Below are positions 1 through 64,000 of a stretch of DNA of 64,000 nt, piece by piece; the first letter of the stretch is position 1, and the number at the start of each line of letters is the position of its first letter. The position numbers were made by a program, and so were the translations under genes. Where the stretch lies: contig OZ024740.1 in assembly GCA_964016885.1 (NCBI GenBank), forward strand, positions 294,252,001 through 294,316,000, written 5' to 3'. Below the pieces are notes generated by a model, which was not told the DNA's origin, searched no databases, and saw only the letters and a program-made list of their open reading frames with translations. The stretch comes from Eledone cirrhosa (taxonomy: Eukaryota).

Positions 1-2
1 TC

Positions 3-113
3 CAATATTCATCGTTTTTCACTCTCTGCAGATTTTTTTGGAATGTAATCGCTGCGAATACTGGGGGACAACTGTATATAAGGTTTCCTGCTAGTAGACA
101 AAAACTTCTGTGA
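3..113 (+). CDS. Possible 3'-terminal coding exon of an unidentified host gene
   Basis: Open frame QYSSFFTLCRFFWNVIAANTGGQLYIRFPASRQKLL* ends at TGA 111-113. A polypyrimidine tract plus CAG (AG 30-31) could be an acceptor. The sequence looks non-repetitive. No homolog recognised. Confidence 0.25.
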   Translation, partial: QYSSFFTLCRFFWNVIAANTGGQLYIRFPASRQKLL

Positions 114-451
114 CATTCATTCAATCAGTGGAAGCTGACTATACTCAGAAACAAAGATTAAATGTGGTTCATGTCATATTATGTTTAGAAATAGCTGAGA
201 GTTTGTATATTTATACCTTTTGTCTTGATTACTGTTTAGACAGAGAGAAAAATGTGGGTGGAGGCCTTTTCTGGCATACAACTTATGCCAGGGGGGGTAG
301 ATTCGGCAAGTTAGCACATCCTATGACAGTTACTACTGTATACCACTGAATGCATATGCCTATGTTGTGTGTGTGTGTTAGTAATAGAAATAGAGGATGA
401 GATAGCTAGGCAGACAGGCAGTTAGATAGATAGACAGATAGCTAGATAGAT

Positions 452-2072
452 AGATTTCTTTATTTGCTACAAGGGCGCACAAGAAAGGGGGACAATACAA
501 GGACATATGCCAGGGATTTTACATACAATCGTGTAAAAAAAATGTTTAACAAACAAATTCAACAATCAAAATCCCCAATAGGGGGAGGCATTACAAATGG
601 GTTGTTTAATAGCCCGTAGATAGAACAACCCTCAACTCCAGGAGCATGTTGTGCAAGTTCTCCTTTCTTCCTTTTGCTCTCTTCTTCAACCTACAGGTTT
701 ATATACAGAGAAGGCCCAATCACTCGGGCTATTTTTGCTACATTCACCCACCTTTCAGTAAATTTACTGGAGTGCAGTGCCTCTCTCTCCACTCTGATTC
801 TCCTTCTAAAGTGGTACCTAAAGAAGAGAATGAGTTGTTGTCCGGAGAGAAAGGCATCTGTCCTCAGTCCTCTCAATCTCGTCCACCATATAACCTCTTT
901 CACCATAGTCACTATACAGAGGAAAACCGCCTCTCTTTCGTTTTTGAAAAAAGTTGGCGGTTTGATCCTTACTATGGACTCGGCAGTCAACTGGATTTAT
1001 CCCATACATGACAGCAGTTGTTCTGCGTAGTGCAATAGGTCAGTTTCGCCTGGGCAGTGTACAATTGTGTACAGGACGGTTTCAATGTCCTGCTTGCATC
1101 TTGGACACGTCCTCTTGGAAGGATCCCTGCCAGGGCGCCCGTGCCTGTAGATCTTGTCTCGTACTGGTAGAGCTCATCGGTAACACTGCCAGGCCAGGGA
1201 CCTTTGGAAGTTGTCCATAGGTCCCGGGTGGAAAGTCCTACCGAACAGAGTGGTGAGCTCGTCGTCTTCGACGCCCAGAATCTCTCCGAGCGTGTTTGCG
1301 CATCATCAGCCATGGCATTCCCAGCCCTCCGTTGGAAGGGTGCTGGCAGCAGACAGATCTCCTCACCAGTGGAGCCTGCTTCTTCCAAACGAATTGGAAG
1401 AGCATGCGTTCCATCTTGCTGAGGTATTCATGGGAACAAGGCACGACGGTCAAACGGTAGTAGATGACAGACGCTATGAAAGTGTTCGCCACCTCCGCTG
1501 GACCTTTCAAGGATAGTTTGCACTCAGCCCACTTCTGGGTGAGCATAAATACCTTGGCCGTGACCTCGCTCCAGTTTTTCTGCACCTGGAGGTCCGGACC
1601 GAACTAGACCCCGAGCAATTTCATCTGTCCTTCCGTCCAGCATCCAACGATGCTGTTGGACAGCATCGGTTTGCCTCTCTACGTTCCGAGTTGCAAATGG
1701 ACAGATTTGTCCAGGTTGAGTTTTGCTCCTGTGAGCCTTTCGTATTGCCACAGTAAGTTGCCGATCGCCCCGATTTCCGATGTTTTAGACACCATTACTG
1801 TCACGTCATCAGCATAAGCTGACGCTGCTTTCCACAGTCCCGGTTCCAATGGGATGCCCTGCAAAAGCTCCAACTTCCGCAGTAGTGGCTCTAGAGTCAA
1901 TACATACAGAATGGAGGAAAGAGGGCATCCCTGTCGGATGGAATGCGTGATTGAAAACGGCTCCGATAGGTAGCTGTTCGACTTGACTGTCCAGCAGATG
2001 TTGGTGTGCACAGCTCTGTGATCCAGCCTTTGAAGACGGGTCCGAAACCGACCACCTTGAGAGCCACTACAC
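452..2072 (-). mobile_element. Tx1/L1-clade non-LTR retrotransposon, 5'-truncated and frameshifted (end of RT, C-terminal region, 3' UTR)
   Basis: Minus-strand ORFs contain RQGCPLS...AYADDVT...GAKLNLDKS (RT motifs) and C-terminal sequence homologous to 53526-54572. AATAAA precedes an (ATCT)n tract near 430-460. Confidence 0.88.
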
Positions 2073-2089
2073 ATATATTCATTTCATTC

Positions 2090-2395
2090 ATTTCATTTTA
2101 CGTCCGCTTTTCCCTGCTTGCAAGGGTGGGGCGGGAACAGATTCTGGCTTGATTTCTACAGCCGGATGCCCTTCCTAACACCAACCTCATTTACAGTGAG
2201 TGCTGGGTGCTTTTTTGCCGTGGCACCTCCACGACCACTTTGCAGTGGAATGATAGGGACACCAGTCCCTATCATCTCATTTCTACAGCTGAGGAAACTG
2301 GAGCAATGTGAAATAAAGTGTCTTGCTCAAGGAAACAACACATCACCTGGTCTGAGAATTGAACTCACAACCTTTCGATTGCAAGGCCAATGCTC
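2090..2395 (-). mobile_element. tRNA-derived SINE (family S1) with RTE-derived tail
   Basis: Reverse complement of the full copy at 62217-62552: B box GAGTTCAATTC, core GTTTCCTTGAGCAAGACAC, tail GCAGGGAAAAGCGGACGTAAAATGA. Confidence 0.85.
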
Positions 2396-2480
2396 TCTCT
2401 CTCTATATATATATACATAGAGAGAGATAAATACACACACACATACATATATATTGATATATACTAATAATAAAAAGGAC

Positions 2481-2563
2481 GTTTATTGAGGTGTGACGAG
2501 CGTTTCGCGATTGATCATGTTTGAGCTGATCAATCGCAAAATGTGCATCGCACATCAATAAAC
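2481..2563. repeat. Imperfect foldback palindrome (37-bp arms)
   Basis: gtttattgaggtgtgacgagcgtttcgcgattgatca pairs with tgatcaatcgcaaaatgtgcatcgcacatcaataaac across a 9-nt spacer. Confidence 0.75.
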
Positions 2564-2759
2564 ATAATGAAGACTTAACACTTTTTATTATTATTATTAC
2601 ACTCTGCTTAGTACAACACCAATATACCTACTGGAAACTATGCATTGAGTGCTCACTCTGGTGAACCTATAATAACTGGATGTTACAATCCCTAAATATC
2701 ATCATCATCATCATCATCATCGTTTAACGTCCATGTTCCACGCTTGCATGGGTTTGGAC

Positions 2760-2802
<43 letters not shown>

Positions 2803-2814
2803 CACACACACACA

Positions 2815-3180
2815 TAGTGGAGGGGTCAAGATGCTACCAGCTAGATATAGTCATGGTTTCCTCAACAAAGTTCTGTGGCTCTGATACTGTAGATTTTGAT
2901 TTTGGATGGAAACTATTCAGGAGTGGCAACAGAAAAGACTGCACAGGCAGGAGTAGGGATACACAAAAGCCTCCAGCTTTCAGAATTTGTTATGGACTGG
3001 ATCCCATTGGGAAGGAGAATTTGCCTCTTGAAGTTTAGGCTGAAAGATAGGTCTTTGTGGGTGGTGCAAGTTTATGCACCAAACAAGGAGTCCGAATATA
3101 GATCCTTCTTTGAGGAAGTCACTGCCGTGTTAGATTTAGTTAAGACTGAGTCATATATCTTTGTGGGAGACTTCAATATA
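2815..3180 (+). mobile_element. RTE-like LINE fragment, apurinic-endonuclease (APE) domain
   Basis: AQAGVGI...VVQVYAPN...IFVGDFN are typical APE motifs. Confidence 0.8.
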
Positions 3181-3227
3181 CCAAAGTGTACTTGTAAGGA
3201 TTTTAGTTTTCAATTAAATTTTTTGTC

Positions 3228-3750
3228 GTGACACCTACACAACTACTTTATAGTGTTGACTGGGTGCTTTTTACTGTGACACCTACATGACCACTTTACA
3301 GTGTGGACTGAGTGCTTTTTGTCGTTACTCCTACACGACCACTTTACAGTGTGGACTAGGTGCTTTTTACTGTGACACCTACATGACCACTTTACAGTGT
3401 GGACTAGGTGCTTTTTACTGTGACACCTACATGACCATCTTACAGTGTGGACTGAGTGCTTTTTGTCATGACACCTACACAACTATTTTACTGTGTGGAC
3501 TGGTGGACTGGGTACTTTTTGTTGTGACACCTACACAACCACCTTACAATGTGGGCTGAGTACCTTTTGTTGCGACACCTACATGACCACTTTACAGTGT
3601 GGATTGAGTACCTTTTGTCGAAACACCTACATGACCACTTTATCGTGTGGGCTGGATGCTTTTTGTTGTGATGCCTACATGACCACCTTACAGTGTGAGC
3701 TGGGCGCTTTTTGTTGCGACACCTACACAACAACTCTACAGTGTGGGCTG
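3228..3750. repeat. 48-bp minisatellite, about 11 diverged copies, derived from an RTE 3' UTR motif
   Basis: Unit tgtgacacctacatgaccactttacagtgtggactaggtgctttttac; ORFs across it show a 16-aa period. Confidence 0.9.
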
Positions 3751-4145
3751 TGGGCTTTGGTGGGATGGGTGTGTTGGGATTAAGGAGGTGGGAATATGGG
3801 CGTGTGTGAGGGGCAAAGTGTTAGGACATGTGAGGTGTATGGAAGGGGGATGAAGGTGAAGATGGTGTATACCAGATGTTTGTTCCTGCCTGTACTCATG
3901 GGAAAGAGGGTCTTCTGTACTACTGCATAATGCCAGAGATCCTGATCCTGTGTCATCACCTTTGAGAGGTGCAATTGGGCAAGGTCAGCTTTTATCACCT
4001 CATCCCAAGTCTTCCTAGATATTCCTACTCCATAGCTTCCATCAACCTTGAGCCCCCTGCACCTTTTTATACAACTGTCATCCTTCATATACATCACATG
4101 TCCATACAAACGCAATCTTCTCTTGTGCACATGGTGCCCCAGCAT
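3751..4145 (-). mobile_element. RTE LINE 3' end (family B-like)
   Basis: RRLRLYGHVMYMKDDSCIKRC...RKTWDEVIKADLAQLHLSK. Confidence 0.85.
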
Positions 4146-5204
4146 GCCTCAACCTGTCAGCTGGAACACATAATAGAGTAATACATTTTATAAGTTCACT
4201 TAATTATAAAACTACTTTTCAGAACTCTTGACTCTTATCAGTGTTGATTTTTTTTGTTTATTTTATTTTATTTTTGTTAAAACAAGCTACATATACTAAA
4301 GTGTACTTGTAATAATTTAACAGTGATGGGAGGGATTAATCAGTTAATAAGAATCTGACATTAGTATCTCTTCTCAAATTACAGCTATTCAGTAGATAGA
4401 GCTACTCAAGAAAAATGATATCTATTGTTTGTTATTTATAGATGATAGTGAATTGTGAAAGATGTTAGAATGTAAGCCTTGCTGGATTTAGTTCTGGCCT
4501 TTCTACATTCTCAGTTCAAAATGTAAAGAACCATTCTCAGTCAACTTTCCCTTTCATCTTTCAGAATGTGATAAAATAAAGTAACAATCAAGTACAGGAG
4601 TTAGATGTAGAATCAGTCACCCTCTACTCTTTCTTTCTTGCCTAATAGTCCTTGCTATTTCCCTTCTTTTCTTCTCTTCTTTCTTGCCTAATAGTCCTTA
4701 CTATTTCCCTTCTTTTCTTCTCGTAGCATTTATAGTCCTTTACTGTACTTTCCTCTACAGTCAGATCTGCCCTTCTTTATCCCTCTACCCACCCACCCTT
4801 TTTTTATTACTTAATTTTGTTTTTATCCTTTTTTAATATTTTCAACCATAAAGTACCAGTAATGCAGTGGTAATTGCTGGCCTTGTGCCAAACGTAGAAA
4901 CAATATTTTCAATCATTGTATAAACTTTGTAAAATATGGCTGACTTGACTCAATTGACTAGACTCATCAGCCTCCGACCTAATTACATCTTTTACTGTTG
5001 TTAGAAATCAATTACAAATCAGACTAATGATGATTAAAGAGCCCTTAACTTCTAATGGTGATAAGGGGGGGGGGGGGGGTCGTTGTCCTGACACACAGCA
5101 TATCTTTAGCTTTTTATACCTAGCAGAGCCCATCCCTCTCCATATTGAAACACAGATAATGTCTTCCAAAGAACAAAAGAGAGAGGGGAGAAGAGATAGT
5201 GATA

Positions 5205-5355
5205 ACTGGACTGGTACTTTATTTATCAACCTCAAAAGGATGAAAGGTAAACTTGACTTTGATGGGATTTGAACTCAGAAGGCACAGAGCTGGAATTAAT
5301 TCTGAAGAATTTTTAATCCAATGCCCTAACAATTTTGCCAATTCCCCACCTTAAA
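5205..5355 (-). mobile_element. Diverged SINE family S2 copy (further fragments near 4460-4600 and 4848-4905)
   Basis: ggtactttatttatcaacc...aaggatgaaaggtaaa...gatttgaactcagaa matches 18822-19008 and 51255-51495. Confidence 0.65.
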
Positions 5356-6187
5356 GATGAGAAGCATAACCTAATTACTAAAACATTTTTGAAAACTACA
5401 GTTGGAAGAAAGAGCAGCTTAGATGACCTTTGCAGTGAGATTGATGCCTTTAATATTCCACTTAAACTGTTCTAAATTAACAACTGCATGAAAGACATGT
5501 AAAAACTTCTCTTATTTCATTGTAATTGTTCTGATAAGTTTTCCACTTCATTTTCTATAAGTATTTTCATGGAAATTCTTCTCATGAGCTCTCCTCTTTG
5601 TTGCTTCATCTTCATAAGTTTAAACAGAACACCAGATTTGTGGCTAGGCTTCATCCTTTTACAGTTGAAGTTCCTAAATTTAATCACAAATTCTATTCTG
5701 ATAGTTTTTTCCCTCATACATCTTGCTATATAATTCTCTTCATGTTTCTTATTTTCCTGACCTCTACAATCTGCCACAATTCAAAAGCAACATCAATCGT
5801 CATCTTCTCTCTCCTTGAATTATGTTCTCCCTGTTTTCTCCTTTTCCCTTCTCAGTAACGATTTGCATTTTAGATTTTACTGGCTTTATTGTTTTGCTTG
5901 GATGATGATGAAGCCTCCATGTTCCAGGGGTCAGCACAAAAACATACTTTAAAATGATAAATAATTTTTAAAATCTATCTGAATATGTTTTGCCAATGAG
6001 ACCAGAATGTGACTAAAACATGGCCAGACATACAGAAGAATGAAACAATATTAATAATATATTAATATTTAATGAATCATATTCAGGAAGCTTTTAGTAA
6101 ATTTTGAACTTTGAATGTATGTGAGTTTAATGGAAGATGTTTCAACACAGGTTTTTCACTATGAAAATAGTTGAACAAGTTAAACAT

Positions 6188-6398
6188 ATAAGCCCCTAGA
6201 GAGAGAATAAGTGAACAATATTGCATATGGGACTCAAATTCACTCCTGCTATATGATGGATGAGTGTGTTACCATTACATCAAAGCAAGACTGGCCCCTT
6301 ACCTTCATTTTTCAACCAATGGAGGTAAAATTGATGGCATATATGAGTTTGAATCCCATAAGTGATACTCCCTACTTTTTCCATCTCTAGGGGCTTAT
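6188..6398. repeat. Old, diverged head-to-head palindrome of a tRNA-like element
   Basis: Inverted ends ataagcccctagaga...tctctaggggcttat; internal atatgggactcaaattca/tgagtttgaatcccata; resembles 57809-58178. Confidence 0.55.
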
Positions 6399-6441
6399 CT
6401 GCTTAATTTATTAATGTCATTTTTCTCTCACTGCATAATAA

Positions 6442-6800
6442 TCACCCTTTTCCATTCGAAGGAGGTAGATCCCTCATCTGGGACGCCACCTGCTGCGACA
6501 CACTTTCTGCCTCCAGCTTAGTCGCTTCAGCCACAAACCCCGGCACTGCAGCCCGCCTCGCAGAAGAACATAAAATAAACAAATACCGGTGTTTGTCCGG
6601 TGACTTCCTCTTTGCACCGGTCACCATTGAGACCTCAGGCGTACTTGAACCCCGCACTGCCGAGCTCCTCCGCAAGATCGTAGCATCGGCGGCCCGTCTG
6701 AGGAGGGAGCCCTACAAGGTTGGGTGGCTGTTGCAGCAGGTGTCACTGGCCATCGTCTGTGGGAATGCTTTTGCCGTCTTGTTCGCGGGGTGCAGCACTC
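6442..6800 (+). mobile_element. CRE-like non-LTR retrotransposon 3' end (restriction-like endonuclease)
   Basis: GRSLIWDATCCDT...KINKY...FAPVTIETSGV...LLQQVSLAIVCGNA matches the RLE C-terminus. Confidence 0.75.
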
Positions 6801-6974
6801 TTGCCCTAGGCTCAAAGCCCAATCACCCTCCCCCTTCGCCCCTCCCCTCTCTTCTGCAACACCAGAGCTCTTGCCATCCCCTGCCCTTCCTGATCTTTCT
6901 CTTCTTTCTTTCTCTCTTTTTTTAATATATATTCCCCTATTCTTTCTTTTCTTTTCTTTTGTTTCTTCGTTTTA

Positions 6975-9385
6975 CTGCGGGAAAAATATTGCAAAGGTCA
7001 AGGTAACCCAGGTCCCGCCCTATGTACCCGTGCCTTGGCTGGTCGTGTCTGTTCTAGTGGGCATCGAAGATAAAACAAGTTGGGAAGAGAGGACTGGTCC
7101 GGTATTGGAATGGAGATGCTCATCCAAACCGACCAGGACTGCATCAGCACTATTCCCAACGTAATAGACCTCGGGAATGGCTCCCAACTTCCAATATCTG
7201 TTGACGGAAGGCGCCCAAAATGCTTCAACTGTGGATCAAAGTCTCACCTCAGGGCTTTCTGCCCACAGAAAATAACAAAGGTCAAGGTCACCCTCCTTCC
7301 AACGCCGGAACCGCTGCCATCAGAAACAGAGCAGTCAGCGAAAAAGTCGGGAGCTTCTACAGAGAGTAGGAAGACAACGTCTGTGACACCCACACCAAAG
7401 CCACGGACAACAAAAACAGCGATGGCAGCTGCAGCAGCAAAAACAGTTGCACTAGCTGCACCTGTGCCAGGAGTGGCAAACCAGGCTCCACCACCACCTC
7501 CACCAACAACAACAACAACAAAGACAAATGAGAGGGTACAACTCATACCTATCCCCGACCTCTCACAGTCGGACATGGTGTATGAGGCGGCTGAGGAGGG
7601 GAAAACGGTTGTTAATGAAAAAAAAAAACAAATGGAAAAACATCACACCTGGTCCCTCCCTCCAAAAGCGAAGGCAAAGAAACAAGAATAAAGTCTGCAA
7701 GGAGACTTGCAGCAACACCACTAAATTCACCATCACCACCACAAGCATCAACACCAACAACAACCACATCACCACCAGCATCACCAAAAACACCAACATC
7801 ACAAACACAACAAACCACACATACCCAACACCAACAAGAAAACAGCAACAAAACCACCCCTCCCCCAAAAAAGTACACAGTCATAAACATTGCACACCAA
7901 GGACTAATGAAACACAAAACACCACACCGATATTTCAGACGTAAATTACCACACACCACCAACACCAAGAACATTACCAAAAACATTAACATTATAGAAA
8001 TTGAACTCGAAAACTACAAACAATTAAAACAAAAATTCCCCTACGCAGTTGGGGATTTCAGGGGGTCACTCTCCAAAAGAATATACAAAGATATCGTCTT
8101 CGAGACACCCATGACCAGCCGAGGGGATGGTTCTACTGTCCCTTCCCCTCACGATCAAGGTAAGTGATCCTTTCTCACTTGCCCCGTTCCTCATCCAACA
8201 TGGCCGTACTTTGAATAGGCAGCATAAATGCACGTGGCCTGGGGTCATCTTGGAAGCAGGGCCACCTGCTCAACGACCTCAGGTCACTAAACATAGATGT
8301 GGTGGCCATCAGTGAGACCAAATCTCCGAAGCACGAGCCTTCGCACCAATCTTCGGTGGCTACGATCGGGGGGGGGGGGATGCTGTGCTTTTTAGGAGAG
8401 GCTTGGATCTCGCCATACAGGCCATCTTCCTGGACCTAGAAGGTAAGTCAGTGGTACTGGACGTGACTGGCAGTGAAGGCAATGCTGTCAGGCTAGTAGC
8501 CGTCTACGCCCCAACAGGGGCAGGATGGCCAGATTTCTTCAGACGTCTAGAGACCTTTCTTGGAACATCCCGCTCTTTAGTGTTAGTGGGCGACTGAAAT
8601 GGTATCTTAGATGCACACTGGGATTATGTGGGGCTAGTAGACAGGACAGGAGGGTGTAAAAGCCTCAACAACCTGCTCAGACGTTTTGAAGTGTCTGACA
8701 GTTATAGACTGGATTATCCGAATGTACCAATGTGGACATCGGCAAACCACATCGGGTCATCTAGATCGTATTTAGATAGGGTTTTCTGTAGGGAAACAGA
8801 TAAGGCTAGTGTAAGTTGTCCAGAATTTAAAGTAGTCGACTACACGGACCACAAATTCGTGACCTGTGAGGTTGACTTAGATAGACTCCATAGGCAAGTG
8901 CCTGGTTACTGGAAGCTGAACGCGTCTTTCCCGGTGCGCAAAACTTACAGAGACCGGATTAGCGAATTAGTTAAGCGTGCATTGACGGGTGCAATTGTCA
9001 ACAACAGGTGTTAGCAAAGAGATTAGCGCTTGTCGTCAGTAATCTGGTGGGAGACGCGCAGACATACGCCATTCCGAACAGATCCATCCATGACAACCTC
9101 CATCTCATGCAATACATCATAGAGAGGGTGGTTAAGGAACCTGGCACGGGTGGGGCTCTGATCAACTTGGATCAATCTAAAGCATGAGGGGGGACCTCGC
9201 GAACTGGGATGAGGAAGATCTGTGTCGGCTTATGTTGACGATGTCACCGTGGTGGTGTCGAGCACCAAACATGTCCAGATGCTTGGCCCCGCTCTCAAGG
9301 AATATGAAGCAGTGACAGGAGCAAAGATAAATCAGGAAAAGTCGGTAGGCTTGCAACTCGGCACCTGGAGAGGCACGTCCATGAA
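6975..9385 (+). mobile_element. Tx1/L1-like LINE: ORF1 with zinc knuckle plus degenerate, internally deleted ORF2
   Basis: ORF1 contains CFNCGSKSHLRAFC (CCHC). ORF2 from ATG 8200 has VYAPT, GD*N, SYLDR, TDHK, YWKLN and fragmentary RT (AYVDDVT, GAKINQEKS). Confidence 0.85.
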
Positions 9386-9970
9386 AACTCTACCCAACTA
9401 GACTCTGATCAGAAATCATTAGGTATACCTAGAGCTCACCCATAGACATGTCTACACTAAGTCGGAAAAACTGAAAGAGACACACGCTGTCAAAAAAGCA
9501 GGCCCTGTCACTAATGCCCTTCTGCTCATGTGATGTTTCAGCCTCCATACTTCCAGCAAGGCCCCCCTCATAACCCCACATTTCCTAACTGAAATTATGA
9601 CTATATTTCTGTTCACTATATGCTTGTGTTTATGTTTACACTGGTTAACCAGTGTTGTGTTGATGCTGTGTTCCGTTATGTCTTATAACGTAGTTCAAAA
9701 TAAATAACATGAAAAATCTCAAAGATTAATATTATGTGAGATAACTATGTAAGATAAAGTCTTTACCACAAAAATACAATATTATATATAGAGTAATGTA
9801 AATTCAGAAGGGTTAAATAAGTTGTAGGCTGGAATAAGTACTTGGGTTGATATGCTCAAAAGTGATTCCCCAGCTGTCACCAGTAAATGATAAAAATTAA
9901 CTGAATATGTTTCTACCATCCCAACCCATCCTTTCATATTCAAGAATTGCACTCACTAATCATCTACACA

Positions 9971-10250
9971 TGGAGGCCCGTGACCTAGTGATAAGGGTGT
10001 TGGGCTTACAATCATAATGTTGTGAGTTCGATTCCTGGACCGGGTTGTGTGTTGTGTTCTTGAGCAAAACACTTCATTTCACATTGCTCCAGTATACTTA
10101 ACTGAGTATGAGTACCAGTAAAAGCTGGGGGCTTAATCCTGCAATGGACTGGCATCTTGTCCACGGGGAGTCTTAAACTCTCAGTCGCTTCATGCCACAA
10201 AACTAAGATAAATACCAGCCTGACCAATCTCCTGAATTGAGACAGACTTT
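9971..10250 (+). mobile_element. tRNA-derived SINE with the S1 head and core but a different (non-RTE) 3' module
   Basis: A box TGACCTAGTGA, B box GAGTTCGATTC, core GTTCTTGAGCAAAACACTT, tail cctgcaatggactggcatc...gtcgcttcatgccac. Confidence 0.8.
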
Positions 10251-10783
10251 AGACTACACTTAGACAAGAATCATCTATAAGAACTTTCTGAAGGCTATAT
10301 ATTTTGTTGTTGTGTAGCCTAGGTCTTTCCTGATTGAGCAAGCCTATGATCAAAAGTATCCCAGTTATAACCATCCCATAATTTTGTATATGAAAGACTT
10401 AGATTCTTCACTTCACTTTCACTTTTATTAAGCTACAGATAGTATTAATATGAAAGCGAAGTGTTAAACTCAAGGATAGCCCATTAACCGGTGGGTTTGC
10501 TTTTTAAGAAGGCAAAGTGTGATTTGAGGAACATTTTACTGTTATTTCTAACAGGTCCAGCGACTATGTACAGGTTGTCCCATTGACTTCAGGATTTGCA
10601 GTTATCTGACTATGTTAATTCAGTTTTATTATTGAGTGTCTATTTTTAGAATATGCACTGCATAACAGGTTGAACAACATCTGTTTATACCAGGATATTG
10701 TTTTCAGCATTTATATTATATTTACATATATATACATATATATAATATATAAGAACAAAAGATGGTTAAAAGAGTTCCATGTA

Positions 10784-10850
10784 TTTTTTATGCGCATTTC
10801 AAAAACAAATATCATCATGCAATAATATTTGTGTTTTCATCAGATAAAAC
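10784..10850 (-). ncRNA. Candidate type I hammerhead ribozyme (weak stem I)
   Basis: Minus strand reads CUGAUGA, long stem II, GAAA, palindromic ugcgca, UA. Stem I is only A-U pairs with a mismatch. Confidence 0.45.
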
Positions 10851-11151
10851 AGGAGGACATGATATGAAGGTTAAAAAACACTTGTGGATAGTTCAGTTTT
10901 AAATCAACATTGTTCTTATATATTATGTATACTCCAGTCCTACAAACTGTAGAGTGCTTCTTATCCGATATCTGCATTGCTTTATTGTACTACAATAAAA
11001 CTCACCTCCTACATATATATATATATACACACAAACACACAGAGACACACACACACACATATATATATATATAGGATAACAAGTTATCGTTATAGGTAAT
11101 CCAGTTAGAGGTTGTGAGTACTCTGCGTCGTGGATATATATACATATATAT

Positions 11152-11482
11152 CCATCGGTCATCCTCCATGCGCATCACATGTCCATACCACCTCAGTCTC
11201 CTCTAGTGTGCGAGAGAGGAGACTGAGATGGAATGGACATGTGATGCGCATGGAGGATGACCGATGGGTGAAGAAGTGCCAGGAAATGCCAGTTGAAGGA
11301 AGACATGGTAGAGGTAGACCACGAAAAACATGGGTGGAGGTGGTGAGAACAGACCTCAGATCGCTGAAGCTCACGGTGGAGATGACGAAGGACCGTGACA
11401 AGTGGAGAGATGCTGTGCTGAATAATACCCGTCCCACCCTTGCAAGCAGGGAAAAGCGGACGTAAAATGATGATGATGATGA

Positions 11483-11485
<3 letters not shown>
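11152..11485 (+). mobile_element. RTE family C 3' fragment with 5' foldback duplication
   Basis: [21 protein letters not shown]...; (GAT)n tail; 11152-11204 is an inverted copy of 11215-11267. Confidence 0.88.
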
Positions 11486-11517
<32 letters not shown>

Positions 11518-11519
<2 letters not shown>

Positions 11520-12562
11520 CTGCTTCCTTTCTTCTACCCACGCTTGCTCCACCCTGGTGAGCAGCATCCTCTCCTCTCCATCATGGACTAGTTCCAACAG
11601 GGCATTGGATGAAGTTCTGCAGCATTGGAGTGAGTTGGGCCTGTGGAGGTGGAGGACAGTCGAAGTCAGAGGGCTTGGGACAGCATAAGTTCGAAGGCCT
11701 CCTTCGACTCCCTCTTCATCCAGTCAGATCAGTTTGCCAGCGCCAAATACTCAGGTGACTGGGTTGATGCCCTACCTGTGGCTAACGTTGATGGCCTACT
11801 CAGCCTGGACAAACTTCATGTCTCCATTGCCCTCAGAGTTGGGGCTGATGTCAGCATGGGTCTAAGGTGTTGATGCAACAAACTCCTCAACTCACCAGTC
11901 CTCCATGGTCTTTCTTGTCGCCTGAATGCCGGTCGCTTCGCATGTCACACGGAGCTAAACCTTATTCTCAAGAGAGCTTTGACCTGGGCAAACACCCCCT
12001 CAATCTTGGAACCATCTGCTTTGTCCAGAAGTGACGGAAAAAGACCTGACGGCCTTACTCTGTGCCCCTGGTTGAGAAGCAGGTGCTTTATCTGGGACAT
12101 CACCGTTAGTGACTCTTTTGCTTCTTCCCACATCCTGGATGCAGCCAAATGGGGCAAAACCTTAAAATACAGTGATCTGTTGACCAACTACATTTTCTAG
12201 CCTGTGGCTTTCGAGACGTTTGGGGGAGTTGGGCTGCTGACTGCGAATTTCCTATCTTCACTGGCAGCTTGTCTAATAGAAGTAAATGGCGAATCTTGAG
12301 AGGGTGCTTGGTTGTTCCAGTGCATCAGCCTGGCCATCATCTGAGGTAGCGCTGCAAGTGTGCTGGCTTGCCTCAAAAATCATTAGAGAAGATTCCCGGT
12401 ACTCCTCGCAACGCTGCTGTCTTATATTTTTATACACAGCTTAGACATTATGTTTGCAATGTTCTTCTGAAAGTATTGTGAGCAATTTATAATGTTATTC
12501 ATGTATACATTTAAAACATATTTGTAATGTTATTCAACTGTAAATTTATACAACTTAATAAA

Positions 12563-12565
<3 letters not shown>
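11518..12565 (+). mobile_element. CRE-like non-LTR retrotransposon 3' part (zinc finger plus RLE), decayed
   Basis: SGDWVDALP...ALRVG...HGLSC...H..LN...RSDGKRPDGLTL.PW...WDITVSD...AFETFG; AATAAA followed by (TA)n. Confidence 0.78.
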
Positions 12566-12593
<28 letters not shown>

Positions 12594-12612
12594 CATACAT
12601 ATATATATATAT

Positions 12613-13976
12613 ATCATCATCATCATCATCATCAACGTTTAACGTCCGTGTTCCACGCTTGCATGGGTTTGGACGGGGGTATTCCCACTTGAGGCAAGAG
12701 TGATTGTCTTGCTCGCATAGGACTGTCTGGCAGGTTTTCTACAGTTGGATGCCCTTGCTAACACAACCACATTTACAGTGTGGGTCTGGGAGGTTTTTAC
12801 CGTGTTGCCTACACGGCCACATTACAGCGTGGACTGTGTGTTTTTTTTGTCGTGACACCTACACGATCTCATTTGTTTCGGCCTGGATGGCGCGGCACCA
12901 ACATAATGGCGCGGCACCAACATAACTTACATAGAACGGGGTGGTGTGGATGGGGTGGGGTGGTGGGATGGGGTGTATTTTGTTAGAGATGCCTACTGGC
13001 TGTAGTAGGTTTTACTATGTATTTAGGTAAGGCGGGTCTTCTCTGTTACTGAGTACCGCCAAAGGTCTCGGTCCAGTGACATTGTCTTGGAGAGGTGTAA
13101 GTGTGTGAGGTCGGAGTTTATCAGCTCGTCCCAGGTTTTTCTAGGTCTGCCTATTCCGTGGCTACCGTCTATCTTTATTGCCCTGCACTTTGTTATACAG
13201 CTATCGACTTTCATGCGCATCACGTGTCCATACCAACGTAGCCTTCTCTCGAGTAAACAACATCTGATCCCTCTTATTTCTAATTTTTTCCTTAGTTCGG
13301 TTATGCTTTGCCGTTCACGTATATTACTGTTACACATCCAGCGGAGCATGCAAGCTTCGTTCCTCTCTAGTCTGCATATATCCTCTGCACACAATGCCCA
13401 GGTCTCACTGCCATGCAACATTGCTGTTCGTATGCAGGCATCATACAACCTGCCTTTCATTTTTAGGGAGAACCCTTTAGCAGCTAATAGTGGTATAAGC
13501 TCTCTGAACTTTTTCCAACTGGTTCTGACTCTAGCTACTGTACTTTCAGAGCACACTCCCCCACTGCTGATTTTGTCGCCCAGGTAACGGAAGCTGTCCA
13601 CTATTTCCATAGAACCCTCTGCGCAATTGAAAGAGCTAGTATTTTGTGGGCACTTGCTGCTACTTATTGCACCAGAGCACCGGCCACATGTAAAATATAT
13701 GTTCTTAGTTAGCTTACCTGTGATCCCACTACATCTTTTATGCACCCATACTTTGCATTTGGGACATAAAATGGAGTTTCTACCTACGCCTTTCCTACAC
13801 ACTGAGCATGGCCATTTCCCAGAAGGGACCGCCGCCTTATTTTCTTTCCTACAAACTAGAACTTTAGTCTTAGCCAGGTTAATTTTAAGTCCTTTTGATT
13901 CTAGGCCGTGCTTCCATGTTTGGAATTTCTTCTCTAGCTCGGCCATTGATTCAGCTATGAGTGTCAGGTCGTCTGC
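12613..13976 (-). mobile_element. RTE family A, 5'-truncated
   Basis: ORF 13023-13946 is nearly identical to the C-terminus of 23267-24928; 3' UTR and (GAT)n tail present; both ends lie in (TA)n. Confidence 0.92.
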
Positions 13977-14042
13977 ATATATATGTATGTATATATATAT
14001 ATATATATTGGAAAATGTGTGTAATCCTTGGTACAGTTAGGT

Positions 14043-14357
14043 ATATTAAGACAGGGAGGAAGAAAAAAATGGCTTCACTTGTGCTTTCAACAAATTTATT
14101 TTCTTCACAAAATCCAAAAAGAATTTTTTTCCGGATTAGAAAAAATTTTTTTATTAAAAAAAATTTTATAAATTAAGTCGTTGGTTGTTGGTTAGGTCTT
14201 AGGAGTTCTTGGTTAATGTAGGAGGTATTGTTTCGTTTTTAGAAAGACCTTTCACGCTGAGGTGCGCTGTGCACCTCAGCGTGAAAGGTCTTTCTAAAAA
14301 CGAAACAATACCTCCTAGTGAAGCACAAGTGAAGCCATTTTTTTCTTCCCCCCTGTC

Positions 14358-14363
<6 letters not shown>
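14043..14363. repeat. Nested inverted repeats
   Basis: Perfect 47-bp arms at 14219-14265 and 14271-14317. Outer arms near 14043-14088 and 14319-14363. The flank 13987-14047 matches the reverse complement of 18320-18362. Confidence 0.85.
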
Positions 14364-14400
<37 letters not shown>

Positions 14401-14415
14401 CTATATATATATATA

Positions 14416-16530
14416 TGTAGCAACGCTGGTTAGTTAGTCTAGTCACTACTTCTGATCAGATCCGAGAATAGTCCTTAGAAGGACTGTTATCGCATAGGGT
14501 CTGATCAGATATGAAGATAGCCCTTAAAAGGACTGTTGTCGCATATAGCTCTTAAAAGGACTGTTGAGGATGGACAGACGAAAGCACAAGGTGAAAGGAC
14601 GAAGCAAGGTGAGATGTAAATTCGATCAGCTATTTATTTTCAGATGAAGCGACGATACGAGATACAAGGCGTGTGAGTGACAAAGCGTGGCAGAGTAAAG
14701 GAACAACGATGCGTTAGCTGACTCTGCCAAAAGTCGACTGGCGAAAGTGTTTGGAACCATTCTATTTATACAGGAACAATCCTTTGTTGTTTAGTCGATG
14801 TGTAGGCGTTTATTCTGGTAGGGTCTTATTCTGGTAGGTTCTAATTCTGGTAGGTTCTAAGGGTTCTTTTGTTTCACGTTGAGTAGCTAGCTAACAGGTA
14901 GATGGCGCTGTATATTTCACAGCTGTTATTTCCGGTGGCTGTACATTAGCCCCCTGCCAATTCTTTTGTACAACAAAAGAGCGAAATATCGTATAGGAAT
15001 GGGCCAGTGGTGCATTTGTCATGACAATAGCCCCAGGAGTGTCCAGCACGTTGTGAAATGTTGTGATCATCGAGTACAGGACAGAGTCGATGTAGAGATG
15101 ATATGGCAAGATGTGTGTGTCAGGAACAGAAAAAAGAAATAAACTATAAAATGACTTTGACCAGATTTATGCAGGCGTGATGAATGAGCCTGTTGCAATT
15201 TCGGTTGAGCTGCCTGTGAATTGCGTGACAAAAAGTCTAACTGTGCAGTGAAGATAACCGTAATGTGTGAACTGAATGGCCGTAAGCATGCTGCCTAAAA
15301 GTAACAGTTTGCTCCACAGCATATGACTTGAGCGAATGCATGTGGTAAAAAAAATAGCGAGGCATTCTCGAGCTATTGAGTGAATGTGTACGTGAAAAAA
15401 AAAAAAGGCCAGTGTTTTGAGGATGCGATTTGTGAAATGCGTGATCAAAGAGAAAACATTTTGTAGTGTAAGAGTTAGAGGGACACAACTATCTATTGCT
15501 CAGTGTATGAACCAAAAGGTGAAACAAATGTGGTTTTGTAGTGTGCATGAAAAACAGGATATGTACACGCCTTGTATGTATATAAAAATTATGGCAATTA
15601 CACAATCAATGTTACAGAACAAGAAAAATACAAATTTTGCAAAACAAGAGAGAGAAGAAAAAAAAAATGTTATACACAATGATATACACAATGTTTGTTC
15701 TTAAATAGTGTTTGTAATAAATAATGTTCATAATAAATAATGTTCTTCGAGACATGAGCACATGGTCACTAAAAATTGCAATTGTTCAAGCAGAAAGTTC
15801 ATTGTATTTGAAACTGGAAATAGTAAACACAAGAAAAATGGAAATGTTTTGCACGAAGAATGATTAAGAAACTCACTTGAGGTTAACGGTAATTCACATA
15901 TTGTGCCAACTTTGCGGGCCAATGGACGCGTCGTCCGCTTCTCGTGACTGGAGATGAAACAGGTGGCTCGCTGGGACAGCAATCTGTTGGAGTTTCTGGT
16001 GTAGAGACTGTAACAGTATCCATGATGGCTTTTTTGATTCTGTCCACGCTGACAGAATTCTGTTTACCATCTAGATCGAGAATAAAATATTTCGGATATT
16101 TTTTTAGAACACGATAAGGGCCAGAATATGGAGGTCGAAGATGAGCTGAGATGGTGTCGTTTCGAACGAAAACGTGTGTCCAATCTTTAATGTCTGAAGG
16201 TACGTGTGTGGCTGTGTTCTGTTGATGGGTGCTTGCAGGAGCAAGGTGAGACATATATTGTCGAAGACGGTGTACGTATGATCCTGGGTCTGGAACATCC
16301 TGAGGAGAGATGGGAGCAACCATCTGACCAGGTAGAACCAGGGTGGTGCCGTACACTAATTTTGCAGGTGTGTGTCCGAATTCCTCTTTAACGGTGGATC
16401 GAATGCCCAGAAGGATGAGTGGTAGGTATTCAAACCAGTGTGTCTTGTCTGGATATGCTTTTATTGCAGCTTTCAATTGGCGATGGAATCTTTCCACGAG
16501 ACCATTAGCTTGAGGGTGATAAGCTGTCGT
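14416..16530 (-). mobile_element. Gypsy LTR retrotransposon 3' half (integrase C-terminus, PPT, 3' LTR 14416-14945)
   Basis: TTAYHPQANGLVERFHR...PYSGPYRV (GPY/F motif) at 15883-16530. On the minus strand, purine tract ggcagggggctaa precedes LTR TGTACA...TGCTACA. Confidence 0.88.
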
Positions 16531-16955
16531 GCTACTGTACGTCTGTATACATATATGTATGTACGTATACATACATACTTTCATTTAAGTAAGTGCCGTA
16601 CTAAGAGTGAGAAATGAAATTTCGTTTCATTCTATTCCATTTATCGTTTTCGGTGCGCCTGGCCGACTGAACTCACTCGATATGCAAATTAGGCTGCTCA
16701 GCCGTTAATTTCCATAAGAAAAGTATATACTTTCGGACGTTCAACCATCTGGCAGAAAGGTATACGGTGCTGACGATAGCTAACAAGCTTGAAACTAGTA
16801 CATCGTTCCTGTGTCAGTGTTGAACAAAAAGGTGACGTGGTTGCCTAAACACTGTATGGTGTAAATCAGGCTGTTCGTTTGTTTACAAACGAACAAAGCG
16901 AACATTATAATAAATGTTCGGTAAACTGATACGTGCATATATATATGTGTGCTTG

Positions 16956-16994
<39 letters not shown>

Positions 16995-17052
16995 GTGCTA
17001 CTGTACGTCTGTATACATATATGTATGTACGTATACATACATACTTACATTT
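16528..17052 (+). mobile_element. Non-coding 466-bp unit with terminal direct repeat and hammerhead ribozyme (retrozyme- or pLTR-like, family D)
   Basis: 16528-16585 is repeated at 16994-17052; internal hammerhead; related copy at 20978-21410. Confidence 0.7.
16764..16806 (+). ncRNA. Minimal type I hammerhead ribozyme
   Basis: acggug CUGACGA u agcu aaca agcu u GAAA cuag UA caucgu. Stem I has 6 bp; predicted cleavage after GUA at 16800. Confidence 0.8.
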
Positions 17053-17060
17053 ATATATAC

Positions 17061-17115
<55 letters not shown>

Positions 17116-17424
17116 CATGCACATATATATATATATTATATTTACATATATTTATACATATGACTGCGTATGTGTGTAAATATACATATTCACGGGGTCG
17201 ATAAAATAAAGTACCAGTAATGCACTGGGTAATTGCTGGCCTTGTGCCTAAAGTAGAAACATTTGTTTACTTTTGAAGGTGTTTAACTGTTTCCTACCTT
17301 TTTATTTTTCTCACCAATCAAGTGAAATATAACAGAAAGGACATTTTTCTTTACAAGAAGAAATTAAAATAAACAAATCTGGGTGACACATTAAATGAGA
17401 AAGAAATACAGTACTAAGAAAATC

Positions 17425-17852
17425 TAGATATCACCTCCCCTCTCTCTATAAATATTACCTTGATATCATCTCTCCTTAGTCTAAAAGTATTATCAAGATA
17501 TCACCTGTCATCAGTCTACAAATTCTATTTAGATATCACCTCCCCTCTCTCTACAAATACTATCTTGATATCATCTCTCCTTAGTCTACAAATACTATCT
17601 AGATATCACCTCTACTTAGTCTACAAATACTACCTAGATATCACCTCCCCTCTCTCTACAAATACTACCTTGATATCATCTCTCCTTAGTCTACAAACAC
17701 TATCAAGATATCACCTCTCTTTAGGCTACAAATACTATCTAGATATCACCTCTCATCAGTCTACAAATACTACCTTGATATCATCTCTCCTTAGTCTACA
17801 AATACTATCTAGATATCACCTCTCCTCAGTCTACAAATACTATCAAGATATC
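17425..17852. repeat. 35-bp minisatellite, about 12 copies
   Basis: GATATC recurs every 35 nt; unit agatatcacctctcctcagtctacaaatactatct. Confidence 0.92.
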
Positions 17853-17857
17853 ATAAA

Positions 17858-18155
17858 AATTTGTTTCCCAGGACCAGACTATCAATCGAGTGTTCTACTG
17901 CAATGTTTTGAGGGGTTTGAGGGACGACGTTCGGCGAAAGCGACTGGATCTGTGGGGTGCGAAGAATTGGATTTTTCACAACAATAATGCACCATGTCAC
18001 CGAGCTCTTCTTACTCGTTAGTTTCTTGCCAAAAACAACATTGTATTGCTTCCACACCTGCCCTATTTCAAAGGAGATAATGTTAAAACATAGGTAAATA
18101 TATTAGTTTATTTGAAACATGATTAATCCGGGAACCTTTTGATTCCACCTTTCAT
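17858..18155 (+). mobile_element. Mariner transposase fragment plus probable right TIR
   Basis: PGQTINRVFYCNVL..LR..VRRKR..LW...WIFHNNNAPCH...LPHLPY; ends ccgggaaccttttgattccacctttca-TA. Confidence 0.75.
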
Positions 18156-18377
18156 ATGTGTGTGTGCGTGTGTGTGTGAATATATTCATTTTTATTAAGG
18201 CTGCATAGTGTGTCATGTTACACTGGAGTACCACCTGTTTAACAAAACTTATTGACCCAGTGAAAATTAAATCAAATTGTTTAGAACTACAAGGGCAGTC
18301 ATTCTTTTCCTTTTTTTCAAATATACCTAACTGTACCAAGGATCTCACACATTTTCCAATATATATATATATATACA

Positions 18378-18678
18378 CTGATGATGAAAAACTCAGAGCT
18401 GTATGGGAGCCTCCCAAAAGTCAGCTCAAAAGTGACACAGAGGAGACTGAGGTTAGCTGGACATGCTCACCGACATCCAGAGTTGACATTGCACTCAGTG
18501 CTCCTGTGGGAGCCCCTACATGGACACACTGGAAGAGGAAGACCAAGGTTAACGTATGTTGATGCCCTAAGGACAGACACTGGTCTGTTGGAGATGCAGG
18601 ACATGGCAGCGATAATGAGGGACAGAGACCGCTGGAGAGAACTCGTCCATGGATCTCGGGAATTTTTCCGCCCTAGAT
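18378..18678 (+). mobile_element. RTE/RTEX-like LINE 3' end (distinct family)
   Basis: ELYGSLPKVS..VTQRRLRLAGH..RH...LLWEP.HG...RGRPRLTYVD. The tail is re-copied at 18750-18785. Confidence 0.78.
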
Positions 18679-18821
18679 ATATATATATATATATATATAT
18701 ACTATAAGAATAAATGAACAAGGATTCAGTGGATTCAGTATATATATATGTCCATGGATCTCGGGAATTTTACTCGCCTTAGATAGATACATATACATAT
18801 ATATACATATATATATATATA

Positions 18822-19008
18822 ATTGTTTCTACTTTAGGCCAAGGCCAGCAATTACCCAGTGCATTACTGGTACTTTATTTTATCGACCCCGTAAGGATGA
18901 AAGGCAAAGTTAACCTCGGCGGGATTTGAACTCAGATCGTAAAGGGACGTAACTATGCTGGAAAGCATGGCATCCGACCCTCTATCGATACTACCAATCC
19001 ACCGCCCT
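18822..19008 (-). mobile_element. SINE family S2
   Basis: Minus strand gggcggtggattggtagtatcg...ctgagttcaaatcccgccgaggttaactttgcctttcatcc...ggtcgataaaataaagtaccag. Confidence 0.85.
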
Positions 19009-19011
19009 AAG

Positions 19012-19062
19012 AGCTTCTACAGGACTAGAACTGTTTCATTCGTGAGAAATCATCAGGAAGCT
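19012..19062 (-). ncRNA. Type I hammerhead ribozyme at the end of repeat family H (19012-19340)
   Basis: agcuuc CUGAUGA u uuc ucac gaa u GAAA cag uucuaguc cug UA gaagcu; all three stems pair. Confidence 0.85.
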
Positions 19063-19340
19063 GGCTGTCCAAGTAAGTGTGGTGGTGGTATTTATATCTT
19101 TTCTTTTCGGGTGGTAGGAGAGGGTGGGGATTGGGATGGGTGGAGGTCATTGGTTGATGGATTTAAAGAAAAGGGAGTTAATTAAAAGCTAATTCTTTAG
19201 AGCTATAATATTAACAAAGGCAGAAAATATACTGTAGACAAATTCAAATTTGAATACCAATCCTTGTTTATCTCTTAAACTAACAATGCCTGTAAGTCAG
19301 GTGTCTACAGGATGGGTGGGGTTCATTGGTTTAAAGAAAA

Positions 19341-19477
19341 CTACAGCTGAGTAAACTGAAGCAATGTGAAATAAAGTGTCTTGCTCAAGGAAACAACACA
19401 TCACCCGGTCTGAGAATTGAACTCACAACCTTTCGATTGCAAGGCCAATGCTCTAACCACTAAGCCATGTGCCTCCA
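19341..19477 (-). mobile_element. SINE S1 head and core fragment
   Basis: Minus strand ggaggcacatggcttagtggttagagc...gagttcaattctc. Confidence 0.85.
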
Positions 19478-19760
19478 TTGTTGAGAAGATTGGTTAAAAT
19501 TTGTTAAAATTTGTTGTAAACACAAATAAGTCTATCGTGGCATTTGGTGGAAGGGAGGGAGGGGTGGCTGAACTTGCCTGTAGAACAATGAGGGAGTGAG
19601 TGGAGCCGTCAAGCGTTGAAAGTGAAATCTATACAGCATATTCTAAGGATAGTGTATGAAAAGTCGAAAAATTGTTCTGGAGAAAAAGGAGGAGGCAGGT
19701 TATAATAGGTAAGTCAAATGGGAGTGGGAGATAATAAAAAATAATAGAAAGAAATATATA
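19478..19760. repeat. Unclassified interspersed repeat family F
   Basis: Near-identical copies at 25547-25870 and 35137-35380. Confidence 0.8.
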
Positions 19761-19764
19761 TATA

Positions 19765-20211
19765 TAAACAATTAAGTTAAAGTGTACATCTACATATGTA
19801 TACGGAAGTATTAGTATGCATATAAATACACACATGTATACATATGTACATGTACTGAGTTTTTCACTAGACACTTTACAGTGAGTGTCAGCTAGTCTGT
19901 ATGTAACCACACAGACGGACCGGGTTTTAGAGTCATACGAGTCTTCAAGGAAACACATTTCCTCTATTCTCCAAAGAGCCAGACAGGGAGGGGGGGCCTC
20001 TCTGGAGAATAGAGGAAATGTGTTTCCTTGAAAACTCGTATGACTCTAAAACCCGGTCCGTCTGTGTGGTTACATACAGACTAGCTGACACTCACTGTAA
20101 AGTGTCTAGTGAAAAACTCAGTACATGTACATATGTATACATGTGTGTATTTATATGCATACTAATACTTCCGTATACATATGTAGATGTACACTTTAAC
20201 TTAATTGTTTA
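19765..20211. repeat. Foldback palindrome with about 214-bp arms
   Basis: 19765-19978 versus 19998-20211, about 2 mismatches; mirror ORFs 19629..19958(-) and 20018..20212(+). Confidence 0.92.
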
Positions 20212-20279
20212 AGCGTCAGTCATACAAAAGTGAGTTAGAAGCGAAACGAAATTTAATTTCGTTTCGTTATTTGTTTTTA

Positions 20280-20487
20280 TATATATATATATATATATAT
20301 ACATATATATACACATACATGTGTGTGTGTAAACGCATACACACATATATGTATACATATATATACACACACACATACACATATAACATATATATACAAA
20401 TACACACATATATATATATACATATACACACAAATACAAGCACATATACACATATACACACACACATATATATATATATACACAGAT

Positions 20488-20544
<57 letters not shown>

Positions 20545-20545
20545 T

Positions 20546-20582
<37 letters not shown>

Positions 20583-20699
20583 CATACTTACACATATATA
20601 TATATATATATATACACACACATATATATATATACATATACACACAAATACAACCACATATACACATATACACACACACATATATATATATACACAGAT

Positions 20700-20756
<57 letters not shown>

Positions 20757-20757
20757 T

Positions 20758-20792
<35 letters not shown>

Positions 20793-20879
20793 CATATATA
20801 TACATACTTACACATATATATATATATACACACACATATATATATACACATATACATACCAATATATACACATACACAA

Positions 20880-20910
<31 letters not shown>

Positions 20911-20937
20911 CATATATATACATACATATACATACAT

Positions 20938-20977
<40 letters not shown>
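20280..20977. repeat. Compound (TA)n/(CA)n microsatellite (similar tracts at 38645-39060, 40615-41125, 44450-44570, 57545-57808)
   Basis: Directly visible in the sequence. Confidence 0.95.
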
Positions 20978-20982
<5 letters not shown>

Positions 20983-21410
20983 AGAATGAAACGAAATTTC
21001 ATTTCTCACTCTTAGTACGGCACTTACTTAAATGTAAGTATGTATGTATGTATACGTACATACATATATGTATACAGACGTACAGTAGTATGTATATATA
21101 TACATACATGCACACATATATATATGCACGTATCGGTTTACCGAACATTTATTATAATGCTCGATTTGTTTGTTCAAACAAACACCCCGAATTATCTTAA
21201 AAAAAAAAAAAAAAAATGTGACGTGGCTGTCTAAATTGTACGGCGTAATTCGGGCTGTTTGTTTGTTTACAAACAAACACACTGAGCATTATAATAAATG
21301 TTCAGTAAACCGATACGTGCATATATATATATGTGTGCATGTATGTATATATATACATACTACTGTACGTCTGTATACATATATGTATGTACGTATACAT
21401 ACTTACATAA
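20978..21410. mobile_element. Family D partial copies in inverted arrangement
   Basis: The minus arm (20978-21195) and plus arm (21215-21410) both match 16528-17052. Confidence 0.8.
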
Positions 21411-21429
21411 TTATATAAACTACCCCAAC

Positions 21430-24400
21430 CTTAATTCTGTCGTATTTTTCAAAACAAAAATCCTTCTTATATATTCTTTTTAAATATATTTGTTATTTCG
21501 AGGACCGTATTTAAACATTTAAACTTTTAACCCCTGCTCCTTCCTATCTTCCCCTCCCCTACATCATGCTGGTTCCTATTTAAACCTTACCTTCTCGCTA
21601 ATAACTCAACAACCCACCCGCCAGCCACCACGCACCACCATTATTATTACGTGGACCAATCATAAGTCATAGGCCTATTCTATCGCTTACCTGGTTGCCT
21701 TTCGATATGATGGATGGACTACGGAATTCTGGAGAGTTGAAGAAAGAGAAATCTGGACGCTCAGCGACAATGCCAAAGATAAAGACAAATTCACCTCGTG
21801 GACGAGAATGCGAGCACTCCTCCTCTTTGTTTCGGCCGCGGATGGCTAACATAACCCCATCTCCCCCCGCTCCGACCCTCCAAACGCAATCCAAAACTTC
21901 AGAGTTGGTACCATGAATGTAGGCACCTTAAAGGGTCGCTCTAACGAGGTTGTAGAAATGCTTGAACGTAAGGAGGTCGATGTTTGTTGTATTCAAGAGA
22001 CCAGGTGGAGGGGTGGGTCTGCTAGATTCATTGTGGGTAAAAAACGATGCGATAAGCTTTTCTGGGTGGGAAATGACAACGGGCTGGGTGGATTAGGAAT
22101 CATGGTAGCAGAAAAGTGGGCAGATAAGATAATAGACGTAAATAGAGTGAACGACAGAATAATTAAAATAAGACTTCAATAGAACTACGGTGACAGTGAT
22201 ATCTGCGTACGCACCCCAATCCGGACTGCCCGGCACTATAAAAGACAGATTCTATGAGACACTGATGCTCACTACCTCCCAAATAACTGACAGTGACTAT
22301 ATAATTATTGCAGGCGACCTAAATGGCCACGTTGGACAACATTGTGACGGTTACGACGGAATCCATGGAGGCTATGGGTTTGGTACTAGAAATGAGGAAG
22401 GCTCCAGAATCCTGGAATTCTGTGACGCAAATAACCTAACTATCTGTAACACTAACTTCAAAAAACGAGACAATCACCTGATCACCTATAGATCGGGCGA
22501 ACACACAAGCCAGGTAGATTATATCCTTACCAGAAGACGTGACAGAGTGTCTGTTGTAAACACTAAATCCCTCCCCCATGAAGAATGCACCTACCAACAT
22601 AAACTGATAATTAGCGACCTAATAGTCAGGACGAGACGTACTAGACAGCAGAAGAGGACTATCCTCAGGAGAAAAATATGGAAGCTAAAGGACCCCACAG
22701 CCAGAAATAAATTTAAAAGCATACTACTTGATGCTTTCGACAGTAAGGAAGAGCAATTAGAGTCGTACAATATAGAAGAACAGTGGGAATTCCTGAAAGC
22801 AAACCTGCTGATGGCGGCAGACGAAGTCTGTGGCTGGAGCAGGCCTGTAGGCAGGAGGAGAGTAACATGGTGGTGGAACAGTAAGGTGGAGGGGTCAATT
22901 AAGGCCAAAAAGCAGGCTTGGAAAGTATGGCGGGATGGGGGAAGTAGAGAAGACTATCAAGTGGCCAGGAGGGAAGCTAGGAGACAAGTGTACTTCGCAA
23001 GAAGGGAAGCAAAGGAAAGAAAGTTCAAGCATGTTCTACAACGCGAGGACCAAAAACGTGAGGTGTTCAGGATTGCTAGGCAATGTGTCAAGGAAAACCG
23101 TGATATTGTCGGGGAGAAGTGTGTACTTAATAATGATGGCGTACTTGCCATCACCAACGCTGATAAGAAGGTAGCTTAGAAGTGTCGCTACGAAAGGCTA
23201 CTAAATGAGGAGAATAAATGGGAGAAAGACAGTCTCCCCCACATCGACCCAATAGAGGGACCAGCAGTGTTAGTCGAGGGTAGTATAATAAGTAAGGCAA
23301 TCAAAGATATGAAGACGGGTAAGGCAGCTGGGCCTTCGGAAATAGTTGCTGAGATGTTGAAGGCATCTGGAACGGTGGGACACACCATGGTCACCCGGAT
23401 AGTAAACCAAGTCGTACATAATGGGGTTGTTCCGAAGGACTGGCGTAGCAGCATCATCATTAACTGTTATAAGGGTAAAGGAGATGCCCTAGACAGGAGT
23501 AACTATAGAGGCATTAAATTAATCGACCAGGTCATGAAGGTCACGGAAAAAGTAATAGCGCAACTAATCAGAGAGAGAATTGATCTAGATGAAATGCAGT
23601 TCGGGTTTGTGTCAGGCAAAAGTACCACAGACGCTCTTTTCATTGTACGACAACTACAGGAGAAGTACCTAGCTAAAAGTAAACCCCTATACTTAGTTTT
23701 TGTCGATTTGGAGAAAGCCTTCGACAGAGTCCCCCGTTCCATTATCTGGTGGGCTCTTAGAAAACTAGGTGTTGACGAATGGCTTGTGAGAGCTATACAA
23801 GCCATGTATAAAGAAACAGTCAGCAAGGTTAGAATTAACAACGAATATAGTGAAGAGTTTAGCGTAAAAGTTGGTGTCCATCAGGGCTCTGTTCTTAGCC
23901 CCCTACTATTTATTATTGCCCTTCAGGCTATAACAGAGGAGTTCAAGACCGGCTGCCCATGGGAATTCCTATACGCAGATGATCTAACGCTCATAGCTGA
24001 ATCAATGGCCGAGCTAGAGAAGAAATTCCAAACATGGAAGCACGGCCTAGAATCAAAAGGCCTTAAAATTAACCTGGCTAAGACTAAAGTTCTAGTTTGT
24101 AAGAAAGAAAATAAGGCGGCGGTCCCTTCCGGGAAGTGGCCATGCTCAGTGTGTAGGAAATGCGTAGGTAGAAACTCCATTTTATGTCCCAAATGTAAAG
24201 TATGGGTGCATAAAAGATGTAGTGGGATCACAGGTAAGCTAACTAAGAACATAGATTTTACATGTGGCCGGTGCTCTGGTGCAATAAGTAGCAGCAAGTG
24301 CCCACAAAATACTAGCTCTTTCAATTGCGCAGAGGGTTCTATAGAAATAGTGGACAGCTTCAGTTACCTGGGTGACAAAATTAGCAGTGGGGGAGGGTGC

Positions 24401-25322
24401 TCTGAAAGTACAGTAGCTAGAGTCAGAACTGGATGGAAAAAGTTCAGAGAGCTTATACCACTATTAGCCGCTAAAGGGTTCTCCCTAAAAATGAAAGGCA
24501 GGTTGTATGATGCCTGCATACGAACAGCAATGTTGCATGGCAGTGAGACCTGGGCATTGTGTGCAGAGGATATATGCAGACTGCAGAGGAACGAAGCTTG
24601 CATGCTCCGCTGGATGTGTAATAGTAATATACGTGAACGGCAAAGCATAAACGAACTAAGGAAAAAATTAGAAATAAGAGGGATCAGATGTTGTTTACTT
24701 GAGAGAAGGCTACGTTGGTATGGTCACGTGATGCGCATGAAAGACGACAGCTGTATAACAAAGTGCAGGGCAATAAAGATAGACGGTAGCCACGGAGTAG
24801 ACAGACCCAGAAAAACCTGGGACGACCTGATAAATTCCGACCTCACACACTTACACCTCTCCAAGACAATGTCACTGGACCGAGACCTTTGGCGGTACTC
24901 AGTAATAGAGAAGACCCGCCTTACCTAAATACAAAGTAAAACCTACTACAGTCAGTAGACATCTCTAACAAAATACACCCCCGTCCCACCTCCCCCACCC
25001 CATCCACACCGCCCCTTTCAATGTAAAGTTATGTTGGTGCCACAACATCCAGGCCGAAACAAATGATATCGTTTAGGTGTCACGACAAAAAAAACACACA
25101 GTCCACGCTGTAATGTGGCCGTGTAGGCAACACGGTAAAAACCTCCCAGCCCCACACTGTAAATGTGGTTGGTGTTAGGAAGGGCATCCAGCTGTAGAAA
25201 ACCCGCCAGACAGTCCTATGCGAGCAATGACAACCACTCTTGCCTCAAGTGGGAAAACTCCCGTCCAAACCCATGCAAGCGTGGAACATGGACGTTAAAC
25301 GATGATGATGATGATGATGATA
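21430..25322 (+). mobile_element. Near full-length RTE LINE family A (APE-RT-PHD-like finger) with two premature stops
   Basis: TMNVGTL, IQETRW, AYAPQ, GDLN, QVDYIL (EN); VDLEKAFDRV, GVHQGSVLSP, YADD (RT). TAG stops at 22180 and 23177. (GAT)n tail. 5' boundary approximate. Confidence 0.95.
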
Positions 25323-25473
25323 CATATATACATATACATATATACATATATATATACATATACAGATATATATATACATATACAGATATATATATACATA
25401 TATACACACACATACATACACATATACACACATTTATATATACATATACATATATATCTATATATATATATAT

Positions 25474-25870
25474 AGGAAAAGATATGACCCCGATGGCAGA
25501 GCTCAAGCCGTTTCAAAGGCTATTTCTGGACTAAATTAGAATTTTTAGCCTGGTAAATAAATAGCCGAACTTGTCAAGGGGTACTTCCTTATATGGGAAG
25601 ATTGTAGTTGTTGAGAGGATTGGTTAAAATGTGTTGTAAACACAAATAAGTCTATCATGGCATTTGGTGGAAGGGAGGGGTGGCTGAACTTGCCTGTAGA
25701 ACAATGAGGGAGTGAGTGGAGCCGGTCAGGCGTTGAAAGTGAAATCTATACAGCATATTCTAAGGATAGTGTATGAAAAGTCGAAAAATTGTTCTGGAGA
25801 AAAAGGAGGAGGCAGGTTATAATAGGTAAGTCAAATGGGAGTAGGAGACAATAAAAAATAATAGAAAAAA
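25474..25870. repeat. Contiguous repeat E-F (uninterrupted copy)
   Basis: E (atgaccccga.ggcagagctcaagccgtt...ctggact) also at 32450-32505 and 39139-39400, followed directly by F. Confidence 0.75.
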
Positions 25871-26074
25871 AAAATATATATATATATAGATAGATAAAAT
25901 TAGATAGTGAGAAATGAATAAAAAAAAAACAACAAAAAAAACAGCAGAGTCTAGAAACAGCTGCTCTAATTAGTAGGTGTTGCTTGTACAGCCAAAGCTA
26001 TAGAAAAGGTTAATAAGTTGAGAATGGAAAATACTAAATAAGAAATTGTAGAAGTGGGTAGTGAAAAAATATAA

Positions 26075-26255
26075 TTATTTCTACGTTAGGCACAAGGCCA
26101 GCAATTACCCAGTGCATTACTGGGACTTTATTTTATCGACCCCGTAAGGATGAAAGGCAAAGTTAACCTCGGCGGGATTTGAACTCAGAATGGCAAGGGC
26201 CGTAACTCTATGCGTCAAAGCATGGTGTCCGACCCTCTACCAATACTGCCAATCT
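26075..26255 (-). mobile_element. SINE family S2
   Basis: Matches 18822-19008. Confidence 0.85.
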
Positions 26256-28725
26256 ACGAAAAATATAATGCAAAATTTTCAGGGGTCTAACACAGCTGCT
26301 ATAAATAGTTAGTTAAGTGTTTTCCGCCAATGCTATCTTACAATTACAGGTTAATAAGTTAAGGATAGAAAATACTAAATAAGAAATTTTGAAATTGTAG
26401 AATTGGAGTAGTAACAAAAATGATACAAAATTACAGTTGTCTAACACATCTGCTATAAATGGTTAGTAAAGCGTATTTGGCCAATTCTATCTTAAAATTA
26501 CAGGGGTGGGGGTACTGAGGCTACAGAGGCCCGATGGGCTGCATCGGAGTAGGCGAAAGGGGAAAAACAGACGAGGAAGAAGATCGGGGGGTGGAAGGAA
26601 GTGATAGGATGAGTCAGGGGGAAGAAGAAAACATATATACATATACATATATATATATACTTGGGGAGGGTCATATTTGTGTAATATTGCCAAAATTAAT
26701 AACAGAACACACTCACTGTTTGGTTGGTTTTCGCTTCTCAAAAATACCCAGATAACATCGACAATATCCGTATGACTGATGTAAAACTACCGGAAGAATT
26801 TACCAATGACCACACAGTAAATATCTATGGGAACACTTTAATCAGTGAACAAGAACAACAAATCCTGCGGCTACCACCAAAATTTGCCATCTACAAAAAG
26901 ATTAACCCTATGGAGTGCAAAACGGAGCTGGAAAAGTGTTTCACAAAAATACGTTGGAATGCAAAGGTAAACAACAACAACAATAATAACGGTAGTAGTA
27001 ATATAAACAATAACTCTGAGTATAGAAATAACAGCCATAACTATAACAATAGCAGGAAAGTGAGAAATAGTGATAATGGTAATAATACTAGCGATAGACA
27101 GAACAACAACAACCACAATAATAATAATAATAATTGTTACTACTTTTGGCACAAGGCCAGCAATTACTAGCAATCATAACAATAATAATAATGCTAATGA
27201 TAGAAACAACAACAACCACCCTGATAACAATAATAGCAACACACACAACTATGACGATAGATATAATGACAACCCCTTAGAGAAACTATTTTTCAGCCCA
27301 GCTGACAAAACATATAAGATGGGTAATATCTATCCTACGAGGTTACCCTTTAATAAAAGAGTTTGCATACCACAACAAATAGATGACGAGACAGAGGCAC
27401 AGTTCACCATAGCTAGAAATAAGATTAGACAAATAGTAGACAGGTATACTAAGAGACAGAGCAGACCAGAGGCCCAACAACTTGGGAGGAAACCTGTAGA
27501 AGGCTTGGTTAGCCTCAAGCAGCGCACAAGGGATGGTGAGGTAGTGTGTCTACCCACAGATAAGTCTGGTAGGATGTCAATAGATAGCATGCCGAACTAC
27601 ATCGAGGCTATGCAACCCCACATCACCAACACGAGCGAAATTGCACAACAAACACACGATGGGAGAGAAAAAATCCTCAACGCTCACATGATGATGTGGA
27701 CTGACATCCTAAAGCCAAGCAGACGCACTGCCAACAACTTCCAGGCGTCTAACAATGGCATACCACCCTTGTATGGGCTCCGCAAAGACCACAAGACAGT
27801 CGACGACCCGACAACAGGACCACCAACAAGACCCGTATGCGGAGCTAATATAGTTAGCAACTACAGGATCTCCTACTTCCTCTCAATGGTTATACGCCCC
27901 ATAATCAAGATGTCCCCAGATGTATGTGACAGTACAGAGGACCTCCTCAGCAGAATCAGTGAGTGCAACAAAAACGGGAGCCTATCCAACTGCATAATAG
28001 GCAGCATGGATGTGGTGTCACTGTACCCATCCATTAACATTGATTTTGCTGTGAAAAGATGTGTGGAGATGATCATTGAGAGTGAGGTGGAGTTCTGCGA
28101 CGTCGACACAGACGAACTGGGCCTCCTACTTAGACTTACCTACGACACTGACTACTTAGACAGCCATGACCTTAGATGTTTCTGCCCTAGTAGACCTATA
28201 AGAGGTAGACCCCCCACCATAACCTCAATCACAAAAGACTCCCATGGGAAGGTGGATTGGGTGGATCAAAGCTATACGGACCCCCCAAAACAATGATCAG
28301 GTAAAAAAAAAAAAAATAGTCGCACATGCAATAGGGGCTAGTATCAAAACTACCCTAAAGGGCCACATATTTAAGTTCAACGAGAAAATCTACACCCAAA
28401 ATGAGGGAGCAGCCATCGGCGTCAGCATAGCTGGTGATGTTGCCAACCTTTTCATGGTATGGTGGGAAAGGAGACTTAAAGATCTCCTTAATGAAAGCTC
28501 CATAGACCTCATCATGTACTCTCGTTATGTAGACGATATCAATATAGTTATAAGAACACCCCCACTAGAGGGTACTAACAAGTTTGATTTAGAACGTAGC
28601 ACGATGGAAAGCATCCAGCAGATAGCTAATTCCATACACCAGAGTATAACTGTAACTATCGACTTCCCTTCCAAACACCCTAACAATAGACTACCTGTAT
28701 TAGACACAGAACTCTGGATTAACAC

Positions 28726-30809
28726 TATAGCGGGGTACTAGCGTGTATGAATGTAACAAGGAGACATTGTTTGTGTGTATAATATTTAATCAACAATTTA
28801 ACAGTATAGTTGACATGTCAATGAAATAGATGAAAGAATGAAGCAAAGTTAGTAGTTACCGTTTTGATTGCCAGGCAAACGCGAGACGCCTGGCAAAGGC
28901 CAGGCGCCGGAAGGGCAAATGAGAGGGTGAGAACTTAAAGTTATTAGTTTTATAGGGTTCTGACCGGAAGTTACAGAAAGGGTTCTACTTCCCGTCTAGA
29001 TGTTGTTAATCTATTGGGGTTGTGAGTCACAACAAGAGAGGCAACTGCTACATAACCTCCCGCCAGAATTTTAGAATATAAAAATCGAATGAAACATGTA
29101 GCAAGTTGGCGAGAATGTTGTAACAGCATGAAAATTACGACAAAAGAATGTTTTCAAAAATCAATGATAGATATCAAGGTAGCCAACCGCTCTTGGCCAG
29201 AGAACGACTGGACATCTATCTATCCATCACCCAAAGATACAATGTAATAAAGTAAGAGAAGAGATCAAAGTTCAAATGTACAAAATATAGTTCACATGAC
29301 AGCAGGAAAGAAAGTGTGTTCCAGAGAATGAATGCAGGTGGTTTCTGTTCTGTGGTATATTGTGAAATTTCCAACCTCCGAATGGATTTTCTCACAGGAA
29401 GAGTGCTGCAAAAATAAATTCTCTGGCTTGTTCTGCTGGTTTTGGTTGTTGGTGAAGCTGTGTTGCTGTTGATGTTGTTGTCTCGTGGAGTGAGCGTATT
29501 CGGTGTTTAAATTCACAGTAAAAAAATTTTTTTAAGAAAAAATGAGTTGCGCAAAGTGCTAGAAATAACAGCCGAAGTTGATGGTCGATGTTGAGAATGC
29601 GTTGACCTGGAAGGGTCAAGAGGCCAGCGACCAAAGAAATAAGCATTCTGAATAAATGCGCAGTTTTCAACGGCAAATTTACGTGGTAAATTTGTAAACC
29701 GGCAAATAGGAGAATATAGCTTAAGGCTGAAGAATCCTTGGCGAGAAACGTTATCTCTGGTGCGCGGCTATCTCTGTGAGTCGAGATATCTCCGTGAGTT
29801 GAGAATTTGTGCTGCCTACACGTGCCAATACAAGGTTAAGTTAGGTTGAAAAAAACACTATTTCTAACGCGCGAGAAAATGAAAGTGCAACAGGTCGTTG
29901 GCAGCAATTTTGAAAAAAATGTGTGTGTGAAAGTGACAATTATGAAAAAGAAAGGCTTCACTTAGCATAATTATTGGTGTGAACTTTGAAAAAAAACTTG
30001 AACGATGAAGGAAACGATGAAAAAAAAAAGGCAATGGTTCATCGAAAATAAATGTTCCTGTTGAAATGTTTTTAAAAAAAAAAAAATATCAAATTTCTTT
30101 TTTTTTTTTTGAAAGTGTTCGTTGTAGGAAACGAGAAACACATATATATCGTGAAATGCGACAGTTAGTTGATGCGTGAGAGAAAAAGTCTGTCTGAACG
30201 CGAATTTCACATGTGCGTGGTGTGTTCGTTTCTTGGAGAAACATATATATATATACAGCAAACTGCGACAGTTAGTTGATGCGTGAGAGAAAAAGTCTGT
30301 CTGCACGAAAGTTTCGCATGTGCGTTTCTTTGACTGAGTATTTTCATAGTTTGTCAATAAATTTGCTGTGTATTTGTAATGTTACTCACACAACACCAGA
30401 TTCTGCTATTTTTTTCTTTTTTCGGGGTGTCGCCAATGTAGCGATGAACGGCTGCATGTTCGTATCACGTCAGGGTTACCAATATAGCGGAGAACTCGTG
30501 TGTATGAATGTAACAAGGAGACATTGTTTGTGTGTATAATATTTAATCAACAATTTAACAGTATAGTTGACATGTCAATGAAATAGATGAAAGAATGAAG
30601 CAAAGTTAGTAGCTACCGTTTTGATTGCAAGGCAAACGCGAGACGCCTGGCAAAGGCCAGGCGCCGGAAGGGCAAATGAGAGGGTGAGAACTTAAAGTTA
30701 TTAGTTTTATAGGGTTCTGACCGGAAGTTACAGAAAGGGTTCTACTTCCCGTCTAGAAGTTGTTAATCTATTGGGGTTGTGAGTCACAACAAGGGAGGCA
30801 ACTGCTACA
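28726..30809 (-). mobile_element. Non-autonomous LTR element (LTRs 28726-29052 and 30437-30809; TSD ACAC)
   Basis: Near-identical direct repeats ending TGCTACA; ACAC at 28722-28725 and 30810-30813; PBS-like TGGCGAC and PPT ggcgggagg on the minus strand; no gag/pol recognised. Confidence 0.9.
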
Positions 30810-32003
30810 ACACTATAGACGAGAGAGCCCAAATTCTCCACTCACACTATGCTAAACCCATGGCCTCCAAATACCTGATACTCAAAAACTCAGCAATGTC
30901 CAGTACTGCTAAGTTTAATATTCTGATCGCAGATTTGGTACGAGTGATGAAGAATGTGTCCCGCATGTGCGACCCAACAGAAATGGAAAGACACATCCAA
31001 CACTTCATCAACCGCATGCAGTTCTCTGGCTACAACCAAAGAGACAGAGTCAGAGTATACGAAGGAGCCATGGAAAAGTATAAGACTCTCATAGAACTGG
31101 ACACGAAAGGAATTTGCCCATTATACAGGAGCAAATCATGGAATAGCTTAGATAGGGCTAGACATAAGATAGGGAAAGCCACCTCATGGTACGACAACCA
31201 GAGATACCAGAGTGTCATGTTTGTGGACGCCACCCCTGGAGGGAAATTAGCTAACCAGTGTAGAAAGGCCCTGAGAAAGACCCACTTAAAAATAAAGGTG
31301 GTAGAAAAGCCAGGAACCACCATAAAATCCCTGATCAGCAAAACCTACCATTTTAAGAAAACCCACTGTACCAATAGGAAATGTATCATATGTAAGGTGA
31401 ACCCCCGGATAAACTGTAAAACTAGAAACGTAGTCTATAGCATAAGATGTACAGAGGGTACTTGCAGAAACATGACAACAACATACATAGGTGAGACAGC
31501 TCGTAGCATAGGTGAAAGGATAGACCAACACTGGGGGGAACTAAAAGGACGAAAAAACGGGTCAGTACTATACGAACATGCTAGACAACAACATGACGGT
31601 AACATAAACAACATAGAAATTAGAATAATATCTAAACATAGAAATGACACAGCAGATAGGCAAATCAGAGAGGCCAGTGAAATAGAACTTAGAAGGCCAA
31701 GGCTAAACAGAAAGAATGAATGGAATAACAACAACACCCACACAAACAACACTGACCTAAGAGAAGTATAAATAAGTAAATAAAATAAGATAAATAAATA
31801 AATAAATACATACACAAGCACAATAACAAGCACATAAACACACACTAGTCACCCATCACACAGCAAACAATACTATACACACACGCAAACGCATGCGCAA
31901 AGAAGACAAAATAAAATAAACAAACAAGCAAATAAATAAATAAATATATAGACAGACTGAATAAAAATGGTGTAGACATACAACATAACAGGAGGAAAAT
32001 ATA

Positions 32004-32040
32004 ACACCACTGACGATGTTGCAGATGTGCAACGAAAGAT
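32004..32040 (+). ncRNA. Partial hammerhead core in the PLE 3' region
   Basis: CUGACGA u guugca gaug ugcaac GAAA. I could not close stems I and III by eye. Confidence 0.45.
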
Positions 32041-32310
32041 TTATGATAAACTATATATATGTGTTTGTGTCTATATTGTATCTGTATTATTTTTGACCGT
32101 CGGTCAGTCAATGGCAACATTGAGAACCGAGTAAGTTAGATTACCGATATAAAAGACAGCAAGAAGCGAAAACCAACCAAACAGTGAGTGTGTTCTGTTA
32201 TTAATTCTGGCAATATTACACAAATATGACCCTCCCCAAGTATAACAATATTTGTTTCGACACACGATTTCATATAAAAAACCTCGCAAAACTAATTTAT
32301 ATATATATAC

Positions 32311-32377
<67 letters not shown>

Positions 32378-32505
32378 TACACAAACATACACACACATAT
32401 ATACACATATACACACATTTATATATACATATACATATATATATACATGAAAAAGTATGACCCCAACGGCAGAGCTCAAGCCGTTTCGACGGCTATTTCT
32501 GGACT

Positions 32506-34310
32506 CATCATCATCACCGTTTTACGTCCGTTCTTCCACGCTAGCATGGGTTAGACGGGTTGTCCTGTTGTGGGCAGTGTCTGGTCGGCTGACCAAGCCT
32601 TGCTCATACAGGAACTGATTTGGCTTGATTTCTACAGCTGGATGCCCTTCCTAACACCAACCTCATTTACAGTGAGTGCTGGGTGCTTTTTTGTGGCGCC
32701 TACACGTCCACTTTACAGTGTGGGCTGGGTGCTTTTTTGCATCACATGTCCATACCAACGCATCCGTCTCTCCTGCACACAGCATTTGATTCCTCTTATG
32801 CTCAGTCTCTCTCTCAATTCATTTATGCTTTGTCGTTCACGTATATTACTGTTACACATCCATCGGAGCATGCAGGCTTCGTTTCTCTCTAATCTACATA
32901 AGTCTTCCACCTTCAGCGCCCAGGTCTCACTACCATGCAACATCGCTGTTCGGATACACGCATCATACAGTCTGCCTTTCATTCTGAGGGAGAAGCCTTT
33001 TGCAGCTAGCAGTGGTAGTAGTTCCCTAAACTTCTTCCATCCCGTTCTTACCCTAGTTATTGTACTTTCTGAACACCCACCTCCGCTGCTAATTCAGTCA
33101 CCTAGGTAGCAGAAGCTGTCTACTGTTTCTACAGAGCCCTCCCAGAGATTGGTGGTACTTGTTTCCTGTGGCTGTTTGCTGCTTGCTGTCCCAGTACAGC
33201 TGCTTCATGTGAAGCCTGCATTCTTAATTAAGTTTCCTGAGATCCCGCTACATCTCTTGTGTACCCATTGTTTGCATTTGGGGCAGAGAATGGAGTTCCT
33301 ACCTACACCTTTCCTACATACTGAGCAAGGCCATTTCCCTGAGGGGATCTGGGTTCTGTTCTCTCATCTACTTACAAGGACCTTAGTCTTTGTCATGTTG
33401 ACTTTGAGACCCTTTCTTTCTAGTCCCTGCTTCCAAGTTTGGAATTTATTCTCTAGTTCTACCATAGATTCAGCTATAAGTGCGAGGTCATCAGCATACA
33501 GGAGTTCCCATGGGCATCCGGTCTTAAACTCCTCCGTTATTGCCTGCAGAACTATGATGAACAGGAGAGGGCTAAGAACAGAGCCCTGGTGGACCCCAAC
33601 CTGTACGCTAAATTCTTCGCTATACTCATTGCTAATCCTAACTTTGCTGACTGCTCCCCTATACATGGCTTGTACCGCTTTCACAAGCCATTCATCTACT
33701 CCTAGTTTTCTAAGAGCCCACCAGATTACAGCACATGGGACTCTGTCAAAGGCTTTCTCAAGGTCGACAAATGCCAAGTAGAGTGGCTTACTTTTAGCTA
33801 GGTACTTTTCCTGTAACTGCCTCACAAGGAAGAGGGCATCAGTGGTGCCTCTTCCTGGTACAAACCCAAATTGCATCTCGTCTATTTTCACCCGGTCCCT
33901 AATCAACTGTGCTATAACTCTTTCTGTTACTTTCATGACCTGGTCCATCAACTTTATACCTCTATAGTTTCCTCTATCTAGTGCATCACCTTTACCTTTG
34001 TAGCAGTTGACAATGATGCTACTGCACCAATCTTTTGGTATGGCACCTTCTAGTATTACCTGGTTAACAATACGTGTGGTTATAGTGTGACCTACAGACC
34101 CAGATGCCTTCAGCATCTCGGCAGCTATACCCGATGAACCGGTTGCCTTCCCCATCTTCATATCTTTGATTGCCTTACTTACTACGTTGCTGCTGACTTG
34201 TACTGCTGGCCCCTCTATAAGGTCTACTTGGGGTAGGGTCTCTTCTTCCCATACATTCTCCTCATTTAGTAATCTATCATAATGACTCTTCCATGCATCT
34301 TTCTTCTCAT
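32506..34310 (-). mobile_element. RTE family B, 5'-truncated, with internal deletion near 32739
   Basis: RT ORF 33364-34161; tail (GAT)n at 32506. Confidence 0.92.
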
Positions 34311-34319
34311 TAGAATTTT

Positions 34320-35136
34320 TAAGTTCAGGGAACTACTGCCACTGCTAGCTGCAAAAGGCTTCTCCCTCAAAATGAAAGGCAGACTGTATGATGCGTGTAT
34401 CCGAACAACAATGTTACATGGTAGTGAGACCTGGGCGCTGAAGGTGGAAGACTTACGGAGATTAGAAAGAAACGAAGCCTGCATGCTCCGATGGATGTGT
34501 AATAGTAATATACGCGAACGACAAAGCATAAATGAATTGAGAGAGAGACTGAGCATAAGAGGAATCAAATGCTGTGTGCAGGAGAGACGGATGCGTTGGT
34601 ATGGACATGTGATGCGTATGAAGGATGACAGTTGCATAAAAAGGTGCAGAGCACTAGAAGTCGATGGAAACCGCGGAGTGGGGAGACCCAAGATGACCTG
34701 GGATGAGGTGATAAAAGCCGACCTTACCCAATTACACCTCTCAAAAGCGATGACACACGATCGTGACCTCTGGCGTTAGGCAGTAATACAGAGTACCCGA
34801 CCTCCCATGGGTACAAGCTGAAACATATAGACAATATGCCCCCACACCCCCCACTGCAAGGTGGTTGTGGAGGTGCCACGGCAAAAAAGCACCCAGCCCA
34901 CACTGTAAAGTGGACGTGTAGGCGCCACGAAAAAGCACCCAGCACTCACTGTAAATGAGGTTGGTGTTAGGAAGGGCATCCAGCTGTAGAAATCAAGCCA
35001 AATCAGTTCCTGTATGAGCAAGGCATGGTCAGCCGACCAGACACTGTTCACAACAGGACAACCCGTCTAACCCATGCTAGCGTGGAAGAACGGACGTAAA
35101 ACGGTGATGATGATGATGATGAGGATGATGATGATG
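34320..35136 (+). mobile_element. RTE family B 3' fragment
   Basis: KFRELLPLLAAKGFS...; full 3' UTR and (GAT)n tail. Confidence 0.92.
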
Positions 35137-35380
35137 AGCCTGGTAAATAAATAGCTGAACTTGTCAAGGGGTACTTCCTTATATGGGAAGATTGTAGTTG
35201 TTGAGAGGATTTGTCAAAATTTGTTGTAAACACAAATAAGTCTATCATGGCATTTGGCGGGAGGGAAAGGTGGCTGAACTTGCCTGTAGAACAATGAGGG
35301 AGTGAGTGGAGCCGGTCAAGCGTTGAAAGTGAAATCTATACAGCAGATTCTAAGGATAGTGTATGAAAAGTCGAAAAATT

Positions 35381-37667
35381 ACTGAGTACCGCCAAAGGTC
35401 TCGGTCCAGTGACATTGTCTTGGAGAGGTGTAAGTGTGTGAGGTCGGAATTTATCAGGTCGTCCCAGGTTTTTCTGGGTCTGCCTACCCCGTGGCTACCG
35501 TCTATCTTTATTGCCCTGCACTTTGTTATACAGCTGTCGTCTTTCATGCGCATCACATGACCATACCAACGTAGCCTTCTCTCGAGTAAACAACATCTGA
35601 TCCCTCTTATTTCTAATTTTTTCCTTAGTTCGTTTATGCTTTGCCGTTCACGTATATTACTATTACACATCCAGCGGAGCATGCAAGCTTCGTTCCTCTC
35701 TAGTCTGCGTATATCCTCTGCACACAATGCCCAGGTCTCACTGCCATGCAACATTGCTGTTCGTATGCAGGCATCATACAACCTGCCTTTCATTTTTAGG
35801 GAGAACCCTTTAGCGGCTAATAGTGGTATAAGCTCTCTGAACTTTTTCCATCCAGTTCTGACTCTAGCTACTGTACTTTCAGAGCACCCTCCCCCACTGC
35901 TAATTTTGTCACCCAGGTAACGGAAGCTGTCCACTATTTCTATAGAACCCTCTGCGCAAGTAGAGCTAGTATTTTGTGGGCACTTGCTGCTACTTATTGC
36001 ACCAGAGCAGCGGCCACATGTAAAATCTATGTTCTTAGTTAGCTTACCTGTGATCTCACTATATCTTTTATGCACCCATACTTTACATTTGGGACATAAA
36101 ATGGAGTTTCTACCTACGCCTTTCCTACACACTGAGCATGGCCACTTCCCGGAAGGGACCGCCGCCTTATTTTCTTTCTTAGAAACTAGAACTTTAGTCT
36201 TAGCCAGGTTAATTTTAAGGCCTTTTGATTCTAGGCCGTGCTTCCATGTTTGGAATTTCTTCTCTAGCTCGGCCATTGATTCAGCTATGAGCGTTAGATC
36301 GTCTGCGTATAGGAGTTCCCATGGGCAGCCGGTCTTGAACTCCTCTGTTATAGCCTGAAGGGCAATAATAAATAATAAGGTGCTAAGAACAGAGCCCTGA
36401 TGGACGCCAACTTTTACGCTAAACTCTTCACTATATTCGTTGTTAATTCTAACCTTGCTGACTGTTTCTTTATACATGGCTTGTATAGCTCCCACAAGCC
36501 ATTCGTCAACACCTAGTTTTCTAAGAGCCCACCAGATAATGGAACGGGGGACTCTATCGAAGGCTTTCTCCAAGTCGACAAAAGCTAAGTATAGGGGTTT
36601 ACTTTTAGCTAGGTACTTCTCCTGTAGTTGTCGTACAATGAAAAGAGCGTCTGTGGTACTTTTGCCTGACACAAACCCGAACTGCATTTCATCTAGATCA
36701 ATTCTCTCTCTGATTAGTTGCGCTATTACTTTTTCCGTGACCTTCATGACCTGGTCGATTAATTTAATGCCTCTATAGTTACTCCTATCTAGGGCATCTC
36801 CTTTACCCTTATAACAGTTAATGATGATGCTGCTACGCCAGTCCTTCGGAACAACCCCATTCTGTACGACTTGGTTTACTATCCGGGTGACCATGGTGTG
36901 TCCCACCGTTCCAGATGCCTTCAACATCTCAGCAACTATTTCCGAAGGCCCAGCTGCCTTACCCGTCTTCATATCTATGATTGCCTTACTTATTATACTA
37001 CCCTCGACTAACACTGCTGGTCCCTCTATTGGGTCGATGTGGGGGAGACTGTCTTTCTCCCATTTGTTCTCCTCATTTAGAAGCCTTTCGTAGTGACACT
37101 TCCAAGCTACCTTCTTATCAGCGTTGGTGATGGCAAGTACGCCATCATTATTAAGTACACACTTCTCCCCGACAATATCACGGTTTTCCTTGACACATTG
37201 CCTAGCAATCCTGAACACCTCACGTTTTTGGTCCTCGCGTTGTAGAACATGCTTGAACTTTCTTTCCTCTGCTTCCCTTCTTGCGAAGTACACTTGTCTC
37301 CTAGCTTCCCTCCTGGCCACTTGATAGTCTTCTCTACTTCCCCCATCCCGCCATACTTTCCAAGCCTGCTTTTTGGCCTTAATTGACCCCTCCACCTTAC
37401 TGTTCCACCACCATGTTACTCTCCTCCTGCCTACAGGCCTGCTCCAGCCACAGACTTCGTCTGCCGCCATCAGCAGGTTTGCTTTCAGGAATTCCCACTG
37501 TTCTTCTATATTGTACGACTCTAATTGCTCTTCCTTGCTGTCGAAAGCATCAAGTAGTATGCTTTTAAATTTATTTCTGGCTGTGGGGTCCTTTAGCTTC
37601 CATATTTTTCTCCTGAGGATAGTCCTCTTCTGCTGTCTAGTACGTCTCGTCCTGACTATTAGGTCGC
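35381..37667 (-). mobile_element. RTE family A internal copy with an open RT frame; 3' UTR missing
   Basis: ORF 35350-37818 is nearly identical to 22612-24905. Its ends run into F and a microsatellite. Confidence 0.93.
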
Positions 37668-37702
37668 TATATACACATATACACACACACACATATATAT
37701 AT

Positions 37703-37796
<94 letters not shown>

Positions 37797-38645
37797 GCCT
37801 AGAGCCACAAATAAACAATCGATCCGAGAGAAGCGAAATGAGGTGGTTGGTTTAAGTTAACAAACGATGCAGCAACACACGCACACACACACACACAGTA
37901 GCATTCCACCATACGAACATACTACACTGCCAACACAGAGGAACAAGGCAACAACACACGCACACACACACACTCAAGTGAGACAACAACACACACACAC
38001 ACACACACAGTAACATTCAACAAACAGGCAGAGAATGGACTGACAGCTAGCGCCACCCCACTCCCACAATTGAAAGAACTACTTCGGCCGCTGACCTCTG
38101 CCCGACCGATCCCATTTCACGCGCACGCGCGCTCTGCTGATTACCTCAGATATTCAAAACAACGAACAGCGGAGGACGTGTTTCACACCTTTCCGACAGA
38201 CAACCTTTCCCCCACCCCGGAAAAAACCCCCAGTTGATGGATGTGAATCCGAAATATATAGGGACAATTAAATCTCTCCCAAGGTAACTCTCTCTCGTAT
38301 TGTTATTTTTATTTTATCCGTTATGCTCTTTCCTTCATTCCTCTACACGTCTTATACACGCCACGCATCTCATCGTACACCCACTTACATCTCTCTCTCC
38401 ACCACCGGATCTTGTTACCCGGAGATTTACCCATCTGCATTGTCGAGGCTTCCAAACGACTTAAAGAAATTTACCTTATTATTCCACAATGCTTCAAGCA
38501 AACTTCAATACTCTCTTATATATATATATATATATACATATACATACATATACATACATATATATATATATATATATTCTGCTCTGTAAGAGCATAGAGT
38601 ACTCAACCGGCATACCGCCTATGGAAGCATCTTAGCTAACATCAG

Positions 38646-38716
<71 letters not shown>

Positions 38717-38761
38717 CACGCACACATATATATATATATATACACACATATATATATATAT

Positions 38762-38819
<58 letters not shown>

Positions 38820-39060
38820 AACACACACACAAACATACATAAGTAAACACAAACATACATATATATACACAGGTACACACATATATACATATATATATGT
38901 GTGTGTATATATATATATATATATATACACACAGATATATATATACATATATATGTATATATATATACACATATATACACACATACGCACATACATACAC
39001 ATACATATATACACATATACACACACATATATATATACACACACACACACATATATATAT

Positions 39061-39227
39061 AACAAAGGAATTGTGGTAAGGAACCAGATGGACCATAACG
39101 CACCAGAGTACTCAATACTTAGGGTAGTAGAGTGGGAAATAGGAAAAAGTATGACCCCGACAGCAGAGCTCAAGCCGTCGAAACGGCTTGAGCTCTGCCA
39201 TCGGGGTCATACTTTTTCCTATATATA

Positions 39228-39273
<46 letters not shown>

Positions 39274-39480
39274 AGCAAGTAGGACCCCGACGGCTGAGCT
39301 CAAGCCGTTTTGACGGCTAATTATGGACTAAATGATTTAGTCCAGAATTAGCTGTCGAAACGGCTTGAGCTCAGCCGTCGGGATCCTACTCGTTCCTATT
39401 ACCCACTCTACTACCCTAAGTATTGAGTACTTTGGTGCGTTATAGTCCATCTGGTTCCTTACCACATTTCCTTTGTTATA
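39061..39480. repeat. Family E in multiple foldback palindromes
   Basis: Arms 39139-39178 and 39183-39222; a second palindrome centred at 39334; outer arms 39061-39178 versus about 39360-39478. Confidence 0.85.
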
Positions 39481-39619
39481 TATATATATATATATATACA
39501 TATACATACATACATATACATACATATATATATATATATACACACACACAGATATATATATACATATATATGTATATATATATACACATATATACACACA
39601 TACGCACATATATATATAT

Positions 39620-40611
39620 GTGGCCGGTGCTCTGGTGTAATAAGTAGCAGCAAGTGCCCACTGAATACTAGCTCATTCCATTGCGCAGAGGGTTCTATAG
39701 AAATAGTGGACACCTTCCGTTACTTGGGTGACAAAATCAGCAGTGGTGGAGGGTGCTCTGAAAGTACAGTAGCTAGAGTCAGAACTGGATGGAAAAAGTT
39801 CCAAGAGCTTATACCACTATTAGCCGCTAAAGGGTTCTCTCTAAAAATGAAAGGCAGGCTGTATGATGCCTGCATACGAACAGCAATGTTACATGGCAGT
39901 GAGACCTGGGCATTGTGTGCAGAGGATATACGCAGACTGCAGAGGAACGAAGCTTGCATGCTCCGCTGGATGTGTAATAGTAATATACGTGAATGGCAAA
40001 GCTAAATGAACTAAGGGAAAAATTAGAAATAAGAGGGATCAGATGTTGTTTGCTCGAGAGAAGACTACATTGGTACGGTCACGTGATGCGCATGAAAGAC
40101 GACAGCTGTATAAAAATGTGCAGGGCAATAAAAATAGACGGTAGCCATGGAGTAGGCAGACCCAGAAAAACCTGGGACGACCAGATAAATTCCGACCTCA
40201 CACACTTACACCTCTCCAAGACAATGTCACTGGACCGAGATCTTTGGCGCTACACAGTAATACAGAAGACCGCCTTACCTAAGTACAAAGTGAAACCTAC
40301 TACAGTCAGTAGGCACCTCTAACAAAAATACACCCCCGTCCCACTACCCCCACCCCATCCACACCACCCCTTTCAATGTAAAGTTATGTTGGTACCACAA
40401 CATCCAGTCCGAAACAAATGTGGCCGTGTAGGTAACACGGTAAAAACCTCCCAGTCCACACTGTAAACGTGGTTGGTGTTAGGAAGGGCATCCAGCCGTA
40501 GAAAACCTGCCAGACAGTCCTACACGAGCAAGACAACCACTCTTGCCTCAAGTGAGAAAACTCCCGTCCAAACCCATGCAAGCGTGGAAGATGGACGTTA
40601 AACGATGATGA

Positions 40612-40615
<4 letters not shown>
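39620..40615 (+). mobile_element. RTE family A-related 3' fragment
   Basis: FRYLGDKISSGGGC...RRLHWYGHVMR; 3' UTR and tail. Confidence 0.9.
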
Positions 40616-40666
<51 letters not shown>

Positions 40667-40729
40667 TATAGATGTATATATAAACATATATACATATATA
40701 TACATATATACATGCACACTTATATATAT

Positions 40730-40766
<37 letters not shown>

Positions 40767-40878
40767 CATATATGTATATATATATACATATATATATACA
40801 CACACACACACATACATACGTACACACAAACATACATATATACACAGGTACACAGGTACACACATATATACATATATA

Positions 40879-40938
<60 letters not shown>

Positions 40939-41269
40939 CACCCACAGATATATATATATACATATATATGTATATATATATACACATATATACACACATA
41001 CGCACATACATACACATACATATATATGGGCATACATGCAGACATACACATACATACATACAGCCACTCATACAAATACGTACATACATACACTCATAAA
41101 TATACATATATACACACATACATCTATAAAAATGAAGTACGCTCTACATGTGGAAAAAGCAGATGGGTAAGAAGTACTTACATAACAATAGTGCCGTGTT
41201 TCGGATCGAGAGGGGGTAGGGGTGGGTAGGAGGTGGAGGGAGTATTTTGTCGAATCTCAGTCAATGAAG

Positions 41270-43673
41270 ATATATTCAACGCCTACGACAGTAAAGAAGA
41301 ACAGATAGAGACATTCAATGTAGAAGAGCACTGGGAGTTCCTAAAAATTAACTTACTACAGGCGACGGATGAGATCTGTGACTGGAGTAAGACCACAGGC
41401 AGGAGGAGAGTGACTTGGTGGTGGAACAATAAGGTAGATGAGGCAGTTAAGGCCAAGAGACAGGCATGGAAAGAATGGAAGAACGGGGGAAGCAGGGTAC
41501 ATTACATAGAGACCAAGAGGGAAGCTAGGTGACAAGTATACTTAGCTAGTAGGGAAGCAGAGGATAGAAAATTCAAGCATATTTTGCAACGTGAGGACCA
41601 GAAACAGGAAGTGTTCAAGATTACGAGGCAGTGTGTCAGAGAGAATTGTGATGTCATTGGAGAGAAGTGTATCCGGAATGATAAAGGTGAGCCTGCCCTC
41701 ACAAGTGCTGAGAAGAAAGATGCATGGAAGAGCCATTATGATAGATTACTAAATGAGGAGAATGCATGGGAAGAAGAGACCCTACCCCAAGTAGACCCTA
41801 TAGAGGGGCCAGCAGTACAAGTCAGCAGCAGCGTAGTAAGTAAGGCAATCAAAGATATGAAGATGGGGAAGGCAACCGGTCCATCGGGTATAGCTGCCGA
41901 GATGCTTAAGGCATCTGGGTCTGTAGGTCACACTATAACCACACGTATTGTTAACCAGGTAATACTAGAAGGTGCCATACCAAAAGATTGGTGCAGTAGC
42001 ATCATTGTCAACTGCTACAAAGGTAAAGGTGATGCACTAGATAGAGGAAACTATAGAGGTATAAAGCTGATGGACCAGGTCATGAAAGTAACAGAAAGAG
42101 TTATAGCACAGTTGATTAGGGACCGGGTGAAACTAGATGAGATGAAATTTGGGTTTGTACCAGGAAGAGGCACCAATGATGCCCTCTTCCTTGTGAGGCA
42201 GTTACAGGAAAAGTACCTAGCTAAAAGTAAGCCACTCTACCTGGCATTCGTCGATCTCGAGAAAGCCTTTGACAGAGTTCCACGTGCTATAATCTGGTGG
42301 GCTCTTAGAAAACTAGGTGTAGATGAATGGCTTGTGAAAGCTGTACAAGCCATGTATAGGGGAGCAGTCAGCAAAGATAGGGTTAGCAATGAGTATAGCG
42401 AGGAATTTAGCAAACAGGTCGGTGTCCACCAGGGCTCTGTTCTTAGCCCTCTCCTGTTCATTATAGTCTTGCAGGCAATAACGGAAGAGTTTAAGACCGG
42501 ATGCCCATAGAAACTCCTATATGCGGATGATCTCGAACTTATAGCTGAATCTATGGTGGAACTAGAGAAGAAATTCCAAACTTGGAAGCAGGGACTAGAA
42601 AGAAAGGGTCTCAAAGTCAACATGACAAAGACTAAGGTCCTTGTAAGTAGATGAGAGAACAGAACCCAGATCCCCTCAGGGAAATGGCCTTGCTCAGTAT
42701 GTAGGAAAGGTGTAGGTAGGAACTCCATTCTCTGCCTCAAGAATGTAGGCTTAACATGTAGCAGCTGTGCTGGGACAGCAAGCAGCAAACAGCCACAGGA
42801 AACAAGTACCACCAATCTCTGGGAGGGCTCTGTAGAAACAGTAGACAGCTTCTGCTACCTAGGTGACCGAATTAGCAGCGGAGGTGGGTGTTCAGAAAGT
42901 ACAATAACTAGGGTAAAAACGGGATGGAAGAAGTTCAGGGAACTACTGCCACTGCTAGCTGCAAAAGGCTTCTCCCTCAAAATGAAAGACAGACTGTATG
43001 ATGCGTGTATCCGACTTACGTAGATTAGAAAGAAACGAAGCCTGCATGCTCCGATGGATGTGTAATAGTAATATACGCGAATGGCAAAGCATACATGAAT
43101 TGAGAGAGAGACTGAGCATAAAAGGAATCAAATGCTGTGTGCAGGAGAGGCGGTTGCGTTGGTATGGACATGTGATGCGTATGAAGGATGACAGCTGCAT
43201 AAAAAGGTGCAGAACACTAGAAGTCAATGGAAACCGTGGAGTGGGAAGACCCAAGAAGACGTGGGATGAGGTGATAAAAGCCGACCTTACCCAATTACAC
43301 CTCTCAAAGGCGATGACACACGACCATGACCTCTGGCATCGCGCAGTAATACAGAGTACCCGACCTCCCATGTGTACAAGCTGAAGCATATAGACAATAT
43401 GCCCCCACACCCTCCCATTGCAAAGTGGTCGTGGAGGTGCCACGGCAAAAAAGCACCCAGCCCACACTGTAGAGTGTAGGCGCCACGGAAAAAAAGCACC
43501 CAGCACTCACTGTAAATGAGGTTGATGTTAGGAAGAGCATCCAGCTGTAGAAATCAAGCCAAAATCAGTTCCTGTATGAGCAAGGCATGGTCAGCCGATC
43601 AGACTGCCCACAACAGGACAACCCGTCTAAACCATACTAGCATGGAAGAACGGACGTAAAAAGGTGATGATGA
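41270..43673 (+). mobile_element. RTE family B, 5'-truncated, with stops and deletions
   Basis: ORFs 41584-42510 and 42998-43384; family B 3' UTR. Confidence 0.92.
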
Positions 43674-43703
43674 TATATGTGTGTGTGTGTGTATGTGCGT
43701 ATA

Positions 43704-43756
<53 letters not shown>

Positions 43757-43844
43757 ATTTATATGTATGTTTGTTGTGTGTGTGCATGCCTGTGTGTGCT
43801 TATGTGTGTATGTGTGTAAGTGGGTGTGTGTGTCAATGTGCTTG

Positions 43845-44350
43845 TTGACACCTGGAATATAAATTAAGAGAAACTTCACAATAAGGGGAAGCACCCCAAT
43901 ACTTAGAACCCTTTCAGCCTTAAAGATTTAGCTTCTAAAGAATTTCCCTTTTCTTTAAACCAATGAACCCCACCCATCCTGTAGACACCTGACTCACAGG
44001 CATTGTTAGTTTAAGAGATAAACAAGGATTGATATTCAAATTTGAATTTGTCTACAGTATATTTTCTGCCTTTGTTAATATTATAGCTCTAAAGAATTAG
44101 CTTTTAAAGAACTCCCTTTTCTTTAAATCCATCAACCAATGACCTCCACCCATCCCAATCCCCACCCTCTCCTACCACCAGAAAAGAAAAAATATAAATA
44201 CCACCACCACACTTACTTGGACAGCCAGCTTCCTGATGATTTCTCACAAATGAAACAGAAGCTCTTCTATATTAAAACATTTATACTCTGCTATGTTTTG
44301 AGTACCTTACTTACTGTGGTTATCCCCGACTCAACCCGGAATAACTTATA
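43845..44350 (+). mobile_element. Repeat family H copy with deletion-broken hammerhead (44227-44263)
   Basis: 43950-44265 is the reverse complement of 19012-19340; 14 nt of stem III are missing. Confidence 0.75.
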
Positions 44351-44483
44351 TATATATATTGCAAGCAGGGAAGAGCGGACATAAATGATGATGATGATGA
44401 TGATGATATATATATATTTATAAGTAGTTCCACAACAGTTAGTTCACCAATATATATATATGTATGTATATATGTATTATATG

Positions 44484-44572
<89 letters not shown>

Positions 44573-44574
44573 TG

Positions 44575-44880
44575 TGTATAAGAGGGATAAGTTATAGTGT
44601 GCGGGAGAGAAGACTGCAATGGTATGGATGTGATGTGCATGGAGGATGACCGCTGGGTAAAGAAGTGCCAAGAAATCCCAGTAGAAGGAAGATGCAGTAG
44701 AGGAAGACCACAAAAACATGGGCGGAGGTGGTGCGAACAGACCTCACATCCCTGAAGCTCATGGAGGAGATGACAAAGGACCATGACAATGGAGAGATGC
44801 TGTGCTGAATAGGACACATCCTACCCTTGCAAGCAGGGAAAAGCAGACGTAAAATGATGATCATGATGATGATGATGATG
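44575..44880 (+). mobile_element. RTE family C 3' fragment, decayed
   Basis: Matches 48300-48593. Confidence 0.85.
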
Positions 44881-44942
44881 ATATATGTATTATAGTAGAA
44901 CACAGATAGGTTATATCTGTAGTTGTAGAGCACTCGGTTTAC

Positions 44943-44985
44943 ACCGAGCTGATGATCCGAATAAGGTGAAACAATTGTTCTCGGT
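44943..44985 (+). ncRNA. Minimal type I hammerhead ribozyme (family J)
   Basis: accgag CUGAUGA u cc gaauaa gg u GAAA caauug UU cucggu; palindromic stem III; predicted cleavage after GUU at 44979. Confidence 0.75.
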
Positions 44986-45090
44986 AATGGTGAACTAATT
45001 GTTGTGGAATTACTTTACCAAATTCGTCCCATGGACTGAGTGCTCTACTACTATGGACCTACCTATGGACCTACCAATTATATATATATA

Positions 45091-45968
45091 CGAGGTGTGT
45101 CAGAAAAGTTCCAGGACTGATGTCACAAAAGATTTATTTCAAACCCAAACTTCACACTAACAATTTTCTCCTTCAAAGTAATCCCCCTGGAGTATGTAAT
45201 TGTAATCTTAGCTCTCTGCAGCGATCAAATTTTTTTCTTCATAATTTTATATACATGTCCTCTGTTTCAGGTCGTCAAGCAATGAGCACAGAGCAACGAA
45301 CAAACTTGAATTTTCTGGTACGGTTGGGGAAAACTTCGTCTGAAGCACTGGGATTGCTGCAGCAAGTGTATGGAGATGATACGATGTCACGCTCACGTGT
45401 TTTTGAGTGGTGCAAGAAGTTTAAAGTAGGACACGAGGATGTGGAAGATGACCCCAGGAGCGGAAGGCCCTCAACAACCAGGACTGATGTCAATGTTGAG
45501 TGCGTCAGGCAGATGGTGCGTAGCGATCGTCGGCTGACTGTTCGACTGATAGCAAATGAGCTGGGCATGAATCCGGACAGCGTCTGCGCGAAGATGGTGC
45601 CAAAACTGGTGAACGATAACCAGAAGGGTCGACGCATGCAAGTGTGCCAGGATATCCTCGAGCATCTTGAAACTGAACCAGACTTTGTAGGGACAGCCAT
45701 CACCAGTGATGAGTCATGGATGCTCAAGGGGATCATCAAGGGGACCCATTTTGAAGACGTGGAAGACATCAAAAAGGCCGTGACGATGGAACTGCGGAGG
45801 ATCCCAGAAGAATTCTTCCAAGAGTGCATGCAAGCATGGCAGAAAAGGATGCAAAAGTGCATTAGACTCTAGGGGGATTACTTTGAAGGAGAAAACTCTT
45901 AGTGTGAAGTTTGGGTTTGAAATAAATCTTTTGTGACATCAGTCCTGGAATTTTTCTGACACACCTCA
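45091..45968 (+). mobile_element. Mariner transposon, internally deleted, with about 98-bp TIRs and TA flanks
   Basis: TIRs at 45091-45188 and 45871-45968. EQRTNL.F...SRSRVFEW..F..G..DVEDDPRSGRP (HTH) and TSDESW are present; most of the DDD domain is deleted. Confidence 0.93.
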
Positions 45969-46049
45969 TATATATATATATATATATATACATATATACA
46001 TACATATATATACACATACATATATATACATACATATATATACACATAC

Positions 46050-46102
<53 letters not shown>

Positions 46103-46109
46103 CATACAG

Positions 46110-48593
46110 AAACCTGCCAATCACCTAATAACCTACAGATCTGGTGAGCACATAAGCCAGATTGACTTCTTACTAGTTAGGCAGCGGGACAGGCAGATAG
46201 TGTCTAATACCAAGGCATACCCTGGGGAAGAATGTACCCCACAGCATAGGTTAGTTGTTAGTGATATCTCAGTAAGCAAGAGATGGAATGAGACATATAG
46301 GAAGGTGTGGAGAAGAAAGGTCTGGAAGCTAAAAGACCTTTCACTAAAATACAAATTTAGGAAAGCCCTTCAAGATGTATATGACGAAAAAGAAGACGAT
46401 TTAGAGACTATGACATAGATAATAACTGGAATTTCTTACGTGACAACTTGCTGCAGGCTACTGATGAAACTTGTGGCTGGAGCAGAGCTCCAACCAGACA
46501 GAGAGTGACCTGGTGGTGGAACAGCACAGTAGATAAGGCTATTAGAGACAAAAGACTAGCATGGAAGGCTTGGAAAAAGGGTGGGAGTAGGGAAGAATAT
46601 ACAGCCACTAAGAGAGAAGCTAGACGTCAGGTGTACTTAGCATGCAGGAAGGCAGAGAGTAGGAGGTTTGCCAATGTTCTGCGATGGGAAGATCAGAGGC
46701 GTGCGGTGTTCCACATTGCAAGGCAGTGTGTCAATGCAAATCAGGATGTTGTTGGAGATAAATGTGTCTGGGATGATGCCGGTGTACTTAGTGTCACGAA
46801 TGATCAGAAAAAGGAGGCCTGGAAATGTCATTATGAGAGACTGATGAATGTGAAGAACAAATGGGAGAGAGAGAAATTACCCTTGGTAGATCCGACAGAG
46901 GGACCAGCTATTGAGATTGACGAATATAGGGTCCAAGAGGCGATTAGGGAAATGAAAAATGGTAAGGCTGCTGGACCATCGGGAATAGTTGCTGAGATGC
47001 TGAAGGCATCAGGGGATGTAGGCACTAAACTGGTTGCACGCATCATCAATCAGGCTATATATGGTGGTGTCATACCCAAAGACTGGTGCAGCAGTATTCG
47101 CATAAATTGCTACAAAGGTAAAGGGGATGCTCTGGAGAGGAGCAATTATAGGGGTATAAAACTGATAGATCAGGTTATGAAAGTGGCAGAAAGGATTTTA
47201 GCACAACTAATTAGAGAAAGGGTCAAACTAGATGAGATGCAGTTTGGTTTTGTGCCTGGGAAGAGTACAACAGATGCCCTCTTCTTGGTGAGACAATTGC
47301 AAGAGAGGTTCTTAGAGAAGAATAAGCCACTATACTTAGCCTTTGTTGACCTAGAGAAGGCCTTTGATAGGGTACCCCGATCTGTCATCTGGTGGTCCCT
47401 AAGGAAGCTAGGTGTTGAGGAATGGCTTGTGAGGACAGTGCAAACTTTGTACAGAGGTACTCTCAGTAAAGTCAGGGTAGGAATGGAGTTTAGTGAGGAA
47501 TTCCAGATACAAGTAGGAGTACATCAGGGTTCAGTCCTCAGCCCACTCTTGTTCATTATAGTCCTCCAAGCCATAACAGAGGAGTTTAAGACTGGCTGTC
47601 CGTGGGAACTTCTCTATGCTGACGATCTGGTTCTTATAGCAGAATCAGTAGAGGAGCTAGAGAATAAATTCTGGCTATGGAAACAGCAGTTGGAAGCAAG
47701 AGGACTGAGAGTGAATCTAGCTAAGACAAAAGTGTTGATGAGTAGAAAAGAGGACAAAACCCTGATTCCGTCAGGGAAATGGCCATGTTCGATATGCAGA
47801 AAAGGAACTGGCATAAATTCTATAAAATGCACACAATGCAGATCCTGGGTACACAAGAGATGTAGCGGGATAGCAGGCAAACTAACAGGTAGGGAGAAAT
47901 ATGTATGCAGTAGATGTACAGGGAAATTAGACAGTAGAAGTCGCATTGATAGACACATTTTTCAGATGCAGGAGGGCGCTATAGAAGTGGTGGATAGCTT
48001 CCGGTACCTAGGAGATCAGATTAGCATGGGAGGAGGGTGTTCCGAGGCCATAGTATCTAGAATAAGGACGGGTTGGAAGAAGTTTAGGCAGCTGCTTCCT
48101 CTGCTGACGAAGAAGGGTTTCTCCCTGCGTACGAAAGGCCGGTTGTATGATGCCTGTGTGAGGAGCGCGATGCTGCATGGTAGTGAGACATGGGCAGCAA
48201 CTGCAGAGGATATGCGACGGCTGGAGAGAAATGAGGCAAGCATGCTCCGTTGGATGTGCAGTGTAAATGTGCGTGAACGACCCAGCATAAATGTCTGAGA
48301 GGGATAGAATGTAGTGTACGGGAGAGGAGACTGAGGTGGTTTGGACATGTGATGCGCATGGAGGATGACCGATGGGTGAAGAAGTGCCAGAAAATGCAAG
48401 TTGAAGGAAGACGTGGTAGAGGTAGACCACGAAAAACATGGGCGGAGGTGATGAGAACAGACCTCAGATCATTGAAGCTCACGGTGGAGATGACGAAGGA
48501 CCGTGATGAGTGGAGAGATGCTGTGTTGAATAAGACCCGTCCCACCCTTGCAAGCAGGGAAAAGCGGACGTAAAATGATGATGATGATGATGA
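46110..48593 (+). mobile_element. RTE family C, 5'-truncated
   Basis: 616-aa RT plus PHD-like ORF at 46448-48298; very short 3' UTR; (GAT)n tail. Confidence 0.94.
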
Positions 48594-49107
48594 TATATAT
48601 ATATATGAATCAAAAATGGCGAGCAATTAAAATTGTTGCAGTTAAGTATAATAAATGACGAATTAGAAATACAAGTGGTCTACTAGCCATCATAGGTATT
48701 TCTTCGCATTACAGACAATATACCCCCAGCTAGGGCGATACAATAACTAAAATAAGTTATTGGGATAAAAAGAGTTGGGTGGAGAAAGAAAGACATGTAA
48801 ACAGACACGAATGGTGAGGCAACGTAAAGAGAGGAAAAAAATGAAAAAATCAAGTCAATAATTCTTTTCGAACATAAGAACGGGCGAATTTTGACAAGAA
48901 GATAAAGACACATCTTGGCCGTGCGGATGTGAGCGAGAAAAAGGATCACGTACGGTGTGGGACAATGGAGGAAGTGAGAGAGAGGGTGAGTAGCAGAGAG
49001 TGAGTGAGTAAAAGTGCGAGGAAGAGGCTAGCTGAGAGAGGGTGACTAGCAGAGGGGGTGAGTGAAAGTAAGAGGGATATACATATATATATATATATAT
49101 ATCGCCT

Positions 49108-49480
49108 TGCCAGTAGGCATCTCTAACATAATACACCCCGTCCCGCCACCACCCCCACCCCATCCACACCACCCCGTTCTATGTAAAGTTATGTTGGTGC
49201 CGCGCCATCCAGGCCGAAACAAATGAGATCGTGTAGGTGTCACGACAAAAAAACACACAGTCCACGCTGTAATGTGGCCGTGTCGGCAACACGGTAAAAA
49301 CCTCCCAGACCCACACTGTAAATGTGGTTGGTGTTAGGAAGGGCATCCAACTGTAGAAAACCTGCCAGACAGTCCTATGCGAGCAAGACAATCACTCTTG
49401 CCTCAAGTGGGACTACCCCCGTCCAAACCCATGCAAGCGTGGAACACGGACGTTAAACGTTGATGATGATGATGATGATG
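49108..49480 (+). mobile_element. RTE family A 3' UTR-only copy
   Basis: Matches 24950-25322. Confidence 0.88.
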
Positions 49481-49481
49481 A

Positions 49482-49518
<37 letters not shown>

Positions 49519-49574
49519 ATATATGTATATATATATATGTATATATATGTATATATATACATATATATATACAT

Positions 49575-50079
49575 ATCATCATCATCATCATCACCATTTT
49601 ACATCCGTTCTACCACGCTAGCATGGGTTAGACGGGTTGTCCTGTTGTGGGCAGTGTCTGGTCGGCTGACCATGCCTTGCTCATACAGGAACTGATTTGG
49701 CTTGATTTCTACAGCTGGATGCCCTTCCTAACACCAACCTCATTTACAGTGAGTGCTGGGTGCTTTTTTGTGGCGCCTACACGTCCACTTTACAGTGTGG
49801 GCTGGGTGCTTTTTTGCCGTGGCACCTCCACGACCACCTTGCAGTGGGGGGTGTGGGGGCATATTGTCTATATGCTTCAGCTTGTACCCATGGGAGGTTG
49901 GGTACTCTGTATTACTGCGTGACGCCAGAGGTCACGGTCGTGTGTCATCGCCTTTGAGAGGTGTAATTGGGTAAGGTCGGCTTTTATCACCTCATCCCAG
50001 GTCAACTTGGGTCTCCCCACTCCGCGGTTTCCATCGACTTCTAATGCTCTGCACCTTTTTATGCAACTGTCATCCTTCA
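49575..50079 (-). mobile_element. RTE family B 3' fragment
   Basis: KDDSCIKRCRALEVDG...; family B 3' UTR. Confidence 0.9.
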
Positions 50080-50217
50080 CAAGAGACAGAATATGACTTC
50101 AGAGGTTCAAACCTTGTTTTTTCTCAATCGTTTTATTTTATTTCCCCTTATTCCTGTTTTATCATGTCCAGAGTCCCATGTGAACCAGAAATATAGATGT
50201 TGTCATTGTCGTCGAAA

Positions 50218-50607
50218 TCTAGATAGTATTTGTAGATTAAAGAGAGATGATATCTAGGTAGTATTTGTAGACTAAAGAGAGATGATATCTAGGTAGTATT
50301 TGTAGACTAAGGAAAGAGGGGATATCTATGTAGTATTTGTAGACTGGGGAGAGGTGATATTTAGGTAGTATTTGTAGACTGAAGAGAGGTGATATCTAAG
50401 TAGTATTTGTAGACTGAGAAAGGTGATATCTAGATAGTATTTGTAGACAAAGGAGCTGTGGATATTTATGTAGTATTTGTAGATTGGGGAGAGGTGATAT
50501 CTAGGAAGTATTTGTAGACTGAAGAGAGGTGATATCTAGGTAGTATTTGTAGACTAAAGACATGATATCTAGATAGTATTTGTATATCACCTCTCCTCAC
50601 TCTACAA
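50218..50607. repeat. 35-bp minisatellite, same family as 17425-17852, opposite strand
   Basis: gatatctaggtagtatttgtagactgaagagaggt repeats; ends in one inverted partial unit. Confidence 0.9.
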
Positions 50608-50644
50608 GCCTACTGTTGAAAAAATGTAAATAATTTTCAAGTGT

Positions 50645-50680
<36 letters not shown>

Positions 50681-51254
50681 TAAATATATATATATATATA
50701 AGGTATTTATCCGCGGAGGTTACATTGTAATACCAGTAATAAACGCAAGAGTAAAGATGACCAGAAATGGTCTAGGTTCTTTCAGTCTGCCACTCTAGCA
50801 TCTCACTTCCATCTTGGTTCACTTCACTTTACTTATTTACTTATTATGTTCCATTTTCTTTTTTTTTTACTATTCATTTATTTACTTTGGTTTTGTTTTT
50901 ACTTTGGTCACTTTTATTCGGAATCTTTATTTTAATCCTTTATATATTTCTTTATTTCTTTTCTTTTTTTATATTTTTTATCTTTAATTTCTTATCTTTC
51001 ATCTATTTTATATTTTTTGTTATTTTATTTTCTTATTTGTTTCTTATCCTTTTCATTTCATTTTCATTTCATTTTACGTCCACTTTTCCCTGCTTGCAAG
51101 GGTGGGATGGGAACTGATTCTGGCTTGATTTCTACAGCTGGATGCCCTTCCTAACACCAACCTCATTTACAGTGAGTGCTTTAAATATTACTATTATTTA
51201 TTTTTCATCTTTTATTTACAGTCTATCTGTATTGGACTATCATTAATAGCATGG

Positions 51255-51495
51255 TTTTGTGGATTGCCAGAATCGATAGAGAGTGGGACAACATGCTTTG
51301 CAGCATAGAGTTACGGCCCTTTGCGTTCTGAGTTCAAATCCTGCCGAAGTTAGTTTTGCCTTTCACTCCTACGGGGCTGATAAAATAAAGTACCAGTAAT
51401 GCACTAGGGGCAATTTAATCAACTTTCCCCTTCCCTTCAAATTGCTGGCCTTATGCCAAATGTAGAAACAAGTAGTATTATTATTATTATTATTA
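51255..51495 (+). mobile_element. SINE family S2, near full length, with (ATT)n tail
   Basis: ttctgagttcaaatcctgccga...gataaaataaagtaccag...attgctggccttatgccaaatgtagaaac. Confidence 0.85.
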
Positions 51496-51496
51496 G

Positions 51497-54400
51497 ACAT
51501 AGACATACCCGAAACACCACCACCAAAACCATCGCCACCACCTTCACCAAAACGAAAACAAATAAAACCACACCAACAAAATGTTAAAAACTTTGTGCTT
51601 GTCAGAAGGGCCAACGATAAACTGATGGTCCTCTTAGTGCGAAGCGAGGACATTCAAACAGAGTGGGAGATTTTTTAAATGAGCACATTTTGCGTGCCAG
51701 AAGATTTGCTTCTGGTCCGAATGTCACTCAATTCCTTCAAAGAAATTCGAGAGAGCTTTCCCTAAGACGTGGGAACCCCGAATGTGAAACCCACATCAAG
51801 ACTTTTAAAGGGGTTCCCAAAAGAAACCCCACCAACCATGGAGGTCGAACCACCCGACCTTCACAAGACCTGGGAGGTAAGTAAACCTTCCTTCTCTCTT
51901 TCTTAGCTTACCAATATGGCCATATTAAGAGTAGGAAGTTTAAATGTTCGCGGCCTGGGGTCACCCTGGAAGCAGGGTCGCCTGCTCAACGACCTCCGGT
52001 CGCTGGAAATGGATGTGATTGCCATAAGCGAGACACACACGTACTAGCCCCCATTTTCGACGACTATCAGATCTTCGCATCTGTTAGCAGGCCGGGAATG
52101 GGGGGTGGGGTGGCAGTGCTGTTTAGGAAAGGACTGGATCTCGAGGTAAGGTCGATCTTCCGGGACCCGGACGGTAAGTTGGTGGTCTTGGATGTGAGCA
52201 GTAGCGAAGGTGGTGCCTTTAGACTGGTGGCCGTCTACGCCCCTACAGGGGCCGGACGACCTGACTTCTTTAGGCGCCTGGAGACCTTTCTGGGTACGTC
52301 TCGCCCTTTACTGTTAGCGGGGGACTGGAATGGCATCTTAGACACACGCTGGGATTGTGTGGGAGTAGCCGATAGGAGCGGGGGGGTGCAAAAGCCTCAA
52401 GCACCTACTCAGCCAGTTCCAACTGTCTGACAGGTATCGACTAGATTTCCCCAATGTGCCAGTATGGACATGGACCAACCGAATGGGGTCATCTAGATCG
52501 TATATAGACAGGATCTTCATTAGGAAAATAGATAGAAATAGTGTGGGCTGTCCACTTTTTAAAACGGTCGCCTATTCAGATCACAAATTTGTGATCTGTA
52601 CGGTCGACCTAAATAAAACGCGTAGGTTAGGACCGGGTTACTGGAAGCTGAACATGTCATTTCCGGCACGTAAGGCTTACAGGGACCGAGTCAACAATTT
52701 AGTTAAGCAAAAGTTGACAGGGGTCATCATCAACAACAGATGGTGGGTGCCTCTCAAAAGAGAGATTAGAGTAACTTCGATAGAGTTCAGCAAAGACCTA
52801 GCGTTAGAGAAAAATAGAAAGGAGGGGGAGCTGGTCGATAAGTTAGACGAGGCTATTTGTAGTGGTATCGCAACTGACGTGCTAGCGGCGAGAATGGCAT
52901 TAGACCATTTCTTCAATGCCAAACACGAAGGTTGCATTGTCAGAGCTAAGGCGCGTGCGCTGAGAAACGAGGGAACTAAAGCTGTTCGATGGGCCCACGT
53001 GGCGGAGGCGCAGCGTGGTAATAAAACCACAATTCGGTCTTTGGCGGGCCGAGACGGACACGAGATAAGCGATTCCAAGCGGATGTGTGAGGCCTTTCGC
53101 CAGCACTTTGCTCGGTTGTTCAGGGAGAGTGGCGAGTCAGAGAGAGTAGCGGATTTCAGTCCCTACCTTGACAGCTTGCCGCGCATCTCGACGGTCAATG
53201 CTGAATGCTGCGAAAGGCCGATTACTTCAGCCGAAATTCAGGACGCCCTTGTCGGCTGCATGAGGGTCAAGTCACCTGGTTTGGATGGCCTGCCCTTCGA
53301 GCTTTACGTAAATATGCCAGACTTGTTCTCCGAACTCCTTGAAGCACTCTACTAGAACTGGCAGCAGAATGGGAGTATTCCCAGTTCTGTGAGCAGGGGA
53401 GTGGTGACGCTGATAAGGAAAGACGAGAACAAGAGAAAAAGAATTGGGACGAGGTAACGAGCAGAGTAGCCAGTCTCACCCAAAAATGGGCTGGGAGGAA
53501 GCTATCACTGAAAGGTCGCGCGGAGGTGGCGAATGCGTACATCGTGTCCGTCATCTACTACCGCCTGACCGTCGTGCATTGCCTTCGTCCGCGCCTCGTC
53601 AAGCTGGAACGGCTCCTCTTCAAATTCTTGTGGAGGGGACAAGTTCCGTTGGTGAGGCGGTCCATCTGCTGCCAGCACCCTCTACGCGGATGGCTGGGCA
53701 TGCCGTGGCTAATGATGTGCAGACATGCGTTGAGGCTGCGACATCTCCAGATATTCTGCCTCAACGGTGAACAGGTGTGGTCGCCGTTTATCAGACGGGC
53801 CTTTCCGCAGCTCATTTCTTTGACTGAGCTGCAGTCCTGGGTCAAGAAGAGGCCGAGACTGGGTGACTGGCACCTGGAATGTTGCCAGGCACTCACTGCC
53901 CTCTACCAAGCGGGCAATGCGATCAGTGGAACTTCCACTCTCGAGTTCTATAGAGGATTAGTGGTGGGCAAGTGCGATGACGCACTCGGAGAAGCTTTGG
54001 GCCTCGACAAAGTCGAACTGACCAGTCTGTACCGGAGGACTTTTGAGCTGGGGACGATGGACAATTTCCAGAAATCCCTCGCTTGGCAGTGCTACCAGGG
54101 GGCACTGCCAGTTCGGGATAAACTCTACAGGCACGGAAGTGCTGTCAGACGGACCTGCCCAAGATGCGCACAGAACGACGAAACCATTCTGCACGCACTT
54201 GTCCAATGTCCGTGCATTACTGACTTGTGGAGTTATGTCGAACAGCTGCTGTCGCATGTGGAACGAATCCAGTTATCAGCCGAGTCCATAGTGAAGATCG
54301 AGCTGCCACCTTCCTTAGGTCAGGAAGAGCAGGAAATTTTCCTCTGTCTGGTGGCAGTTGCGAAAGAGATTATATGGTGGACCAGGTTGAAAGGACTAAA

Positions 54401-54849
54401 GACAGACACTTTTCTCTTCGGCCAATCCCTCATCAACTTCTTCAAGTTTCACCTGGAAAGGAGGGTGAGGGTGAAGAGAGAAGTGCTGCCCCCCAGTACA
54501 TTTGCTAAAAGGTGGGTGAATGTGGCGAGAATGGCTTGTGTGAATGGGCCTACTCTGACCATGCGCCTATAGGCTAGCTAACTTGAGGAGAGGGGTGCTC
54601 TCCCTGGGTGCCCTAGAAGCGCAGGGTGGTTCAGGATTGGTGGGGTACCCGAATCACCCTAGGGTCGTCCACCCCCTATCGGGGAATTTATTTTGTTATA
54701 TTTATGCATAGTTTATTTTATATTTTTATATTTTCATTGTTAAATTAGTCTTGCCATTGTGCACTTTTACTCGACCTTATTGTAAACCCCCACTGTTCCT
54801 GTCTTTGTATTGTCCCCTACATGTCGGCCCTTGTGGTTAATAAATGAAA

Positions 54850-54887
<38 letters not shown>
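51497..54887 (+). mobile_element. Tx1/L1-like LINE: ORF1 end, ORF2 with RT core deleted near 53430, 3' UTR
   Basis: ATG 51916 MAILRVGSLNVRGL; SDHK, YWKLN, KSPGLDGLP; C-terminal CPRC....ETI.H....C; AATAAA plus (ATT)n. Confidence 0.9.
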
Positions 54888-55602
54888 GGTGGTGGTGTTG
54901 CTGTCATCAAAGCAATCCCCAACGTCCTTATTATTGATGCTCTTGTTGGTGTGGCAGAGGATTATAGACAAAAGATGCCCAAGCAGGACTGGCGACTTAT
55001 TCTACATGTAAATGAGAGACTGAACAATACTCCAAGCTAGAACATTAAAGAACTTTTCTCAGAGCCTACAAATTCCACCCAGCAAAAGGCAGATACATCT
55101 GCCATTAAACTAAGAAACAAGACTCAGTATCTCATAAGTTCACCCACATCACACCAAGATGGTAATACATTACCAGCAGTATATCAGCATACTTGCATAA
55201 CTACACATCATAATTGTATGAGCATCTGATGATGTCACATGGAGACTGTCAATGATATAATCCTTGAATAATCATGTCATTGAAATATATATTGTGCCAT
55301 AAAACAATTATGTAAAAGTAACCCTGTCTTAACAAGTTTAACAAGTTGAGAGGTCTACTTTATTGGGACATGACAAGAAGATTTAAAGCTCAATGTGTTA
55401 TTACAATCAACAATCACGTAGAACAAATAAATCCAAGGTATAATCCATAGGGTAAATTCCAATAATTGCATGTATGTAAGATAACAGCTAAATGATGAGT
55501 CTATCTGATGTAGTAGTGGTGGTAGTGGTGGTGTTGGCAGCTGTGGCAGTGGTAGTAGTAATTATTGTTGTTGTTGTTGTAGTAGTGGAGGTGTTGGTGT
55601 TG

Positions 55603-55650
<48 letters not shown>

Positions 55651-55927
55651 AGCCTTATAGCTGATAGTCATAGTCACCTAATCACTGATGTTCTTTGTGC
55701 TTAATTAAACAAATAATTACTAAATTAGATTATTTCTGAGTTCTTCAAAGAATGTTATTCTATGATGTGATGGTGACTTCCAGTGTTATTGGCCCCTAGA
55801 CCACATCCCTACTCACTGCTATCGGAGTGGAGTTGGCTACCAGCAAGTGTGAGCCCCACAAGGTGAAGTGGCTGTTCCTGTGCATCTCTCTCGTCTTCTC
55901 CATCCTATCAGCTGGGACCAGGAGATG

Positions 55928-56347
55928 GACTGACCCTTAAGTTTCATTTATGGTGGGGTGGCATATGCAATAGGTTTCCTTCCATAATTATGGTGTCTCC
56001 CTCACCCTCCTCCAGAAGTCAATGTCTTCGCCATACTATCGGCCCGGATCATGATGTAGTCTGACCCTTAAGCTTCATTTATGGTGTTGGCAAGTGGAAT
56101 AGATTTCCTTCCATAAGCATGGTGTCTTCCTCATCCTTTTCAGGAGTTAATGTCTTCGCCATTCTATCAGCCAGGACCATGAGGTGAACTGACCCTAAGT
56201 TTCATTTATGGTGTTGGCAAGTGGAATAGATTTCCTTCCATAAGCATGGTGCCTCCCTTGCCCTCCTCTAGGGACAATGTCTTCTCCAGGACCTCAAGGT
56301 GGACTGACTCTTAAGTTTCATTTATGGTAGGATTTAATTCCATAAGC
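55928..56347. repeat. Tandem repeat of about 114-131 bp, about 3.4 copies
   Basis: ctgacccttaagtttcatttatggtg recurs near 55930, 56061, 56189 and 56303. Confidence 0.85.
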
Positions 56348-57177
56348 ACGTGTAGGTTGAGATATATGAGACTGAGAAGAAAAGACAGTATATAGGTTTC
56401 CTATTAATGATGATGTTGTAATACAAATATTAATACTTATCATTCCTTTTGATTAATCAAGACAGTTCTTATGTGGTTCTACATGTAAGGAGATATTATT
56501 TTGATATTTTTTTTCCAAAGTTATATATTTTCACTGAATGGGAATGCATAGATTTTTAAAGAAATAGAAAGAAAGTGACATCCTGAACCAGTATCCTCCA
56601 TCTCCAGCTAACAGGATAAAGAATACATTGCTCCAGAGGATGGCAAGGGAGATGCACAAAAACAGCCACTCCACCTCATGGGGCTCGTTATAGAAAGTGC
56701 CAACTCTGCTCCAATAGTAAATATTTATAGAGCAAGGATTCGGAAGTGAGAAGTATTGAAATATGAGACTCTAGTCGTTCTATTAAAAAAACAAATATCT
56801 AAGTACTATCACAAGTTCCTTTACACAAACACTTACCAACTTACCAATACCCCCCCCCCCCACACACACACATACACATCTCTCTATATGTATGTGGGTG
56901 AGTAGATGTAAAGGAGAGTGGATGAGAATAACCACATTATGTAATGCTTTTTTAGTTACCCATATAAATTCACACGCACACACACATATCATTATCATTT
57001 TATACCCATTTATCCATGGTTGCATGAGTTAGAAATATATATATACAGTGATGATGACGATGATGATGATGATGATGATGACGATATATATCATCATCAT
57101 CATCATCATCATCACCATTTAACATCTATTTACCATGCTAGAATGACTTAGACGATATATAATAAATATATATATAT

Positions 57178-57208
<31 letters not shown>

Positions 57209-57544
57209 CATCATCATCATCATCATCACCGTTTTACGTCCGTTCTTCCACGCTAGCATGGGTTAGACAGGTTGTCCTGTTGTGGGCAGTGTCTGGTCGG
57301 CTGACCATGCCTTGCTCATACAGGAACTGATCTGGCTTGATTTCTACAGCTGGATGCCCTTCCTAACACCAACCTCATTTACAGTGAGTGCTGGGTGCTT
57401 TTTCGTGGCGCCTACACGTCCACTTTACAGTGTGGGCTGGGTGCTTTTTTGCCGTGGCACCTCCACGACCACCTTGCGGTGGGGGGAGTGGGGGCATATT
57501 GTTTATATGCTTCAGCATGTACCCATGGGAGGTCGGGTACCCTG

Positions 57545-57545
<1 letters not shown>
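57209..57545 (-). mobile_element. RTE family B 3' UTR copy
   Basis: Matches 34790-35110. Confidence 0.88.
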
Positions 57546-57582
<37 letters not shown>

Positions 57583-57808
57583 TATATAATATATATATAT
57601 AATATATATATATAATATATATATATAATATATATATATAATATATATATATAATATATATATATATATAATATATATATATATATAATATATATATTTA
57701 TAATATATATATAATATATATATATATATAATATATATATATATATATAATATATAATATATATATATAATATATAATATATATACATATATACACATAT
57801 ATATATAC

Positions 57809-58178
57809 ATTAGAAATTAGAAATTATAAGCTTTCACCGTATTTTAGACTAAAGAAATTTCTAGCCTGATAGTGGGGTTTATAACCCTCGGAGAAATGGA
57901 AAAAGATGAGTGTTGCCATACATGGGAGTCGAACCCACATCTTTGGTTATCCAGACCACTGTGCTACCATTACACCAATACACATCCCAATACACATCGG
58001 GATGTGTATTGGTGTAATGGTAGCACAGTGGTCTGGATAACCAAAGATGTGGGTTCGACTCCCATGTATGGCAACACTCATCTTTTTCCATTTCTCCGAG
58101 GGTTATAAACCCCACTATCAGGCTAGAAATTTCTTTAGTCTAAAATACGGTGAAAGCTTATAATTTCTAATTTCTAAT
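57809..58178. repeat. Perfect palindrome (180-bp arms) of a tRNA-like element
   Basis: 57809-57988 versus 57999-58178; A box TGGTGTAATGG and B box GGTTCGACTCC on each arm. Confidence 0.93.
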
Positions 58179-58257
58179 TTCAAACTCGCGCACCGTTTCA
58201 AAAACATACTTACATGTTTACGTTTATAATATATATACATATATATATATATATAAT

Positions 58258-58306
<49 letters not shown>

Positions 58307-58309
<3 letters not shown>

Positions 58310-58457
58310 TGGTTACACAACAGTTAGTTCACCATACTGAGAACAATTGTTTCACCTTAGCGGATCCTCAGCTCGTAAATCTGATTTACGAGCTGAGGAT
58401 CCGCTAAGGTGAAACAATTGTTCTCGGTATGGTGAACTAACTGTTGTGTAACCACTT
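58307..58457. ncRNA. Palindrome (75-bp arms) carrying two divergent minimal hammerheads (family J)
   Basis: cgag CUGAGGA u cc gcuaa gg u GAAA caauug UU cucg at 58389-58426, with its mirror at about 58338-58375; centre 58382. Confidence 0.78.
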
Positions 58458-58536
58458 CTACCTAACTCGTCCCATGGACTGAGTGCTCTACCACTATGGA
58501 TATTACCTTCCAGTGTTCTACCACTATATATATATA

Positions 58537-58862
58537 TCATCATCATCATCATTTTATGTCCGCTTTTCCCTGCTTGCAAGGGTTGGACGGGAATTGATTC
58601 TGGCTTGATTTCTACAGCTGGATGCCCTTCCTAACACCAACCTCATTTACAGTGAGTGCTGGATGCTTTTTTGCCGTGGCACCTACACGACCACTTTAGA
58701 GTGGAATGATAGGGACCCAAGTCCCTATCATCTCATTTCTACAGCTGAGTAAACTGGAGCAATATGAAATAAAGTGTCTTGCTCAAGGAAACAACACATC
58801 ACCCGGTCCAAGAATTGAACTCACAACCTTTCGATTGCAAGGCCAATGCTCTAACCATGTGC
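58537..58862 (-). mobile_element. SINE family S1
   Basis: Reverse complement of 62217-62552. Confidence 0.88.
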
Positions 58863-58900
58863 CATATTATATATATATATATATAATATATGTGTTTATA

Positions 58901-58939
<39 letters not shown>

Positions 58940-61900
58940 CTAGCAGTTTAGCCCGGCGTTGCTCGGGTTTGTTCATTTGCTATGAAAAGTTACATACAGG
59001 TAAACGTGGTTTGAAAGCGAATAAGCTTATCAATTAAGTGCATAAAGCAGTTGAACCGGTTATTAAAAGTTACGAACCAATTAGCATTTTGGTCAATCAA
59101 TGATGGGTTAATAATCTTCCAATAGCGAATTTAGTAGACCGGGAATTGTGATCGCCGGAAATCGAACGGGATATCTGACGCCGAGGGGAAAAGGTTCATC
59201 CTTGGAATGAAAACATACTCCCCTCTTCCGCACCCCGTTACAATGGTGGCCTCAATCAAGTGGGTATCAGTGACTTGACGACCATGCGAGTACCGTTGCA
59301 CTGCTTTGGTGGACGCAAGTTCCTTATTAGCATAATGGGACAGCCAACCCTAAGCTTAATAATGTGAGGTGGGAGCCCTAGGGGCTCAAGGAGATTTAAT
59401 AACTCAACCGGATAATTAACGATATCGTCAGGGTCTGATTTGAACATGTGCGCTTTACCGGGAATCTTCTCAATCAGCTGCTCATTAATTAAATTAACCA
59501 TGGTATTTTTCGGAGCAAGGATGGCTCTTTCGCTGAGCCAATCGAGCTTTTTAAAGTTAGATGAGACATTATGAAAAACTGCTTCCCAAAGGTCAGAAGG
59601 GCTGCTCACAATGTTGCACAGAGTGTCGATTGCTATGCCGCCCTTGTCATCCGCAGGGATCTTGCCCTCACCAAGTGCTAAAATGTTCTGTGCTGCAGAC
59701 ATGTTGTCACCATGCAAATGAGCACGCATATTTGTGCTCAGGTACAAACTATTCACCTGGAGCCACAACATGGACGACTTAAGACAGGCATGCACTTCAT
59801 CAGCTCTTGTCCATTTGGGGATGACAGGCAGCGTTTTCCGAAAATCCCCTGATAGCAGAAGGGTTACGCCACCCATAGGAGCCGTAGAATCCCTAATGTC
59901 TTTCCGAGCCTTGTCCAATGCCTCAAGGGCACCCTTGTGTTCCATTGTGCACTCATCCCAAACAATGAGGCAACATATTTTAAGAACTATAGCTTTGTGT
60001 GAACTCTTGCTGATATTGCATGTTGGTGTCTCAGTTTTTACTAAATCCAAAGGGAATTTAAAGGTTGAATGTGCTGTCCTGCCTCCTGGCAGCAAAGTAG
60101 CAGCGATCCCGGACGATGCAACGGACAACGCAATTTTTTTCTCCTGACGAATCTTAGCGAGAATCAAATTCGTTACAAAAGTTTTTCCGGTACCCCCAGG
60201 ATCGTTTTTTATTGGGGATCAGGTTTTTTTTTTTTTGACCTTGAGGTATAACCAGTCAGTAGTTCCTTCAAAGGCTCTGGCGGTTCCGTAAGAGGGGGCA
60301 AGGTCACCTTACCGTTTAAGCAGCACATTGCAGGTGGCTCCCCAGCCCACTTTGTTGCATTGCAGAATTGGCAATTGAAGCGCATCTTGCCTATATTTAT
60401 GTCAGAGCGCATCGAGTAATTAACGTTTTGCTCATACTTGAAAGCCCGTAGGTGCCAGTAAAGGCTGTTGGAGCTCGTCACACCGCGTGCAGCTTCTCGC
60501 CGTCGACTGTTACGCTTGAACGTAGAACATTGGTCGTGTGGTTGGTGGGAAGGTCTGGCAGCAATAGCAGAAGCAACATTTGCAATGCTAATGGACCGCC
60601 CGTCTGCATCTTCAGAAGCCATGGAAGTAGTCATAGCCGCAGCGTTCGTAGGAAGGCGAGCCGTCCGTTGTTTTAAACGTTCCAAAGACCTGGAAGCAGC
60701 ATTAGTCGCATCGTTTCTAGCCAGGCGCTTCGACCTTTGTTCACGGCTCTCTGAAGCCCTGGAAGAAGCCTGGTATGAAGCCATTTTGGCTAGGCGTGCG
60801 GTGCACTGTTGGAAACTTTCAGCGGCTCGACATTCTGCTGAACATAAGGCTGTCTGTGAAAGTCTTGAAGCATTTTCCTCAGAGGACTCGTTTGCTATAG
60901 TAGCCTTTTGCGCCACTGCTGACGCGGTATGTCGACTGAGGCGACTTCTCTTTTTAGGTGGTATTTTATGTCCAAAAGAAAGGGTGAAAGTTACGTCTGC
61001 AGAAAAATTGACTTTTAAAGTCTACTGTCTGTTTATGAATATTGTTAGTTGTTGTTGTGATACAAATGTTAGTAAGTAAATGGGTATCGAAAAATAAAGG
61101 GTGAAAGTTACTTCAACATAAAAATTGACTTTGAAAGTATAAGGCTGATAATTGAATGTAAAAAGATTGATAAGAAAGGCCCCCCAAAAAAATTTACAGG
61201 TATTTGTATGTATGTGTGTATTTTTATGTCGAAAAGAAAGGGTTAAAGTTACTTCTACAGAAAAATTTAGTTTAAAAGTGTAAGGCCGATGTGTGTGTAA
61301 ATTAAGTGACAGGTATTTGTATGTATGTGTGTATATGTATGTTTGTGTGTATATCTATGTATGTGTGTATATCTATGTATGTATGTATGTATGTATTAAA
61401 GGTTGAAAGTTACTTCAACATAAAAATTGACTTTGAAAGTATAAGGCTGATAATTGAATGTAAAAAGATTGATAAGAAAGGCCCCCAAAAAAACTTTACA
61501 GGTCTTTGTATGTATGTGTGTATTTTTATGTCGAAAATAAAGGGTTAAAGTTACTTATACAGAAAAATATAGTTTGAAAGTGTAAGGCCGATTGAAAAAC
61601 TTAGTTTAGTAAATGAAAGTCAGCTTCGAAATGGAGTTTGAACGCGCTAATACAAACACACACACACATATATCCGTCTTTTAGTGTGTCTGTTTGTTTC
61701 TCTTTCCCTCTTTATCATTATATAGATAATGATCCCTCTTTATCATAATATGCTATTGTTATTTCTAAAACAAACTGTGTATGCGTTGATTGATTGAAAT
61801 TCCCGCGTTCCTGTTTCTATGACGTCAATCGTAACCATACCAACATATATGTGTGTGTATGCACCCACATATATGTGTGTATATGTTTTTTTTCAATGTT

Positions 61901-62202
61901 TCTCTTTTTCACAAACATTTATAAGAGAAGGTAGCAATTTTAAGGGGAGGTGATGAAGGGAGTAGATATAGGAAACGTATATAATATGAGAGAGGAGAAA
62001 TCATCGATTGTTGAAATAAATCGATTTTTCCGTAATTGGGGCATTTTTTAGCCAATAAGTTCGCCCATGACCCAAGTTAGAATATTTGTAAACATTCTGC
62101 TTAATTATTCATTCAATATTTTTGGAATTGTGTAAATGTATAAAATTGAAACTGAAAATGTATAAAATTGAGACACAAAAATCTGCCTTTTATAGATAAT
62201 GA
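58940..62202 (-). mobile_element. Helitron, internally deleted (N-terminal zinc motif and Pif1 helicase present, Rep domain absent)
   Basis: Minus strand A|TC 5' end near 62202; 3' hairpin cccgagcaacgccggg followed by CTAG|T at 58940; CQFC...CCLNGKV; PGGTGKT, ASSGIAATLL.GGRTAHS.FK, WDE, GDFR, NGTR. Confidence 0.92.
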
Positions 62203-62216
62203 TATATATATATAGT

Positions 62217-62552
62217 GGAGGCACGTGGCTTAGTGGTTAGAGCATTGGCCTTGCAATCGAAAGGTTATGAGTTCAATTCTCAGACCGGGTGATGTGTTGT
62301 TTCCTTGAGCAAGACATTTTATTTCACATTGCTCCAGTTTACTCAGCTGTAGAAATGAGATGATAGGGACTGGGGTCCATATCATTCCACTGCAAAGTGG
62401 TTGTGGAGGTGCCACGGCAAATAAAACACCCAGCACTCACTGTAAATGAGGTTGGTGTTAGGAAGGGCATCCAGCTGTAGAAATCAAGCCAGAATCAGTT
62501 CCTGTCCCACCTTTGCAAGCAGGGAAAAGCGGACGTAAAATGATGATGATGA
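62217..62552 (+). mobile_element. SINE family S1, full length
   Basis: A box TGGCTTAGTGG, B box GAGTTCAATTC, conserved core, RTE-type tail plus (TGA)n. Confidence 0.9.
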
Positions 62553-62651
62553 TATATAAATCAGGATATATCATCACTGTTTAACGTCCATTTTTCCATG
62601 CTGGCATGGGTCAGATGGGTCACATGTATATATATATATATATATATATAT

Positions 62652-63348
62652 AAATTTTAGTACAGTACTAACGAAGCTTTAGTTTGCGGCCAAGCTAACG
62701 AATGCAAATTCGGTATGTAGTTTTAGCATTCAAATGGGAATAGTACCCCAGAGTAATAACAATACGTTTAGACAGCTTAGCATGTCAAATATAGCGATCG
62801 GCAGTCCAGCCGCATTACTACAGCAACGAAAATACAGGACTCAGGGAAAGATTTTAGACTGACCTGGACAGAACGCTGGGACAGAATGCACCAAATAATG
62901 CATATCGTATAGCTAACGATATGCCTCACATACAGCACACAACATCAGCACTAGGTTTCTGCAAATCCAAGATCGACAAATTCCGCTTGCAGGGGTCTGC
63001 AAGTTAATGGTTTTTGACGACAGAACAAAGGATTTACTTCTTCATCAAGTCTTGTGTCCTTTAGCCTCTGCGGGTATGTTCTAGCAATAAATTTCGTTAT
63101 AGACTCATGGCTTTCTCCAAAGGAGGTTACCCCCGCTTTGGCGGTGAATTCGAATTTGAGACAAAGGAATGAAATTCCTTTAGACAAACCGAATTAAGCA
63201 CTCAACCAGAAGTTATCAAACAAACAAACAATTAATCAATCAATAGAATCATCTAATTAAATTAATCAGTTAATCGTTAATTCTAGGAGTTAAAATACAA
63301 ATTTGAGTACAGCACTAATGAAGCTTTAGTTTGCGGCCAAGCTAACGA
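62652..63348. mobile_element. Unclassified 697-bp element with 50-bp terminal direct repeats, flanked by (TA)n
   Basis: 62652-62701 is repeated at 63299-63348 with 3 mismatches; period 647. Confidence 0.6.
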
Positions 63349-63601
63349 TATATATATATATATATATAATTGACTTGAATATTCTGATTCTGTTTAAACT
63401 TACTATAGTTCTGAAGAATTAACATTAAATACTTTATGTTATATTTATTTGTTAATTATTTTTTGCCTTTTTTTGTTTGTTTGTTTGTTTTATAAACTGT
63501 ATTTATATCAGTAGACGTTGTAAGTTGTTTGTTCTCTGCTGTTTATCAATATTGTTTTGTGAGATGTGAATAAATAGGTTAAAGACTTCATCTTACATAT
63601 C

Positions 63602-64000
63602 TTATCCTTCACCTAGAAAAAGGCAAAGAAAAACGATCTTATAACTTGTTATTGGTGTGAATGGTGAGAGGTTGGACTGGAGGAAAATACTGAATGATTT
63701 CAACAGAACTTATATCATAAGAAATACATAGAACAAATGATGAAATATATTTTTTAAAAAAACAAAAGGATATTTTTGTTTGCTTTTCAATGACAGCTAT
63801 ATTTATAAGCAGCTGCCAAAACAACAACAAAAATAACTACAAAAAAGTAATTGCATAATAACAATGTATTTATGTATCTGGGAGGGAAAACATTTTAAAG
63901 AAAAAGAATGACGATGATGTTACTCCTGTAAATAACTGCTTACATCTTCTAATCTGAGCCAAAGAGAGCAGTTCTACGTAGTCGTTCAACCTTCTAGAAA
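63602..64000 (-). CDS. Possible last two exons of an unidentified host gene (63944-64000 and 63602-63612)
   Basis: GTAAGC donor at 63943 and strong acceptor tttttctttgcctttttctag at 63613. The spliced frame reads SRRLNDYVELLSLAQIRRCEG*. AATAAA lies near 63444-63449. Confidence 0.4.

What the first reader, a model, noticed from the sequence alone, without database searches (positions are those of the whole stretch)
10784..58457. Several unrelated small non-coding elements each carry a type I hammerhead ribozyme with a shared U-U-closed stem II
Seen: foldable CUGANGA...GAAA...UH cores at 16764(+), 19012(-), 44943(+) and 58389(+, with a minus-strand mirror); weaker ones at 10784(-), 32010(+) and 44227 (broken). 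They fall in at least three unrelated sequence families (D, H, J), and all four good ones close stem II with U-U. Established: Penelope-like elements (PLEs) carry type I hammerheads in their pLTRs, and minimal variants with a palindromic stem III cleave as dimers. Inference: a diverse set of non-autonomous ribozyme elements mobilised into TA tracts by PLEs such as the one at 26656-32292.
Basis: partly seen in the sequence, partly recalled or inferred. Interest (0 to 1): 0.75.

Follow-up and report, generated by a model that had tools for sequence, protein, structure and literature searches.

The report
Hydra-Penelope ends and one retrozyme
These are mostly ordinary: two of the three repeat families are cut-short tails of protein-coding Hydra-type Penelope jumping genes, the third is a protein-less ~470-base tandem repeat (a likely retrozyme), and the U-U pair shared by their predicted self-cutting RNAs is already tabulated for this group of jumping genes.

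Summary
The four hammerhead cores, their U-U at the base of stem II and the predicted cut sites are real (4 hits versus 0.017 per shuffled window). Families B (19012, 44227) and C (44943, 58389) are 5'-truncated 3' ends (pLTRs) of autonomous Hydra-clade Penelope-like elements: a C motif follows the endonuclease in 29 of 30 loci, and B runs straight into a Hydra ORF. The weak 10784 site is a damaged end of a third Hydra family. Only A (16764) is non-autonomous: a closed 456-474-nt tandem unit with a U6-like promoter box, i.e. a likely non-LTR retrozyme. U-U is not new: 14 of 25 published Hydra hammerheads and a tested axolotl retrozyme have it; here 12 of 31 sampled motifs do, and A's sister family has G-C. 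The window's own Penelope element is Neptune-type with a different motif. Cleavage is untested. This scan already noted Hydra ends, retrozymes and the U6-like box on other DNA of this genome.

The parts
16528..17053 (+). Family A copy: about 1.1 units of a ~470-nt non-coding tandem unit (likely non-LTR retrozyme); 16528-16587 repeated at 16994-17053
16681..16730 (+). U6-like promoter candidate: 12-nt octamer-type box at 16681 and TATA-like box 42 nt later; predicted start about 16754-16759
16759..16811 (+). Hammerhead A: 6-bp stem I plus bulge, U-U + 3 bp stem II, 6-nt loop, palindromic stem III; predicted cut after 16800
20972..21416 (.). Fold-back remnant of family A without hammerhead
19009..19340 (-). 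Family B: truncated 3' end (pLTR) of a Hydra-clade PLE, bounded by other repeats; hammerhead 19062-19012, U-U + 3 bp stem II, 4-bp stem III, predicted cut after 19018
43740..44359 (+). Second family B end, starting in the TA/TG tract of the 3' UTR and stopping at the long end; hammerhead 44227-44262 lacks 14 nt
44419..44452 (-). Short inverted family C fragment
44886..45078 (+). Family C two-armed insertion (inverted long-end arm 44886-44938, then sense arm); hammerhead 44943-44985, predicted cut after 44979
58304..58528 (.). Family C fold-back insertion: short-end arm on - (58304-58375), long-end arm on + (hammerhead 58389-58428, predicted cut after 58422)
10745..11025 (-). Family E two-armed end of a third Hydra-type PLE; long stem II closed by A-U; stem I damaged (10784-10851)
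26645..32296 (+). Broken Neptune-type PLE (RT, CX4CX2C linker, C-terminal GIY-YIG) with inverted 5' arm; pLTR motif at 32004-32055 has bulged U, G-C and almost no stem I
19765..20280 (.). Fold-back remnant of A2, the G-C-closed sister retrozyme of A

Best explanation
The 19012/44227 and 44943/58389 motifs are the terminal repeats of two protein-coding Hydra-clade Penelope-like retrotransposons, left behind as 5'-truncated, often folded-back stubs in TA tracts, and the 16764 motif lies in a protein-less ~470-nt tandem unit that is likely a retrozyme copied in trans by Penelope-type enzymes; all are predicted, not shown, to self-cleave, likely as dimers. Steps: (shown) pLTR position relative to the ORFs, closed tandem unit of A, TA-tract insertion, two fixed 3' ends per family, conservation of core and stems while N7 and loop II vary. 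(Inferred from established PLE biology) transcription through partial tandems, hammerhead cleavage, target-primed reverse transcription at (TA)n giving two arms and 5' truncation. (Inferred) A is transcribed from its own U6-like promoter, cut to unit length, probably circularised and copied more than once round; a Hydra enzyme is the likeliest partner (about 55%). U-U is a tolerated substitute for the first pair of stem II, probably inherited in B and C and reached separately in A.
For: C: intact core 193-304 nt behind the endonuclease match in 27 of 30 loci, BLAST match in 29 of 30 (one is the seed locus); 170-193 nt behind the stop of 551-628-aa frames in L262-L264; pLTR running into the ORF start in L027. 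B: pLTR 90% identical to the window copy runs directly into a Hydra ORF start in L093; inverted ORF abuts B in L091, L092, L101; the 78%-identical sister subfamily precedes intact 758-759-codon frames in 8 of 10 loci picked for long frames, with a complete pLTR-ORF-pLTR copy in L167. Hydra hallmarks RWR, DKT, CxCX5C, CxxC, CxxC/CxH, TA targets. A: same-strand spacing 456-474 nt in L036/L102, L055/L103, L164 (shorter or longer spacings of 230, 445 and 518 at rearranged junctions) and no PLE frame inside the unit. Selection: compensatory C-G to A-U in B stem I (31 vs 28 of 64 contexts), G-U to U-G in A, five pair changes between A and A2, N7 in three states in C; in run X1 the only variants of 10% or more inside 16764-16806 are N7, loop II, and both partners of one stem I pair. 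U-U precedent: 14 of 25 Hydra families in File S2 of PMC8557442; axolotl HHR_Amex2 cleaves 22% as monomer and much better as dimer (PMC7229834 section 15).
Against: No cleavage or expression data. Minimum-energy monomer folds do not reproduce the full hammerhead junction for A, B or C. Rfam scores are under the cut-offs. Pfam barely sees the Hydra proteins (GIY-YIG E 0.069 for one of three), so clade assignment rests on motifs and on comparison by eye with the paper's Hydra-1_Obim text, not on a tree. For the window's exact B subfamily no unbroken ORF-stop-to-pLTR copy was seen; the link is the 5' junction and inverted junctions. In PMC4209133 G10.1-C11.1 is called highly conserved and PLE hammerheads cleave poorly in vitro; in the 2026 preprint 8 of 9 Xenopus retrozyme dimers did not cleave. 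A's box-to-TATA distance is 42 nt against 46-48 in U6, whole-region alignments to U6 upstream are mostly not above shuffles (p 0.015-0.75), and A has T4 runs that could stop Pol III before a full unit. Two fixed ends are seen in the Neptune element too, so they do not name A's partner.
Confidence: 0.85

Rival explanations
1. All three families are non-autonomous ribozyme elements mobilised by PLEs such as the Neptune element in the window.
For: Most copies are short and have no ORF beside them: of the 30 best B and 30 best C loci only a few showed ORF pieces; all insert in TA tracts; true for A.
Against: ORF links for B, C and E; upstream ends of B and C copies are ragged, as for 5' truncation, and do not close into a unit; the Neptune motif differs.
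Confidence: 0.07
2. Family A is also just the pLTR of an autonomous PLE not yet found, expanded locally as a satellite.
For: Only 40 of 2827 first-look candidates were scored; the 2026 preprint derives retrozymes from pLTRs.
Against: Past its long end A continues into its own unit, where B and C continue into an ORF; 0 of 50 A contexts had a sense Hydra frame within 1.5 kb upstream; 3 had Neptune pieces beyond TA tracts or inverted arms; dispersed two-armed insertions argue for retrotransposition.
Confidence: 0.1
3. The U-U motifs are catalytically dead relics or protein-binding signals rather than active ribozymes.
For: Non-canonical 10.1-11.1 pair, 2-3 bp stem II, weak folds; low or absent in vitro activity reported for relatives.
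Against: Core invariant while N7 and loops vary and stems compensate; a U-U retrozyme hammerhead was shown to cleave.
Confidence: 0.15

Closest known systems
Hydra clade of C-terminal-endonuclease Penelope-like elements (Craig et al. 2021, PMC8557442; passages, section 11, supplement part 2 and search passages read)
   Same: Single RT-GIY-YIG ORF with RW(K/R), DKT, CxCX5C motifs; (TA)n targets; hammerhead in the pLTR; partial tandems, inverted 5' arm, tail; U-U at the base of stem II in 14 of 25 listed families.
   Different: Family B has a 3' UTR of about 2.7 kb filled with ~2 kb of TA/TG repeat (listed Hydra elements are mostly under 3 kb in all); tails here are 59-90 nt against the 30-40 bp quoted; the B and C hammerheads differ from the Hydra-1_oBim motif in the table.
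Metazoan non-LTR retrozymes (Cervera and de la Pena 2020, PMC7229834, section 15 and passages read; Li et al. 2026, bioRxiv 10.64898/2026.07.22.740005, parts 1-3 of 5 read)
   Same: Family A: non-coding tandem unit with one canonical-geometry type I hammerhead per unit; axolotl HHR_Amex2 has the same U-U at the base of helix II.
   Different: Unit is larger than the 220-390 nt examples in the 2020 paper, contains a (TA)n tract, inserts with PLE-type inverted arms, and has a U6-like box; circular RNA not shown here.
Minimal PLE hammerheads (Cervera and de la Pena 2014, PMC4209133, parts 1-2 of 4 read)
   Same: The 32010 motif: bulged base after A9, G10.1-C11.1, 6-bp helix II, very short helix I, like the Drosophila virilis variant.
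   Different: A, B and C have short stem II with U-U, no bulged base and 6-bp stem I.

Membership tests
Type I hammerhead ribozyme | CUGANGA / GAAA / UH core with stems I-III, open stem I | tested here: met
   met for 16764, 19012, 44943, 58389; not for 44227, 32010
Type I hammerhead ribozyme | R10.1-Y11.1 pair, usually G-C | tested here: not met
   U-U in 64 of 64 B, 62 of 64 C, 49 of 55 A/A2 contexts; precedent
Type I hammerhead ribozyme | Rfam gathering score | tested here: not met
Type I hammerhead ribozyme | Compensatory changes in stems | tested here: met
   B stem I, A stem I, A versus A2 stems I and II; none seen in C; counts are copies, each change is one event; no shuffle control run
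Type I hammerhead ribozyme | Self-cleavage at H17 | not testable with these tools
   needs an assay
Hydra-clade PLE (families B, C) | RT plus C-terminal GIY-YIG in one ORF next to the pLTR | tested here: met
Hydra-clade PLE (families B, C) | RWK-type, DKT, CxCX5C motifs; CxxC and CxH-type motifs at the endonuclease end | tested here: met
   read from translations, against section 11; RWR instead of RWK
Hydra-clade PLE (families B, C) | Phylogenetic placement of the RT | not tested
   no reference sequences were available to the tree tools
Hydra-clade PLE (families B, C) | (TA)n targets, partial tandems, inverted arm, tail | tested here: met
Non-LTR retrozyme (family A) | Non-coding tandem unit, one type I hammerhead per unit | tested here: met
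Non-LTR retrozyme (family A) | Expressed as linear and circular unit-length RNA | not testable with these tools
   no RNA run was on offer
Non-LTR retrozyme (family A) | Sequence kinship to the pLTR of a host PLE | tested here: inconclusive
   BLAST of A against 13 PLE- or retrozyme-bearing loci hit only A/A2 copies; most PLE families of the genome were not sampled
U6-type (type 3 Pol III) promoter (family A) | Upstream box and TATA at U6-like spacing | tested here: inconclusive
   box at -77 to -79 in 3 of 7 U6 loci shown (displaced or absent in 4), in 0 of 9 U1 loci; spacing 42 versus 46-48 nt
Neptune-clade PLE (26645-32296) | CX2-5CxxC linker before a C-terminal GIY-YIG with internal cysteines | tested here: met
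   definition

The most novel reading that the evidence does not exclude
Family A is a self-sufficient circular-RNA SINE: it carries a captured U6-type promoter that starts transcription at the foot of hammerhead stem I, 42-46 nt before the cut, so each excised circle keeps promoter and ribozyme together and is copied by Hydra enzymes; and the A/A2 pair (U-U versus G-C) plus three more families that switch between U-U and A-U form natural experiments showing that position 10.1 is free, a U-U closure serving as a tuned-down, dimer-dependent state.
Probability: 0.35. Interest if true: 0.55.

Novelty: new member of a known kind. Interest (0 to 1): 0.27.

Why it matters
It corrects the reading: the cluster is the normal background of a genome with roughly 230,000 such motifs (extrapolated from 31 in 400 kb), and most are truncated ends of Hydra PLEs. 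What stays useful: (1) intact 758-codon Hydra copies and a young (97-98% identical) retrozyme in one genome make the proposed but unshown PLE-retrozyme partnership testable; (2) natural U-U / A-U / G-C pairs in sister families test how much the 'conserved' G10.1-C11.1 pair matters; (3) standard Rfam thresholds miss these motifs; (4) how animal retrozymes are transcribed is open and A offers a candidate promoter.

Tried and rejected
Whole-window Rfam scan was swamped by TA hairpins; only 150 of 291 rows were shown, none a hammerhead. No RNA holder listed; run X4 laid nothing. Type III reading of 32010 rejected: the upstream complement of stem I is not preceded by UH. U1-type promoter for A rejected: box absent from 9 U1 upstream regions; U2 was not obtained. 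Four of five 'ORF upstream of E' hits are artefacts, because my query frame began in the inverted tail; only L093 counts. A unique island upstream of B in L094 is another repeat, not part of B. Two fixed ends as a marker of a Hydra partner rejected, since Neptune has them too. An ACUC-GAGU hairpin follows the short end in B, C and E but not clearly in A or Neptune, so it does not assign A. Papers not held: Lunse 2016, Cremisi 1992; they may bear on U-U variants and on promoters. Searches 'hammerhead + G10.1 + U10.1' and 'retrozyme + polymerase III + TATA + hammerhead' found 0 papers; 'hammerhead + octopus + ribozyme' listed 7, none on these families by title or abstract start. Supplements of PMC4209133 and PMC7229834 were not opened, and those of the bioRxiv preprint are closed; their figures may show further U-U cases.
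Full report
Observation. The window comes from a 3.0-Gb animal genome and is a mosaic of RTE-type, Helitron-like, mariner-like and Penelope fragments in TA tracts. A type I descriptor finds exactly the four 'good' sites, all U10.1-U11.1, with H17 at 16800, 19018, 44979 and 58422; 60 shuffles gave 0.017 hits on average and no U-U hit. 44227 has lost 14 nt with stem III and the cut site; the 58371 mirror and 10784 have stem I mismatches; 32010 has almost no stem I. Rfam scores stay below cut-off.

Abundance. DNA searches returned 2249 (C), 2827 (A), 2253 (B) and 793 (N) first-look candidates, 40 scored each. In 40 stretches of 10 kb at round-number positions the descriptor gave 39 hits; I dropped 8 with a U3-A8 core; of the 31 left, 12 (6 of 15 families by my grouping) are U-U, the rest A-U, G-C, G-U, U-A or bulged G-C. 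Four intact motifs in 64 kb, and three U-U families among five, are ordinary here.

Family C is a Hydra pLTR. Upstream of some copies lies a GIY-YIG C-terminus in sense. Searching with that protein gave 150 scored matches; in the 30 loci fetched, 27 have the intact core 193-304 nt behind the match and 29 match the window's C by BLAST, up to 100%. In L262-L264 it lies 170-193 nt behind the stop of 551-628-aa frames, and in L027 the pLTR runs on into the ORF start.

Family B is a Hydra pLTR. In L093 a copy 90% identical to 19016-19340 is followed directly by an ORF start with the RWR motif; in L091, L092 and L101 an inverted ORF abuts it. The protein search gave 69131 first-look candidates and many frames of 758-759 codons. 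In 8 of 10 loci picked for long frames a sister-subfamily hammerhead (78% identical pLTR) precedes the frame; L167 is complete: hammerhead, ATG 176 nt later, 713 aa, about 2 kb of TA/TG repeat, second hammerhead 2.65 kb behind the stop. That tract explains why the 43740-44359 copy starts in TA/TG. B and C proteins are 41% identical and show the Hydra motifs of PMC8557442 section 11. E follows a Hydra-type endonuclease by 1 kb in one locus, L093.

Family A is non-autonomous. Copies are 97-98% identical and form head-to-tail units of 456-474 nt with an internal (TA)n; beyond the long end the sequence returns to the unit. None of 50 contexts had a sense Hydra frame upstream; three Neptune pieces were separate insertions. 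Its hammerhead has canonical geometry if U-U counts as the first of four pairs. A 12-nt box 89 nt before the core equals or nearly equals a box at -77 to -79 of three distinct U6 loci, is absent from U1 upstream regions, and occurs twice in 400 kb of sample, both times in one other hammerhead-type repeat; a TATA-like box follows at 42 nt (U6: 46-48). This predicts a start at about 16754-16759. Spacing and T4 runs keep it inconclusive. Newt satellite transcripts are reported as Pol II products (PMC6765202, passages).

The U-U pair. File S2 of PMC8557442 writes the core as ctga-gat ... tgaa in 14 of 25 Hydra families (my count; two share one motif), without comment in the passages I saw. [quoted passage not shown] Here A's homologue A2 (about 70% identical, same loop II and stem III) has G-C, and three other families show both U-U and A-U copies. 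So U-U is probably inherited in B and C and reached separately in A; it is a tolerated state, not a badge of one system.

Selection and fold. Across subfamilies the core and U-U stay fixed while N7 and loop II vary, with compensatory pairs in B and A; contigs of run X1 (kind not on record, possibly the source of this assembly) show the same for A. Co-folding favours dimers by 3.7 (A), 8.2 (B) and 6.0 (C) kcal/mol over two monomers, but the minimum-energy folds are not the catalytic junction. All window copies are single on their strand, so they are probably inert products.

Insertion pattern. Ends followed by TA pile up at two places per family: A 63 and 122 (18 and 23 hits), B about 54-61 and 131-133, C 70 and 138 (29, 35), E about 100 and 190, N 71 and about 120 or beyond (not de-duplicated). 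Typically one arm ends at each (58304-58528, 10745-11025). This is the PLE tail plus inverted arm of PMC8557442. It shows that A uses PLE machinery but not which. A short ACUC-GAGU hairpin follows the short end in B, C and E.

The window's PLE. 26645-32296 is Neptune-type, interrupted by a 2.1-kb insert; its motif resembles the minimal PLE hammerheads of PMC4209133. It is not needed to explain B or C.

Verdict. New members of known kinds: two Hydra PLE families and one likely retrozyme. Earlier notes of this scan describe the same classes, and the U6-like box, on other DNA; look-ups by sequence found no look-alikes. Interest 0.27.

Noticed in passing
window 28713-30809: A ~2.1-kb insert with 340-bp direct repeats (96% alike; 28713-29052 and 30470-30809) splits the Neptune ORF; no Pfam hit in its two frames tested; LTR-like non-coding element.
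   Followed up: no
L167:6008-8657 and other family B loci: The 3' UTR of an intact Hydra family holds about 2 kb of TA/TG/CA repeat, so the element itself spreads microsatellite-like DNA and new targets.
   Followed up: partly
L272, L273: 310-nt tandem hammerhead unit, with A-U closure in one array and U-U in another.
   Followed up: partly
L243, L085, L044: Fourth U-U family (GAAA tetraloop, 1129 first-look candidates), mostly fold-back pairs; ORF link not established.
   Followed up: partly
L207:9723 and 441: Another hammerhead repeat with the U6-like box about 100 nt upstream of the core.
   Followed up: no
L092, L093, L165, L196, L239, L241: Several families fit the descriptor with a U3-A8 core.
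   Followed up: no
window 57672-58307: Long palindrome with two mirrored tRNA-Ser-like sequences (57914-57986 -, 58001-58073 +), next to the family C fold-back.
   Followed up: no
window 22172-24928, 33364-37851, 41533-42510, 46385-48298, 13023-14036: RTE-type LINE copies with a PHD-finger-like match just behind the RT domain.
   Followed up: no
window 59256-61021: Helitron-like fragment (PIF1 helicase, STPR repeats).
   Followed up: no
window 17422-17853 and 50214-50584: Two arrays of a 35-bp minisatellite containing CUGANGA without a hammerhead fold.
   Followed up: no
L287: A family B long-end arm lies directly upstream of a U6 copy.
   Followed up: no
window 19499-19766, 25547-25886, 35137-35380: A further dispersed repeat of about 340 nt in three copies, unclassified.
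   Followed up: no
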